Source: Paramoeba atlantica
Taxonomy: Eukaryota > Protista > Discosea
DNA length: 64,000 nucleotides
Assembly (NCBI GenBank): GCA_977017575.1
Contig: CDRNVI010000006.1
Coordinates: 124,001 to 188,000, forward strand
Direction of reading: 5' to 3'
The notes below the pieces were generated by a model. The model ran no database searches and had not been told where the DNA came from. It was given only the letters and a program-made list of their open reading frames with translations. Made by a program: the position numbers and the translations under genes. How positions within the stretch are numbered: the first letter of the stretch is position 1; each line of letters begins with the position of its first letter. Below, one piece after another: positions 1-64,000 of the stretch.

Positions 1-1
1 C

Positions 2-808
2 CGTCGTCGCGTAGACTTTCAAACGCGCAGCCTGTTGTTCTTTTTTCTCAGCTTCCAATTTCGCTTGATTCTCTTTTTCTTCTGCTTCAATTTTTTTCAT
101 CAGTTCATGAAAGCTTCGACGTACTTTGATCTGCGAGGCCTGCTTTTCGTTTGTTTGCAAGGGTGATTCTGCCGTCGTGGTGCTATTTTGCCGTTGCGAG
201 TAAGATGGCGGCGTCGGAGGGAGTGGTTGCAAATGATTAGTCGGCGGGAGGGCTGTCGGGGACGGCGGAATGTTCCTTTCGACTTCATCCATAAGAGGGG
301 TGTGTTGTACAGGCTCACTTTTGTCTTGCGCTTTAATTTTCTCTTCTTCCGCTTGTTTCGTATTCATTCTCTTTTTGAATTCATAAAAAGATATACGTTG
401 ATGGCTTCTTTTCTTCTGGCTACGTGGTGATTCGCCTAGCGGTTTCTTGCTTGGAGATTCTTTGCTTGGAGTGCTTGAGTTGGCGACGGTGGGGGGCGGC
501 GAGGGTGGCGGAGAAGAGGAAGCCCGGGGAGGCGAGAATGGCGGCGGCAGACACTCCGTTGGAGGGCGTGGCGGCGATGTTGGCGCAGTGGGCGCGGTCG
601 TGGACTTCAATCTGGGTGGAGCGCTCCGTGGAAGAGTGTCCGGTGCGATGTGTGCCGATTTCTTTCTGCGACGGACGGGCATGAGAGGCAGAATCCCCGG
701 AGCAGGTGATGTCAATGGATACGGCTGTGCAATGATCTCCGGTGGTATTTTGTTGTCCCTTTTCAGATCGTTGTCCCTTGCGCGCGCTCTTCGAGAAAAG
801 GAGTGCAT
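2..808 (-). CDS. Hypothetical Pro/Ser-rich then Lys/Glu-rich protein, open off the left edge (absent from the ORF track)
   Basis: Hand translation: no stop from 997 to the window edge; first ATG at 808 (MHSFSRRARARDND...FYEFKKRMNTKQAEEEK...). No family recognised. Confidence 0.4.
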   Translation of the reverse strand, partial: MHSFSRRARARDNDLKRDNKIPPEIIAQPYPLTSPAPGILPLMPVRRRKKSAHIAPDTLPRSAPPRLKSTTAPTAPTSPPRPPTECLPPPFSPPRASSSPPPSPPPTVANSSTPSKESPSKKPLGESPRSQKKRSHQRISFYEFKKRMNTKQAEEEKIKAQDKSEPVQHTPLMDEVERNIPPSPTALPPTNHLQPLPPTPPSYSQRQNSTTTAESPLQTNEKQASQIKVRRSFHELMKKIEAEEKENQAKLEAEKKEQQAARLKVYATT

Positions 809-1302
809 GCTGGGTCGCGCGGGTGGTGAAGAAAGCGGCGCAGTGATAGCCCCAATGGATGGCTCGAGCGGCTGCGGGGAAAGCTGCGCAGACGGGGAAG
901 ATGGCGCCAAGGATGGTGTCAAAGTCACAAGCGGCCATGTTGAGGAAGGTGTGGAGTTAGGCGGTGGCGGCGGTGACCGTTGCGTTTTTTTTTTTACTTA
1001 CTTTCCTACTTACTTTACTTCGCCCTTATCAACTTCGCCCGCTTCTCTCCCTTATCTCCACCCCCCAAAGAAACCATCCGCGACTTCCCGACTTCACCCG
1101 CTTCTTTCCCTCACTTCCCCGCCTACCGTGGAGACACCGCTGTCACATCCTCCGCCGCCGCCTCCATCGCCCGCACTAATCTTACCCCAACGGGAGTCAC
1201 AACAGTCACCCTCGTCGCCCACAGAACCGCCGAACAAACAAGCATTTTTTTTTTTGATGCGCTGGACAATTCTTATCGTAAACTCTTAAAAAAAGACCTT
1301 TG

Positions 1303-2055
1303 TTTTTTTTTTTTGCAATTAATAAGGGGGGAGAAGTATGAATCGCGGCATTGCCTCTATATTTTGACCCAGTAGACGAACCAAGTACATAGTAGGTCCA
1401 TTAGGGGGGTATATGAATTTAAAACAAGCAATCAAATTAGCAATTCTTTTTATTTCCACAGATGTATATTTTCTTTTTCGAAATCAGCGTCTTCTTTCTC
1501 ACACATAATGAACAAGAATAAATAAAATGAAACCAATTCCTAAATCATGTAATATCTTTCTTCATAAAGCAATTCAAAGAATTCAACTGCTTTAGTATCC
1601 TCACCACCTATCCATGAAAAGAAATTAAGGTACCTGGCCATTTCAATCAAACTTACAGTATTTGAAACAAATCCACAACAAACTCCTTTACTTACGAACG
1701 GGCATCCCGTCCGCCAACTCCGCGAACCAGCCCGCAATAAAAAGGTTAGAGAAGGAGTGTCACTATACCAAACTAAATAAATGAAATCTCTAAACAAAAC
1801 AAACAAATCATATCTCATAATATAAATATTATGTGCCCCGAAGGGCCATTATATCAATCATCCTAAATTTCTAAACGTATACTTATATTTTTTCTCAGCC
1901 CAAAACTTTTCAGCAATTCAATCTCCCCTAAGTATATACGACAAACAAGACACAGTAAAAATAAAAACAAGCAATCAAGACCCAATCCATTCGCGCGTTT
2001 CGGACCGGGTCTTTCGACCACTCCACGGCCTGACTTGTGAACCCTTCCCTTGTGT
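1303..2055 (-). mobile_element. Isolated 3' end (3' UTR + poly(A)) of the CRE element, split by an unrelated ~450-bp segment
   Basis: 1313-1446 matches 3889-4016 and ~1895-2055 matches ~4028-4175; T-run at 1303-1314 reads as poly(A) on the minus strand. Confidence 0.85.
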
Positions 2056-3202
2056 ACCTTGTTGATTACTTTTCTTACTCTTACAATTATGTCCACCCCC
2101 CACGGCAACACTCTCCCAGGGGTGAACTTTTCACACGCTGATCGGAAGAATAGCTTACAATCCAATCCCAAGAAGATTCCGCGAATCAGAATAGTGACGA
2201 GTGAGAAGGAACTTTCGAAATCATGGGCAGACCATGGAGCGTACGACTTTCCACCTCGAGAACGAATCAAGGCCAGAGCACGCGATGATGCCGAAATATA
2301 TTTGTCTCCAATAGATTGTACGTCGAATGTAAGCTCAGATGCCGATTCACGAGACAGCTTTGGCAGCGATACCTCAGATACGATGTCCACGGACGGTGAC
2401 CAGCTAGCAACGATCGGAAGGTTTCCCAAGGCGCCGGATCGCGTTCTCGACATCATAAAGGACTGGGGAAAGGGTAGCACGTGCGAAATACGATGGGGAT
2501 TCAATGAGAAAGAGACATATACCAGTGAAGGTGCGGTGTCCAAGAGAACGGTGCGTCGAGGTTTAGTGAAGCTCACGATTGCATACAAACCTAAAGAGGG
2601 TAGCGAAGGACCCGCTGGTCTTCTTCACCTTCCGCAATCCGCGAAGATCAAAATTTGGTCGATTAACGAAGTGAAGATTAACAAAATCAAGACTCCCTCC
2701 GTTGGATCCGTAGAAGAGAAGAACTCAGACCTGAATGAAAGCTTTGAGACAGCGGACGACGGGTGCGACCTAGATCCCCTCCCCAGATTTTCGCAAATTG
2801 ATTCTTCGTTCTCAGTACACGTTGTTGCAATTTTTCGCTCGATTATTGGTGCTTATCCGAAAGCCAAGACAGAATCAGAGAAATCCGCTATCTGGCACAA
2901 ACTTTTAAATGCTCCCAGGGATTCTTTAGCAACATTACATCAGAACTTAATCCGACGTCAGAGCTCAGTTAGAAAATCCCGCAAGAACTGGATGGAGGAA
3001 GATGACTCAAAACTGAGCGAGCATGACCGCTTAGAATTAGACATGGACCGCCGTTCTATTAGCAACGCTTTGCAAGCGGGACGAGCAGGAAATCTAAGCA
3101 AAGCAACGTGAATACTAGACAACGTGTATCGAGATTCACCTCTCACGGCAGAAGAAAAATCTCAGACACTAAAATCAGAAATCCACGCCGAGGGGGCTCC
3201 AT
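2050..3202 (+). pseudogene. Possible N-terminal/pre-RT fragment of another CRE-like ORF
   Basis: ALQAGRAGNLSKAT*ILDN resembles the pre-RT helix of the 4414 ORF (RAELLVRQGEYSRGMAAL); frame continues past the TGA at 3109-3111; no RT follows. Confidence 0.4.
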
Positions 3203-4413
3203 GAAACTTATAAGTAACAAACAAATATAAGTAAATACCTATGACTAATATAATCACACTTCCAAATCGTCCCAAAATCAAAGAACACATAATACGATAT
3301 ATAGATAGAATTCACATGCACAAACATAGTTCAAAAGAAAGCCTGCATAAAACCAATAATAATGTGTCACGTTGTTAACGGGATTCCCCCCCACCGGAAC
3401 CCTCGGCCAACCTGCCCGCACACACGTCACACAAAATAAAACCTGTATAAAAATGCCCGGACATATAGTAAATCATATATAGAAAAGAAATCATAATCAA
3501 ACCTCACTTACAGAACTCGTACAAGGATAACGATAGCAATAGATGACCAGTCCACTGCCACGCCCTTTACAAGCTCACACGAGCTACACAGGTTACGCTT
3601 TCAACCTCTGCCCATGCACCAACTTGGGACCTAGAAGTGTGGAGCAACTAGGCGTGGTGTACGGCCGTGTCAACAGTGACGCGGCTAAAAAACATTAAGG
3701 CGCTAACCGCAGAGCAAAGGAAACCTTTACTCATCTCTACCTCACATTGGGGAACCTTGCTTCTGAAAAAACAAGGCGTGAGAATAAAGAGCTGTTAACC
3801 GATTAACATCCATAACCTTCCAAAATTATAGGGACAACCTCCAAACCCCAGGACCCCGTCCGCTTTTTTTTTTTTTTTTTTTTTTGTCTTGCAATTAATA
3901 AGGGGGGAGAAGTATGAATCGCGGCATTGCCTCTATATTTTGACCCATTAGACGAACCAAGTAGGTCCATTGGGGGGGGTATATGATTTTAAAACAAGCA
4001 ATCAAATTAGCAATTTCATATTTTGGAGCCCAAAACTAGCAATTCGATCTCCCGTAAGTATAAGAACAATAAAAACAATAACAATAAAAACAAGCAATCT
4101 ATGCCCAATCCATTCGCGCGTTCCGGACCGGGTCTTTCGACCTCTCCACGGCCTGGCTTGTGAACCCTTCCCTTGTTATATGGGAGGGCGCAGGCGCGGG
4201 CCTGTGTCGACAGCGACACGGTCGCGAAACAGGATGCTGGCCGACGGGGAGGAAGTTTTAGTTCCCGACCCATGTCCTACCTCACTTGGAGTACCTAGCC
4301 CTTGAGGGCTAGGCGTGAGCATAGACCCTGTCGGCATCGACCAGCATCCAGGCCAGCCATCTATGAGGGCGCAAACGTGGGTCTGTGCTGACTGCCGTCC
4401 GGTCAGGAAACGT

Positions 4414-7400
4414 TTACTCCCCCAAGCAAGGAAACGGGTCATCAGGGAGAAGGCGATTAACCATCATGCGGGCCTGAAGGCGCATGAGGGTCACGTTTAA
4501 CTCCGTGAAGATTCTGCTCGTCGCCCCCCCTTCTGTCAATAACCCGCACGAGGCGTGCGAAAGCCGTTCTCCAACTTTACGGAGTACTGCGGATGCACTG
4601 CTGCTCCACGCACCGTAGCTCTCCACCACCATGGCGGTGAAGGCACAGCCGGCTTCTTCAGATTCGTGTCTCTGCTGGCCCTTTTGCGTTGATGAATATT
4701 GTTCAGCAAATGACCCCGCGGTTACCCAGCTAGCATTCCGGACTTTGTCCGTATATTTTAGTTGCTGAGCATGGGTGACCGCGAAGTCAAGTACAATCGG
4801 ATTCCCCAACTGGAGACCGGGCAAATAGACATCGCCGGGTCTGGTGAGGGCGCCCCCTGGGCCTCTGTTGCCAAGACTTTTTTCTCGTTGTGGGGCCAGT
4901 TTGGCTCTGCTGCAAAGGTCGGCGAACTGATCTGCCACGGCATTATGCCTCGTGATAATTCCATTGCCGTGTTTGCAGGACAATGCGTGGTCCCCTTTGG
5001 TGTCCAGTGGGAGAGAACATTTCGGCATAGGGCATTTCCCTTCTTCAGGGTAGACGTCGATCCCTAACCACCAGCGGGCCAAGGTTCGAAACTCTGTAGG
5101 AGTAAAGGAATACCCCATGTCCTTAGACGGGGTTACAAAAGCCCAACTGCTTGCCCCTTTCCCGCATTGAGATATCCATCTTGTTCGTGTTCGCACATCT
5201 GACATCTCGTACGAATGAGAGAAATCATAGGCCGCGATCGCGTAGCTGATGTCTCGTTGGCGTGGAATCTTCCCTTTCCTCCATTGTGGTGGATCTGTAT
5301 CAGTACAATCCTCCGAGGCATATAATGGTGTAGATAAGTGGATATCTTCAGGGATGTGCATGGTGCGGGAAGTTGTACGGAGCGCGGGTGGTAGGGAGTT
5401 CTCTGAGGGAGGGTTATCGTTGACACTTAGGGTACGTTTCCTTTTTCGGTAAAAGAAGGGACTACTAACTGCTTTTTCGCAAGGGGCGTTCGGCGTTGTA
5501 AGGATCCGACCTCGGGGATCAAGTAAAGATGTTCCAGCTTTCTGGTTGATGTCCCTGACAGCTTCCACAAATCCATCCGCATCAGAGGGGTTCCATGAAT
5601 CTTTGTCCGCAGAGAAGGCGACGGAAGATACGTATGCGGCAGTGGCGTGTAACGCTGCGGATCTTAACCCAAAACCGCCGTGCCGCTTCAAACGTTGTGC
5701 CTGAGATCGGGCGTAGGGGTCCAGGGGGCAAATTATAGCTTCGATGGCGGTCATAAGAAAATCGTCGAGTCGGGCGCAGAGATGGGCTATGGTTTGGGGT
5801 GGTGTGCTTCTCAGGGCGTAGACCATCTGGCAGAAACCGGCACACTGCCTGATAAGAGCAAGTGCAACCTGTGGGTCCCGAATGGTGGCGATCGCGTCGA
5901 GCGTATCCTCAGCGGGGCCTATGGCGTGGATCGCGAGATACTCTGAGCAGTGTTCGGGCGATCCCACCGGGCTTCCAAGGATGTCGAAATTGCCATGGAC
6001 GTTGATCTTATTGACGGGTATGTCTGGAAATTCAGAGGCGTGGTGTGCCGAGGTCGGGGGTGTAATGATCTCGCATTTAGACATGTTAAGGAATAAGCCC
6101 CATTGCGGACCTACTCTGGCAATCGTGTCGAGGGCGTTCCTGACGTCTTGCGCCTGGCCAATGAGGACACCGTCGTCGAGGTACCACAGCTGGGCGAAGA
6201 GGTCCGCCTGAAGATCGATTGCTTCTGAGAGCGCTAAGGACACTAATGAGAAGAGTAGCGGTCCTAAAGGGTCGCCCTGCTGCACTCCTTCTTCGGAAGA
6301 AAGTGATCGGAGTCCGTAGGTAAGGGAGCTGGGATTTGCGTAGCACCAGTTTATCCATGGGAATAGCTCAGGGAAATGTTCCTGGACTAGAGGTAGAAAG
6401 CAAGCTCTGCTCACGTTGTTGAACGCGTTCCGGAGGTCAACTTTGCATAGTACAAAATTGGGGCAATCCATGTTCGATGAAATAGCCAAGCGGCACATGT
6501 GGATTATGCGCTCAGCCCCTGCTGGTGTAGCTACACCATATTGCCGACCAGCGAAAAGAGTACTAGCTTTGGACCGAACCGCGTTGCACGCAGCCTTGCT
6601 CACCAACCGTCTCACAGTTTCTCCTGCGGCAATTGGGCGGACGTCGTTTTCGCCTTTCTCTAAAGCGCACAGCCGGGCTCCAGCAAAGTGGCTCTGTACT
6701 TCCACTGGTGCTTTTCCCGCTAGGAGGTGATTCGCCAGCTTCGTTAGAGACTGGAGTGAATTAATGTTCTTGCCTCCGTGGGTAAGTATCGCCGCTTGTA
6801 AGTGCTCGGGGCGCAGTCCCATTGTGCCCGCGGAGGAGCCTCGGTGAAAACCCCTTACCGCCTTCTCAATTTCGGATTCATCCAACTCCAGGGGTGCTGC
6901 AGCGGGGAAGTGGTTGACGCTCCCAGGGATGAGCAGACGGCAGGGGTGTTTTTCTTGTAGCTTAGAGAACGTGGCATCATCGTCCGGAGCCATTGGATCC
7001 GACGTTAGAGCAGCCATGCCTCTGGAATATTCCCCCTGCCGAACGAGGAGTTCTGCCCTTAGTGTGGCTTTCTCTTCTTCATCACTAACCTCGGTAGGGG
7101 TTGCTTCCTTTTTGCGGTAGGTCGTCAAGGCCTCTTTCCAGAGGAGGGAATAATCCAACGCAAGCCAACGCTGCATGCAACTGTAGGCGTGGGAAGCATA
7201 TGCCATGTGGCCTTTGCGGCCTCCACGGCGTGGGGCGGGGAGGACACATTTGGGTAGCATGGCCAGCAAGGTCCACGACTGCAGTGAATTGTCTTTGACG
7301 GCGTTATCCATGGTCTCCGTAAGAATTTCACCCCACAGCTGGCGGCATCGATGTGGTACGTCCTTGCATGTACTAAGCGGTAGCGAGCAGATAGTTGATA

Positions 7401-8403
7401 AAGATGGAAGCTCAAACTGAGTGATTCCGGCTCTCCGTCCTGGGCTCTCCGCGTCAGGAAGGGTTTGCGCATGAAGCTCGGATGGCGGAGAGGCCATTGT
7501 TGCTTTGCAGCTATGGGAGTGATATGAACGTTTGTTTTTGTCGTAGTTTCGCCCGCAAGAAGAACAAAGGAAGCGACCTTCTACATCCCACCACTCTGCG
7601 GGAATGCTGCTTCCGTGCCGGCAAGCGATGTGGTTGTAAAAAGCTTGCCACGACCCGCCGTGTGGCAAGCTCCGCCATGAACATCCCTGAGCCGGGCACT
7701 GTCGAGAATCGTCTCCGTTGAGGGGAAAAGATGCGCCTTGTGATCCGGAGTACCCATCTTCCTGTTGTCCTTGACTCAATTCTGCTGAGACAGTGTTCTC
7801 TGCAGAATTGGTTGCTGGGGGCATTCCTCGTCGTTGCGATGGTGGGGGATAGGGGGCAGCTTGGTCGTGAATCGTGGATCCAGCGGACGCAGTCTGTATT
7901 TGGGTTGTCGTTAGTTGCGTCGAACATGGATCAAGCTCCATTGCAAGCAAATCTTCCCTATCGCGTAACTCATTGTCGTGTACCCTATGGTCCGCCTCTT
8001 CCGTTTTTCTGAAAGTGGTTTTCTCTCGCGTCTTGGGAGTTTTTATGAGGCCTCGAATGTGCCCTTTAGTACAAGGAGATGAGGTGGATGCTTTACGCCG
8101 TACAAACTTCTTTGCAACAGAATCTTTGTCAGACTGTGGTGCTTTAACCTCGTGACCTGGGCCGATGAGCACCCGAGAGTGATTCATTTCTTCGTCGCTT
8201 CCATCTTCGCGTCCTGTGTCAGGTGTCGGTTTTCCGTGTGAAATCGAATCAGCTTTTTTGCACCAGTCTTCAGGGATATTCGTAGGAATGGGAGTGGTGT
8301 ATAGAAGTTCGTTGTAGGTACTCGGCTGGTTAATGAGGTGCGCATTACCTTCAAATTGATCCCAGGATCCTGTTTTATGAGTCGACTCCTCTTCGCCGGT
8401 CAT
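4414..8403 (-). CDS. CRE-clade polyprotein: Zn fingers, reverse transcriptase, CCHC, restriction-like endonuclease
   Basis: First ATG at 8403 (MTGEEEST). C2H2-like CPAQGC...HIACRH; RT motifs VRPIAAGETVRRLVSK, KVDLRNAFN, GVQQGDPLGPLLF, YLDDG; CPMPKC...HALSC; RLE RPGDVYLP...VLDFAVTH. Confidence 0.93.
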   Translation of the reverse strand: MTGEEESTHKTGSWDQFEGNAHLINQPSTYNELLYTTPIPTNIPEDWCKKADSISHGKPTPDTGREDGSDEEMNHSRVLIGPGHEVKAPQSDKDSVAKKFVRRKASTSSPCTKGHIRGLIKTPKTREKTTFRKTEEADHRVHDNELRDREDLLAMELDPCSTQLTTTQIQTASAGSTIHDQAAPYPPPSQRRGMPPATNSAENTVSAELSQGQQEDGYSGSQGASFPLNGDDSRQCPAQGCSWRSLPHGGSWQAFYNHIACRHGSSIPAEWWDVEGRFLCSSCGRNYDKNKRSYHSHSCKATMASPPSELHAQTLPDAESPGRRAGITQFELPSLSTICSLPLSTCKDVPHRCRQLWGEILTETMDNAVKDNSLQSWTLLAMLPKCVLPAPRRGGRKGHMAYASHAYSCMQRWLALDYSLLWKEALTTYRKKEATPTEVSDEEEKATLRAELLVRQGEYSRGMAALTSDPMAPDDDATFSKLQEKHPCRLLIPGSVNHFPAAAPLELDESEIEKAVRGFHRGSSAGTMGLRPEHLQAAILTHGGKNINSLQSLTKLANHLLAGKAPVEVQSHFAGARLCALEKGENDVRPIAAGETVRRLVSKAACNAVRSKASTLFAGRQYGVATPAGAERIIHMCRLAISSNMDCPNFVLCKVDLRNAFNNVSRACFLPLVQEHFPELFPWINWCYANPSSLTYGLRSLSSEEGVQQGDPLGPLLFSLVSLALSEAIDLQADLFAQLWYLDDGVLIGQAQDVRNALDTIARVGPQWGLFLNMSKCEIITPPTSAHHASEFPDIPVNKINVHGNFDILGSPVGSPEHCSEYLAIHAIGPAEDTLDAIATIRDPQVALALIRQCAGFCQMVYALRSTPPQTIAHLCARLDDFLMTAIEAIICPLDPYARSQAQRLKRHGGFGLRSAALHATAAYVSSVAFSADKDSWNPSDADGFVEAVRDINQKAGTSLLDPRGRILTTPNAPCEKAVSSPFFYRKRKRTLSVNDNPPSENSLPPALRTTSRTMHIPEDIHLSTPLYASEDCTDTDPPQWRKGKIPRQRDISYAIAAYDFSHSYEMSDVRTRTRWISQCGKGASSWAFVTPSKDMGYSFTPTEFRTLARWWLGIDVYPEEGKCPMPKCSLPLDTKGDHALSCKHGNGIITRHNAVADQFADLCSRAKLAPQREKSLGNRGPGGALTRPGDVYLPGLQLGNPIVLDFAVTHAQQLKYTDKVRNASWVTAGSFAEQYSSTQKGQQRHESEEAGCAFTAMVVESYGAWSSSASAVLRKVGERLSHASCGLLTEGGATSRIFTELNVTLMRLQARMMVNRLLPDDPFPCLGE

Positions 8404-8451
8404 ATTAAAGGAACCGCGTACCTGCAAAAAGATGGAATAAGGAAAATAATT

Positions 8452-8483
8452 CAACAAGGTACAGAAACTGTATCTTTATCGTT
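8452..8483 (-). other. Spliced-leader exon relic (32 nt)
   Basis: Minus strand AACGATAAAGATACAGTTTCTGTACCTTGTTG contains the conserved kinetoplastid SL core ACAGTTTCTGTAC and ends in TTG. Confidence 0.8.
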
Positions 8484-8570
8484 AAAGTTTTTTGTCTTTG
8501 TTTTTTTTCTTTTTTTCTTGTCTTTGTTTTTTTTCTTTTTTTTCTTGTCTTGTCTTGTTTTTTTTTTGTA
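8484..8570 (-). repeat. A-rich tail-like tract with CAAGAC/CAAAGAC units
   Basis: Plus strand is almost pure T with GTCTT/GTCTTT interruptions. Confidence 0.8.
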
Positions 8571-8587
8571 TTTGGTGATCCTGTCCC

Positions 8588-11197
8588 TTAGGGCTTTCTC
8601 TGAATATGACTGCCTACCTTACTAATGTCTCTCTCGATCTTACCTTCGTATCTCTCGACCTTCTCCATCTCAATCTCCTTCCCGCGACTGACAGCATCCG
8701 CCGGGTTCTCATCCGTGGATATGTACGCTGCCTTGACACAAATACCTTTCTCCTCAGTCAGTCGCAGGACTTCGCGCAATTCCATTGAAACCCCCTCTGA
8801 CTTGGAGATCCTCCTGTTCAGTGCAGCCTGACAGGAGGTGTTGTCAACAAAAACATCCAAGCAGGTTCCACGGGGGCAATGCGCGGAAAACTTCTCGAGG
8901 GCTAAGCGGACTGCTGCAGCTTCCGCACGATTCACCTCATACGAGGAGGACTCAGGCCACGCCTCTCCCGTAATCAAAACCTCTCCGCTGTCTAAATACA
9001 TAATCGCTCCCCACCCTTTCACCGAGGCATCGGTGTAGAGACGATGCTTGTGTGGAACAACATCGGGATGGGGAGGTGGAGACCGTGGAACATTCTCCAA
9101 CAACTCGTTTCTCCACTCTGCTAGCATGGAGCGAGTGACGACAGGGAGTGCGACCGGACGGTCACATAACTTTGGGCAACGGTTCAACAAGTTGATACGC
9201 CGTTGCGCCACCTTCAAAGCGAAATAAAATCGCGGCATATTGAGTCGGAGAACTGCGGAGCCATAAATGAGGCGCCCCACCACCGCCTCTAGGTCAACAA
9301 AGGAAATGTTGAAGAAAGAGTCGGCTCGCAGTTTCCTGATCACTCGCGGTCCCAGGCAGACCGTATGCGCGTTATGGTCGAACGCCACCCCATTGAACAC
9401 GTAATGTGCTACAGGGGGCTGACCCCGATCTTTGAAAAGACCGTTCGCCTTGTCGCAACGCTCGTCAATGAACTGAGCGTACGTGGTGGCCTCGGAGTGG
9501 GTTCCTGCAAACCGAACTCCGTCAACATAAACGTCGATAGCGCCTCGGTGAAACGAGTAGCGCTGAGAACAAATCGACGCCTCGCCAGCAATCGCGGCGG
9601 TAACCGTGTGCATAACCTCCGGTGCACACCTATGGCCCATCGGGAGGACGTTCATCTCATACACGTCTCCACTGTTCGTTCTAAGGCGGAATTTGGGCCG
9701 CGCCCTCTTCGGGATACCAATCTGGTAAAACCCGCATGTGAAGTCCCGCTTCACAGCCATCGGCTCGTGCGCCTTATGAAGATACTTGGAGGGATGATAT
9801 AATGGGACCTTTGGTTCATATGATTTTAATCTATCGTTATCGTCCCTTGTCCATGAAATAAATCTTCTGCGCTGATTGCCCTGATCATCGGTCTCCACAA
9901 CCGTGAAGGGAATCATGAACTGCATCGATGGGCGCTTTCTCAACTCCTGCGCCGGGACCTTAGAGATTATGCCTGCGTCCTCCAACAATCGGACGTCCGC
10001 CTCAGGCAATGAACCTTTCACACTAGGTTCGGGGTACGGGGCTTTAGGTACCCATAATAATTCATCCACTACCTTGCGAAAACGAGTGGCAGCTGACATA
10101 CTCATCCACTCCTTAACCTGATCCAAATGGATAACAGGTATCGACTTCTTAACGTGCAAAGGTAGGTGAGCGTCGTGTGCCTTGGCTAGCCGTGAAGAGC
10201 GGCGTGCACAAACAACGGAGTGCCTGCGAAGGTAAGGCACTTCCTCGAAGCACTTTGCCACGTGCTCCGAGGTTACAGCACTGGGAGACGTGCTGAGACT
10301 CTCTGCGTCCCGAGAGCCCTTGCCGTTGTAATACTGCTTGCGTTGTAGCGCAACAGTGATTCGACGTTGAGGTGTTTCGTGAGGTTCTGGACGTCCTCCA
10401 TCCTGAGATTCCCGAGGGAGATCTCGTGGAATAGGTAAGTAATTGCACCTCTTTTTATGGAATGTGTTCCGTACCCCGGACCGAGAAGTTGATTCATCCT
10501 GTGGTCCATCTCCCGGACCGTCGTGTAACACAGGCGCTGGCCTGGTCTCAAACTTCCCACAAACTGAGCCAGTTCGGGTGTCCCCGGTCCAGTCACTATC
10601 GCGTAGAGGTACGGCCGGTAAGGATTCAGACGGGTTGTCTTGGTCCCCCTGCCCCAATAAATGATTACCTCGTGACTGGCCACACTCACGAACTGCTCCC
10701 GCCTCAGGTCGGCGGTCTCGGTCCATCTCGCAGCGGCTTTCCAACACAGGAGGCAACACATGCTCTCCTTTACGTCGAGATGACGTCTCAGCTTCTTTAG
10801 AAGAAGTGGCGTGATTGGAAGCATCTGCCGCGTGGGTTCTAGCCCCTCCTGCGCTTGCAGGGCCTTTACGTAGAGACTCAATGGGGTACCTTCGATTCCC
10901 ATGAGCTCGAACAGAGTCCTCAATGCCCCTGCGTACCCCATGCGCGTCGAGGTAGCGAGAGGCAGAGTCTCGAGGAAGAGCACCGCGTTTGCAGGATTCG
11001 CGGTGATAAATAATTGTAATAAATAATTGTTGTTGTTGTTGTTGGTAACAAGAGCGCCTGCAATCCCCACATGCAAGCGCCGCAAGTACCACTCCGGCTC
11101 CCGAAATTGTTCCGGGTACGGGGACGCAAGGCTCTCCTAGGTCCTTCACCAATGACAGAGAACACTCCGTAGTTAGCCTACCATGTGTCAATCCCAC
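8588..11197 (-). CDS. YR retrotransposon family A (VIPER/TATE-like) RT/RNase H ORF, overlapping YR in another frame
   Basis: RT: KRDFTCGFYQIG, LPMGHRCAP, VYVDGV. RNase H: LYTDASVKGWG, NRAEAAAV, FVDNT, ENPADAVSRG. Confidence 0.88.
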   Translation of the reverse strand: MGLTHGRLTTECSLSLVKDLGEPCVPVPGTISGAGVVLAALACGDCRRSCYQQQQQQLFITIIYHRESCKRGALPRDSASRYLDAHGVRRGIEDSVRAHGNRRYPIESLRKGPASAGGARTHAADASNHATSSKEAETSSRRKGEHVLPPVLESRCEMDRDRRPEAGAVRECGQSRGNHLLGQGDQDNPSESLPAVPLRDSDWTGDTRTGSVCGKFETRPAPVLHDGPGDGPQDESTSRSGVRNTFHKKRCNYLPIPRDLPRESQDGGRPEPHETPQRRITVALQRKQYYNGKGSRDAESLSTSPSAVTSEHVAKCFEEVPYLRRHSVVCARRSSRLAKAHDAHLPLHVKKSIPVIHLDQVKEWMSMSAATRFRKVVDELLWVPKAPYPEPSVKGSLPEADVRLLEDAGIISKVPAQELRKRPSMQFMIPFTVVETDDQGNQRRRFISWTRDDNDRLKSYEPKVPLYHPSKYLHKAHEPMAVKRDFTCGFYQIGIPKRARPKFRLRTNSGDVYEMNVLPMGHRCAPEVMHTVTAAIAGEASICSQRYSFHRGAIDVYVDGVRFAGTHSEATTYAQFIDERCDKANGLFKDRGQPPVAHYVFNGVAFDHNAHTVCLGPRVIRKLRADSFFNISFVDLEAVVGRLIYGSAVLRLNMPRFYFALKVAQRRINLLNRCPKLCDRPVALPVVTRSMLAEWRNELLENVPRSPPPHPDVVPHKHRLYTDASVKGWGAIMYLDSGEVLITGEAWPESSSYEVNRAEAAAVRLALEKFSAHCPRGTCLDVFVDNTSCQAALNRRISKSEGVSMELREVLRLTEEKGICVKAAYISTDENPADAVSRGKEIEMEKVERYEGKIERDISKVGSHIQRKP
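10273..11085 (-). CDS. Tyrosine recombinase, family A, C-terminal part intact, N-terminus replaced
   Basis: AAARWTET (R), GRGTKT (K), HSIKRGA, LTKH...LLRY. Identity with the 17.3-18.4 kb copy begins only at ~11005. Confidence 0.85.
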   Translation of the reverse strand: MRRLHVGIAGALVTNNNNNNYLLQLFITANPANAVLFLETLPLATSTRMGYAGALRTLFELMGIEGTPLSLYVKALQAQEGLEPTRQMLPITPLLLKKLRRHLDVKESMCCLLCWKAAARWTETADLRREQFVSVASHEVIIYWGRGTKTTRLNPYRPYLYAIVTGPGTPELAQFVGSLRPGQRLCYTTVREMDHRMNQLLGPGYGTHSIKRGAITYLFHEISLGNLRMEDVQNLTKHLNVESLLRYNASSITTARALGTQRVSARLPVL

Positions 11198-11514
11198 TGG
11201 GAGGGTTCCTGATCAAGCACGAGTGCCGCTTTTACGCTTTAGAGTAGTGTAGCTTTTATGTTTCGGAGGTTCTTCAATTAATTATGCATGTGTAAGCAAG
11301 GAATTTACGTAGTGAGACGTCTATGTCAATGTGTGAATGTAGATATTGTGTGGTATATAGAGCATGTATTTGTGCACCCGCTCAGGAGAAAACAAAATTA
11401 TTAAAGGATATTTTGTACAGTATAATGACATGCAGGACCGTAAGTGAAAGTATGAAAATAGCTGATGTCGTATTCTATTTTACGTTTGTATGCTCAGCGG
11501 ATACCTAAATGTCT

Positions 11515-13248
11515 TCAGTCTCTTGATATGAATGTGAGGCCCTGTTCTGTGAAAAGTCTCCATGCTTTCTGCAAGCGTTTCCATGAATTGTACAATCTGA
11601 AGTTCAATTCATCACTAGAGAACATCCTTTTCGGACGAGTGCCTATGTCAGCTACATTTTCTTCTGTAGGTATATCACAAATGATGAGATTACCCGCAAA
11701 GCACTCATGCTGGCTGATGACCTCGTCCAAGGGATGCACACGAGAATACCCCTTGTCAAAAGCACGAGAAGCCGCGAGATTGTCGCTTGCGATCACCATA
11801 TTAGCGTATCCATGCTCGGTAGCCATGGTGATCGCTTGTGATATGGCTGTCGCTTCTGCAAGCGCAATCGGCAGGTCGCACGACTGCTCGAGTAGGCGGT
11901 CCTTACAGATATTTCCGTTTTCCATAGGCCACACCGCCCAGCGAGAGGTGGTTGCATCAACCGCAGTGTAGAAAACACGTTTCTTGTATGTCAATCTGGA
12001 AAACATGGCCCAGTCCCGGGGCTTATTATTCATAGAAAGAACGCGACACATTCCTGCCTGTATCAGAGACCGACATGGCTTATCAACCGGTACGCTCCAG
12101 TCGGAGATTTCGCCCAAGATACTTTGTTGCTTGGAAATTCGACCTAGATTTCTTGTCGCCACGCCCAGTATAGCGTAAGCATGGCGCAAGTAACCTGCGA
12201 ATTGATACAGTTTCCTTGCAGATACAATATCCATACGGCCCGCTGCAAGTGCCCAACTCTTTACAATAACTGGGTCTGGTATCCATTTTGCCCTTCCTTC
12301 GCTTTGTATGATTTTTATGCCGCAATATGTAAACGAGCAAGTTCTATTTTCCAAAGTCATGTATTTCGTGACAACGTTGAAAAGCTTGAAATTTCGCTCA
12401 AGGCGATAATACCAATCTCTTACTGTTTGTTTACAAGATACGACTAGAAATGAGTCGTATAATAGGGCAATGAATCCTCCCTGGGATAAACTTATTAGAC
12501 CTGGAGCTTCAGTGCATTCATATAAGGTTTTATCTACGTTCAAGTCGAGATCTCCCTCTTCTTCGTATAGCATTATTGCCCACATAATGCTTTGTGCAAT
12601 GCCGCATGCATGCTTGTAACCCATCGGTAATACCGCGGGTCGACATATCATAGGTCCATGCTTTATACAACAGGCATGTCCAAGACCAGATGAGATCGGT
12701 ATCTGGTAGTAGCAGTTGCGGATGTCCCCATGCAGAAAACAGAAACCATTCATTGCGCAATCCCCCAACCGAACTAGAGCGCGGACGAGTACTTGTGTGC
12801 TCGGCACGTGAAAGGGAACACCCTCCCCGACAACACGTTCATTGGTCCAGCGCAAGTCAAAAATTGCTCGCGAATACGTCCCATCCTTAAGTACTGCTAT
12901 GTACTTTCCAAACCCTCGGGCCATCTCCTTTGTAGTCGATATCAATACCCCACATTCTTGTAGGTAACGAATGTGCCTCCTATACTGGGAGGAGTCTGGC
13001 TCAGTCTTTTCAATGTATTGGGTGTCTGGCGGCAAGGGATCAGTGCCTATAAGGGAGATTGCCTGTCGCGAAAAGGGGAAACGGTCTAGGCCTGCGCTAT
13101 CTAACCGGATACCACCTACATTTTGTAGAGGGTAGAGAGTATCCGAGTCGTGTGCAAAGCTTCCGCGTCTGCGAAAATCGCTATCCTCCGGTGCGTAGTA
13201 CGCATCAAAAGGGGAGGACAGTTCAGAGCTTAGAAGTTCGGTATCCAT
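11515..13248 (-). CDS. YR retrotransposon family B RT/RNase H
   Basis: SRAIFDLR, HGDIRNCYYQIP, LPMGYKHA, LLYDSFL; RNase H AVDAT, LAEATAI, ASDNLAA, EENVADIGTR. Confidence 0.85.
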   Translation of the reverse strand: MDTELLSSELSSPFDAYYAPEDSDFRRRGSFAHDSDTLYPLQNVGGIRLDSAGLDRFPFSRQAISLIGTDPLPPDTQYIEKTEPDSSQYRRHIRYLQECGVLISTTKEMARGFGKYIAVLKDGTYSRAIFDLRWTNERVVGEGVPFHVPSTQVLVRALVRLGDCAMNGFCFLHGDIRNCYYQIPISSGLGHACCIKHGPMICRPAVLPMGYKHACGIAQSIMWAIMLYEEEGDLDLNVDKTLYECTEAPGLISLSQGGFIALLYDSFLVVSCKQTVRDWYYRLERNFKLFNVVTKYMTLENRTCSFTYCGIKIIQSEGRAKWIPDPVIVKSWALAAGRMDIVSARKLYQFAGYLRHAYAILGVATRNLGRISKQQSILGEISDWSVPVDKPCRSLIQAGMCRVLSMNNKPRDWAMFSRLTYKKRVFYTAVDATTSRWAVWPMENGNICKDRLLEQSCDLPIALAEATAISQAITMATEHGYANMVIASDNLAASRAFDKGYSRVHPLDEVISQHECFAGNLIICDIPTEENVADIGTRPKRMFSSDELNFRLYNSWKRLQKAWRLFTEQGLTFISRD

Positions 13249-13537
13249 TGTTTTGTGTGCGAAGTGCGTTTGAGATATAATTTATATCATATAATTTATT
13301 CTACTATGGGTGATCTATTTCCTACACAGCCACTATCTCCACATTTCTTAACTTTTATAGTTGGTCCACTTGTCACAGTTTATTGTGACTTTTACTTCAA
13401 TGACAGTGTGTAACTGTGTTCCCATATCTCTCGTCCTTCTCGATACGATTCTACTTATCACCTGTTTATCTAAAGTGTTCTAGTGATGCATACATTGTGT
13501 GCTTTACAATAATGGGACTGATTGTAAATTATTTATT

Positions 13538-14407
13538 TTATTCCATAGAATAACGTGTTGCAGTGAGTTCTGACATCCAGCGCCCTCTTCGAAGACGCGT
13601 GCTCAGATCAACTCCTTGCCGTGTCAAGTGTCCAGCGCAGCCGTGGCGCAGACAGTGGAACGACCATGTTTGCTGGCTGTTCCATCCAAATCGCGCGGCC
13701 GCGGCCGCTATCAAGCGATTGGCTTGCACCTTGTTCCAAGTCGGAAAGAGGCTTGATGTTGTTGAGATTGTTTTGAAGTACCCGAGTAAATGGCGTACTT
13801 CAGGTGCTTGTACCGTATCAACGGCAAAGTGGTGACGACCTTTCCCTCCACGAATTTTTATTAGTACATCGCTTTCGCTGATTTCCACGTCTGATGTCTG
13901 AAGACCTACGAGTTCGGAGTGTCGCAAAAGGCCAAAGTAACCAATTGCAAATCCTTGACCATACGTAATCTCTCCCTGGTCAATACAATATGTGGATAGT
14001 ACGCGAAGCTGGTCACGTGTGATGGAGCCCCGCGGCTTGGGGTCTAAACAAATTTTGAGCACCCCTTTAAATCGCCTTCGAAATCGAAGGGTTTGCGACC
14101 AACACTCGTTCTCTGGAAGGTCCTCAATTTGTCGCCAAACCAGGGCAGCGCGAAATGCTTCCAAGGTGGAGGGTCTGTAAAATCTCGACATGCTAGCACA
14201 TAAGGCAAGGAAATTCTCTTCTGCCATGTTGCATGCACCATGGACACCCATAAGGTGTTCCAGGCGATAAAAATATTGTGCTCGTTTTTGAGCCGTTCCC
14301 GCCGAAACGCCCACCTGAGCGAGCTGTCTATGAATTCCCACTTGAAGAAGAGAACGATACCCTCTCTGAATTTCTGCATCCCGCGAGGTTCGAGACTCTA
14401 GTGTCAT
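13538..14407 (-). CDS. Tyrosine recombinase, family B
   Basis: ATG at 14407 (MTLESR). GLLRHSEL, RGGK, HCLRHG, GRW...TRY: complete R-K-H-R-W-Y set. Confidence 0.88.
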   Translation of the reverse strand: MTLESRTSRDAEIQRGYRSLLQVGIHRQLAQVGVSAGTAQKRAQYFYRLEHLMGVHGACNMAEENFLALCASMSRFYRPSTLEAFRAALVWRQIEDLPENECWSQTLRFRRRFKGVLKICLDPKPRGSITRDQLRVLSTYCIDQGEITYGQGFAIGYFGLLRHSELVGLQTSDVEISESDVLIKIRGGKGRHHFAVDTVQAPEVRHLLGYFKTISTTSSLFPTWNKVQANRLIAAAAARFGWNSQQTWSFHCLRHGCAGHLTRQGVDLSTRLRRGRWMSELTATRYSME

Positions 14408-14757
14408 GTTGAGTGCTAGAAATGGCGGAACAATAATTACATTATACAGTATGTAGTATACGTATGATCTGGAGTTTTCATAAAGTAGACACGTACAACT
14501 GGCTACCGTGTGCAACGATTCTTAAATAGCTGAAGTATATAGGTACTTCGTAATAGAACACTTGTTTATAAATATTGTGTCGGCACACTTATCAGCACCC
14601 ATAATATATTTATCGGCATCCATTTTTAGTATCTTACTACTTTTTCGGGAGTTTTTATCAAATGTACGTGAAAAATACTTTTCTAGTGTTTGATACGAAC
14701 GCTTACTTTGCTTTCCACTCTTTCTTTCATACTTATTTTCATTTTGTGGTTCAATGT

Positions 14758-15822
14758 TTATTCATCGCGCCCGCGTTTGCCATGTCTAGGGAGAAATGGT
14801 TTTTCACGGTCGCGATGTTGACTAGCTTTGCAGTTCCGGGCCTGGTGCCCCCTTTTTCCGCAGTTCCAGCACGTTCCACCAGATGTACTGGAAACCGTTT
14901 GTCTAAAGCCATAACGGGGCTTTAAGTCCGGAGGAGCGCCGCGAGCGGATGCGCGTCCTTCAAGATTCAGACTCGGACGAGAGTGATGTACCTGCGACAC
15001 CGCACGTGAATGCGCGGCGAGATGCGCAACAATGGACTTGTTGCTCGTATCGACTGAATTGTCCCGCATGAGGGATTCCAGCGTTTCACGGGACACTGAG
15101 ACTCCCTCGTGCCGCAGTCGATACGACATTACGATCGCACCGAGCTTGCACAACAGCGTCCACACGCTCAGACGAACCCCGTCGTCTTTCGCGTTCGCGA
15201 AGGGGACACCTGGTGGAATTTCGGTCAGTGCCTTGGCGTAGTATGCCCAGTCCAAACGTCCTGCGGCAACGTCACAAACTTGGCGTTTGACATTCGGAGT
15301 AATCCAGGGCTCCGTGCAGAAGCCGGTCTGGGTAAGGCACGTGTGGATCGCCTCCCCGCACCGGGGGTCTTCTTGGGTCCCGATAATGGATCGAAAAGCC
15401 TCGCGGAGGTCTTTAGACGGGTGCTTCGTATTTGCTTCGGGGTGATGCGTCTGAGAGTTCACCGTAGGTTTTTCGAGAAGAGACGCCTCTTCTGCACCAA
15501 GCTCATCACGAAGCGCAACAAGGACTTGCGCGGGCACTTCGCTGCTTGCAAATGTACCATTTTGTACTGCAGCCAACGCGAGACGAATGCTCCGCGAGCC
15601 TGGTACACTGCTGCCTCTTCCCGCGTGCGCGCACGCACGTTCTAGGAGAGGATCGATTGGCATGCGCTCTTTCGCGAATTGGATTGCCCCGGGAATAACG
15701 GTGAGTAAATCCTGACGAACAGTCAGTCCCAGGCGTTTCATTGAGCATATTTGCTTAAATGCCTCCTCAGCCGAAACAGTGGGTGCTGCAACAGGCACCA
15801 ATTCGGGGATAGCATCAGACAT
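14758..15822 (-). CDS. Gag-like protein with CCHC zinc knuckle, family B
   Basis: ATG at 15822 (MSDAIP); CWNCGKRGHQARNC; lies upstream of YR and RT. Confidence 0.8.
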   Translation of the reverse strand: MSDAIPELVPVAAPTVSAEEAFKQICSMKRLGLTVRQDLLTVIPGAIQFAKERMPIDPLLERACAHAGRGSSVPGSRSIRLALAAVQNGTFASSEVPAQVLVALRDELGAEEASLLEKPTVNSQTHHPEANTKHPSKDLREAFRSIIGTQEDPRCGEAIHTCLTQTGFCTEPWITPNVKRQVCDVAAGRLDWAYYAKALTEIPPGVPFANAKDDGVRLSVWTLLCKLGAIVMSYRLRHEGVSVSRETLESLMRDNSVDTSNKSIVAHLAAHSRAVSQVHHSRPSLNLEGRASARGAPPDLKPRYGFRQTVSSTSGGTCWNCGKRGHQARNCKASQHRDREKPFLPRHGKRGRDE

Positions 15823-16157
15823 TGTAGTATTTTGAAAAACGAACAAAGACGTAAAACATGCGTTTTTACACTGCTTACGGAGTGAGAAACTCACAGCCGA
15901 TTACACATTACCTAAAGATTAATCCAACCGTAACAATATCTACATCAAGACGGGGCTATCCTTCAAATCAAGCAGCCGTGTAAGCCTAAATTAAACGATA
16001 ACTTGCATCCCGTGCCGATTCTTGCAAACTAGATATTTTTGAGTCACATCACGACTCATATTACCAAAGGTTGGAGTTATTAACTCGTCACAAGGTAACC
16101 TGACGCGCCGCTTCGTACGGCATTTTCAAACGTACCACAAGCTTAAAAACTGCGCTT

Positions 16158-16942
16158 GTAACATACAGAGCGCTTGGCGCACGATCACGGCGCTATATTC
16201 CTTGCGTTTAACGTAATTACCGAGCCAATGGGCTCATGTAGTGCTCGGCATGGCAACTACATCACAAACTTAAAAGCTACGCTCGTAACATACAGAGCGC
16301 TTGGCGCACGATCACGGCGCTATATTCCTTACGTTCAACGTAATTACCGAGCCAATGGGCTCATGTAGTGCTCGGCATGGCAACTACATCACAAACTTAA
16401 AAGCTACGCTCGTAACACACAGAGCGCTTGGCGCATGATCACAGCGCTATGTTACTTACGTTCAACGTAATTACCGAGCCAATGGGCTCATGTAGTGCTC
16501 GGCATGGCAACTACATCACAAACTTAAAAGCTACGCTCGTAACATACAGAGCGCTTGGCGCACGATCACGGCGCTATGTTCCTTACGTTCAACGTAATTA
16601 CCGAGCCAATGGGCTCATGTAGTACTCGGCATGGCAACTACATCACAAACTTAAAAGCTACGCTCGTAACATACAGAGCGCTTGGCGCACGATCACGGCG
16701 CTATATTCCTTACGTTCAACGTAATTACCGAGCCAATGGGCTCATGTAGTGCTCGGCATGGCAACTACATCACAAACTTAAAAGCTACGCTCGTAACACA
16801 CAGAGCGCTTGGCGCACGATCACGGCGCTATATTCCTTACGTTCAACGTAATTACCGAGCCAATGGGCTCATGTAGTGCTCGGCATGGCAACTACATCAC
16901 AAACTTAAAAGCTACGCTCGTAACACACAGAGCGCTTGGCGC
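16158..16942. repeat. 127-bp tandem array, six full units plus a partial
   Basis: Unit starts at 16158, 16285, 16412, 16539, 16666, 16793, 16920; only a few substitutions between units; no spacers. Confidence 0.97.
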
Positions 16943-17191
16943 TCGCTCGCATTACGTGTCATGGATTTTGAGAGATAAAGGAAAACATGCAATGGCAGTA
17001 CGTGAAACCAGTGCTATGATATTTATCGATCTAATTATCTGCATTGTCTATAAATTTATAGATTTTTTTTTTTTTTTTTAAATACTTTCCCCCCTTTCAT
17101 GCTTCCCATCCCTTACTTAGTATATAGTATCATCCGACCTCAGCCTCCCACAGGAAGTGTGCATAACATTCCTTGTAGGTAGTCATGCATT

Positions 17192-17383
17192 ACTTCCTTT
17201 CGTGGGCATCGGTCTCCTTTAACCCTGCCGGTGCAAAGCAGAGGTCGGATGTAATCCCCCCCCTCATTCGGTCGTATTTCCCCCTAGCCTTCCATCACCT
17301 TTCCACATTTCCTGAGAAATGTGGCCCCGGGCTTTGGACCGGAATTGCAGGGTTAAAGGAGACCGATGCCCACGAAAGGAAGT
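17192..17383. repeat. Perfect 37-bp inverted repeat around a 118-bp spacer
   Basis: 17192-17228 ACTTCCTTTCGTGGGCATCGGTCTCCTTTAACCCTGC is the exact reverse complement of 17347-17383. Confidence 0.95.
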
Positions 17384-18434
17384 CCTCCATCCTGAGATTC
17401 CCGAGGGAGATCTCGTGGAATAGGTAAGTAATTGCACCTCTTTTTATGGAATGTGTTCCATACCCCGGACCGAGAAGTTGATTCATCCTGTGGTCCATCT
17501 CCCGGACCGTCGTGTAACACAGGCGCTGGCCTGGTCTCAAACTTCCCACAAACTGAGCCAGTTCGGGTGTCCCCGGTCCAGTCACTATCGCGTAGAGGTA
17601 CGGCCGGTAAGGATTCAGACGGGTTGTCTTGGTCCCCCTGCCCCAATAAATGATTACCTCGTGACTGGCCACACTCACGAACTGCTCCCGCCTCAGGTCG
17701 GCGGTCTCGGTCCATCTCGCAGCGGCTTTCCAACACAGGAGGCAACACATGCTCTCCTTTACGTCGAGATGACGTCTCAGCTTCTTTAGAAGAAGTGGCG
17801 TGATTGGAAGCATCTGCCGCGTGGGTTCTAGCCCCTCCTGCGCTTGCAGGGCCTTTACGTAGAGACTCAATGGGGTACCTTCGATTCCCATGAGCTCGAA
17901 CAGAGTCCTCAATGCCCCTGCGTACCCCATGCGCGTCGAGGTAGCGAGAGGCAGAGTCTCGAGGAAGAGCACCGCGTTTGCAGGATTCGCGGTGATTCCC
18001 TTCGCCTGGCAATACTCGCGCAGGCGGAACCACAGTCGCTCCCTTGTGGCCCACGTGGCCGTTGCCCACATGGGCTGGAGCGCCTCGCCCAACTGGGTGG
18101 CGCGAGGATCGTCGGCGGGCATCCTCAGAATGGCCTCGAGCAGCTGCTTGCGGTGTTTTCCTGGCGGCTGTGCGGCGTCGGCGGTTACGACGGCGGCGGG
18201 TTTGGCGGCGGCGGGTTTGGGAGGAACGGTGAGCCGGGGGAGAGGAAGTGCCGGAAGAGCGACGCTGCGACGTCGTAGCCGTAACGGGGAGAGAGGGCGT
18301 GGAGGAGGAGTATTGCCACGCACGCGTGGCCGTCTTTCGCGCTGGCGGAGGGACGGAGAGGGAACAGGTGTATGAAAATCCACCCGTCGTCGCCTGGGAC
18401 GACGGGCACGAGCAGTAACTGGGGTGGGGAGCAT
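17295..18434 (-). pseudogene. Tyrosine recombinase, family A, C-terminally truncated
   Basis: Near-identical to 10393-11005 over 17384-17995; after GNLRMED it runs into the inverted repeat and loses the final His and Tyr. Confidence 0.85.
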
Positions 18435-18437
18435 TTC

Positions 18438-19382
18438 CTAGTGGAAAGCCCGCGATGCGCCGTAACGGTTGGCGCCGCCCACCACCCCGCCGCGAAAATC
18501 CTGTTGCGGGGCGCGTTGGGTACGGAACTGCCCCCCCTGCTGTTGGGACGCTTGGGGGCAGTTCGATCGGAGGTGGCCTGGCTGATGACAGCCAAAACAG
18601 AAAGGTCCCTGGCTGCGTCGACGAGGAGACGGACGCTGCGCAGTCCGGCCCCTCAGTTGCTCGTCGACCACAAGCTGACCGTAACGGTCCTGAGGGTCGT
18701 CGTCACGGTGCAACCGCTGTTGCACACGTTCGACTGCAACACCCGCCGCAGCCCAATAATGGTTGCGATGCTCTTCGATGATGAGAAGGGCTACGGCGAG
18801 GTTGTGCTTCTCTAGCCAACCCTCTGTGTTGCGCGCAGCGTAAACCCATTCAGCCAACATTTTGAACAGGCGCTCGCGCTGCGGCGGAGGGTTGAAGCTT
18901 ACCCCAAGCTGCGGAGCTTCGCGCAGCTCACGGATGAGTTCACGTGGCTTGAACAAATCATCTGTGTCGATCCACGGTTGCCAAGTAACCGGGTCGTAGG
19001 GGGAGAAGCTTTTCGGGTCCGTAACACGGACGCGTTCAAACGCCGGAATCAAATCTTCAACTGGTTTCCCACCCGGCATCTGTGCCCGAACATGGGCAAG
19101 GTCCAAGGAGTGGTAATTGATATCGGGATGGGGAAAACGGTAGGCTGTATTCACGTCCCCATCCCATTCTGTAAACAACTCAGTTGATTCCGGGTCATTA
19201 GGATGCGTCATATGCACCCGCCCTATAGCCGTCTGCCGTAGGCCATCTCGGGGAAGAGACCATACAGCTTCGACGGTGACCTCATAGCGTTTGCGCAGAA
19301 GGTCAATCACTTTCATGACAAACTCTTCCTTGCTTTGGCTGGTCATGATTCCTCGGGCATCAAGGCGTGAACGCTGAGGCAC
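18438..19382 (-). CDS. Gag-like protein with CCHC zinc knuckle, family A
   Basis: CFGCHQPGHLRSNC; ends 3 nt before the YR ORF; a Pro/Arg-rich ORF (19343-19876) overlaps its start. Confidence 0.8.
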   Translation of the reverse strand: MPQRSRLDARGIMTSQSKEEFVMKVIDLLRKRYEVTVEAVWSLPRDGLRQTAIGRVHMTHPNDPESTELFTEWDGDVNTAYRFPHPDINYHSLDLAHVRAQMPGGKPVEDLIPAFERVRVTDPKSFSPYDPVTWQPWIDTDDLFKPRELIRELREAPQLGVSFNPPPQRERLFKMLAEWVYAARNTEGWLEKHNLAVALLIIEEHRNHYWAAAGVAVERVQQRLHRDDDPQDRYGQLVVDEQLRGRTAQRPSPRRRSQGPFCFGCHQPGHLRSNCPQASQQQGGQFRTQRAPQQDFRGGVVGGANRYGASRAFH

Positions 19383-19915
19383 CTCGACGTGGTCAATGTC
19401 GAGGGCATCGTATCGACGAGGTGAGCGGGAAGCCTCAACCTGGTCAGGGTTAAGGGTTCCCTTGCGACGTATCGGGACTTCCGGAGCATCGAGTGGAATG
19501 GGATAAGGGCTATTAAAGGAGCTTGCAGGAAGACTGGGAGATTACTCGGGAGCGGACTCGGCGGTTCGCGGGCGGGGCTCAACGCTCTACCAGACGGACG
19601 TACCTTCCGCCGCGCCGGGCCTGGGGTAGGGGGAATCTGAGTAGGTTTCGCGGTTACCTGCGGAGCTGCCTGCGTGGGGAGAGGGGGAAGAGGGGGGCGA
19701 ACGGGAGGGCACGACAGGGACTGGCGCTTAGAACGAGCAAAGGAAGAGGTCTCAATCGGTGTCGGTGCCCGGTCTCGTTTTGGGGAGCGATCACGGTCCT
19801 GGCTCGACTCCTGTGGAGCCCGCAAACGTTGGGATCTCATCGTAACACAAAAACTTAAACGTGGTAGAAGCAACAACCTAACAAGGATATATCAGAAATA
19901 GTAAAATATCCATGT

Positions 19916-20070
19916 GAGGGGCTGCGGGTACTTCGACCGAGACCGCACCGAGACCGCGGTTCGTATTTTCGGTGGGGAGAGATAGAAAAACAGCCAAAAG
20001 TTTACATTTGTTTTTATTTTTAAGTGGAATTTCGAATTCGGTGTACGCTTCTAGCTATATTTTCCTTTGT
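19916..20070 (+). mobile_element. Left end of a Harbinger-like element
   Basis: Begins GAGGGGCTGCGGGT, same as 42615; the following sequence recurs at 46712-46831. Confidence 0.65.
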
Positions 20071-20139
20071 TTCTTTGTCTGAATCATTTTCATCCTTTTT
20101 ACTAACAACAGCGCGTTTTTCTTTTCCCGTAAACTTTTC

Positions 20140-21487
20140 TCCTAAATTTTTATGACTATCGAGAGCAATGACGCATTGCAAGAGCGATTGACTGCTCTTG
20201 AGCCTGAGACAAGTGCCGAAGACAAACTCTTCGATGTCATCAAAGCTTCGACGATCCGGGTCTTTACGAAGAGACCCATACTTATGGGTCCGATGCAAAC
20301 GTAGATGATGTCCTGAAAAACTGGTTTGGCCAACTGACAGATACTCAAATTTCATGGATCCGTCTTCCAACTCGCAAAGGAGGCTTAGGCAGCACTCCCA
20401 TGGAACCGTTGAGAGGAGCCTCTTATGACGCGTCCCGCAGTGCAGCTCTGGAGCACAGAAAAGCTTTTTCAGCTCGGGCTACACAAATACGGAACGCTCC
20501 GGTTCCTCTTGGAAGAGATAATTGCGACATTAATCCACCTAATGATGAGTTCGTGACAGAAGAGAAATATCACAATGGGGTCCGTGAAGAGTTACTGAAA
20601 GATAAAAGCCTCGCTCCCATCATTATGCTTTCATCTCAAAAGGGACAATTTTCCTGGATTACCTCTAAAGTGCGTCTGGTTCCGAGTTCCAAATTCAAAT
20701 TGGCGATAATGCCACGTTTTGCGCTTAAACACCCTCGACTTCCAAATGATTTACTTTGTCCTGGTTGCAAGTGCACTTTAACATCGGCTACTGCATTGAA
20801 TCGGTTGGTTCGCGACGTGGTGGGCATGAAGCCCGTTCGTTAGATACAATTGATTCTGTGATGTTGTTGATTCGTTTATGACAGAAGATGAGAGAAAATG
20901 GGAAACTGATATTTTTGGCTGAATTGAAGGAAGTTATATTTATACTTGAGTTATTGCTTCTTCTTTTGCTATTTTGATTCACGTTTATGACAGGAAGGAT
21001 CCGTGAATTTCGCACATGGACATGCCTCACATGCAAACGAACCGTTGACCAAGACAATCATCAGTTGCACCATAAAACAGGCAGTGGCAAAAATTATCAC
21101 CGCTCAGGACCAGATATCGTCATATACTGGAATACGGGAGCTGTTTTCTACGACTTAACCGTGATTCACGAATTGGCAGCCACACATGCGAAGAGCCATC
21201 CAGGACAACTGATGAAATAAGCGATTGAACGTAAAATAGAAACGTATGTCCGATCAGGTATGATATCCGAAGCGTCGTTTCTTTGCCTACCGATGCTCTC
21301 CTCTGGGTCTCTCCACGCGAACACGTTAAACCTGATTCACGAACTTGCAGATGCGTCGCTTACGGACAGGTACAATGCCATCTTATCATTTAAACTATTG
21401 CTACAAGAGCTAAATGGGTCACAAATTTATGCTCAACTGCGAAAGTTCTTAGCAGTAGCTACGGAAGCGTCTCAAAAGGCAATTTAA
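20140..21487 (+). pseudogene. Degraded 3' half of a second CRE-clade element
   Basis: IRLPTRKGGLG (post-RT), LCPGCKC, RLE-like GPDIVIYW...YDLTVIH; several stops and frameshifts. Confidence 0.7.
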
Positions 21488-21788
21488 TACTATGAACATA
21501 CGATGAAATATTTCTTATATCAATACTACACAGATTTAGATATAAATATAAATCGCCGAAACACTTATAGTTTATAAACCCCCGCTCAAGAAAAGTGACC
21601 GCCCTCTTTTTTTTTTCGTACAAACGTCCGTTTGAGCTGACTTTTGTTGCATTTTGCAGATCTCAACACAAAGACTTTGCGCCTGAAGAAATGGGACAAA
21701 AAGAAACGAATACGCACAATTTAGAGAAGAATTACCATTTTGTCACTTTTTCGCCCTTCAATCTTATACACTCCTTAAGCCGAAAATC

Positions 21789-23032
21789 GGTTAAATTAAA
21801 GCAAAATTCGCCTTTTTTTAAAAAAAGTTTTTTTTTGCGGTTTTCAAAAATTTTGTGCAATGAAATCAACACTTTCCGCTTCTAGTTTTCTACTTAAATA
21901 CTTGGACAAGACTTATAAATGAATACAATGACAATGATCTTGTAGATTCTGTAGGATGCGCAGCATTACATCGCCGCCATTGTACCGTAGGCTGCCGTTG
22001 CATTTTTCAGCATTGGCTTGCACACGATCTGCCCGTTTATCCTTTTTCCTTCCTAATACGTTTCCTTCTCGATTAAGTCTCTTCTTCGCCACCGAATTCG
22101 CGCACTCCACAGTGTTCTTGTGGACACCCTCTTCTGTTATCCATTCTCGGCGGTGGTTCACGCTATTCCACTTATAGCGTCCACCAAGGCGGATATTGTG
22201 ACGCGCCCCGTCGGTCTAAATTCGTGTCCTCCCCCCGCTCGCCAGATCTTCAATTCGAGGAAGTAACGTGCTCGCCTTACGATCAGGTACAACTTCCATG
22301 AACATTTCAGATAATTTGTTCGCTCGAGTAGTCACAGCAATTGTCTGTGCAACTTCTGTACCATCATCTCGCACCCGTCTTGCACCATGAGAACCTCGGT
22401 GACGTTTCCGTACAGAAAAATATGTCTCATCGCATTGCATTGAACCAACGCTGCCGCGATTCCTGATACGTCGGCGAACATGAGCTGTGGCCATCATGCC
22501 ATCCATCCATTGCCTTAGAGACACAATGGTCTGCTGACTAAGTTCTGTCTCCGCTGCCGAATCCGCATGTCGTCCACCACGAGCGTACAAAATTATGTAC
22601 TTTAATGTTTGCTTTGCACTTCTTTGTGCCCTTCCAGGTACGAGAGGTCCTAAGGTGGCGTACATTCCTTTGCATTTTTTAGTACACCTCCATTTCCCGT
22701 CAGTGACGTGCATAGTATAGGGCGCCTTGTGTAGTCTTTTATAACATACAACCTTCTGAGCCACCAACTTATGGGTTCTTAACCACTCCCTGCATTTCGA
22801 TTCGCTCCACACAGAAACTTTGCTCAAAGTGAGATTTCCTCGGCAAGCGAAACCGTTGCATCCTTTACAGGGCATGTGTTGGAGTTGAGGAGTCTGAATC
22901 TAAAAAATGAATCTGAAAAATAAAGGAAAAAGTGGAAATACGTGATACGATACAAAAAAAGATACAATTATTTTTAGTGGGGACGACTTTCCTTTTTTTT
23001 TCAAAAAAGGCGAATTTTGCTTTAATTTCACC
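21789..23032 (-). mobile_element. Merlin (IS1595/ISXO2-like) DNA transposon
   Basis: ~29-bp TIRs GGT(T/G)AAATTAAAGCAAAATTCGCCTTTTTT; 8-bp TSD CGAAAATC at 21781-21788 and 23033-23040. Confidence 0.93.
21913..22875 (-). pseudogene. Merlin transposase with one in-frame TAG
   Basis: QCDETYF, RI*TDG, GVHKNTVE; track ORFs 22216-22875 and 21913-22161 are in the same frame. Confidence 0.85.
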
Positions 23033-24789
23033 CGAAAATCAAAACTTAATACTGTTTTGTCGATCACTTTTTGAGTTAAAGAAGACCATGCTTTACGTAC
23101 ACATCGGATAAGTGAAGGTTTGTCCGGTGGCGTTTGTTCGTCTACCGCCTCTTGGACCATAGACCAGACGTTTTCTATGGGGGAAAGGTCGGGCGAGTTG
23201 GGAGGCCAGTTTCTTAGAACATCACTCATTCGATTCTCAATATACTCTTTGGAGGCACGGGCAGTGTGTGCCGTTGCCCCATCCTGTTGAAATACACTAT
23301 TAGGGGGGAAATCTACCTGTTTTAATGTTTCTATGTACGTCTCACTTGTAATAGATGTGTCATTTCGTAGAGTAACCAAATACCTCCACCCCACTCCTAC
23401 AGCACCCCAAACTTGGCATCTTGGTGCCCAACGTACTTTTTGACGCGGGGCCGCTTTTTGACCGCGCTTTACGCACATGTGTCTTCTGCTATCGTTGGTA
23501 TCAAATATCTTTTCGTCCGTAAAAATAACACGGGCAGTATCCAATTTGTAATTCAAAGCAAATTGAACTCTTTTTTGCTTTTGTCGTTCGGTAAGCCCTT
23601 GGCATACTGGCCGAGCGGCATAATTGTAATCCAGCGATGCTAGATCTCACTTTACAGTGCTTTGCGAAACTTGTATACCTTTTTTACACAGTTGGCCTTT
23701 TATACGCCTTGAAGAATTGAATTTTGGTACCCCAGCGGGGTCGAAAGGAGCCAATATCTTTTCAATTTTCTTTTTGCGAGATTCGATTTTTTTAATGGTC
23801 ACAGGACTCAAAGTGTATTCCCCGCTACATTTTTTTTCGTTCAGATATTTTTTGACTATCCTTCTAGAGACGTTAAAATCACGGGATAATTGTTTTATCG
23901 GAACACCTTCTCCCTGTCTCATGTTCAAAAGAACCTTACCACTATCCGTAAACCCCCCTTTTAGGAGCCGATATCGTGATTTTGTCATTTTTGGAAAAAA
24001 AAGTTGAAAAACCAATTATTTTTTTTGACTAAATTTTAAAATTTTAAAATGAGCTAAAAACAGCGGGAACGTACAGATCTCGAAATTTTGAACGAAAAAG
24101 TGGTATGATAACCCACCTACGCCCCCCTATGCTAAAAATAAGGGGGGGTCACTTATTCGTGAGCGGGGGTTTATTTATAAAGAATTATGAAAGGGGAAGT
24201 ATCGTTTCGGGGTGTCAGCTTGCTCCTGTTGGGTAGCAAGGTCTCTTCCAGAGCAAACCGGGCACGACAGTTTCCTTTAGGACACACCCACTGTCCGTTC
24301 TTAAAAGATACATTGCAAGGGCTCATGCCAGCGCTCGCAATTCACCTTTTGCACGGTGAGCTTATGAGACTTTAACCACACGAGAGTATTTGTATCATTC
24401 CAAGCACCCACGTATGTTAAAACCAATTGCTCTGCGCATCTCATCTCATGGCGTCCAGAGCAGATCATTGAAATAGTACAAGAAAAGCGAGAAAAATATG
24501 ATTCTAGTGAATAGTACTAAAATAGCACTTCATAAATATACAAAATATCACTTCATAAGATGCTTTTCTGTACTTTGTTTGCTCATAAAAAACAGCTATT
24601 ACCTTTTCTTTAAAAAGTGTGCAATCTTCCTTGAATTCCACCGTTCCAACTCATTTACTTTTTGTGTGACTGTATCAATAGTCATCTGCATTTTATCTAA
24701 TTTTTCGCCAATAAGGTTCGTGAGATTAATCTGTTCATTTGACAGTTGCGGTATCGAAGAAGTTACATGGTTCTCTGCGCCGGTATTCG

Positions 24790-24975
24790 CTGCGTAAGGC
24801 GTGCTATATATCGACGAAGCTAGGATACGGCCGAAGCCTTCAGGCCCTCCTAGCCATGCAGGACATGAACGTGACTCCTCTGAAGCTCTGCGCGAAAGCC
24901 CTGAAGGGTCAAGGAGCGGGCGAACCGGTTCGGCAAATGGAGCCGCTCACGCCACGCCTGCTACACCGCCTGTGT
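24790..24975 (+). pseudogene. Diverged fragment of a family A-like tyrosine recombinase
   Basis: STKLGYGRSLQALLAMQDMNVTPLKLCAKALKGQGAGEPVRQMEPLTPRLL aligns by eye with STRMGYAGALRTLFELMGIEGTPLSLYVKALQAQEGLEPTRQMLPITPLLL. Confidence 0.75.
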
Positions 24976-25749
24976 ACCCTGTCTTTTATTTATTTCGATG
25001 TTATTTTATTTCGATGATGCCCCTCAGCGTGGATTTCGTTCCACCGCCGCCCCCTCGCACCCCCCCTCCTGCGCCGCCATGCTCGCCCCTGCTCGCCAAT
25101 TGCCCCCCCTCTTCCACCCCTCCTGCGCCGCCGTGCTCCCTACCCTGCTCCCTCGCGCCCTGCTCCCCGCCCTGCTCCCCGCCCTGCTCCCCGCCCTGCT
25201 CCCCGCCCTACTCCCCGCCCTGCTCCCCGCCGCTCCCCCCGCCGCTCCCCCCGCCGCTCCCCCCGCCGCTCTCCCCGCCCTGCTCCCCGCCGCGCTCCCT
25301 GCCACACTCCCCGCCGCGATCCTGTCCGCTCTCCTCTCCGCTCCCCGCTTCCTCGCTCCGCCCCTACCGTTACTATTCTCGCCGCCCTCTTTACCACCCT
25401 ATTCAGCGCCCTCCTCGCCGCCTTCACCCCCATTGCCTCCCAGCGCCGCCCTCACCCACACGCCGCCCACCCCCTCACGCTGCATCTCGAAGAATGGCGT
25501 CGCCCGGTACCGAACATAACAAGGTACAAAAAAACTAGGGTGTGCGTCTTTTACGCTAAACTTTGGAGCGATCTCTCTTTTTCCTTTGGTGCGGCTTGCA
25601 ACTAGCCCATGATAACGGGAGTAGGGTCAGAATTCGGAGAGATACGAGCTCGTTGAAGCTGAGGGTTAGCCCTTTGAAGATGAAGAACCAAGTCCGCTCG
25701 CGGGTACAGCACCCTAGAAGACTTGGTCCGTTGAAGCTGAGGAGTCTAA

Positions 25750-27166
25750 GAGGGCTGAAACCAGTAAAATGCAAACCCAGGCAAACCCAGTCAGGTCCCA
25801 AGAGAAACCAATGGCAAAGGTACTTGGCGTTTTTTCGGCTATTGAGTTCCCTGGAGGATCCGGGTGGGGGTTCCCGGGGGTGGAAGGCGGGTCCAGGTGG
25901 GGGGTGCAGGGAAACTAGTTCGAGGTCCATGTTAATCGTACGAAATTATCATTACTTTCAGTGTTCGTTCATGCACTTATAGTGCAGAGATTATGCTCAC
26001 AAAGTCCGTGCCCGCATACGACGGGTGGATCAAGTGAGGGTTCGCCGGAGGTGTGCGGGTGCAGAGAGCTCGGTTGTCATGTGCAGGTGCAGAGAGCCGG
26101 ATGCGTAATCCCCATATTACAGTTTCGGGGGCAATCCGGGTGCAGAGAGCTGCGACAGAGCCGAGGTGCAGAGAGCTGGGCGACCCCCAGGTGCGGAGAG
26201 CCGGGAGTCTCGTCGGCGGAGGACACGCCTAGTGGTCCTCAAGGGAGGCCACCGTGACGCATGGCCTCTTCGGAAAGGTAACTGCGAGAGAAGGGGAAGC
26301 CGAGAGAGGGAAGCACACTCACTCCAGGGGAGTGAGTCGGGAAGGGATGAAGGGGTGGAAGCGCGTCCCCTGCTTCAACAATAGAGAGGGACAGTTTCGG
26401 CCTTAGTACCGACCGGCAACGGGCATGAAAATACAGTAAGAGTATGCCCGTTGCCGGGGAAAGAAAGGATGAACTAAGGAAAAAGTACAACAAGGTACAG
26501 AAATAGATATAGATGTCATAGGTATAGATGTCATAGTCATACATGACTACTACATGTGACTGCTTCATTAACCTTGCTTAAATTCCGAAAGAGCTTGACG
26601 ATTAAGTCGTTTGCTTTGTTTCCTTCGTTCCTGCTGATCAATTCTTTTCTGATTTCTTATTTCAGAATCTCTGTCCTTTATCTCGCTCTTTGTCAAATCA
26701 GGCGAAGCCTGTCTGTCACCCACTTGAAGCATAGAGAGACAATGTTGTCTTCCATGCGATACATGAGTTCTGGGGGTGGCAAGCGCTCTGGAGCGTACTT
26801 CATGGCGTCTCTTTCCGCCTTGATCATGCGGAGCCATTGCATCGTGCTTTCCGTCCGGACAAGAGGGATGCGAAACGTTTCTCGCAACGTAAACACCACC
26901 CATTTTCTGAGGGAGACATATTTCTCGGAATCCGGAGAGGAAAACTCATGTACGACAAACTCATCGTCGTCAGGCGGAAGATCATAGTGTAGCATTCTAT
27001 TGTGGTATGTTCAGGATAAATACAAAATCTAAGAAAAATAAGTTACTTATTGTGCGAAAAAAGCATTAAAGAATACACTGTGCTTTTCGTCAAGGAAGAA
27101 ACTGAGTTGCCTAATACAATATAGAAAATTAGCAAACCCAGGCAAACCCAGGTGGTTTCAGCCCTC
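25750..27166. mobile_element. Non-autonomous PIF/Harbinger-like element
   Basis: 14-bp TIR GAGGGCTGAAACCA; TAA TSD at 25747-25749 and 27167-27169; empty site visible in copy B; GCAAACCCAGGCAAACCCAG near both ends. Confidence 0.9.
26040..26503 (-). mobile_element. SL-headed hairpin element, copy 1
   Basis: SL relic TTTCTGTACCTTGTTG (26488-26503), pyrimidine tract, 14-bp hairpin 26413-26457; five CTCT(CT)GCACC-type repeats further 3'. 3' boundary approximate. Confidence 0.65.
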
Positions 27167-27169
27167 TAA

Positions 27170-27505
27170 ACCATTGAAGTTGAGACTCGAGACTCCCGAA
27201 CTATGCCAGCAAGCCGTTCGATTTCTCCTTCGGGAGACGTGGAGCGTTCGGAATGAACCAGGGATAGCACCCAGTTCGCCGAATAGCGAGGGCATACAAC
27301 TCTCCACGTGTCCGGGGGAGGCGACACTAGGACCTGCGGAACACTCGTACGTAATCGTATGATTACAATGCGAAGTCCTTGCCCGAAAGGGTTAGGATTG
27401 TTCAGCGGCCGAGGTGGGCGAAAACCCACCTTTGAGTGGCGACCTCCCCCCAAGCTACCTCGGCTTACTCCGGGGAGGCAACACCCCTTTACGGGATAAA
27501 AAGGC
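27170..27505 (+). ncRNA. Candidate structured RNA domain (copy A)
   Basis: Many short complementary blocks, UUCG and GNRA loops; second copy on the minus strand at ~37555-37890. Confidence 0.55.
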
Positions 27506-27642
27506 CTACAACTATCAACAACTATCATATATCGGAACATCGAGGACCTCATCTTGTTCGAGGCTTGATTCTTGATTTAACTCGGAGATTTGAGCTCTTG
27601 TTTTCACCATTTCTTATTATAAAATTGAATTAATTTATAATT

Positions 27643-27654
27643 CAACAAGGTACA
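27643..27654 (-). other. SL 3'-end relic ahead of a 31-codon ORF
   Basis: TGTACCTTGTTG|AATT..., 32-nt leader, then MVKTRAQISELNQESS...* (27515-27610). Confidence 0.55.
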
Positions 27655-29288
27655 TTTTTTAAGAGAATTATAAAATATCGTAGGAAGAATAAGCTTTCGA
27701 TACCCGAGATAAAGTTTGCGTTCAATAATACAATGTTCGTGAATAACTTTCATTGTAGATAAAAAGGGGATAATTACAATTCCTAGAGTTTTAATCTGTA
27801 GAATCACAACTTTCGCGCTAGGTTAAACTAAATCAAACTATATGTAATTTTGAACGGTAGTATCATAAATCATGTCATGTATATTTTTCTGTACGTACCC
27901 AGAGAAACAACCATTGAATTTATTACTATAACATATGCTAATAATATTTTTATTATTGCCACCATACTAACGAACGGGAAAACCTTTTACAGCCTCCCCG
28001 GGTGGGCGGGTGGGAAAAACTTTTTACTATGGAAATAGTGGATTAACGTCCTAGATAATAAAATATATAAACCACCGTCCGGGTTATTATACCTAGGAGG
28101 TATAATAAGTGTCCCTAGGTATAATAAGTGTCCCTAGATATAATAACTTTGCTTAAGGGGTAGAAAAAATTCGCGCCGCTTCGCACCGCATTCCTTTTTG
28201 TATTGCCCACAACATGTTATGATCAATTTGCAAGTTTCCCTATTGCGCCTGGGGAAACGTGAGCGAGTGTGGGGGGAGTTTATTTTCCGGGGCTTTCAGG
28301 GGTAAAAGAACATGAAATGCCATGAATACATATAAATATTTATTTGAATACATACAAATATATTTATATGTATAAATACATATTAACTATTTTCGTGGTT
28401 ACTATACCCCAACTGGTCAAAACTCTTGACAATGTCAATCTGATTTCTTGGTAAGTTTTCCTCATCAAACGCAACATTTACGCGCAGTGAGGGGAAAGAT
28501 TGTGTTGCTTCGTCGTCGACAACAAAGAGCACGCACCAGCATGCTTTTACGTGTCCAGGCGAAGAATTAACCCTTTCGGTATGTTAGAGTTTAATTAACC
28601 CTTTCGGGGTGTTAATTTCCTTTAACTTAGAAGTCACTCATGCTGCGCGCTTCGCGTTGAAAACTACCACCGCGTTTAACGAAGAGCCTAAAAAAGAAAA
28701 TTGGCCAGGGACGCTGAAGCAAACGGAGGGATTTGAGCCAACAATACCCGATTTTCAGGTAAAAATAGGGTGATTTTTGGGTATTTTTGCTCTCAGAGCA
28801 CTAAATTCGACTTTTACGCGCGGGAAATCACTCATAGACATGCATTCGAGGCTGCAGAAGGTATTGGGTATAGAATGCGACTCCAACTACACCATTCTTC
28901 CGACCCAAAAAGACACCTTTGGGTCCGAAAATTACTTTTTCGCACTTTTTGGTCAAAAATCGGTGATTTTGGGAGGCGTACCACGGCTTCAAGAAGCGAC
29001 ACCTCGCGAAAACAATGGCGTGGAAAGCTAGAATAGGTCCCAAACTATCAAAATACAATAGGGGAAACAATTTTGTAAAAATACTTTTTTTTACCATTTT
29101 TTTCGTCAAGTTGAAATTTTTTTCAAAAAAAAATCCGAAAAAATCCGAATTTGACGGACCCGTCCTGCGCATACGAGGGGGGATCACCCCCGGGTAGGGG
29201 GGTGGAAAATGCGCGCCAAGACCCCGTCTACCCCTTCTGCGCTTTTATTTCGAAAAAAATTTTTTTCAAAAAAATTTCGTGCGGTATG

Positions 29289-29351
29289 CCCCCTGGACCC
29301 CCCCCCTGGACACCCCCTGGACCCCCCCCCTGGACCCCCCCTGGACCCCCC
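29289..29351. repeat. (C5-9 TGGA)n tandem repeat, G-quadruplex potential on the minus strand
   Basis: Five C-tract units separated by TGGA; related run at 36327-36366. Confidence 0.85.
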
Positions 29352-29389
29352 AAGGGTCCGATTTCGCCGCCCGATTTCCTGTAGTCGCG

Positions 29390-29880
29390 ACCCCCCTCCA
29401 CCACCCTGCGCCTCCAACGTTACTGTCCTCTTTGCCGCCCTCCTTGGTCGACTTCTTCGCCCTCCCTCCTCGCTTCATCCACCTCGCCGCCTCCAGTGCC
29501 AGCCCTCCACGCTGGCCTCCGCACCGCCCTCCTCGCCACCCTCCTCACCGCCCTCCTCGCCGCCCCCTTCAGCTCCCCGTCACCCCCTTTTTCACTCCCA
29601 CCTCATCGATACACCCTTTGCCGTCCCCTCCACTCCCAGCACCGCCTTCGCCCCCCTTTGACCCTCCTGCGCCACTCCTCACCGCCGCCTCACCCCCCTC
29701 TTGACCACCCTCGCCTCCCCCCCTGCGCCGCCCTTCTCGCCACCTCCGCACCGCCGGTTCGCCCCCCCTCTTGGTCTCCCTTTTCGCCCCGGTGCGCCGC
29801 CCTCGCCAACACCCCATCGCCACGCGCTTTGCATGGGTCGCCCGGTGTCAAGATAACAAGACACTAAACAACTAGGGCAT
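29390..29880 (+). mobile_element. C-rich retroposon family, diverged copy C
   Basis: C-rich tract ending GTCGCCCGGT...ATAACAAG...AACTAGGG, as in copy A at 25499-25540. Confidence 0.6.
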
Positions 29881-30054
29881 GACACCTCATTCTCCCGGAG
29901 GAAGCAAGTCGGGTGTCTACACGCTGCGGCTGAGCCTAGGCTCTCGCGCTGTATATTTACTCCCCGCGTGGAGCACCCGCACCGCTACCTACGCGGAAAG
30001 TGAGGAGACCATATCTCCTCGGAGACAAACGGCCCGGACCCAACAACAACACAA

Positions 30055-30720
30055 TAACCATACGTCGCTTGTCTCTAGGCTTGTTATTTCTACCATTCCG
30101 TTGAAAACTGTCCGTGAAATCAACGAGGTTTACGCAACCTGCTGCCCTTGTGCGTCCAACGCTTCTGTTCACTATCCACTCGCCATGTTCACCATCCCAA
30201 AAACATCCACCAAGGTTTTCCAATCGGGCTGAAAGGGGTTTTGGTGAAAGTGAAGCATTATTGCGCCAAAAAGATATTTTTTTATATTTTTCAAATATTG
30301 GTCTAAAATAAATACGTTTTCTTTTAGAGTGTCAGATTATTAAAATTACAAACTTTGACCGGGGCTTCACTTTGACCGGGGTTTTATGTGAAATCCTGTC
30401 GGACAATCTCTGGTAGGGCACGTTTCGGACGACGGTAAAACGAACGTGCTGTGTGCCACTGCGAGAAATTTGGGCGCACAGAAACAAAGTTCGATGGGTA
30501 GTAACCGAGCTGAATAGGATTTTCGGCGCTCAAGAGAACCACCATACGTCGTTTGTCTCTAGACTTATCATTTCTACAATTCCGCTGAAGAGCATACATG
30601 ACATTAACACGCTTCATTTGACCTACCGTCCCCGTGCATTCGGACCTTTTGTTCACCGTCGACGCGCCATGTGCACAAAAACGCACAAAAAAGATTTCCA
30701 ATCGAGCTGAAAAGAGTTTT
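30055..30720. repeat. Diverged ~190-bp direct duplication
   Basis: 30055-30245 versus 30538-30720; both have minus-strand ORFs containing QRN(G/C)RN(N/D)K(P/S)RDKRRMV. Confidence 0.75.
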
Positions 30721-30965
30721 ATATGCTCAAGATAGGAAAGCTTTCGAGAACGCTCTGGCACGACATGTCTCCAACAACGAAGGCCGGACGCAGTGAGTGT
30801 GAATTTTCGGGAATGTAGTTTAGAGGTGACGCAACCACGCCCATCCGCTCGCTTTCTCCGTGGCGCTAGCGCGCCAGTGAACATGAATAATATTAATAAT
30901 AATAGTACCACTTTCGTGGTTAAGAGTTTTTCTAAAAAGATCCAATGAATGTTAACATTGAAGCT

Positions 30966-31545
30966 TTAGGGTTTCACACTTGCAAGATGTCGCTTACACC
31001 ACTCATGACCAGACTTCTTTTTATCTTCGCAGCGATGCTTGCATTCCAAGCTTCTTTGGTCGGACTCTTGTTCTGGTTGCTTTAAACTCACCCCCATCCA
31101 TACCATAATCCCTTCTCCACCATGATAAGGCTCTAACTCACCTGTCTGTTCTTTGGGAGGGTCAGATTTTTGACAAAGGTAGGTGGGTCGGGAAGACGTT
31201 TTGCATGTAAACCTTTTTTCATCACAGAAGATATTATTTTCCAACGCAGAGTCACTCCACTGTAGCATTTCAGTGGCAAATTGTACTCTTCGTTCCTTGT
31301 GGTTCGTAGTTAAGAGGAACCTTTACCGTTCTAAGAATAATTTTTTCTTTTGATTTTTTCAACATGTTCTTTAGGGAATTTAATGAACACGTGGAACCAT
31401 GGCGCTTAACCTCTCTCCAAAGCTCGCTCCAATTAGCGATGCCATAAGGAAGGTCGCGATAAGCCGCGTCAATAATCTTTAAGACCACTTCCTTGAGATC
31501 TGGTATACTGACCCTAGGCAAACGTTTAGGAGACCGACTGATCAC
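30966..31545 (-). pseudogene. Degraded Tc1/IS630-like transposase
   Basis: NIFCDEKRF and IMVWMGVS motifs; frameshifted. Confidence 0.6.
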
Positions 31546-32737
31546 GTCCCCAGTGGCGTTGTAACGCTCGACCCAGAGCTTAACCCAGAGCTTAATTTTG
31601 GGGTCCCCTCGTGGACCCCAAAATATTGGCCTATGCGGGAATATGAGTTAGTTTTCTCATAGTCCGCCACAAAAAGCATCCTGTGGGTTTCCTTCGTCTT
31701 CCCTGGTGAAGAGTAGGACCGGGCGCTCAAAACGCCACGGGAAGTCCTTGGGCGAACACGCTTCTGGGCCAAAAAAAAGGAAAAAAACATCAAAAATTGC
31801 CGTATTTTTGAACAAAAAAAACATGTTTTTTTTCGTCGGATCAAATATCTATAGTTGAGCGGTCCGAGTATGGCAAAGACATACAACTTTGCGAGAGGTC
31901 TCCAATGCGCTATTATTTTTCAAAATTGGACAATTTTTACAAATTTTAGACCCCCCCAGATCAGAGTTGGCATCCCTGTACATGGCATCATACATACATG
32001 TGCCAACATGTTGGCCAACATCAGCCAACGTGTCCCAACCAGGCTCAATGCTGGCCGCGCAACGCAGGGTGATGGACAGGATCCGGTGAGGGTGCTCCCA
32101 CGACCATTGATGCACTCCGTCTAAGTGCCGGTCGTGTTCTGTAGCTACATGTGATCCTGTCTTGGTTAACCCTTGCGGGTGTTAATCCAGAGCGCCACGA
32201 CAAGGCGCAGGATCGAGCTCTGGTATAAGAGAAGTAGGTCTTCCGGGTAAGAAATAGCGTCATTTTCTGTGCCATGGGCACCACCCCCTTTAATACGAAC
32301 AGTCCAAAAATCTGTCCGTATTAAAGGGGGGGTCACAGTAAACTAGTGAATGACAGAATCGAACGGGCAACCTCCAAAAGCATACCAACAAACACGGTAT
32401 GCTGAAAGCATAAATAATCAGTTAAAGCTTCAGTTAAAGTTGGAACCGGTTAGGAGTAAAAGATAAATCCCAAGAGAATATCGGGAGGATAAGAGTTTAT
32501 GACGGAGTACATAAATGGAAAGTTAAAGTAAATGGTAACTCTCTGTTCCTCCCCTTGCTTTTGAATAAAAAGTTCTACGAATCTGTGATGAGCTAATAGT
32601 CTAAAAATAAAGAAAAAGTGTAAAAATTAAGCATAAAATGCTTTTTTGCGCTAAAAACAATATTCTAATTTTTTAGTAATTTAGGTAGTTTTTGTCCGAA
32701 TATCTTAATTAAAATAATTAGTACTTTTACGCAAAAA

Positions 32738-35620
32738 ATGCCATGTCGCGCGTTTCTGGACCGACTTGCGAGACATCATTATAGACTTTTGCGTACTCAA
32801 GTTTCTCGACCACGAGAGAGCTATGAATTTCGGCGCCTGGTTCGGTATTGCAGAATGAACCCAAAACTGCGGCAGTATCGAGTACGCGATGATCTTGCAA
32901 ATATGAATCCAGGGGTTATAGGAATGTCAACTGCGATGCAGGTTGCTTATATGAGAGTATACCGCACTCACGACAAAAGCGATATACGAAGGGCACTTGT
33001 GGATTTGGTTCCCATTCTCATATATAGAGCTGAGGATGACCGACGGCATCTTTTCAACGACCTGAACGCAGAGGAAATGCTGCCGTCTAATCAACCCGGA
33101 ACTTTAAACGAGATAAAGCGAAAAATGTGGACGCGACGAGAATCCTTGGATGATCTCAACAAGAACATGCTAATCGTTGATGAAAAAGCACAGGCCCAGC
33201 TAAGACGCGAGATTAAGATGAAGCTCAAGAAATTTCACAAAAAAATTGCACTTTTTAATGCAATAGAAAATAGAACGGCATTGTACGATAGCATGGACAG
33301 TGTTGCTTTTTTTCTATACAGAGCGCCAGCTATGTACGCCGCAACATATCGCGTATTCCATGAACTTTCAAAACTTATGCCTCTGTTCGTTCCGAAATCC
33401 GTCCTTGACTTTGGTGCTGGTACAGGAACAACATTGCTCGCTATCAAGGAAGTGTATGATCCGGAATCCATGGTTCGCACGAGCCCCACCATGCGTCACT
33501 TAAAGAGAACGTTCTTTCACAATGTCTCTCATCGCAAATATACCTTTGGACTTCTCAATGATGAAACCAGCGAAGTAGCCAATACGAATACTCGACGCAG
33601 ACGATCGCGCTTCATGACTGTTTTGGGAATGCTGCGCCGAGGTGAGATAGATATGAAATTCATTCCATTAGACTTGCAACGCGAACTAATCCGGGTTGGG
33701 GCCAATGCAATAGAGAGAGTAAAAAACAGATTAGGTTTGACTCGCTCTTTAGAAAGAGGGGAAAAGCAATACAACATAAAGGGAATTTGGACACAAGAAT
33801 CGGATGAGAAGGTAGATCAACTTCAATATTTTGTCTCCACGTTGCATGAAGATTCTGCAAAAGCGGACGTTATCGCAGAGGATGATGCGAAGAACAAAAC
33901 CACTAAAACGTCCGATGAGATTGATGAAGAGTCAAAGACTTGGTGGGAAAAGCTTGTGGAAGTCCAGCATAAAATGAATCAGCGTGATTCCAAACTTCGC
34001 CCCATGCAGCACATCATTGCAATTGAACCTAGCCAAGGAATGATGGAAACAGCGATGGTAAACTTAGCGGAAGAATTACCACTTGTGCATTGGAGGAGAT
34101 ACCTTGCAGCCGACGATGCAGATGGGCGTGAAGACCTAGTAGTAGCAGCGTACACGTTCAGCGAAATCCCAACGTCATCAGCACGCAAGTCTGCACTGGA
34201 AAAATTGTGGAAGCGAACAGGTAAAGTTCTTGTGATCATTGACCATGCAAGCATAGCGTGTTTCGCAATAATGATGGAGCTTCGAGAAGCGCTTCGTGAT
34301 ATGGCAGGAATTGGTGTATGGAACGAGCAGCCAACCATTATAGCGCCATGCCCACACGAAAGACGTTGCCCAATGCAACATTGCTGCGTTGGCACGAAGG
34401 ACAAGACAATGCGAGTATGCCATGCGACGGTGGGATTTGATTTGACATTTGTGGAAAAATGGGTCCGACGTACGCGCTGCTCTCGGGCAAAGGAAAAATT
34501 TTGCTACTTAGTTGTTGCTCGGAATGAAGTTGCCCCCACACGTAAAGAAAGAGCCGAAAAAAAGAATGCGCGCACTAAACAAGAGGACGATGCAGCGCAA
34601 AGATCACGTCAAGTGGAGCTGGCTCGTGAGTTGGAAAAAACAAATCATTACGAGAAGAATTTGGAAGCCGCATCCTCCGAAGGAGGTGCTGACGATAATA
34701 TCAAGGACGACGAACATCCTAACTCGCCAACGAAACTGCTAGTTCCCTGCCACAAGTACAACAGGCTGAGCAATACTTCTCACGTACAAAACGCAACAAG
34801 AATAATAGGAAAGAATGAACTTTACGTAGTACGCAGTGAGATTGATGAGTACTCTACCCATTTTCTCAAGGAACTTCACGGATATTCTCGAATTGTGAAA
34901 GAGCCTGTTCATCGTGGTCATATGTGGGCGACCTTTTGTACTAAAGAAGGAGAGCTCGTCCGGGGAAAAGTGTATCGCCGTTGTTACGCTCGAGATAGTA
35001 AATTATATCCACGTTCACACTTACCACCAACAAAAAAATGGCAAATCATGGGGGGTTGGAAGCTTTTGAAATCATCTGTATGTGGAGGGTTATTTCCGCC
35101 AGAACTTCCCCTCTTTTCTAAAAGAGTGTACGAGCAAATGGAAACACCGAACACATTTATCGACGATGCGAATAATACTCACTTGGAAAAGACATCTATG
35201 GTTTTAGGAACGCCACGAGAACACCGTTTCACCTCTGAGACCCCCACAAAGGACGGAGTTTCATTTGAAGACGAGGTATCTGGGAATGTATCTCCAAAAT
35301 TTCGCGCGCATGAGATAAAGGACGAATTGTTGCATAGCTTCAGCGCTGGGCATGATGTCTCTGTTGTCAAATCAAAAGGTGGGCTCTCAAACATCCATAA
35401 GAACTCTCATACTTATAAGTGTGCTCAGGTACAAGGGCAAGCAAAACCGGACTCGATGCAATCTCCTGAAGTGAGAGGCCGAAAAGTTAGTACAGAGGAA
35501 TGGTCACGTGTCGTGCGCGGGACAAGCAGAGCTCTGGCAAAAAAGATGAAGTTACGCAAAATTATTCCCATGAGAGACCGGAATTTAAGAGATAAACAGA
35601 AGCCGAAATACGTGCCATAA
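32738..35620 (+). CDS. RSM22: Mitochondrial small-subunit assembly methyltransferase (RSM22/METTL17 family)
   Basis: VLDFGAGTGT, DLVVAAYTFSEI, IIAPCPHERRCPM, EKFCYLV, RIVKEPVHRGH; 960 aa, similar in size to long trypanosomatid orthologues. Confidence 0.85.
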   Translation: MPCRAFLDRLARHHYRLLRTQVSRPRESYEFRRLVRYCRMNPKLRQYRVRDDLANMNPGVIGMSTAMQVAYMRVYRTHDKSDIRRALVDLVPILIYRAEDDRRHLFNDLNAEEMLPSNQPGTLNEIKRKMWTRRESLDDLNKNMLIVDEKAQAQLRREIKMKLKKFHKKIALFNAIENRTALYDSMDSVAFFLYRAPAMYAATYRVFHELSKLMPLFVPKSVLDFGAGTGTTLLAIKEVYDPESMVRTSPTMRHLKRTFFHNVSHRKYTFGLLNDETSEVANTNTRRRRSRFMTVLGMLRRGEIDMKFIPLDLQRELIRVGANAIERVKNRLGLTRSLERGEKQYNIKGIWTQESDEKVDQLQYFVSTLHEDSAKADVIAEDDAKNKTTKTSDEIDEESKTWWEKLVEVQHKMNQRDSKLRPMQHIIAIEPSQGMMETAMVNLAEELPLVHWRRYLAADDADGREDLVVAAYTFSEIPTSSARKSALEKLWKRTGKVLVIIDHASIACFAIMMELREALRDMAGIGVWNEQPTIIAPCPHERRCPMQHCCVGTKDKTMRVCHATVGFDLTFVEKWVRRTRCSRAKEKFCYLVVARNEVAPTRKERAEKKNARTKQEDDAAQRSRQVELARELEKTNHYEKNLEAASSEGGADDNIKDDEHPNSPTKLLVPCHKYNRLSNTSHVQNATRIIGKNELYVVRSEIDEYSTHFLKELHGYSRIVKEPVHRGHMWATFCTKEGELVRGKVYRRCYARDSKLYPRSHLPPTKKWQIMGGWKLLKSSVCGGLFPPELPLFSKRVYEQMETPNTFIDDANNTHLEKTSMVLGTPREHRFTSETPTKDGVSFEDEVSGNVSPKFRAHEIKDELLHSFSAGHDVSVVKSKGGLSNIHKNSHTYKCAQVQGQAKPDSMQSPEVRGRKVSTEEWSRVVRGTSRALAKKMKLRKIIPMRDRNLRDKQKPKYVP

Positions 35621-36801
35621 GTGTACAGTAAGTAGTTTGATTTTTTTTGGATTTCTCTTCTCCCTTCAGTTTATCCAGCTATGAGTCATGTGTTTCGGGC
35701 AAAAGCGATTTACAAGAGACCAATTCATATCTGTAAAGTGATTTATTGAATTTTCGTACATACAATACAGTATGTATAATGTATGCCCCCTATCCTAGCG
35801 TTGCCCCGGTACCCTCCCTATTAGCGTTGCTTTCGAAGAGAATGCATCCTGCCTCGAAGCGGCATTTTTTTTAATTTAATTTTCTTTCATTCATTTTTTG
35901 TGGCATCATATTCATGCAAAAATATGAAATTATCATCTTCGAAACCCAGGCTAAAGCGGACGAGGGAGATACCAATAGTACAGGTGGGGAAGTTTCACAA
36001 AAAAAATGGCATCTTCACCTCGTTATGCGTGTCTATCTTCCCATGCCATAAGGGAGATACAGTTTACAAAAATCTCACATGTTTTCCTATTTCGAATGTC
36101 CTCCAAGGGTTTCTGCATTGACGGAGGATTTGCTGCATTTTGATCTCCAGGTATCCACCTGAGAGAGCGAAAAACCATATAGCGTCTTCAGATTCCAAAT
36201 TCGGTTAATTATATTACGCGCTTCCAAAGAACCGCTGTATCCGTTGATTGCTGAGGTTTTCACCGGCAAACAATCCCTTACAACAACAAACTTTGCCACC
36301 TTATCCATGGGGTAAGAGCGTATGTTCCCCCCCTGGACCCCCCCCCAGGAACCCCCTGGACCCCCCATTTTTTATATTTTGAAGCACCAGAAAGCGATTT
36401 CCACGAGGCATTTGTAGTTGCTCCCTCCGGACGCATAGTATTCTCCACCAGAGAACTTTCGACAGCAAATTCGCTGAACTCTTTTTCTTGTTGTTCAAGT
36501 TTCGATAAAGTTACCGTGCCTGCTTTTCTTTTTAATTCATCGATAACAGGCTTTCGACGAGGTTCGTAGTCCCACATCGCACGCCTGATTCCTGTCGCAC
36601 CCCACAAGCAGACAATTGCAGATTGCCCCAAGCAATCTATAGCTTTCGCTAAAAAAGTATATTCTCTCTCTCTCGCAAGTTTCTGTGAGCTGGTGAAGAC
36701 CATGAATATTGCGCTATCGCTGTCGTGTGAGGAGAATATTTCTTCCAGATACAGGAGGGAAAAAACGTTATCGCAACAAAAGTCGAGGCAACAAAAGTTG
36801 T

Positions 36802-38918
36802 GTCAACAAAAGTCGTGTTAATGCGAAAAAGGTTGTGAGGAACAAAAGTACGTTACGAAAGTATGTTAAAAAATAGATTTTGTTCTTTTTTTTAAAAAAT
36901 GGATGCATATTTGTTCACCCCGCTTGAAGCGAAGGTCTTGCGCGACCTAAATGTCATAGAGACCCCAAAGCAGGAACCTTCTTCCCTAGAGGAAAAGGTC
37001 ATGATCACACAAATGGCGAAAAGCTTGGGTCCGAGCAAAGCTTCTCGCGAATGGGAGAGGGTTCATGGTACGTTTCACTCAGTTTCCTTTTTATCAAAAT
37101 ACTTATCTCACTAGATAGCAATGGTTTGGTGATGCTTCCGATTGAAGTCCCACGTCAGAACATAAAGAAAGCGACGAAAAAAAGTAAGAAAATATCTCAC
37201 CCAGAAATTGAAAACCTGAAAAAAAATTCTAGAAATGCAACACTCTTAAAACGGTCACCTTTGATAGTCCGAGCGGCTAAAGAGCGCGAGTTCCGCTACA
37301 AAATGTCACTCGATTGATTGGTAATTGTCTTTTGTAAATTATAATATATTTTTCGGAATCTTTTGTAAATGGGTCCGTGCTCTAATAAATATTTTACTGC
37401 GTTTGAAGTTTACAATTTTCTTTGTGAAATGAGTGACTAAATGAAACTTTTCTTCAATGGGCGTGTTTTTTTAAGGAACAGTAAGAATTGGCAAAGCTTG
37501 GGAAAAAAGTGAACATGGTAGATGGTAAATCAAGATGGTAGATGGTTTATAAGGCTTTTTATCCCGTAAAGGGGTGTTGCCTCCCCGGAGTAAGCCGAGG
37601 TAGCTTGGGGGAAGGTCGCCACTCAAAGGTGGGTTTTAACCCACCTTGGCCGCTGAACAATCCTAACCCTTTCGGGCTAGGACTTCACATTGTAATCATA
37701 CGATTACGTACGAGTGTTCCGCAGGTCCTAGTGTCGCCTCCCCCGGGCACGTGGAGAGCTATGCCCTCGCTATTCGGCGAATCGGGTGCTATCCCTGATT
37801 CATTCCGAACGCCCCACGTCTCCCGAAGGAGAAATTAGCTCGAAAACGGCTTGCTGGCATAGTTCGGGAGTCTCGAGTCTCAGCTTCAACGATTTAGACT
37901 CCTCAGCTTCAACGGACCAAGTCATCCAGGGTGTTATACCCTTGAGCGGACTGGCTCCTCAGCTTCAAAGGGCTAAACCTCGGCTTCAACGAGCTCGTAT
38001 CTCTCCGAATTAACACTGTAGCCCCGTTATCATGGGCTAGTTGCAAGCCGCACAAAGGAAGAAGAAAAAACGACTCCAAAGTTTGGCGTGAATGGCGCAC
38101 ACCCTAGTTTTTTTGTACCTTTTTATATTCGGTACCGGGCGGCGCCATTCTTCGGCGAAGGGGGTGTAGGGGGACAGCGAGTGGGGCGGCGAAGGGGGAC
38201 GGCGAAAGGGGCGGCGAAGGGGGACGAAGAGGACGCCGGATGCAAAGGCGGTGCAGGGCGCAGGGGGGCGCGGACAGGATGGCCAGGCAGGGGGCGAAGG
38301 GATGAGGAAGATTGCGCAGGAGGGGAGCCAGGAGGGCGGCGCTGGTGGTGAGCGAGGCGGCGTAGGATGCGCAGATCAGTGAGCGGGGAGGGGGGGCGAA
38401 AGGGGGGGGGCGACGAAGTTAGAGCAGGAGGGGGGGGAGAGGCAGCGGCGGGGAGCGTGGGGAGAAGCGCGGCATTGAGGGGCGGCGAAGAGGGCAGCAA
38501 AGAAGGACAAACGTGTAGCGGAAGCGAATGAAGGGGGCGGCGAAGAGGGGATAAATCGGGGGGGACGATACGGGCCGGCGAAGGGGGCGAGGAGGGGGGG
38601 ATGAAGGGGTGACGAAAGGGGGTGAGGGGGACGGCGAAGGGGGCGGCGCTGTGGGATGAAGGGCGCTGGGGTGCTAAACAAGGTGGTGATGGGGGGGGAA
38701 TGGGGCGAAGAGGGCAGCGGACACACCAGGCGGTATTCTTCCTTTGCTGGATGGGGTGAAGGGGCCATGGGGGACTGAGAAGTTAAATATATTATTGAAT
38801 TCAACAAGGTACGCTGGGTGAGTTAGATCGGGAAGCTGGGATCGCTAAGTCCCATCATCCGGCCTAAGTGTCAAAATTAATCGTGTTAATCCCAGAAATT
38901 AACACGACTTTTGCTGAC
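36802..38918. mobile_element. Putative TIR-element relic bracketing copy B
   Basis: 21-bp inverted repeat (36802-36822 / 38898-38918, one mismatch); HTH-like fragment MAKSLGPSKASREW in 36899-37317. Confidence 0.4.
37500..38812 (-). mobile_element. C-rich/structured-tail retroposon family, copy B, SL-headed
   Basis: GTACCTTGTTG|AATT at 38802-38812, ATG 33 nt later, Pro-rich frames, conserved 3' region, ATAAAAA then ACCATCT repeats. Confidence 0.8.
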
Positions 38919-40587
38919 ATAACTTAATTTCCCCCCTGTAATCGTTCCACATTGTCTGGGTCTTTGCCCCAAAAAAAACGCGATTTTTTTCCACGGTGGT
39001 AGCGCAGACAAAATTTCAGTATTTTCCAAGCGAGATTAAGCATCATATTTTTGCTACTTACACGACTCCTCTCTATCATTTTTCTTTGCACAGGCTGCAA
39101 AATGTATTACCGTACCACTTTTTGTAGTTGGGAACCTTGGATAACGTGATGATAGAAGCCTGTACCGTACGATGTGAATTAAGTTCCTGTAATCCGCTAC
39201 AGTAAATACTACTGCACAGTAAATATTTTAATATTTAATATGTACACGTTCTTAACATTTTTAATGCTGGCACACACGAACAACCCCGCCCCCCTCCCGG
39301 GCCATCATCTCTGCTAAATGTAGCACCCCCTTTAACATGGAAACAAAAAATATTTCGAAGAACTTGCCCAATACGCTGTGCGATGTAAACGTTTGGCCAG
39401 ATATCGCTTTCGTGATCAAGCTTCCCCCCTCCTAATACAGGGGTGTACAGTATGCGCCTCACCTCCACGTAAGTTCGAAAAACTTCCCAAATCTTTGCTC
39501 TTACGGATGCGCTCGTAGTCGTCGCAATCCAATGCCCTCTTCACGAAGGAAATTGATCCTCCATGCGAATCTTTGATTCTTTCATGGATGGCGGCGAAGA
39601 AGTAAAAATTGGAAAAGTGTTAAAAAATAGAAGGAAAAAAAATTGTGCAATATTGAGTTAATTCCACCGAAAAACGCACAGGAAATAAAAGCGCAATTTT
39701 TTTCGGGAGGGGGACAGGTTCTCCCCCCTCTTATGCCCCCCCTTAATATGCACAAACCCCAAAAACGTGTGCACATTAAAAGGGGGGGTCACAGTAAGTC
39801 AACGGTACACGAAACTTCTCTTCATACCCTGATAGCTTCTTCATGATTCTAGACTGTAGATCGGACCGAATCGTCACACGCCTTCGATTCAAATCTCCCA
39901 CAAAGCTATTCCAAATGTTTTTTAGGAAAATGGGAACTTACATTGTACCCAAAAAAAAAATCATTTTTTTTCATTTTTTTTGTATTTTGTCGCGCTTTTT
40001 TTCTACGGTAATATTTTTTTTGGCTCTGTATATCTATCCTACGTATTTTTGTCCCGTATGTGCTCGTGTACCGAATAAACGAAAAAGAGTAAAAAGGTGG
40101 TATAAAGAGTAAAACTTATAAAAGTAGGGTACAATATAAGTAGTCTGTAGCCGTAATTTTGTTATAGTCAGAGTAAATTTCTTTGAAGTCGGATCAGGTA
40201 TCGTATTTCTTTGTCTGCTATATTTATTTGGTAATGCAATAAGATATTACAGTAATTTGAGTTATTAGTTTTCATGTCCTCCACGAGACAACAACGGAAT
40301 AGAAAGGTGAATCTGGATACTGACGGCGAAGTACGGCGAAGGAGTCAAGCTGCTGTATCTTTGGGGAAGAAGTCTCCTAGCGCAGAAGTCGATTATTCCT
40401 ACAGTGAGATTACGGGACAGACAATTGCTCAGGACTTCGATTTACTTAACAAATCGAGACCATTCGGTGTGCGTACTGGATATCAATTTCTTGAAGAAAT
40501 ATGGTATACTTACTCTTCCTCTGAAGTTCTTGAAATGTAGCCATCAGAGTGTCTGCAACTAAGATACTAAATTGGAATTGTAAACTA

Positions 40588-42234
40588 AACCCCCCCGACG
40601 GTTATTGTTCACATTTTTTATTGTTCACAAAGACACTTATTGTTCACATTCTTTATTGTTCACAATTTTTTGAAATGACCTTGGGGGATCACCGTCTTGA
40701 TTTGCAGAATCTTTTTGAATTGTAGAAGGAATTTCATCGGGAAACTTCAAGGGAAATACCATATTGTGTTGTTCCGAGCGACGGTGAAGCAAGCTCTGTT
40801 TCAGCGGACGCGTTGTCAGATGATGATTCTTCCAATATTAGCACAAGTGATGCGACACTCAACGAAGCAAGATCTGAGGAAAATTCTTCTGAAACAGAAG
40901 CAAGCGAATCTTCTCGAACAGATGACTCCAATGAAACTGAGACAGAAGATAGTTCTGCAGGATCCTCGGAACCAGAAGCTGCTCTTAATATGTCCCCCAT
41001 TCCAACTCCTACACAAAAGCAAGTGCGGGGAAGTCGAATATTGTTAAGAGGCACCGATACACGAAGCTTTGTTAGACGGGACGTTCCAAACAAGGTCAAA
41101 GGTAAAATCCTACGAAAGTGGAACGACCTGGATCAGGAGGACAGAAAATCCATAGCCAGGCTACAAGCATGGGTTCGAATTAAGTGGAAGGGTCTATATT
41201 CTGTTCATCGAAAGGAGCAAATTGCACGTTGGGAAAGTTCTCTGTCAGAAGTGCGCACTCAGAAGGGCTTGCGAAAAATACCTCCGCTGGAAAAATGTCG
41301 TACTGCGCCTTTGAAAATTCATTTAAGTCCTTTGTAGAGGCGAAGCGCGCTTCTGGAAAGTTTGTAAGCCCCGCTATGGTTCATGAGGAAGCAATAAGAG
41401 CCCTGCAAGATCCTGATATGCGTTTTCTTTGCGGGAACAAAACCACTGTGTCGTACTCCTACATCTTGAAGTTTCTAAAAAGGTTCCATTTACGACTCAA
41501 GTACGTCAAGCGACAGTCTTCTTTAACTCCTGAAACGGTTGCTCGTAAAGCGCAACAAATACATTGTCACCTTTACCGGTGTCTAAAAACCAGACTTTGT
41601 TCCTTTGTCCTCAATTTCGATGAAATTCCAATTACGCTCTCTGGTAAAATGGGAAGCGTTCGTACGATAACAGAGGCGGGGGATCACGATGTTCGTGTGA
41701 ACCTCGACCCAAATGACTTCAAGATAACTGGTACTCTTTTGACTGGTGCGGGTGTGATCTTGGAAACTTTTACTGTATTTCGTCTTCATATTATTATAGT
41801 TTTGAAAGGTTCCCCAAAACGTTCATCTGTAAGAAACGAAGCCTACGATTCCCGAACAAAAAGAGCTTGGACCCCCAAGGGTGTTGTAACATCAGTTTTT
41901 TATCAGCGAACATTCTTGCCCGATCTGAAGCGTGTCCTTGAGCACAATAAAATGAGTAATGGAGTTGCAATTTTTGACTCGTGTAAAGTTCACATGACGG
42001 AAAACAGCTTAGACGCTATGCGTGACATCGGTTGCTTCCCCTGCATAATTCCTTCTAGCTGCACATCTTGGCTTCAGTGGATTGACACGGATTTTGCCTC
42101 GTGCTACAAAGGAAAACATTTCCAGTTTAAAAAATGTGAACAATACGTGGAAATTACGCGACTTATTCACAATGACGGTTATTGTTCACAAAACTCGCAA
42201 TAAAAATTGTGAACAATAACCGTGGGGGGGGGTT
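40588..42234 (+). mobile_element. pogo-like DNA transposon (DD35D), frameshifted transposase 40813-42203
   Basis: TIRs AACCCCCCC.ACGGTTATTGTTCACA; subterminal TTATTGTTCACA repeats; NFDEIPI, IFDSCKVH, IPSSCTSWLQWID. TSD unclear. Confidence 0.88.
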
Positions 42235-42882
42235 AAATGTTTTTGGTTGGATTTACTTTATCCCGTTTGGCTAATAAAAAAGTTTGAATTTATACCCCAG
42301 TATACCATAAGTTATTTACCATAAATTATTTATGTATATCCTAGTAATACTTAGTACTGTACCCCCCCTAGTTATCTGTCACCCCCCCCCCTAGTTGTCT
42401 GTCGCTTTTCGGCCCTTCGAATATTTTTTTTCGTCGACCACCTCCCCTAGTTATCTGTCGCTTTTCTAAACAAAATGAAAAATTTATAAAATTAGGAGCG
42501 AAACTTCAATTGTTTTTCTGCTCTGCCTTTAGGCTAATGGTTTTGCGTGGAGTTCTACGGTCAAAATTGGAAAATAGGAGTCGGAGCTCGTTATCCCCTC
42601 CATATAATATATATGAGGGGCTGCGGGTGTGCATCACCGAACCCGCACTGAACCCGCGCTTTGCATTTGAGGTCGGAAAAAAATGGATTGTACACGTACA
42701 AAGTAGCTTAAAGTGTAGTTTTTTTAGTTTGTTACCGTACATAGCCGCCCTACTGTGAAAATACGGTGTACGCTGTATACGGTGCTGTATCCGAACGGTG
42801 TATGCATTACACAAATCAAATGTACAATTAATATACCCTCCACAATACATGCATAATTCTTTTACATTATCCTCCTTTTTAT

Positions 42883-43311
42883 ATGATGAGCCCTGTTGAG
42901 AGCAACGAAGATTTCACTTCACGTATGAAGGTAACATCTGCGATGGATGACGTATACGACGTCATTGTCGCATCGCTTATGCGCACCTTCACGAAGCGCA
43001 AAACTCCTTTCGCCCCCCCAGCGCTCGTTATCACTGAGGAGGAGTTGAGAGCCAAGGTGGAAGAATGCATGAGGCGCGTATCGCGCACGATGGACAGCTA
43101 CTTACATGCCACACGCTCTGTGTTTGGCGTGGAGGTTAGCTCCCAAGTGCTGCAGCTTGTCATCTTCCACCTTGTGGAGCGCCGAGGACACCTTCTCTTG
43201 GATTGTCTGCCACGAGGGGTCTACTTCCTTGCAGAGGCGACGCGTGATCTGGAAGCTTTCTTGGAACAGAACCCTCTCTACGCCCCTCCTCATGGAGGAG
43301 CTGTGGAGTAG
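42883..43311 (+). CDS. Unknown 142-aa ORF inside the Harbinger-like element
   Basis: Clean ATG-to-stop ORF with normal composition; no motif recognised. Confidence 0.45.
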   Translation: MMSPVESNEDFTSRMKVTSAMDDVYDVIVASLMRTFTKRKTPFAPPALVITEEELRAKVEECMRRVSRTMDSYLHATRSVFGVEVSSQVLQLVIFHLVERRGHLLLDCLPRGVYFLAEATRDLEAFLEQNPLYAPPHGGAVE

Positions 43312-43665
43312 TTTGTGGAGAACGTGTGGCGTTCTGTTTCAGGAAAGCGTTCCAGATCATGCACTCTGTGGCGCAAACAGAAGAGTGTCCAGGGTAAAGA
43401 AAACGTAGCAGAGGAATCCCTTTCTTGTACGGTGATCTCTTCACCCAACTTGCGCACTCAACCTTCCTCGCTCCCTCAACCTTCGCTTGGGGAAGCCTCT
43501 TTGAAGCCACGTTCCTCTCGCGTGATGCGCTTTCCTTCCCTTTAGTTTTCCCTCGCAGAAGCGAACGTTTCCCCCCACAAAGCGTACGTAAGAGAAAAAG
43601 AGTTGTAATTCAAGAGAAGTGATAAGCTCGTTTTTTTTGAAGTTTGAAGTGCTAACCTTTATATA

Positions 43666-44594
43666 AACCCCTCTGTACCAATAAGGCACCCACCCTTAAC
43701 TTTTCAGACAAATCTCCGTTTGGGCTGATTTTTGTTGCATTTTGCAGATCTCAACATAAAGACTTTGCGCGTGAAAAAATGAAACAAAAAGAAACAAATA
43801 TGTATATTTTAGAGAAAGATTACCATTTTGTCACCTTTTCTCCGTTACTCGCCACACAAGCTTTGAGGCGAGCATCTAAGCTCAAAACCCAATCATAAAT
43901 ATAATCTTGAGACAGTTTACGCCAAGCTTTACGTACGCTTTTTATGAGATCTTCTTTATTTGCCGGATTGTATTCATCTACAAGACTTTGTACCATGCTC
44001 CACACGTTTTCTATTGGTGAGAGATCGGGGGAGTTGGGCGGCCAATTTTTCAAAAATTTCATTTTGTTGTCATCAAGGTACGCTTTTGTTTCCTTCGCAG
44101 TGTGAGGTGTTGCCCCATCTTGCTGAAAAATATAGTTTGGGGTGAATGGTACTTTTTTTAATGTTTTAATGTACGAAACACATGTAATTCAGTTGGATGG
44201 AAGAATAACAAAGTGTCTTTGGATTCTTTTTTTACTTCAGGGCTCAGAGTGTAAAGAATTTCAGGCGAATTGTTTTTCAAATATTTTCCAATATGTTTCA
44301 CATTGACATTAAACCCGCGGGCTAGTTACCTTATCGCAACCCCGTGGCCAAGCCTCATGCGCCATAACACTTTTCCACTTTCTGTAAGACCACCCCTGGG
44401 GAGTCAATACGTATTTTTTGGCATGAAAAGTGATTTTTTTAAAAAAATACATTCAACTTTTTTATATTTTTCGAAATGACCTAATGACAACGGGAACGTA
44501 CAGATCTCAAAATTTTGCACGATAAAGTGGATAACCCCCCTAGCCCCCCTCGTGCGAAAAATAAGGGTGGGTGCCTTTTTGATGCGGAGGGGTT
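43666..44594 (-). mobile_element. Internally deleted Tc1/IS630 element related to 21577-24171
   Basis: TIRs AACCCCTC...AAGGCACCCACCC, TA flanks, WPPNSPDLSPIENVW, shared TTTTGCAGATCTCA motif. Confidence 0.9.
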
Positions 44595-44630
44595 TATCAT
44601 TCTTTTTTTAGATATCATGCATCTTGTATC

Positions 44631-45729
44631 ATGAATAAGTTAGGTACCTTACCCATGAATGTCATCTTACTTTTTGTTTTCTCTCTAGGCGATATTTTAT
44701 CCTGCAATTCTATCATGTACGGCATTACCAGAGAGCAACTCACAGATTTTTTTCTTGAGCTGCAGAGAGCAAGTCCTCTTGTCGCCACGGACACTGATCT
44801 CAGACGCCTTATCTCTTCCTTAGCTATGTGCGCTTTGAACTGCACATGGGAGCAACTGTATGATTTACAGCCCATGTGGATTGCTCCCGAAACTCCTCCT
44901 CTATCCATCAGGACTCTCCGCGATGACTTTAGCCGCATCGCTGATCTTTGCCGCTCTCCTGCTTTAATGAATCCGAAACTTCGTTTCAAGCATGGGGTAT
45001 CTTGGATATCTGACGTGACATGTATGATGGACGTCACGACAATCCCATGTGGTGCAAGGAAACCGCGGGACGTATGGGACGAAGCCTCTCAAGAAATGGG
45101 AAAAAAAGATGCGACCTACTCCGGCAAGCACAGGGAACACTGTTTTAAAGTGGAGTTCTGGCTTACGCTTGCCGGAGTCCCTATTTTTTTTCGCGGACCC
45201 GTTCCGGACAGTGTACATGATGCGAAAATTTATAAAGAAAGAACCACGCACGGAACATTTCTTTTTGACCATCATGAAGATGAAAATTTTTTTGGCAGAT
45301 TTAGGATACGTGGGTTGCAACCACTGTTTTGTTCAATTCAAGGCACCACGCAAAGGTTGCCTTGATGAACACCAGGATCGGTTCAACCGCATGCATTCTT
45401 GGATTCGTTCAAGAGTCGAGCGTTGTTTCGCTCATTTCGATAAATTTCGTTTTTTTCATGGAACGGACCACGATATTACGTGGGTAAAGGATGCCGTTCA
45501 GATTGTATCTGTTGCAGTGTATGGTTTGCTTGCATCAGAACCCCAATACGACTTTGATAGTGAAATAAATGTACACTTACAAAATATCGATGACTCATCT
45601 TTTTGTTGGTGTAGCAAAGGGTGTGGTTTAGTCAAAACGATTGATGAACGGAGGGATTGGCTCAAAGAACACATATACGATGTGGGATATGTTCCCAAGA
45701 AACCACAGCATGGATCAAAAACTAAATAA
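44631..45729 (+). pseudogene. DDE_Tnp_4-type (Harbinger/IS5-like) transposase, frameshift near 45290
   Basis: MDVTTIPC, TYSGKH, SVHDAKIY, LADLGY, RSRVERCF. Confidence 0.85.
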
Positions 45730-46060
45730 AATTAAGTATCTAGTCGTTTTCCATGAATTGCGAAATGTAAACTACGTAGTCATATCGTATACATGGCTTA
45801 TAAATTTTTGTTATTATCGTATATTATGTACACTATGTATGTCGCACATTATGATTTCTCCTTCGATCTAACTATTTTTCTCCTTCAATGTCTGCAGCTC
45901 CGGCTAATTTCGCATGCTTTCAGAGGATTTTTTTTCAACCCGTGCCGAACCCGCACCGAACCCGCACCGAACCTGCGACCCGCAGCCCCTCATATATTTA
46001 TTTCTGTCACCTTTTCTAGAAAAGTAGCGACAGATAACTAGGGGGTGTACAGTACTTATA

Positions 46061-46330
46061 AACCCCTGGCGAAAATAAGGCACCCCCTGTAAAATTTCGA
46101 CGCTTTGCTTGTTTGAGCTAATTTCAGTGGCATTTTGCAGATCTCAGTTTGGGATTTATGTCCTCCGACACTTGGTCACTAACCTTATAAACTCCTAGAC
46201 ATGAAAAAGGCACCCCCTCTTATTTTGTGCACAACGCGACGTGTATAGGTCATGACACCACTTTATCGTGTAAATTTTTGAGCTATACACGTTCCCGCTG
46301 TTTTTAGCCCGTTTGGAAGGTCAAAAAATG
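46061..46330. mobile_element. Rearranged Tc1-family termini
   Basis: TA|AACCCCTGGCGAAAATAAGGCACCCC plus TTTTGCAGATCTCA, then the opposite terminus in reverse orientation. Confidence 0.65.
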
Positions 46331-46711
46331 AAAATATCCCCTTTTTTGTTTTTGTACGTATCGACTCCAGAGGGGTAGTCTTACAGAAAGCGGAAAGGTG
46401 TTATTGCGCATGAGGTATGGTCAGGGGGTTGCGAAGAAGCAACTAGTTCGCGAGTTTAATGTTAATGTTAAATATATTAATTAGAAAATATTTGAAAAAT
46501 AATTCGACTGATAAAAAAAACTGTACTCTAAGCCTTGAAGCAAAAAAACGAATCAAAAACCGGAAAAATCTCGTTACAAGCTTTATTGAGCCTTTAGACC
46601 TAGCAGGGGTTCCTATAAATGGATCTACTCGCAAGATTCGCGGAAAAATGTAAAGAAAGGGTATACACGTGTCTTCTAAAACTATTAATAGAGATATACT
46701 TACCCTCGGCT

Positions 46712-49080
46712 ACGGTTCGTATTTTCGGTGGGGAGAGATAGAAAAACCAGTCTACATTTGTATATTATAAATTTATGTGTTATTTTTATGTGGAATTTCC
46801 GATTCGATGTACTCTTCTAGCTATATTTTCCCAGGGTTCGCGGAAACTTTAAAACTTTAAATAAAGTACTTTATAGTAACTTTATTTTTTTAAAAAAAAA
46901 GCTTTATTTTACTTTATTTTTCCCCTCATTTTTTAAGGAGGCTGACGGCTCTTTAGCACATTTACTTTTTGAACATCCAATGTACAGTGCGGGGCTTTAT
47001 TACGTTACGGGTTAATTAAGGGTAGCTGTTCTGACGCTCTTTTTATCGCACTCGAGAGCCTATCCCACATTACATGAACCATTGCATCTCTCGGTCTTTT
47101 GCTGCTCCCTTGCATTGAGCTCGCAATGTTGTTAATAAACATATCCCTTATATTTTCATTGCGAAGAGATCCCCAAAAAGGTTTATTCGAATTAGATTCA
47201 TAAAAGCAATTTTCAATGCTTCCTGGATGAGTGTATTTTTACGGCCTGGCACGCATTTCGGGGATGACCCGCGACATATCTCCGCATTTCTGACGAAAAC
47301 AAAGCACGCAGCACGAGCAGAAAAAGAGTTTAATAGCTCAAGCGCTGCGGTCTCTCTCTCGTCGGAAATCAAGCATCGATGCGCTGAGAATTTACACTTC
47401 TGAGACCCGATCAGAAAAGGGAGTTCGGCGATCAAAGGACACAAATATGAAATTTCCCGATGCTTCAACACTAGTGCGAAACTTGCCCGAGACGCAGAAC
47501 CATACATCGCATTTGACTGTCTGTCACATTCGCGTCCTCCATTGAGGCTTCCCCCCAACTTCCCCACTCTTCTGGTCAGCTTCTTCGACGGGACGAGCCG
47601 CGCGATCGCGCCAGGGGGCATGAAATATGTCAGAATAACAAAAGGTTGACGAGGGCGTTCTCCCGGACCCCTTTAGATAAAAAGATAGATAGATTTTTCC
47701 AGCAAGGTAGAGCCGACGATGAAGAATCGGATCCCCACTTTTTAACGACAAACGCGTCTCCTGTAGAGCCATTACGGATACACCATAACTCCCCATGGAG
47801 TTTTGTAGACTCCTTCTACAGTCCAGAGTGTTGCCCCGCCAGATTTTTTGCCACGCCACCCGTCAGTAAAGTCCACTGTTCCACTAGGCAGCCGTATTCT
47901 GTCGCTTTTATTGAAAAATGAAAAATAAAGTTTTTTAAAGTTTTATAGTAATTTATTTCTAATGTATTTCTGAACGAGTACGAGTGGTGGTGTGGTCCCG
48001 GAAGTGAGATGTTTCCCTCTGTTTGCGAAGCGGCTACGCACTACGTATGGACGCCTCCCTTAGTTAACAGATGTGATTCGTGGCTGTCTATAATCGGGTA
48101 CATGTACAGTTCCAGACAGGCTTCCCTGGCTCCTGATGTCGTTTCTCACCAGATCTTCGTACGTGGAAATTGCGACTAATTGGGTTATATTCTTCCGGAC
48201 GAAGGTGTTTCTCAGGATGGTAGCGATGTTGAAGTATCTGATGTCGAAGAAGATGAATTTGTTATGCAGTAATGATTAATGCATAATATTTTATTGTTAA
48301 TATTAATGCTATGCATAGTATCACAGTATCATACACTGCCGTATAAATGTTTTCTATGTGGTGATTCTTTATAGTTTCACCTTAGTTTGCTAGGACTCGA
48401 GGGTAAACTCGACTGGCCAAAAAAAATAAAAAAAAAATGGTACCATTGCGGTGTTAGGGGGTAGGCTTCCGGTGGGCCTAGGGGGTTCACACCAAAAAAA
48501 AAATAAAAAAAATAGATGGGCGACACAAGCAAATCAGTAGAGGGAATTCTTCTTATGGAAGGAATTCCTCATCGCTAAAGATACCGTTTCTATACATAGA
48601 GCATTCTGTGCCAATCCTACGAATCAGCACACTTGAGAGGAAATCATTTTGTATTTAATGGCTAGTGCGCCGATGCGGGTCTGTGTGGGTCGGTGCGGGT
48701 AACTGGGTCACAGACCCGGGTAATTTACACAGACCCGCTAATGGGTAATTACCCATCGACCCGGCAGGGGTATGAGTAAAATAAAGTCAATAAAGTACTA
48801 TATAGTAACTTTATTCGCAAAAAGAAAACTTTATTTTACTTATTAAAATTTCTGCGAACCCTGTATTTTCCTTTGTTTCTTTCTCTGGATCATTTTCATC
48901 CTTTTTACTAACAACAGTGCGTTTTTCCTTTCCAGTTAAATGTTCTCCTAAATTATATGTCTATTGAGAGCAATGACGCATTGCAAGAGCGATTGACTGC
49001 TCTTGAGCCTGAGACAAGTGCCGAAGACAAACACTTTGATGTCATCAAAGACCGCACCGAATCCCCACCCGCAACCCCTC
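46712..49080 (+). mobile_element. Harbinger-like derivative carrying a CRE fragment, interrupted by hAT
   Basis: 46712-46831 plus 48864-49050 duplicates ~19957-20245; ends ACCCGCAACCCCTC (49067-49080), one mismatch to the 45978-45991 TIR. Confidence 0.7.
46832..48863. mobile_element. hAT-like non-autonomous element
   Basis: TIR CAGGGTTCGC(G/A)GAAA; 8-bp TSD TATTTTCC at 46824-46831 and 48864-48871; empty site visible near 20060. Confidence 0.9.
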
Positions 49081-49403
49081 AATTATTAACTGCCACTATG
49101 TGGGTGCCCTGCTTGTCTCAAATCTCGGCAACCAGATTCCCCAGATGGGGAAGGAACGCCGCGTGGCCCCGTAGAAGGGTCCTGCAGCGCATGGGGACTC
49201 GGAACCGTGTTCCGAGCGGGGCGGTCGGAAATGAAGAAAGGGAGGCGCACCCCTACTTTACGACAAGAGGGACAGTTCCTCTCCTAGCGCCATCCGGAAA
49301 CGGGCATTAAAACAGTAAAAGTATGCCCGTTTCCGGGAGAGAAAAGATGAGATAGGAAACAACAAGGTACAACAAGGTACAGAAACTGTATCTTTGTCAT
49401 AGC
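49081..49403 (-). mobile_element. SL-headed hairpin element, copy 2
   Basis: 34-nt relic GCTATGACAAAGATACAGTTTCTGTACCTTGTTG (49370-49403), its last 10 nt repeated in tandem, pyrimidine tract, 14-bp hairpin ~49293-49336. Confidence 0.75.
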
Positions 49404-49644
49404 TAGCAATCATTGCCAGGAAGAACGCAGAGATTGTTGGCGCCCTCTTCAATCGGTGACGCAAGGACGGTGTGCCTTGCGACCTCACGCAGGAGGTAGA
49501 AGCGTACAGGCTGGCGAACGCAGCCAGGGACCTCGAGGCCGACTTTATGAGGGTGCGAGATGACATCTCCGAGCGACTAACCCTACTCTGCCACGACTCC
49601 CGGCAGGAGTACAGAGAGCGAAAACTCGTCGAGGACAGAGCACA

Positions 49645-49990
49645 CACACATAAGTCACACACACACACACACACACATAAGTCACACACATAAACGGTGT
49701 TACAGGATAACATACCCCCCGGTATGTTATCTTGTTACAGGTACATGTTACAGGTATGCTAAGCTGTTACAGGTATGTTAACTTTTTTGCCACTCAGTTC
49801 TTGAGTGCTCATGTTGACAAAAAAATAGAAAAAATGATCAGTACTGCACATGTAAAAAATCTCAATTTATAAAAATTGACCCCTAAACTCCAAAATCCAG
49901 AGGGGGGGGTATGTTATCCACCCCTGTTCACGTTAAGATACCCCCCCCCCCGGTATGTTATCGTGTTACAGGTATGTTATCCCGGGCCCC
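49645..49990. repeat. CA-rich microsatellite followed by a GGTATGTTA palindrome cluster
   Basis: Hairpin GATAACATACC-CCCC-GGTATGTTATC (49706-49731); motif recurs near 49772, 49908, 49952, 49971. Confidence 0.8.
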
Positions 49991-50408
49991 CGTTTTCATA
50001 AGTCATGTATTTGTGGGAGAGTGTACCTTGACTAACGTACGTGTAAGCTATCTGAACACAAATCCGTTCACGAGCAGCTCGCGTGACCGCCTTTCACCTT
50101 CTCAAAGAGTACCGTCGCGGAACATCGAAAATCTCGGGTCTCCAGTGGACATCTTCCTTAGCGATGCACAATGCATGGCTCGACGAATTCCAAAGCATAG
50201 CCCTATGTGGAGGCGGCATATACGGGACCACTGAAAGCAGGAACATCGATGTAGACCCACCCCCACCCCCTCGAATGGACCCGCAAACACTTCCCCACGG
50301 GACCCCCCCACCAAACCCTCACGTAGACGCCTCCGAGCGAGCCCCCAGACGGGGGGTCGCACTTGCGGGCCCTAAACGTATACTAATAGCCGTGGACTCC
50401 TAATAACC

Positions 50409-50625
50409 GTGGACGTGGCAAATCCCTTGAACTGCATCGATCGCAATTGCATAGGGAAAGCGATAAAAGCCGAGTCGAAGTTCCGAGCACTGATAGGGTA
50501 CTTCCACTTTTGCTATACTGCACCAGGAATCCTACGCTTGCAAGACGAAGACATGATTCGCAGCACACTCGGAGTCCGACAAGGTGACCCCCTCGGACCT
50601 CTCTTCTTCTCATTAGGAACCTCAT
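50409..50625 (+). pseudogene. CRE-type RT fragment
   Basis: FCYTAPGIL...IRSTLGVRQGDPLGPLFFSLG. Confidence 0.8.
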
Positions 50626-50717
50626 TAGGAATTTTTGATGATGATATCATATCTTTTAAGATAGAGTATTTTGAGGATGTAACTAACTTGCGCATATGAC
50701 GCTGTTAGGTGCATCCC

Positions 50718-51674
50718 TTATGCGGACAGTGTCTCTGCATCGCTCCATTGCGGGGAATCACGCTTATGCCATAATAAGAAGCTGGAACGGATAGCAGCTC
50801 GGGAGAGTGACGCCCGACATTTAGCCCCCAAATCTTCGTCCCCTCCAAACAACCGATTAATATCCGCTGAGGAGGCTACCAGACCACCTCGTGCTCCAAT
50901 TTCGAATACGAGGAGGTACGTGTTCGGGTGCACTGTTCGTCGTTCGTGTAATAGGGCGTTGTACTTGAGGCGTTTATATTCATTTGCCTGCATACAGTTT
51001 TCTTCCCAGGGGACAGTGAGCTCAACGATGAATTCTGTACCGTCAGTCAGTGCAACGAATCCGTCTGGGCGTTGATGATTTGTATTGTTGTGCAGCCAGT
51101 GTGGTGGATTTCGGTGACCTAGTAGGTCAAAATGCTGGTATTTTGTATGCGGGGATTCTTGGATGCGTTTGGCCAGTTCAGCTAGCACTGTGTCGTGTCT
51201 GAGGGTATAACGCCCCTGATCAAGAGATGTTTTGCAACCTGAAATAACGTGTCGTACCGTCTGTGCTTCTTTTCCGCATACCACACATGTCGCATTTGAG
51301 AAGTGAAGGCCCCATGTCCGAAGGTTTGACTTTGAGGGTAAAGGAGTGGTAAGTAGAACCGAGGTCGCAAAACGTGTTAGCTTCGTGCTGTTCAGGTTGT
51401 TCAGTACGGCGGAAAACTCCTTCGCAAGTTCAGTTTCGGAAGGTGTTGTCCACCATTGGGCTGCGACCGGTGCTCGTTTCTGAAGGTCTTGTACAATTTT
51501 CGCTTCGTAATATTCCCGCATGATTTGTTTGGCGCGTTTTGCGTCGTTTAGATGTTGGAGGATTTCGCATGCTGGTCGTAGTTGCCCTCTAGCTCGCCTG
51601 TTTTGCTCCTCTTCAATGCGGGAACGTAGCGCTGCTTGGACATTGATGTCTCTGGATTTATTCATTTGAGTCAT
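50718..51674 (-). pseudogene. 3' end of an RLE non-LTR retrotransposon (HERO/NeSL-like)
   Basis: LPSKSNLRTWG, CVVCG...HVISGC, GRYTLRHDTVL, RPDG, VELTVPWEE, FEIGARG. Confidence 0.85.
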
Positions 51675-52026
51675 CGCGGTGGCAGTGCATTCGAACCAAA
51701 GCTTAGAGAGTGCTGTTAGGCCCCAACCGCGATCTGAGTACAGGACTTCTGATATCTTTTTGAGCTCGGTATCCTTTTGAGATTGATATTTCTTTGTGGG
51801 TCACATTCGATTACCTCGAACATTTTTTCGTCTCACCTTACTCGTACGTAACATATCCTAGTATGCACATATCCTAAATTTTGCCATTTTAGACTTTTTT
51901 CCGGATATATCTAGCGGTAGAGTAACGGTAATTGCATTATTGTTTACAACTATTTATTTGATCTATCTTTTTTTTACATTTGCTATCTGACAGTTTTTAT
52001 TTTCATCTTCGTCGTTCGTTCTATCT

Positions 52027-52779
52027 ATGGCAATCGGGAAAAACAAGAAGGTTACGGGGCGCAAAGGTGGCAAGAAGAAGACGGTGGATTCCATGTCGCG
52101 CAAAGAGTGGTACGACATTTTGGCACCTGTAACGTTTCGCAATCGTCAAGCGGCGAAAACTCTTGTGACAAAAACGTTTGGGACACGTCTCGCTTCGGAC
52201 AACCTCCGTCACCGCGTTCTCCAGACGTTTTTAAGCGATTTGCAGGATCAGCCCGAGCACGGACACGTGAAGATACGCCTTCGTGTGGAGGAGATAGTTG
52301 GAAGAAACTGTCTCACGCAGTTCTATGGCATGGACACCACCTCAGACAAGCTGCGCTCGATGGTGCGTAAGTGGATCAGTTTGATTGAGTGCGTTGTGGA
52401 TGCCACGACTAACGACGGCTATCGCCTCCGATTCTTTGTGTTGGCCTTCACTAAGCCTCATGAGAAGCAAGTGCGTCGCAATGCCTATGCCAACACTTCC
52501 CAAAAGAAGCAAATCCGTCGCCGAATCTCCAACATTTTGCGTGAACACGTAACGAAAACCGATTTGAACAACGTCGTACGCAAGCTTCACACGAAGACCA
52601 TTGTTTCCGAGATCGAGAAGAGTGGCTCGCAAGTGTATCCGCTGCAAAATGTCATGATACGGAAAGTGAAAACGTTGAAAACTCCTGCCGCCAATCTGCA
52701 AAAGTTGATGGACGCCCACGGCAATGACCTTCCCGCCTCGCGTGAGGAAATTGGAATGGCCGTCGATGTGGCAGAGTGA
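52027..52779 (+). CDS. RPS3A: 40S ribosomal protein S3a (eS1)
   Basis: MAIGKNKK...MSRKEWYD, GRNCLTQFYGMD, DGYRLRFFVLAFTK, IRKVKTLK. Confidence 0.97.
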   Translation: MAIGKNKKVTGRKGGKKKTVDSMSRKEWYDILAPVTFRNRQAAKTLVTKTFGTRLASDNLRHRVLQTFLSDLQDQPEHGHVKIRLRVEEIVGRNCLTQFYGMDTTSDKLRSMVRKWISLIECVVDATTNDGYRLRFFVLAFTKPHEKQVRRNAYANTSQKKQIRRRISNILREHVTKTDLNNVVRKLHTKTIVSEIEKSGSQVYPLQNVMIRKVKTLKTPAANLQKLMDAHGNDLPASREEIGMAVDVAE

Positions 52780-53114
52780 GAAGTAGCTTTGAAGGGCTTT
52801 CACGAAGATGACGTATCGTGAAACTAGAAAGCGACGAAGTATAAAGCGAGAAGAAATGAGAATCTAATCCGGAATATATAAAAAGCAAAGCAAAAACACA
52901 CGATATCTATTTTTTTTTTCCACGTCAAAAACAAAGCGAATCTTTAATTTCCAAAATAGCACATCATCCCACATAACCTCCTTTTCAATCACAACCCCTG
53001 TACTCCATTTATCCTCACACCTTTCTCACCCACCCACACTCTCTCTCAACCGCTTTCTTCCTCCTACCCCCCAATACCCCCACACGCCCCTTCCCTCCTC
53101 CCCCACATCCACCC

Positions 53115-54737
53115 ATGAACATTGCCGTTCTCGTAAGTGCCTATACCCAACCCTCAACCCACCCCACCTCCACCACAACCCCCCACCCCCCCGATCCCTC
53201 CGGCGACACCATTGCCGCCCTCACCGGACTCGATGACTACGATAAGACACCTGCACATTACTTTCCCAACTCAACCCCCCCTACGACAACAACAACAACA
53301 GCAACAGCAACGACGAGCCCCTCGACGACGACTCCCCCCTCCCCCTACACCTTCACCACCATCCCGCTCTACAAATCCACCAGCTACCGCGTCCTGCGCT
53401 CCCTGGTCCACGCCAAGCGCTACGCCTGCTACTTTGTCCTGTGCGACGGGGCCAAGGACGAGGACCGGGCCGGGGAGGAGGTCCTGCGCGCCCTCGAGGA
53501 GTTCAACGTCCCCTACACCGGCGTCGCCCTCCCCCACTTCGACCCCAGCAAGGCGGAGATGAAGATGTTCGCCCACTACGCCCACATCCGGTGCCCCCCC
53601 TGGGTGGTACTGAAGGAGGTCCCCGCGAGTGTGGAGGCGATGGGGGCGGTGGTACGCGAGCGCGGGCTGGCCTACCCGCTGATCGTGAAGCACCCCCACG
53701 GGTTTAACTCGGTCGGGATGACGAGGGGGAGTAAGTGCGGGGACGACCGCGCGTGCTGGGAGCAGGTGGGGAAGACGGTGGGGAGTTTCCAGGGCGCCCT
53801 GGTGGAGGAGTTCGTGACGGGGGATGAGGTGACGGTGCTGGCGGTGCAGACCCCGGAGGGGACGAGGGTGCTGCCGCCGGTGCAGATGAGGTTTCCGGAG
53901 GGGGAGGATTTTAAGCATTTTGATTTGAAGTGGAAGACGTTTGGGGAGATGGAGTGGGTTCCGGTGCCGGTGGAGGATCCGGCGTATGGGGAGATGGTGC
54001 GGGTGGGGAAGGTGGCGTTTGAGAGTATGCTGCAAGGGGTGGGGCTGGGGCGGTGTGATTTGCGGGTGGATCGACGCACCAATGAGGTGTATTTTCTGGA
54101 GATCAACCCGAACCCGGGGATTTTCTACGCCCCCGGGGATGAGGGCTCGGCGGATATGATTTTGAAGTACAACGCCGCGGAGTTTGGACACCAGGAGGTG
54201 ACCAAGGCGCTGATCGAGTCCGCGTTTCTGGAGCAGGAGAAGCGCGCGAAGCGGTACGTGGTGAGCTTCGACCCCCGTAAGGGGTACCACCTGCGGGCCG
54301 CGCGGGACCTGCGTGCGGGCGATCTGGTGTTCGAGGACGAGGGCAAGCCGATGCCGATGGTCACCCGCCCGTACGTGATGAAGCACTGGGACGAGGACAG
54401 CAAGGCGGACTTTGAGCGCTACGCGTGGCCGCTCTCCGATGACGGCCACATCTACGCCGTGTGGGATGAGGACCACACCAAGTGGCGCCCCATCAATCAC
54501 AGCTGCTCCCCGAGTACCATCTTTGCCGCCCCGCACTCGCTGAATATGATCGCCTCACGGGATATTAAGAAGGGGGAGGAGCTCACGATGGACTACGCCG
54601 CGTTCTGCGATGAGACCATGAAGCCGTTTGAGTGTAACTGTGGGGCGCCGGAGTGCCGTAAGTCGATTTTCGCTGACCCGGAGGTGATTGCGCGGTACGG
54701 CCCCAATGCATGGCACCGTCGTCGGAAACAGGCGTAA
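53115..54737 (+). CDS. ATP-grasp (D-Ala-D-Ala ligase-like) fused to SET/post-SET
   Basis: PLIVKHPHG, LVEEFVTGDEVTV, GRCDLRVD, FLEINPNPG; SET motifs GYHLRAARD, PINHSC, RDIKKGEELTMDY, CNCGAPECR. Confidence 0.88.
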   Translation: MNIAVLVSAYTQPSTHPTSTTTPHPPDPSGDTIAALTGLDDYDKTPAHYFPNSTPPTTTTTTATATTSPSTTTPPSPYTFTTIPLYKSTSYRVLRSLVHAKRYACYFVLCDGAKDEDRAGEEVLRALEEFNVPYTGVALPHFDPSKAEMKMFAHYAHIRCPPWVVLKEVPASVEAMGAVVRERGLAYPLIVKHPHGFNSVGMTRGSKCGDDRACWEQVGKTVGSFQGALVEEFVTGDEVTVLAVQTPEGTRVLPPVQMRFPEGEDFKHFDLKWKTFGEMEWVPVPVEDPAYGEMVRVGKVAFESMLQGVGLGRCDLRVDRRTNEVYFLEINPNPGIFYAPGDEGSADMILKYNAAEFGHQEVTKALIESAFLEQEKRAKRYVVSFDPRKGYHLRAARDLRAGDLVFEDEGKPMPMVTRPYVMKHWDEDSKADFERYAWPLSDDGHIYAVWDEDHTKWRPINHSCSPSTIFAAPHSLNMIASRDIKKGEELTMDYAAFCDETMKPFECNCGAPECRKSIFADPEVIARYGPNAWHRRRKQA

Positions 54738-55257
54738 GGGTGAGGAATAAGGTCGGTTGGACGGGAAGGGTGATCTTAGAATAGAGAAAATAAGTCGGGT
54801 TTAAGGATAAGGCTGGTTTAAAAAAGAATTTTGACACATGTATCGATTATAAGAAGCATACTTTTTTGATTTATTTTCCGGCGTTAGACAGCTTTAGACA
54901 GGAGATACAATCTGTGCTTTGTTTATTTGCTATTCGTATTCTGTTTTTACCTATTTCTAAATCGTAATTTAGTGATTTATGGCGGGGTGATACATATTGC
55001 CCACATTATCCTATTTGTTTTTGATGGAACACTAAACACAAAATATAATCTTCTAAACGATCAAACGAAATCCAAACTCTTCTGCACCTGTAACGGTAAA
55101 TCTCATTTCACCGTCCCCAAAACCTAAACACTTAAAACCCAAAACAAGGACAAATAAAAATTTAATTTACTTCCTGAACTCCATTTCCACCCCATTTCAC
55201 TGCTAAACCCACCGATTTTCTCCCTCTCCCTTTTTTTACCTTCTCCTCCATCCCCCC

Positions 55258-55911
55258 ATGCGCCCCCCTTTCCTCCCCCTCCTCCTCCTCCTCGCCCTCT
55301 CCTCCCTCCCCCCCCTCACCGCCCTGCGCCCCGGGGTCCTCACCTTCCGCGTCCCCCCGCGCGCCGAGGAGTGTCTCTACGTCGAGGTCCCCCGCGCGAA
55401 CGACAAGCTCTACCAGCACTTCACCGTCACCGAGGGCGGGGGTCTCGACATCGCCTTCGCCCTCACCGTCCCCGACGGGAGTGAGATGGTGAGTCTCCCG
55501 CGCAGCCCCGAGGAGCGGGTGCTGCTGAGGGCCCCGGCGCCTGGGATCTACACCACTTGCTTTAAAAACAACAAAGGGGTGAGCCCGGGGATGAAAACCA
55601 TCTCGTTTCTAAGCCAAGTCGGGGGGGAGGGGGATGTGGAGGCTGAGGGGGGGCTGACTCAGGGGAGGCACAGAGTAACAGGGAGTCAGGTGATGGAGGC
55701 GGGGCTGATTCGGATAACCAATGGGCTGCAGGAGATGCGTGGGGAGCAGGCGTATGTGGCGACCCGGGAGAGGCACCATCGGGATACGGTGGAGAGTACC
55801 AACACGAGGGTGTTGGTGTGGGGGGTCGCGGAGGTGGTGGGGTTGGGGGTGATGACGGTGGTGCAGTTGGGGGTGTTGAAAAGGAGTTTTGGCACGCAAA
55901 GGGGGGTGTGA
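55258..55911 (+). CDS. p24/emp24/TMED GOLD-domain cargo receptor
   Basis: Signal peptide, EECLY, GIYTTCFKN, RERHHRDTVESTNTRVLVW, C-terminal TM. Confidence 0.92.
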   Translation: MRPPFLPLLLLLALSSLPPLTALRPGVLTFRVPPRAEECLYVEVPRANDKLYQHFTVTEGGGLDIAFALTVPDGSEMVSLPRSPEERVLLRAPAPGIYTTCFKNNKGVSPGMKTISFLSQVGGEGDVEAEGGLTQGRHRVTGSQVMEAGLIRITNGLQEMRGEQAYVATRERHHRDTVESTNTRVLVWGVAEVVGLGVMTVVQLGVLKRSFGTQRGV

Positions 55912-56152
55912 GGGGGTGAATCGATGGGGTAGAGAAGTGCTGTGGGTTGGGGTGGAAAAAAGACGGTGAAAATCTACACAGGGGTGTTTCTGTCTTGTTG
56001 CATCGGTGTTCGAAACATAAAATATGAAACTAGACGAGGATCTATCCACGTGAATAAGAAAAGGGTTTTCCTTATCGTGGTTCATGTTTTACTATTTTTC
56101 CTTCGTATCCCCCTTACCCACTAAAGCACCCCTTTCCTTCCCTTCTATTCCC

Positions 56153-57016
56153 ATGACCCCCACGACACCTCTCCCCCCTCACGACACCGACACCCTCTCC
56201 TCCTCCTCCACCCCTTGCTCCAGCATGGACGAGGACTCCAGCGTCGACGAGTCCTGGATCCACTGGTACACCTCCCAGCGCGGTAACGAGTTTCTCTGCG
56301 CCGTCGACGAGGACTACATCGAGGACGAGTTCAACCTTACCGGTCTCCCCGCCACCACCCCCCACTACCGTCACGCGCTCCACATTATCCTCGACCTGGA
56401 GTTAGAAAACTTAACCCCCCCGGAGCTCGACCCCCTCTCCGACTCCACCCTCCGTACCCTGGAAGCCCACGCGGAGAACCTCTACGGTCTGATCCACGCC
56501 CGCTTCCTGCTGACCCCCCGGGGCCAGCGGCTGCTGTTCGACAAATTCCAAAACAAGGACTTCGGGGTGTGTCCCCGGGTGGGGTGCCGCTCCCGCGGGG
56601 TACTCCCGGTGGGTCTCCACGACAAGCCCGGGCAGAGCGCGGTGAGCGTGTTCTGCCCGGGCTGCGAGCAGTTGTACGCCCCCAGCCACCGCGCCCACCG
56701 CGGGCTCGATGGCGCCTTCTGGGGGAGCACGGCAGCCCACCTGCTGCTGCTCTCGGAGGGGGGGAGGGGGAATAGAGAAAGGAATCAAGAAAGGAATGCA
56801 GAAAAGAATACAGAAAAGAATCAAGAAATTCTTGAAAAGGATAAGAACAGGCCGAGTGCTGCCTACGTGCCTCGGATTTATGGCTTCCGGGTGCATCGGC
56901 AGTGTGGGGATAAAGGGGTGGAGGAGAGGGAAAAGGGGGAGGGGGAGAAGAAAAAGGAAAAAGGGGTAGAGGAATCTATCCCGGGGAGGTATCCGAGTGA
57001 TACGGTAGCGGTGTAG
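56153..57016 (+). CDS. CKB: Casein kinase II regulatory subunit beta
   Basis: SWIHWY...GNEFLCAVDEDYIEDEFNLTGL, LYGLIHARF, FGVCPRVGC, FCPGC, YVPRIYGF; first ATG at 56153. Confidence 0.95.
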   Translation: MTPTTPLPPHDTDTLSSSSTPCSSMDEDSSVDESWIHWYTSQRGNEFLCAVDEDYIEDEFNLTGLPATTPHYRHALHIILDLELENLTPPELDPLSDSTLRTLEAHAENLYGLIHARFLLTPRGQRLLFDKFQNKDFGVCPRVGCRSRGVLPVGLHDKPGQSAVSVFCPGCEQLYAPSHRAHRGLDGAFWGSTAAHLLLLSEGGRGNRERNQERNAEKNTEKNQEILEKDKNRPSAAYVPRIYGFRVHRQCGDKGVEEREKGEGEKKKEKGVEESIPGRYPSDTVAV

Positions 57017-57235
57017 GGGGGCAGGGAGGGGGGGAATGTACTCTGCCATGGTAGAATGGGTAGGTTTGAATATTAGGTGAGGGTCTGGATATAAAAGTAG
57101 TATAAAGTATTTATTGGGTGAAAGTTTATCTAGAAAAGCAATAAACGTACGATAAAGTGCTTAAAGCGAGCCACACAACGTATAATCCTTTTTTCTTAGT
57201 CCATTTTCTCATTTATCCCACGTTTCTTCCCATAA

Positions 57236-57661
57236 ATGAGCGATAAAGTCCAAACCTTTGGGAAAAAGAAGACCAGCGTGGCGTGTGCGACCGCGTTTCG
57301 CGGACACGGCCAGATTCGTGTCAACGGCCAGCCGCTTCACCTCGTGCAACCCGCCCCGCTGCGCCAAAAGCTCTTCGAGCCGCTTCACATCATCGGGGCC
57401 GCCCGCGCCCGGGACATTGACATTCGCATCCGCGTCCGTGGAGGGGGTCAGGTGAGTCAGGTCTATGCCACGCGACAGGCCATCTCCAAGGCCCTGGTGG
57501 CGTATTACCAGAAACACCACAGCGAGCTGGAGAAACAGGAGGTGAAGGAGGCGCTGCTGCACTTTGACCGCAGCCTGCTGGTCGCTGACCCACGCCGTCG
57601 GGAGCCGAAGAAGTATGGCTGCCACGGAGCACGTTCGAAGTTTACGAAGTCCTACCGTTAA
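57236..57661 (+). CDS. RPS16: 40S ribosomal protein S16 (uS9)
   Basis: VQTFGKKKT, IRVNGQPL, VRGGGQVSQVYA, LLVADPRRREPKKYG...KSYR. Confidence 0.97.
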   Translation: MSDKVQTFGKKKTSVACATAFRGHGQIRVNGQPLHLVQPAPLRQKLFEPLHIIGAARARDIDIRIRVRGGGQVSQVYATRQAISKALVAYYQKHHSELEKQEVKEALLHFDRSLLVADPRRREPKKYGCHGARSKFTKSYR

Positions 57662-57919
57662 GCACGGCAGGGAGAGATGGGGGAAAGTGAAGATGATATT
57701 GTGGGAGGTGGAGTCGATGTGGGTAACATTTCTCCATATTGAAACAGAAAGCGGAGGTAAGAGCATTGAAAATGTCTAGATAAATATTATTTTCTCAAAC
57801 TTTCTTTTCTTTTTTCCATATGCACGTATTGGGATCAATTTTTTGACTTGAACCTTACTTATTCTTTATTTCTTGTTCACAAGATCTAACTCTCTTTCCC
57901 CCACTCCCTCCCTCTCTCC

Positions 57920-59569
57920 ATGTTCTCCTCCCCCCCTTCCCCCCTCCCCCCCTCCTACGAGGACCCCTACGAGCGTGGACGCCGTGACGCCCAGCAGCAC
58001 TACGAACGTTCGCAGCCTAATTTCCTGCGAAACACCTTTGGCCCGCTCCTCTGGGTCGGGATCCCCGCGGCGCTGTCGTTTGCCTTATTTCGTCGGATGA
58101 GCAAAGTCTCCCGCCCCGGGGGTGGGGGGAGCGGCGGCATGATGGATCTGTTCTCCCCGGTGGCGCCACGCAACTTTAGAGTCGACCTCAAAGGGACCTC
58201 CTTTGATAGTGTCATTGGCATCCCGGAAGCGAAACGGGAAATACAGCAGTACCTTGAGTTTTTAAAAGACAGCGGGAAATTCACAAGGCTGGGGGCGCGC
58301 ATGCCTCGGGGGTGTCTACTCACCGGGGAGCCGGGCACCGGGAAGACTTTATTGGCCAAGGCGGTGGCGGGAGAAGCCAAGGTTCCGTTTTTCTCCTGTA
58401 ATGGCAGCGATTTTGTGGAAATCTATGGCGGCAGTGGACCGAAAAGAGTCCGCGAACTTTTCGAAGAGGCTCGGAAGTCCATGCCGTCGGTTGTTTTTAT
58501 AGATGAAATCGATGCCATCGGGAGCCGGCACGCGAACCGAGGAGGAGGACCCGGGGGGGTCTCCAGTGAGGAGAATCGAACGGTGAACCAGCTGCTCTCG
58601 GAGCTCGACGGATTGGCCCACGGCAACACGGATCGCATTGTGGTCTTCGCCGCGACAAATTTGAAAGACAGCATTGACCCGGCGTTACTACGAGAGGGCC
58701 GATTCGATCGTAAAGTGGATATTGAAATGCCAGATAAGGGAGCGCGAAAGGAGTTATTTCAGTTTTACCTCGGGCGTGTGACGCTCTCTCCGGAATGTAA
58801 GGGGGAGGAGGTCGCAACACAACTCGCAGATCTCACCCCCGGGCTCTCCCCGGCCACCATTGCCACCATTGTCAATGAGGCAGCGTTGGGCGCCTCGCTA
58901 AAAGGACTCCCGGCGGTGACCCCGAAATGCCTACGTGACGCGATTGAGGATGTCACGATTGGGAAACAACTGTCACGCTCCCGGGTCGGGGTGGATGGGA
59001 CGACCCGCACGGCCTGTCACGAGTGTGGCCATGCGATGACCGCGTGGCTGCTGCCGTTGTCCCAACAACGACGAGGGGAGGTGCTAAAGGTGAGTGTCCG
59101 CCCTCGTGGTTCCGTGTTGGGGTATACCCAACGAAAAGGCGCGGAGGCGTATGAGTATGACACCGATGTGAAGTTATTTCACGAGGTCTGTGTGTTGTTG
59201 GGAGGGAGGGTCGCGGAGACGCTGATGTATGATGCGCAAATCAGTACCGGAGCCGTCGATGATTTACAAAAGGCCACAAAGGTGTGTTTGAACCACGTGC
59301 TGACATTTGGGTTTGATAAAGGGGTGGGACGGCTGTCGCATTCGCCGGACGAGATTGGCCGCGGGCAGGCGTTTGTGAGTTTTAGTGAGCAGAGCCAAAA
59401 TGTGGCGGAACAGAAGGCGAATGAGCTGCTGCACAAGGCACAGGAGATCACACTTAGCCTTTTGCGTCCCAGAAAAAAGGAGCTGCAGGCCATCACAGAG
59501 GAGCTCGTTAAGAAAAAAGAGCTCGATGCGAGTGAGATAGAATCGATTCTTGGTCCTCAAAAGGTTTAG
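57920..59569 (+). CDS. ftsH: FtsH-family AAA+ zinc metalloprotease (likely mitochondrial)
   Basis: Walker A GEPGTGKT, Walker [23 protein letters not shown]. Confidence 0.93.
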
Positions 59570-59789
59570 ATGGGGGCTGGTTCTGTGAAATGTTTTGTAC
59601 ATAGTATGCCAAAATACAGATTCTAGTTCAAGTATTGTTTCTTTTCACTCCTTTTAGTTGATATGTGGCAGAAACTTTTGTTAACGGTGCATTGGTTCTC
59701 TTATTTGTATACTAGCTACTTGTTACATGGCCTACTAAGATGCTATTCCCATGATTTGCGACTTTGCTTAAACCTGTTTCAAAAGAATC

Positions 59790-60950
59790 ATGACGACTGA
59801 TACCTCTGTAAAAGATGGCGCAATGAAAGTTATACCAGGCTTCGAACCACTTGAAGAATTACGAGAGAAGGTTGTCTATGGGCACTACTTCACCCACACC
59901 AAACCTCTATCAACCTTATCTTACATGAAACTAACAACGGAATCCCTCAGGTCCGTTCTGGCAGCTCAACCGTCGGAGTGTTCTACTCGGAAACTTATTG
60001 ATAATTTGCGTCAATATGGGAAGTTATTTTCTCGCATCACAACACATGGCCCTTTACTCTCCAACGTTTTTCGACGTGTACTCGCAGTTATTCGTGAAGA
60101 ACTTCACGAACAGCAAGAAAAAGTGGAAAGAAAAGAAACAAATCTAAATGAGAAGACACTGGAAAATGAAAACGAATCAATCTTATCCCCCAGCCATGAC
60201 ATGATCCACCCTCTTTTCGACGTATCATGGGATACGATCCAGGAAGATGTTCTCTGCGGGATTACAGAATACATTCAAGAAATCGTTCATACCCCGGACG
60301 GTCTCCGTGAACAATTCGTCCAAAGCATCCGGGAAGGCGACCGACTCCTTGTGTCAGGCCACTCACCCGTTATGGAGCAAATGCTCACCAAATCTGCATC
60401 TCAGAAAACGTTCTCGGTGACTCTCCCGGAGAGCTGTGCCTCCAGCGATCTCAATCCCGAGCGACTACGCAAAAAAGGGATCACAACCGAAGTCCTCGGA
60501 GACAGTTCCCTGTATTCCTTTATGACCAAAGTGACTCAAGTGCTCATCGAGGCTCGTCTTGTGTTGGCCAATGGGGGTATGATGGCGAACGCCGGAAGCT
60601 ACCCGATGGCGTTATGCGCACGTCATTTTCAAAAACCAGTTGTTGTGATCGCCCCCGTGGAGTGTTTTGTGCCTCACTTTCCACACCCTTCGAATAGGAA
60701 TCGAATGATTAAGGGATCGGAACTGGGGGAGTATCCGTTTAAAAGCCAGAATCCGGCCACCGTTCTTCCTCAAAATGGGGTGCTAGGGGCAATTCATCCC
60801 AATGAGTTATGTCAGGTGGTGTGTCCCAGCGTGGAATACGTCCCCCCGGATCTGATTACCATGTATCTCACGAATGAGGAATGTTTCAATCCAAAAAATG
60901 TGGGCAGCGTCACGCGTGAGGCTTTTCATGCTGCTGACGCGGATTTGTAA
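59790..60950 (+). CDS. Translation initiation factor eIF2B regulatory subunit, probably beta
   Basis: VLIEARLVLANGG, GSYPMALCA...KPVVV, EYVPPDLITMYLTN; subunit assignment tentative. Confidence 0.8.
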   Translation: MTTDTSVKDGAMKVIPGFEPLEELREKVVYGHYFTHTKPLSTLSYMKLTTESLRSVLAAQPSECSTRKLIDNLRQYGKLFSRITTHGPLLSNVFRRVLAVIREELHEQQEKVERKETNLNEKTLENENESILSPSHDMIHPLFDVSWDTIQEDVLCGITEYIQEIVHTPDGLREQFVQSIREGDRLLVSGHSPVMEQMLTKSASQKTFSVTLPESCASSDLNPERLRKKGITTEVLGDSSLYSFMTKVTQVLIEARLVLANGGMMANAGSYPMALCARHFQKPVVVIAPVECFVPHFPHPSNRNRMIKGSELGEYPFKSQNPATVLPQNGVLGAIHPNELCQVVCPSVEYVPPDLITMYLTNEECFNPKNVGSVTREAFHAADADL

Positions 60951-61132
60951 GTTTTTGATATCAAGATGCGACGTATAAGTTGTTGGAAAATCGGCAGCTC
61001 AGATTGCTTTGTAGAAGCCGTACTCTTGTTTCTGCGTTATGTTACGTATTTTTCCTGCGTATCACTTTCCTTAAACCTCAACACATACCTCCCCTAGATT
61101 TTTATTATTAGTATCCCTCTCTCGTTTTTTCC

Positions 61133-61777
61133 ATGGTCAAGAAACGCGATCTTAACCGCTCCACCCGTCCCGTCACCTACGGCACCGTCATTGATCTCAA
61201 AGAGCACCTCGTGGGTCGTACCGCGGCGGTGATTGCGAAAGCTCTCCTCGAGGGTCACATCATCACGGCCACACGAACCGAGCAGCTCAACCTTGCGGGC
61301 CCAGAGCTCCGGAATAAAAAGAAATTCCTGGACTTTTTACGTAAAAAACATTTGACGAACCCGAAGAAGGGTCCGTTTCATTTTCGCTCCCCCCGCATGA
61401 TGTTTCGTCGTGTGGTTCGCGGCATGCTCCCCAAGGATAAGCGAGGGCAGGAGGCCCTGAGCCGACTGAAGGTGTTTGAGGGCATTCCCAAGTTTCTTTT
61501 GACCGAGGGACGTCGGGTCTGTGCCCCTGGGTGTCTGCGACCCACGCGCTACGCCCCGCACCGGAAATATACGAAATTGGGAAACGTTTGTAAGGAAGTG
61601 GGATGGAATCACCGAAGCGTGGTCGAGAAATACGAGAACAAGCGTATTGCGGCCTCCACCGAGTGGTTTGCGGATCGCATGACGAAGGAGCGCTCCCAGA
61701 AGGAACGGGAGGCGGCAGCGCAGAAGGCCATGTCCGCGGAGGACGTGGCGCTGCTGCGAAAGTTTGGTAGTGCGTGA
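61133..61777 (+). CDS. RPL13A: 60S ribosomal protein L13a (uL13)
   Basis: VIDLKEHLVGR, NPKKGPFHFRSP, RGMLP, LKVFEGIP. Confidence 0.97.
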   Translation: MVKKRDLNRSTRPVTYGTVIDLKEHLVGRTAAVIAKALLEGHIITATRTEQLNLAGPELRNKKKFLDFLRKKHLTNPKKGPFHFRSPRMMFRRVVRGMLPKDKRGQEALSRLKVFEGIPKFLLTEGRRVCAPGCLRPTRYAPHRKYTKLGNVCKEVGWNHRSVVEKYENKRIAASTEWFADRMTKERSQKEREAAAQKAMSAEDVALLRKFGSA

Positions 61778-62008
61778 GAAGGGAGTTGCGGTGGTAAAGA
61801 GCAAAAGTGGAAATGGAAGTCACAAGAAAACGGTAAAATTGTAGGAATAAATTAAAGAAGGTATTGTTCTGTAACAAAGCTATAAAATAAGCTGAATGGA
61901 TGCATACATGTATCTTGATTTCCACTGCACAAAATATTTCATGAATACTCATTCGTGCAATTTATTTTTACATATTTCTCATTTTTTCGCATTCCCTTTT
62001 TGCATCCC

Positions 62009-64000
62009 ATGGCTCCAATCAAAATCGACCTCTCCCTGCGTGTCTCCGAGGACGAGGCCGCCCATTTGGACTCCATTCTCTCCACAACTCCCACAGCCCC
62101 ACCCCGCGAGCCACAACCCCTCGACCCCACCCTCCCCCCTCCCTTTGTCCCACAAGATCGGGCGGCATTACGTCGGCGAAAACACAACGTAATGAACAAA
62201 ATGAAATACGTCGCGCGAAAACAAAATCTCGCAGCGTACTCAGCCCGTCATGAGGCGATTCAATTTCTCCGAGGAAGACAAGTTGCTATTCTGGAATGCT
62301 ATCCGGACCCCATGCGTGTAGGCGCCGCGGTACAAATCCCTCAAGCCTGGGTAGAGCTCGAGGAGTTCTCCCGGGAACGCACGTTCGTGGTGCGCCTCTC
62401 GGACCTACTGTGCCAGAAAGCCGCGCAACAGGCCGCAGCGGAGACGTGTAGCGAGCAAGACGGTCTAATCACGTGGTATAATCCGTTTCTTCAGGTGGAA
62501 AGTGAAAAACTACGGACAACGGCAGCCTCCCAGGTGATTTATCTCACTCCCCGGTCAATGCTTCATCTCTTAATGTCAAAAACAGGCATGGAACGGTTCT
62601 CTGTGTTTGTGGAGGATATAACGGATGTCATAGCGTACTGTGAGACAAATGGGGGGAGCCGTCCGTGCGAGAGGTCCTGCCCCACTTTTCAAGTGCTGCA
62701 GGACGAGATTGCGCTGTTAATGGTCCTTCGCCACTTTTTAACACGCAACGCAGTGACTCGGATTATGTTTGGTACATCTTCTACGGTTGCACCCCTCACT
62801 CGGGCGTGGTTTCGGAGCTATCTGCAAGGGGAAGTAGATCCCATGTCGCAGGAAAACTTGCTACGGGCTTTGACATTTTCGCTTGCGCAGCCTGCGGACC
62901 AACTGACATCAAATTTCGTGACACCATATCTCCCTTCACCACCGAGCAGCGAAATCTCTTGTATTTCTGAAAGACAACATAACGTGTTGATCGATGCTTT
63001 AACAGGAGTAGTCGGCTCCAATATTCCCCTGCCTTGCTTACTGCTCGTCGAAAGTGTCAGCCAATTTCGCAACTTACTGTTAAAACATTTCGCTGCTGTT
63101 TGGAAGAGCTGTGACTTGGAGGACTACACACAGAGACACTATCTGCCAGGAGAGCTCGGGTTCGATCTTTTTACTAAAAAACTTCAGGAGAACGAGTCTC
63201 CATCAAACAAAGTGATGCGATCATTCGCTCTGGCGCGGTTTCCTTTGGACACGCGCACGGCTTCGATTATTTTAAATGAATACGAAGACTCACCTTTTAA
63301 AAGTGTCCTGGTTGTGTCTGACGGATGTGCCCCAAACGTGGGCCCAGACTATGACGCCTCAACGAACACGTACTATTACTCAAAACGTCCGGAGCGCGTC
63401 CATCCAGTATTTGACCTGGAGAAAAATGTTGTGCTAGCAAGCTTAATTCCCAGGTGCGATTTCTTTTACTGTCAAAATGCTGAGAAATTTGAAGTTTCGA
63501 GTTTGGTTACTGAGGGCGTTGAAAAAGGTTATGTACGGCATGAGCGTCAAAATTTTCTTGCTCGCTTTCCAGGGGATCGATCTGAGGCATCGAGCCAAAA
63601 CATGTATTCATTGCTGCCAGAAAGCTCAGAAATTGATTTAGGGCTTCCAATTTTCATAGCACATCTGATGCGGTTGAATATTTCAGAGCAGATGGTACTG
63701 TTTGGCATCGCAATCCCGCAACCAGCACTCGAGTACTGTGCGAAGACTACCGAGCATCGCCTGTATTTAAATGGCTTGATAGGCTTGAAAGGGGAAGTTA
63801 CGCCACTAGGTGTCATGACCGGGAAATTTCTTTGCCTCGGGCCCGGATTATCCTCTCTAAAGTTATTGGGGTTAGGCACAGCATTTTCTTGTTCAAGTGA
63901 CGCTGCTTTCGCAGCAGCAGCCGATCTTTTGCTTGAATATGACTGGGAGCCTACGGACGTTATGAGTCAATGTATTCCCAAATTGTATCCGGAAAAGACC
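62009..64000 (+). CDS. Long open-ended ORF, degenerate DEAH/RHA helicase-like (absent from the ORF track)
   Basis: Hand translation open from ATG 62009 to the edge (>660 aa). AVQIPQ, IYLTPRSMLHLL, VFVEDITD, IMFGTSST and VTPLG fall in DEAH-family order, without GKT or DEAH. Confidence 0.6.
   Translation, partial: MAPIKIDLSLRVSEDEAAHLDSILSTTPTAPPREPQPLDPTLPPPFVPQDRAALRRRKHNVMNKMKYVARKQNLAAYSARHEAIQFLRGRQVAILECYPDPMRVGAAVQIPQAWVELEEFSRERTFVVRLSDLLCQKAAQQAAAETCSEQDGLITWYNPFLQVESEKLRTTAASQVIYLTPRSMLHLLMSKTGMERFSVFVEDITDVIAYCETNGGSRPCERSCPTFQVLQDEIALLMVLRHFLTRNAVTRIMFGTSSTVAPLTRAWFRSYLQGEVDPMSQENLLRALTFSLAQPADQLTSNFVTPYLPSPPSSEISCISERQHNVLIDALTGVVGSNIPLPCLLLVESVSQFRNLLLKHFAAVWKSCDLEDYTQRHYLPGELGFDLFTKKLQENESPSNKVMRSFALARFPLDTRTASIILNEYEDSPFKSVLVVSDGCAPNVGPDYDASTNTYYYSKRPERVHPVFDLEKNVVLASLIPRCDFFYCQNAEKFEVSSLVTEGVEKGYVRHERQNFLARFPGDRSEASSQNMYSLLPESSEIDLGLPIFIAHLMRLNISEQMVLFGIAIPQPALEYCAKTTEHRLYLNGLIGLKGEVTPLGVMTGKFLCLGPGLSSLKLLGLGTAFSCSSDAAFAAAADLLLEYDWEPTDVMSQCIPKLYPEKT

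Follow-up and report, generated by a model that had tools for sequence, protein, structure and literature searches.

The window, the whole 64-kb stretch of DNA analysed here, contains a set of short relics of a spliced leader (SL) exon that stand at the heads of different elements (Table 1). The exact 11-mer GTACCTTGTTG occurred seven times in the window, and with up to one mismatch nine matches were found against 0.79 expected, a number reached in 0 of 100 shuffles. The five relic sites listed in the initial annotation were all real, and the lengths given for those beginning at 26488, 27643 and 38802 were confirmed. At the other two the site stood and the length was revised: the relic at 8452 comprises 36 nt instead of the reported 32 nt, and the perfect match of the relic at 49370, reported as 34 nt, stops at 49395. 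A stacked partial relic of 10 nt (TACCTTGTTG) was located at 49360–49369. As had been described, three relics are followed by AATT, with an ATG 48, 32 and 33 nt downstream, and the GTATGAG intron is absent after all window relics. Moreover, none of the traits of a true SL gene (promoter block, full exon from A1, GTATGAG intron) was found at any of them. A sixth relic, on the plus strand at 2054–2064, had been missed, and the claim that all relics lie on the minus strand is false. The one-mismatch matches at 25517 and 44071 are probably due to chance, the latter lying inside a Tc1/mariner-type transposase reading frame, and the candidate at 24970–24983, with 4 mismatches in 14 bases, is not significant alone.

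Table 1. SL relics and the elements that carry them in the window
Feature	Position	Strand	Details
SL-less 52-nt leader module	1819..1872	-	AG directly before (1872-1871)
Relic 2054-2064, 24-nt leader, 340-aa ORF (2089-3111)	2054..3111	+	
Full-length intact R2-like LINE (LINE-A)	3863..8487	-	R2 reverse-transcriptase matches, motifs read
SL exon copy, bases 3-38 (36 nt)	8452..8487	-	5' end of LINE-A; A-run before
A-rich degenerate tail of upstream retroelement fragment; LINE-A target tract	8488..8567	-	
Doubtful degenerate relic, head of plus-strand copy of proline-rich element	24970..24983	+	
Non-coding hitch-hiker (class 2), ~535 bp	25969..26503	-	16-nt relic 26488-26503, SL bases 23-38
Non-autonomous element fragment	27515..27654	-	12-nt relic 27643-27654, AATT leader, 31-aa ORF start
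Non-autonomous element	37530..38812	-	11-nt relic 38802-38812, AATT leader, 130-aa proline-rich ORF, structured tail
Class-2-like element head	49249..49395	-	SL bases 13-38 (49370-49395), stacked relic, family's first hairpin

The carriers of the reported window relics are one LINE, two class-2 copies (~0.55 kb) and two 5'-truncated non-autonomous heads. The fragment ending at 27654 adjoins the 3' end of a plus-strand element, and the structured tail of the element at 37530–38812 shares 93% identity with 27165–27507 on the opposite strand. The plus-strand relic adjoins the 3' UTR of a 5'-truncated antisense LINE-A, and the 340-aa ORF behind it shares 52% identity with a different family of SL-headed ORFs (locus L026). 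An Rfam search of the window matched no family.

The host's own SL exon was read from true SL genes found elsewhere in the genome and is 38 nt long. About 40 such genes are present, each in the order promoter, 38-nt exon and GTATGAGAAGC intron, and they lie in tandem arrays that also contain 5S rRNA genes. The window relics are identical to the 3' end of this exon, so the sequence that had been taken for the SL is indeed the organism's real one. A genome-wide scan for an SL 20-mer returned 877 copies (445 forward and 432 reverse), whereas the reversed control returned 0. In addition, retro-pseudogenes of unspliced SL RNA were found, two of which start at C3. An orphan SL intron was also observed on contig C25, where poly(A) is followed by TT and then by the intron. 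Mobile elements of several kinds in this organism, a trypanosome relative that is free-living, begin with a DNA copy of the leader, which shows that they derive from leader-carrying RNA by reverse copying. Furthermore, the relics head at least four different element families and are therefore not the terminal motif of one transposon, the alternative that the initial annotation had named.

LINE-A consists, in order, of the SL head, a 48-nt leader starting with AATT, an ORF of 1329 aa (8403–4414), a 3' UTR and poly(A) at 3885–3863. The ORF encodes N-terminal zinc fingers followed by a reverse transcriptase, which matched R2 structures in a search against solved structures, and a CCHC, an RHN and a PD..D restriction-like endonuclease motif were read directly in the sequence of its C-terminus. 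The same searches returned nothing for the LINE-A C-terminus, the ORFs of a second LINE (LINE-B) or the ORF family of L026 and position 2089. Both LINE-A and LINE-B show the restriction-like endonuclease architecture of the site-specific R2/CRE group. The best 120 relatives of LINE-A were metagenomic or own-species proteins together with sponge elements at ~40% identity, the nearest named relatives, and no trypanosomatid CRE was among them. No SL head was found on the relatives at 39–40% identity in metagenome contigs, and the closer metagenome matches belonged to the same species; a pattern scan of the metagenomes returned metatranscriptome mRNAs for the most part, along with two internal matches that are unclear (L119 and L126). 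Near-identical LINE-A copies (99–100%) are present on three other contigs, and the window copy is young and intact.

SL heads were found on LINE and non-coding SINE-like families outside the SL arrays, as the initial annotation had proposed. The class-2 family, with at least 160 copies that share an SL/GTAC junction, has hairpin-rich 5' and 3' ends common to the copies, lacks poly(A) and is non-coding (ORFs of at most 12 aa), and by the features tested (non-coding, multi-copy, with defined ends) it is SINE-like. It matched no RNA family, and a derivation from the intron of SL RNA was rejected, with no similarity beyond GTA. Among ~48 sampled heads, the identifiable carriers were all retroelements or non-coding hitch-hikers, and retrocopies of ordinary host genes with an SL head were not encountered. 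The leaders between SL and ATG measured 22–63 nt in the sampled ORF-bearing copies.

LINE-A copies were gathered by their ORF start, without using the SL as a query. The SL end stands directly upstream of the AATT leader in 51/51 copies from four subfamilies (12 bases read), and every full-length copy, including those of subfamilies ~83% and 79% identical, carries an SL head. The invariant junction is what would be seen if the SL were a fixed terminal motif, captured once per lineage, inherited and kept by selection for an internal promoter or for translation. Class-2 heads, which begin at a family-typical point near SL bases 10–14 and not at base 3, and a mutated relic in one class-2 copy found without the SL pattern, point in the same direction, and the SL part of class 2 may be inherited rather than renewed. 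However, the 36-nt SL part of LINE-A showed 0 differences between subfamilies with 17–25% divergence nearby, where ~6–9 would be expected under neutrality, and heads in general stop at C3, like the pseudogenes of real SL RNA. Moreover, an internal transcription start predicts progressively shifted ends, of which none was seen, and stacked relics and AG-bearing paralogues, described below, show repeated addition of the SL. Inheritance as a fixed motif is thus quite unlikely as the general explanation. The relics, with which retroelement insertions begin at their 5' side, are very probably cDNA of the host SL exon, the SL being supplied by the host and not by inheritance alone.

The structure of LINE-B bears on the same point. 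This element was inserted at L078:1894–7661 with a 7-bp target-site duplication (CCAAGGA) that surrounds the insert from its SL head through the poly(A) to a tail repeat, and the empty site was seen in L017. As the duplication encloses the SL head, the head belongs to the inserted cDNA. Together with the exon identity, this finding supported the proposal that SL-bearing RNAs are reverse-transcribed and dispersed outside the SL arrays. LINE-A heads lay in unrelated or A-rich DNA in 50/51 copies and were linked to an SL gene in 1/51, and the arrangement of a LINE 3' end, poly(A) and an SL-headed LINE recurs at many loci. The R2/CRE-type architecture of both LINEs and the one LINE-A copy in an SL gene context would agree with elements that target SL genes as CRE, SLACS and CZAR do, the adjacent SL being target and not insert. 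Nevertheless, this reading is almost certainly wrong: the head lies inside the target-site duplication, and what precedes the heads is poly(A) or unrelated DNA and never, except on contig C41, SL bases 1–2 plus promoter. Moreover, no SL intron follows the elements, and the junction lies at the exon end and not at bases 11/12.

The start of the SL head was determined for 48 distinct heads. It was C3 in 23 of them, and in 9 more an A-rich flank left it ambiguous. Some heads show a partial 5' duplication and one a snap-back inversion, and variable small inserts occur at the junctions; the duplications and the snap-back fit template switching at the RNA end. Stacks of SL plus 16 nt (11 exact and 5 near) start right after the internal ACAG of the SL, and triple stacks also occur. 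The commonest stack is SL plus 10 nt (35 genome-wide, in many families), and its start does not follow an AG. A single inherited event was ruled out as the source of this stack, since it precedes at least 25 different leaders. Two leaderless paralogues have AG exactly at the junction, one at L001 and the other in the window (1872–1871); at locus L029, the SL stands directly upstream of 52 nt identical to the window module. The 16-nt stacks after the internal AG and the AG-bearing leaderless paralogues point to real trans-splicing. In contigs of a probable RNA run, RPS3a and neighbouring genes were covered and the element region lay outside the coverage; no SL junctions were found.

Template jumping is a known property of R2-type reverse transcriptases, and the enzyme might have switched from the 5' end of the element RNA onto SL RNA or a free exon, the mechanism by which mammalian U6-L1 chimeric pseudogenes arise; in that case, the element RNA would never have contained the SL. 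The irregular junctions, with their partial SL duplications, snap-back and small inserts, are in line with such a switch, the SL plus 10 nt stack is obtainable by realignment on a repeated TG, and SL RNA itself has been retroposed. However, the element side of the junctions is fixed at the sampled leader starts and does not resemble random truncations. In addition, template jumps lead to the 3' end of an RNA, which in the abundant SL RNA lies in the intron, yet no chimera of SL plus intron with an element was seen; the 16-nt stacks also start exactly after AG. A switch of this kind is therefore highly improbable as the source of the heads.

In the preferred reading, which takes the relics as cDNA of a host-supplied SL, the element RNA would carry a genuine SL at its 5' end and would be copied by target-primed reverse transcription on the chromosome, for the most part at A-rich sites, among them the poly(A) of older elements. 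As a rule, this cDNA would reach SL base 3, at which the enzyme is probably halted by modified cap-proximal bases, and shorter relics, such as four in the window, would be 5'-truncated copies. In several families, ordinary trans-splicing at an AG would supply the SL, and re-trans-splicing would be possible inside an element's own relic.

The junction of LINE-A calls for a different account. No LINE-A copy has an AG before the AATT leader. LINE-A mRNAs spliced at an internal gcAG/GTACGCGG were considered as templates and rejected, with 0 such junctions in the first 100 of 160 SL/GTAC junctions. With no AG-bearing precursor and no internal-AG junction in that sample, ordinary trans-splicing of dispersed copies fails to explain the LINE-A junction. 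At locus L078 on contig C41, a LINE-A is joined to the end of a complete SL exon, which is preceded by 963 bp of upstream sequence from a genuine SL gene. This promoter-fused copy, the only one in the assembly, has been split by a later insertion; further downstream, the contig contains no SL intron. SLACS RNA starts at the SL promoter, and the C41 LINE-A could have been transcribed from it in the same way. Thus, of the two routes suggested in the initial annotation, trans-splicing is backed by the AG acceptors and stacks, and co-transcription by the single C41 fusion. Leader-bearing LINE-A RNA may have been produced by a small number of source copies that, like the one on C41, are fused to SL-gene promoters, or by another route. 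We speculated that LINEs with a restriction-like endonuclease adopted the SL exon as their 5' end and regain it without AG trans-splicing, likeliest by fusion to SL promoters, a proposal that is possible but tentative. Element cDNA would then be joined recurrently to SL-gene promoters through the shared 36–38 nt, the source copies would be transcribed as ready SL-capped "mRNAs", and the dispersed copies would be their offspring.

The orientation of the relics was considered separately. All host genes in the window lie on the plus strand, as annotated, and the relics at 38802 and 49360–49395 are on the minus strand between them, which would be consistent with the proposal that sense SL-headed insertions are purged from polycistrons and that the survivors are antisense to host genes. 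This proposal was not supported and is unlikely. A plus-strand relic is present at 2054, and five or six minus-strand against one or two plus-strand relics do not differ significantly, six or seven being too few. Moreover, the relics lie mostly within a mobile-element island and few of them between genes, and the genome-wide count is 445 to 432. Neighbouring relic pairs showed mild local strand clustering (56/89, p ~0.01), which is explained by tail-to-head insertion, since an element that enters the poly(A) tail of a resident one has its orientation fixed.

Dinoflagellate retrogenes carry DNA-encoded DinoSL relics at their 5' ends, with stacked truncated relics that start after the AG inside the SL and show repeated rounds of trans-splicing and retroposition (PMC6050394, PMC5585692). 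The relics described here likewise end at the SL exon 3' end and form SL plus 16 nt stacks after AG, and in the LINE-B insertion the relic lies within an insert that has poly(A) and a target-site duplication. Unlike in dinoflagellates, where the carriers are ordinary host genes, the identifiable carriers in our sample are all retroelements or hitch-hikers, and the commonest stack (10 nt) is not placed after AG. CRE1/CRE2, SLACS and CZAR are kinetoplastid LINEs of SL genes with a reverse transcriptase and a restriction-like endonuclease (PMC12278014). LINE-A shares with them the reverse transcriptase, the C-terminal CCHC and restriction-like endonuclease motifs and the association with the SL. 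In contrast to their fixed site inside the SL exon of SL genes, the elements here are dispersed in A-rich targets, the insert includes the exon to its 3' end, and the sole SL-gene-linked copy is joined at the exon end.

The Pr77 5' module of L1Tc/ingi binds SL-promoter factors (PMC8190864), and its transcripts are unspliced and SL-less (PMC1874656). In both cases a short conserved 5' module, there an internal promoter and ribozyme, meets the 5'-end problem of a kinetoplastid LINE, whereas here the module is the SL itself. The frequent head-to-tail LINE tandems resemble those of HeT-A, the Drosophila telomeric LINE that is "promoting in tandem"; drive of the next copy by the upstream 3' end is a candidate here, and the poly(A) spacer, unlike in HeT-A, varies in length. 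SL RNA retro-pseudogenes also recall the mammalian U6-L1 chimeric retro-pseudogenes, in which small nuclear RNA sequence lies 5' of retroposed copies. In U6-L1 chimeras the position of the junction within the L1 or mRNA is random, whereas here it is fixed and coincides with the beginning of a short leader.

With each round of copying, a non-LTR retrotransposon leaves its upstream promoter behind, and every lineage needs a workaround. In several lineages here, the element starts with the leader common to all host mRNAs, and the SL head gives the element RNA the 5' end needed for translation in a kinetoplastid. The start at SL base 3 may, in addition, report the cap-proximal modifications of the organism's SL. 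No report of SL-relic tagging of mobile elements in a kinetoplastid was found in the literature; the relics constitute a built-in tag of retroposition rounds, as in dinoflagellates, but on kinetoplastid mobile elements. If the fusion of LINE-A to SL promoters is true, it would represent a new 5'-end strategy for non-LTR retrotransposons and would link these elements to the SL-gene-targeting CRE elements.

The 20-mer ending in the relic occurred 877 times in the 45.7-Mb assembly (G000; C and L numbers denote its contigs and loci), with 445 forward and 432 reverse sites, and its reversed control had 0 occurrences. About 40 of these sites are true spliced-leader (SL) RNA genes, in which a conserved upstream block precedes a 38-nt exon (AACTTTAACG...CCTTGTTG) and an intron opening with GTATGAGAAGC. 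The genes lie in tandem arrays (~2.56 kb; C97 and C107) and in other arrays, with a 5S rRNA gene encoded opposite to the SL gene in the repeat unit. Because the window relics match the true exon end, they represent the 3′-terminal part of the authentic SL exon and not, as the initial annotation had allowed, a sequence differing from the organism's real SL. Every SL/5S unit of L085 (C97:2600-5600) also contains an internally deleted antisense copy of the non-coding hitch-hiker element termed class 2, located ~390 bp downstream of the SL gene and terminating at a (GA)n tract. An orphan SL intron at C25:199067-199101 (-), with GAGAAGC, A11 and TT in the exon's place, may mark the 3′ junction of a sequence inserted at the exon/intron border; alternatively, it may stem from an internal duplication. 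At C14:299177 and C23:26099, the SL intron start GTATGAGAAGCTTCG follows a differing sequence (..CAGTGGGATCTAGGACT), which could reflect a chimeric or variant SL-like gene.

In the window, the 11-mer GTACCTTGTTG matched exactly at 7 places and, with at most one mismatch, at 9 places against 0.79 expected (0 of 100 shuffles as high); the two one-mismatch matches are probably due to chance. The five relics described initially were all located on the minus strand; no GT intron follows any of them, and three continue with AATT to an ATG (48, 32 and 33 nt away). The claim that relics are confined to this strand was incorrect, since a plus-strand relic heading an ORF had been overlooked. This ORF shares 52% identity with another SL-headed family.

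Relics, associated elements and host genes (window positions unless a locus is named)
Feature	Position	Strand	Remarks
SL relic, 36 nt	8452-8487	-	A-run precedes
SL relic, 16 nt	26488-26503	-	
SL relic, 12 nt	27643-27654	-	
SL relic, 11 nt	38802-38812	-	
SL relic, 26 nt	49370-49395	-	second partial copy, 10 nt, 49360-49369, directly after
SL relic at head of 340-aa ORF	2054-2064	+	
LINE-A, full-length	8487-3863	-	48-nt leader, intact 1329-aa ORF, 23-nt poly(A) end
Class-2 copies	headed by relics at 26503 and 49395	-	non-coding, ~0.55 kb
Non-autonomous element	under 38812 relic	-	proline-rich ORF, structured tail
Short fragment	under 27654 relic	-	adjoins plus-strand copy of 38812-element tail
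LINE-B	L078:1894-7661		inserted within another LINE
RSM22/mt-SAF1	32738-35620	+	
RPS3a, ATP-grasp protein, FtsH-type protease, eIF2B subunit, RPL13a	52-62 kb	+	

The R2-like LINE-A encodes N-terminal zinc fingers, a reverse transcriptase matching R2 structures and a C-terminal CCHC knuckle ahead of RHN and PD..D motifs. This C-terminal arrangement is the signature of the restriction-like endonuclease in R2-type elements; a sequence search of the C-terminus against solved structures gave no match. Sponge elements were the nearest named relatives among the best 120, and copies with 99-100% identity on three other contigs indicate that LINE-A is young. Class-2 elements have hairpin-rich ends without poly(A), and the family comprises at least 160 copies with the SL|GTAC junction (SL end joined to element leader) in several subfamilies. 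The structured tail of the 38812 element recurs at 27165-27507 on the plus strand.

The first 31 kb of the window form a mobile-element island with a tyrosine-recombinase retroelement and Tc1/IS630-like and IS1595-like transposases. The VIPER/DIRS-like retroelement spans 8591-15894 (-; recombinase 13541-14515), and its A-rich tail (8488-8567) was the target of the LINE-A insertion. A 127-bp tandem array (16136-16942; 6.4 copies, 97% identical) lies beside tyrosine-recombinase retroelement ORFs, and DNA transposon remains with IS630/Tc1-mariner-like and IS1595-like transposase ORFs were located at 22219-23556 (-) and ~44000-44200 (-). Host genes occupy the plus strand throughout.

Using the LINE-A ORF start as query, an SL-blind search recovered the SL head on all full-length copies found, including subfamilies of ~83% and ~79% identity. 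Of 28 copies, 27 retained a perfect SL alongside a diverged neighbouring leader, and the 12 bases preceding the AATT leader were the SL end in 51/51 copies from four subfamilies. The second LINE, LINE-B (on C41), shares the endonuclease motifs of LINE-A and only 28% reverse-transcriptase identity. Its 7-bp target-site duplication encloses an SL head of 20 nt together with the poly(A) and a tail repeat of 18 nt, so the head belongs to the inserted DNA; L017 shows the uninterrupted counterpart of the insertion site.

Several counts apply among the matches listed (the first 100 places of a pattern search), and distinct heads were drawn mostly from the first contigs. In this sample, 23 of 48 heads start at exon base 3, and 9 more possibly do so but have a poly(A) flank. 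The base preceding C3 in base-3 heads was T in 15, C in 6 and G in none, which fits the addition of a single untemplated purine to the cDNA. Moreover, retro-pseudogenes of unspliced SL RNA (exon, intron and short A-tail) start at base 3 at two of three loci, and partial 5′ duplications in some heads and one snap-back inversion fit template switching at the RNA end. From these sequence patterns, we infer that the retroposition templates would have started with a genuine capped SL and that the reverse transcriptase probably halts, as a rule, ahead of the first two modified SL bases. The retro-pseudogenes (L079, L082 and L083/L084; C6:27090, C83:133019, C87:74382 and 106940) carry ~67 nt of intron, with 18-nt tandem tail repeats after the A-tail; the L079 repeat unit matches the LINE-B tail, which suggests mobilisation in trans.

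Stacked relics numbered 68 genome-wide, and triple stacks were also present. In 16 of the 68 (11 exact, 5 near), the SL is followed by a 16-nt partial relic starting right after the SL-internal ACAG, matching the re-splicing onto relics described in dinoflagellates (PMC6050394, PMC5585692). In addition, two leaderless paralogues carry AG precisely at the junction: the L001 tandem unit repeats, just upstream and directly after AG, the 34 nt that follow the SL, and at window 1870-1819 a 52-nt leader module after AG is identical to the post-SL sequence in L029. These stacks and paralogues point to ordinary trans-splicing as a leader source. L001-L004 (C1:9752-25030) form a 5.09-kb tandem repeat with SL bases 3-38 flanked in each unit by two 34-nt leader copies, the upstream one after AG, which fits a terminally redundant retroelement copied from trans-spliced RNA.

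Given the invariant LINE-A junction, ordinary trans-splicing would explain only part of the leader's origin. AG was absent before the AATT leader in LINE-A copies, and splicing of LINE-A at its internal AG accounted for 0 among the first 100 of 160 SL|GTAC junctions. On C41, a LINE-A with 99.5% identity to a dispersed copy is fused to the end of a full SL exon (from A1), itself preceded by 963 bp of genuine SL-gene upstream sequence; this is the sole arrangement in the assembly that might yield SL|AATT RNA afresh. Since this LINE-A is now split by LINE-B and no SL intron follows it on that contig, it may be either a source copy or a recombination by-product. The commonest stack, SL plus 10 nt (35 cases, including window 49360-49395), stands before at least 25 different leaders, and its start does not follow an AG; one possible cause is cDNA realignment at the repeated TG. 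Tandem arrays of internally deleted LINE-A with a ~2.28-kb period occupy C21:1-11700 and C22:139400-155700, in the unit order LINE-A 3′ end, A9, gacctc, SL and the first 284+ nt of the search query.

The suggestion that sense insertions are purged is not supported by the strand counts: the genome-wide sites are evenly divided (445 vs. 432), and the window imbalance (five or six minus, one or two plus) is not significant. The upstream flank of heads is very often the 3′ end of another LINE with poly(A), indicating insertion into A-tracts, whereby the new copy is oriented like the resident one. Of 89 pairs of neighbouring heads, 56 have both members on the same strand (~p = 0.01), as insertion into poly(A) tails would predict. 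Two relics, at 38802 and 49360-49395, are located between plus-strand host genes and run antisense to them.

The elements have the same enzyme layout as CRE/SLACS/CZAR elements, which target SL genes (PMC12278014), but not the insertion-site feature that defines the latter. Literature searches turned up no description of kinetoplastid retroelements with an SL head. Two metagenome contigs, L119 (Ga0169931_10214598) and L126 (Ga0169931_10134239), contain internal SL-like 20-mers with 3′ variants (..TACTCAATTG and ..TACTTTATTG), followed by AATT without an intron; these could represent relics of the SL of other kinetoplastids, or else chimeric transcripts. Among known systems, the dinoflagellate SL-relic retrogene comes closest; its carriers are host genes, whereas those identified here are retroelements.

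Follow-up and report, generated by a model that had tools for sequence, protein, structure and literature searches.

A 127-bp tandem array that behaves as a variable-number repeat in the leader of a tyrosine-recombinase retroelement from Paramoeba atlantica

Introduction

We analysed a 64,000-nucleotide stretch of Paramoeba atlantica DNA (hereafter the window), in which a 127-bp tandem array lies upstream of a gag-like open reading frame (ORF). An initial annotation, made from the letters alone, had proposed that each repeat unit contains an H-type pseudoknot and that the array acts as a multimeric structured RNA for the element that carries it. The question raised by this locus is whether the array is such an RNA device or a repeat that the element tolerates and resizes within its leader. 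We therefore compared the units with each other, with all other copies in the genome and with the leaders of related elements.

Structure and variability of the array

The array was placed by TRF at positions 16136-16942 in the element leader, with a period of 127 bp, 6.4 copies and 97% matches. The minus strand is the sense strand. The array was also recovered by covariance-model matches in register and in the unit table. The start used in the initial annotation, 16158, lies 22 nt inside the start given by TRF, 16136. The last unit continues toward gag through 16079-16135 (minus strand), where the unit covariance model matched 16079-16198 with 68.9 bits and the repeat search found a copy with 67% identity. 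This end is a half-diverged extra unit according to the unit covariance model, with an array-like first half and a diverged second half, and the diverged half carries another hairpin, GUACG...CGUAC, at the matching place.

In each unit, ATGTAGT/ACTACAT crosses CCGAGC/GCTCGG. The two stems measure 7 bp and 6 bp, respectively, with a junction of 0 nt and sterically feasible loops of 7 and 10 nt. Every unit also contains the hairpins TTACGT-TCA-ACGTAA and GCGC-TTG-GCGC. The TRF result and the presence of all these stems in each unit confirmed the earlier description of the array. The unit holds an extra palindrome, CGCTC...GAGCG, as well as GCGCCG-TGAT-CGTGCGC, which competes with GCGC-TTG-GCGC, and GAGCC-CATT-GGCTC, which competes with the CCGAGC/GCTCGG stem.

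The initial annotation had also described the differences between units as skewed to the first half. This held in the window, where the 45-nt block of crossing stems contained 1 of the 12 variable sites (binomial P = 0.04), but weakened when all four genomic loci were taken together, with 3 of 17 variable sites in the same block (P = 0.10). A half-unit split across the four loci placed 3 of 17 variable sites in 52 nt (P = 0.04). The last unit passes into unique sequence after ~63 nt, and its first half showed four private changes.

The retroelement carrying the array

The array belongs to a ~6.4-kb gag / tyrosine-recombinase / RT-RNase H retroelement, here called family B, which lies on the minus strand and has a 1.56-kb leader. 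A comparison of four genomic copies set its limits at ~11022-17382. In the sense direction, the order is 5' end, twister-like motif, A', B, A-run, 120-nt spacer, array, 313-nt unique tail and gag. The gag-like ORF (14758-15822, minus strand) contains a CCHC zinc knuckle (Pfam zf-CCHC, E = 8.7e-6) and gives a protein of 355 aa; its first in-frame ATG is at 15822, codon 25 of the translation. The array end is separated from this ATG by 313 nt and position 16158 by 336 nt, in good agreement with the distance of ~340 bp upstream of gag, in element orientation, that had been noted before. The tyrosine recombinase ORF lies at 13538-14515 (minus strand; Pfam Phage_integrase, E = 6.8e-10). A 577-aa ORF at 11515-13248 (minus strand) was assigned to RT/RNase H from motifs, a faint Pfam RVT_3 match and ESM Atlas neighbours: RT motifs A and B and the RNase H DEDD pattern could be read by eye, and the nearest ESM Atlas clusters were Euglenozoa proteins with RVT_1 or RT_RNaseH. 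A sequence search of the RT ORF against the PDB gave no match. Judged from these sequences, Gag, tyrosine recombinase and RT/RNase H all appear to be encoded, with the RT assignment the weakest of the three, and three of the four copies have full coding capacity. An 869-aa ORF at 8588-11197 on the minus strand is a neighbouring fragment outside the family B element. The window also contains spliced-leader-like relics, which suggest a host of the kinetoplastid type.

The 5' end of the element (~17382) carries a twister-like motif at 17285-17382 (minus strand), which was located by Rfam Twister-P5, the ends of the copies and covariation across families. The predicted cut, between U at 17355 and A at 17354, falls 28 nt inside the 5' end. 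The motif scored 24.7 bits with Rfam Twister-P5, below the gathering score of 37.6, and the heads of relatives scored 25.7-28.6 bits, compared to a threshold of 67.2 for twister-P1. In an alignment of the family B head with four related heads, covering three lineages, the UAACCCUGC and CCGGUCCAAAGCCCGG stretches and the GGUGAUGGAAG block were invariant or nearly so, each with one substitution. Compensatory pairs among the five heads numbered four in the P5-like hairpin and one in P1. The five-head alignment supports the twister assignment despite the sub-threshold Rfam score, and the twister-like head, ~410 nt upstream of the array, is the element's candidate for self-cleavage.

Besides the twister-like motif, the 5' head comprises A' and segment B. 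A' (17185-17228, minus strand) is an inverted copy of the 5'-terminal 44 nt of the element, detected by the repeat search (93% complementary) and by self-BLAST, and is predicted to be a spare copy of the piece taken off by the twister-like cut. B occupies 17083-17190 of the leader (minus strand) and was recognised from inverted pairs of 107 and 121 bp in self-BLAST (98-100% identity) and from flank sequences. Its inverted counterpart B' lies beyond the (CAA)n 3' end, which is at ~11022 in the window, in the C51 and C3 copies, and is absent from the window and C56 copies. Terminal repeats with an internal complement, as in VIPER/DIRS elements, are thus represented by the 44-nt A/A' pair in all four copies (self-BLAST) and by B/B' in C51 and C3.

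The A-run on the sense strand (17063-17079, minus strand) has a length of 11, 13, 17 or 22 among the copies. It is followed by the spacer at 16943-17062 (minus strand). The stretch 16966-17079 recurs without the array at five other loci with 97-99% identity, and with this ~100-nt spacer piece present at five array-free loci, the family B leader looks like a mosaic. The leader tail that separates the array from the gag ATG (15823-16135, minus strand) is unique sequence, confined to the four copies of family B. At the other end of the element, the 3' terminal module (11030-11233, minus strand) shares 81-98% identity with many other families. Of the 45 upstream ATGs in the leader, 23 belong to the array, and the stretch from the array to gag lacks a strong pyrimidine tract; translation of Gag by scanning through the leader is therefore improbable. 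Just past the array, the plus strand has a T17 and C/T-rich tract followed by AG.

Genome-wide distribution and turnover of the unit

We searched the 45.7-Mb genome using BLAST with two units, the unit covariance model and two exact 13-mers. The 127-bp unit occurred at four loci only, namely C6 (the window), C56, C51 and C3, and the genome totals were 24 covariance-model matches and 20 and 16 matches to the exact 13-mers. These four loci were also the sole 99-100% matches to the family B leader tail and RT region, and the offset of the array to gag was identical in all of them. The genome-wide co-occurrence that the initial annotation had suggested checking was thus found in both directions, all array loci being family B and all four leader-keeping family B copies having the array. 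As every array lies inside a family B copy, the array is not a free satellite. The unit covariance model found no diverged unit copies elsewhere in the genome.

The four young copies have 6.4, 6.4, 4.4 and 4.4 units and are otherwise 99.2-99.8% identical, with array flanks at 99.2-99.75% identity. The unit variants 62G and 108A are sometimes together and sometimes apart, and their order is shuffled between copies. A five-change unit is common to C6 and C56 only, and 29C is present in nearly all C3 units. Unit number and order vary while the rest of the element is 99.2-99.75% identical, which indicates that the array changes much faster than its surroundings. The array behaves as a variable-number repeat.

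Arrays in related families

Gag relatives are numerous in the genome, with proteins 33-56% identical. The leader head (first ~250 nt) is common to many related families at 75-88% DNA identity, and the last ~200 nt of the element are common to related families at 81-98% identity; on this sequence comparison, the head and 3' tail look like conserved cis-acting parts. Between families, no such conservation is seen in the leader interior. Reading the other leaders within 1.5 kb upstream of gag, we found arrays with periods of 31 bp (at least 9 units), 64 bp (11 units) and 60 bp (4.2 units), and further arrays of 71 bp (2.5 units), 57 bp (1.9 units) and 27 bp (3 units). The array lies between head and gag in three other families, those in which the head could be placed, and two leaders with a twister-like head carry no array within the 1.5 kb upstream of gag. 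No likeness of the 127-mer to the sister-family arrays exceeded the shuffle level. A homology based on a common ATGTAG ... CCGAG was considered and rejected, as it was not above shuffles.

The folding z-scores of the related arrays ranged from -8 to +4, and their hairpin content is mixed. The 31-mer arrays form a dense alternating palindrome (z -6 to -9), the 60-mer array is not structured (z +3 to +4), and another related array had a z of -1.5. The comparison of families tells the conserved non-coding RNA parts, the head and the 3' tail, from a freely varying leader interior with its arrays.

A variable repeat of the leader interior

These results make it probable that the array is an element-internal, copy-number-variable repeat in a hypervariable leader region of a VIPER/DIRS-like tyrosine-recombinase retrotransposon with a twister-like head. 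Its distribution, variability and non-conservation are plain from the genomic copies and the related families. The hallmarks of a UTR array are all present: position and orientation are fixed, copy number and order are variable, and the monomer differs between families (27-127 bp).

The array may have grown from an original stretch of ~1.4 units, which fits the run-out of the last unit at ~63 nt and its four private changes. Slippage or unequal exchange would then have resized it. An alternative route would be reverse-transcriptase strand transfer between co-packaged RNAs, perhaps helped by the perfect palindromes. The array may persist because the leader, the only long non-coding stretch of the element, is the one that tolerates insertions. 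The hairpins would form on either strand and may give binding or dimerisation sites for the element RNA, so that a use for them is possible. We infer that the array is neither an essential conserved cis-element nor a ribozyme, and that no pseudoknot is needed.

Some observations run counter to a history of slippage alone. Hairpin-dense arrays recur at the equivalent leader position in several families, which could reflect selection for a hairpin-rich stretch. In addition, the units show one C-G to U-A compensatory change, the crossing-stem block is slightly less variable (P = 0.04-0.10), and the unit linker is complementary at 20 of 25 positions to a stretch in the 3' UTR.

A selected hairpin module of the genomic RNA

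Selection for the hairpins themselves is the alternative that survives best, although we regard it as unlikely. The array would be a multimerised hairpin module of the genomic RNA that provides multivalent packaging sites for the zinc-knuckle Gag, palindromic stems for dimerisation, or protection of the uncapped RNA left by ribozyme cutting, and it would need no pseudoknot. In retroviruses, the signals for packaging and dimerisation lie between the 5' end and gag. The array occupies the corresponding place, which is consistent with this role, and the closest sister families have hairpin-rich arrays at the corresponding place. However, z-scores of -1.5 and +3 to +4 mark some related arrays as unstructured, and other leaders have no array at all. 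Sequence and period also vary between families, whereas the true cis-modules, head and tail, are conserved, and copy number is free to vary. With its 45 upstream ATGs, the leader more probably belongs to genomic RNA than to an mRNA that is scanned, which again suits a module of this type.

The one compensatory pair in the array also counts in favour of selected hairpins. This sole compensatory double change, C-G to U-A, is in the GCGCCG-UGAU-CGUGCGC hairpin, outside the crossing block, and its chance probability is ~0.03 by a rough estimate. Quasi-palindrome (templated) correction could be an alternative source of the change. Folding of the unit speaks against a selected module on the sense strand, where a single unit was not clearly better than shuffles (z -0.9 to -1.7). 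A single unit of the plus strand folded better than shuffles (z -3.6 to -3.9), and two units gave z -2.7 for the sense and -4.6 for the antisense strand. All 30 consensus stem pairs are Watson-Crick, with zero G-U; the stems can thus form equally well on either strand and do not reveal which one, if any, was under selection. Reading that strand from the z-scores was rejected as well, since these differ with base composition and the single changes do not all favour one strand. The G-U-free stems fit young palindromes rather than a long-selected RNA fold.

The complement of the linker deserves separate mention. The unpaired linker of each unit matches a 3'-UTR stretch at 11246-11270 (minus strand), adjacent to the conserved 3' tail, which the repeat search found to be complementary at 20/25 positions with borderline significance. 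This ungapped count was reached in 0 of 60 shuffles, the local alignment score was not above shuffles, and the duplex energy was equalled or beaten by 32% of shuffles. We take 5'-3' cyclisation via the 11246-11270 complement as a lead. In a wider and quite doubtful version, hairpin-dense arrays would be convergently kept as a multivalent platform for Gag or dimerisation, with the linkers pairing with the 3' UTR and bringing the 3' end to the leader splint; the splint would then rebuild the ends after ribozyme cleavage. If recurrent hairpin arrays are useful to the RNA, they would offer an accessible handle on how RNA is packaged and cyclised in these poorly understood elements.

Promoter and other DNA-level roles

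We next considered a role in DNA, either as promoter or enhancer monomers or as palindromes that bind a host factor or the element's recombinase, and judged it improbable. A tandem monomer array in the 5' UTR of a retroelement is known from mouse L1 (PMC9022269), and the stems here are perfect Watson-Crick palindromes, alike on both strands. The strong T17 and C/T-rich tract then AG on the plus strand just past the array can also be counted in favour of such a role. However, the promoter function suggested in the initial annotation does not agree with the position of the array, since the twister-like cleavage site and the end-repair splint lie ~410 nt upstream of it. RNA started in the array in the sense direction would lack the parts needed for rebuilding the ends, namely the cleavage site and the A'-B splint, and sense promoter activity of the array is therefore unlikely. 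Kinetoplastid-type genomes are transcribed by polycistronic read-through, which suits a head ribozyme instead. The core sites of known recombinases have arms of 11-13 bp, whereas the array palindromes have arms of 4-7 bp. In DIRS-type elements, furthermore, the joined ends form the recombination junction, which thus lies outside the leader.

The pseudoknot, self-processing and priming

The proposal that each unit is an H-type pseudoknot RNA device, for self-processing, IRES-like activity or priming, fared much worse and is very improbable. The crossing stems are perfect over 7 and 6 bp, and their 0-nt junction and loops of 7 and 10 nt are feasible. When the unit was shuffled with its dinucleotides kept, such a crossing geometry, defined as two perfect stems of at least 6 bp with a junction of at most 1 nt, arose in 56 of 3000 shuffles (1.9%). 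However, the nested fold of the block, consisting of the ATGTAGT hairpin and a GAGCC/GGCTC hairpin, has an energy of -16.8 kcal/mol, compared to roughly -11 to -14 for the crossing stems with penalty. The latter values come from an approximate hand model in which the stems contribute -5.9 and -9.5 by duplex evaluation, or about -10 and -13.6 when the initiation term is left out, and to which the standard pseudoknot penalty of ~9.6 from the Dirks-Pierce parameters was added.

We also aligned 16 units from the four loci, 13 of them distinct. The 7-bp crossing stem is invariant in these units. In the 6-bp stem, a C-G pair has become U-G in three units, and the edge units have one pair broken. The C-to-U change leaves a G-U pair on the sense strand and counts for the stem, whereas the broken pair and the lack of any compensatory change in either crossing stem argue against the pseudoknot. 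The units are ~98% identical, so this covariation test has no power either way. With the nested fold better, no covariation in the crossing stems and the sense unit not clearly above shuffles, the single pseudoknot per unit claimed in the initial annotation is not supported.

Permissive Rfam scans of 15000-18000 and of the whole window returned only noise in the array. None of the known self-cleaving ribozymes of Rfam (hammerhead, twister, twister-sister, pistol, hatchet, HDV-like, hairpin and VS) was found on either strand of 16079-16942 (E up to 10), and no ribozyme matched the repeat unit in the scan of the whole window (E up to 1). The earlier remark that the unit shows no recognisable ribozyme consensus was therefore correct, as Rfam gives no ribozyme family in the array. 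A self-processing pseudoknot is further disfavoured by the ribozyme candidate that the element already has at its head. As a candidate tRNA primer-binding site, the two TGG-led 13-mers of the unit were rejected: they match no genomic site outside the arrays, and hence no tRNA 3' end, which also weighs against a priming pseudoknot. Nothing points to the self-processing or priming unit that had been suggested, and no tRNA-type primer match exists for it. An IRES-like or packaging role of the array, proposed at the same time, is conceivable, with no direct evidence on either side.

Finally, an independent satellite, a host repeat captured beside the element or an assembly artefact can be dismissed, because every genomic occurrence is inside a family B copy at an equal offset from gag and four separate contigs agree; free satellite DNA is ruled out for the assembly, in which BLAST, the covariance model and the 13-mers returned only the four element copies.

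Comparison with known systems

Taken alone, a variable tandem repeat inside a mobile element such as this one is nothing unusual. The value of the array is its context in a tyrosine-recombinase element with coding capacity and a ribozyme-like head. In ribozyme-headed retroelements, a small self-cleaving RNA defines the 5' end, and by analogy this role would fit the twister-like head; HDV-like ribozymes reportedly stand at the heads of R2 and L1Tc retroelements. Hammerhead satellites and retrozymes are tandem self-cleaving repeats. Such repeats carry a ribozyme in each unit, whereas none is recognisable in the present repeat unit. Unlike hammerhead satellites and retrozymes, the element has a single ribozyme-like motif, which lies outside the array.

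The family B element resembles the VIPER/TATE and DIRS-type elements of kinetoplastids and other eukaryotes in its gene order of gag, YR and RT/RNase H, in terminal repeats matched by an internal complementary stretch, and in its spliced-leader protist host (PMC6681497, PMC7192593). Published VIPER/TATE accounts describe split direct repeats and mention no ribozyme (PMC6681497, PMC7192593), whereas the present ends are inverted (A/A', B/B') and the head is twister-like. Some TATE copies of Bodo saltans and L. braziliensis are noted to have 'more complex patterns of repetitions' (PMC6681497), and no tandem array of the leader was found in the main text of that paper.

Two groups of retroelements provide the closest parallels to the array itself. 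The 5'-UTR arrays of mouse L1 likewise consist of monomers of ~100-200 bp upstream of the first ORF, and their number varies (PMC9022269). However, the mouse L1 monomers form the promoter at the very 5' end of the element (PMC9022269), whereas the array described here is internal to the leader, downstream of the ribozyme-like head and the end-repair splint. In Tat/Ogre LTR retrotransposons, the tandem repeats of the UTR are hypervariable in monomer sequence and length, which has been attributed to abnormal strand transfer (PMC7004042). The Tat/Ogre arrays belong to plant LTR elements, where they occupy the 3' UTR, and free satellites have arisen from them (PMC7004042), whereas family B, a tyrosine-recombinase element, has its array in the 5' leader and no free counterpart of it in the genome. 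Both systems share short arrays at a fixed non-coding place, with variable copy number and family-specific monomers (PMC7004042), and abnormal strand transfer during replication, the origin proposed for the Tat/Ogre arrays (PMC7004042), may likewise have shaped the array in the family B leader.

The 5' and 3' ends of the family B element

At the 5' end of the family B element, the gag-YR-RT retroelement of the window, lies a putatively self-cleaving, twister-like motif (17285-17393, minus strand), whose Rfam score is below the threshold. Comparison with related heads, the 5' ends of related element families, showed that the core of the motif is invariant or nearly so, and that covariation exists in helices P1 and P5. 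The predicted cut is located 28 nt inward from the element 5' end, and an inverted spare copy of the piece that it would remove was found at 17185-17228.

The final ~200 nt of the element (window 11030-11233, minus strand) recur at the 3' termini of numerous other families at 81-98% DNA identity, whereas the Gag of those families is only 33-56% identical. The sequence comparison indicates that this terminal stretch is probably a conserved 3' cis-module. We also observed that a 3'-UTR stretch at 11246-11270 is complementary at 20 of 25 positions to a predicted single-stranded linker in every unit of the 127-bp leader array, with borderline significance.

The 3' boundary varied among the four family B copies. 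A (CAA)n run forms the terminus of the copies in the window and on C56; in the other two, an inverted copy (107-121 bp) of the leader stretch termed segment B lies past the (CAA)n 3' end (C51:252680-252786 and C3:115978-116098; loci L016 and L017). The C3 copy additionally exhibited an internal deletion of ~630 bp in gag.

Leader sequences in other contexts

A leader piece of ~100 nt (window 16966-17079), with a pyrimidine-rich tract at its end, recurs with 97-99% identity at five other loci, all of which lack the array (C4:359811, C63:573077, C63:584443, C25:190035 and C43:741741). It could represent a portable module, or else belong to another repeat. The closest sister family, with 51-56% Gag identity, carries a 31-bp leader array (L026:1-294 and L034:1-294) that forms an alternating palindrome with hairpin loops GAG and UAUGUAGCA, and its folding z ranged from -6 to -9.

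Comparison with kinetoplastid features

Read by eye, motif C of the reverse transcriptase is LYDS in family B (window 11515-13248, minus strand) and YVDG in a neighbouring fragment (8588-11197, minus strand), instead of the usual YxDD; a non-YxDD motif C could be characteristic of the reverse transcriptases of these kinetoplastid YR elements. Spliced-leader-like relics terminating in GATACAGTTTCTGTACCTTGTTG occur on the minus strand at 8452-8490 and 49370-49400, and are consistent with a kinetoplastid-type host. On the plus strand, antisense to the element, a T17 run (11 to 22 in length among the element copies) and a C/T-rich tract are followed by AG (17063-17120), an arrangement that looks like a kinetoplastid trans-splicing signal pointing outward through the element head.
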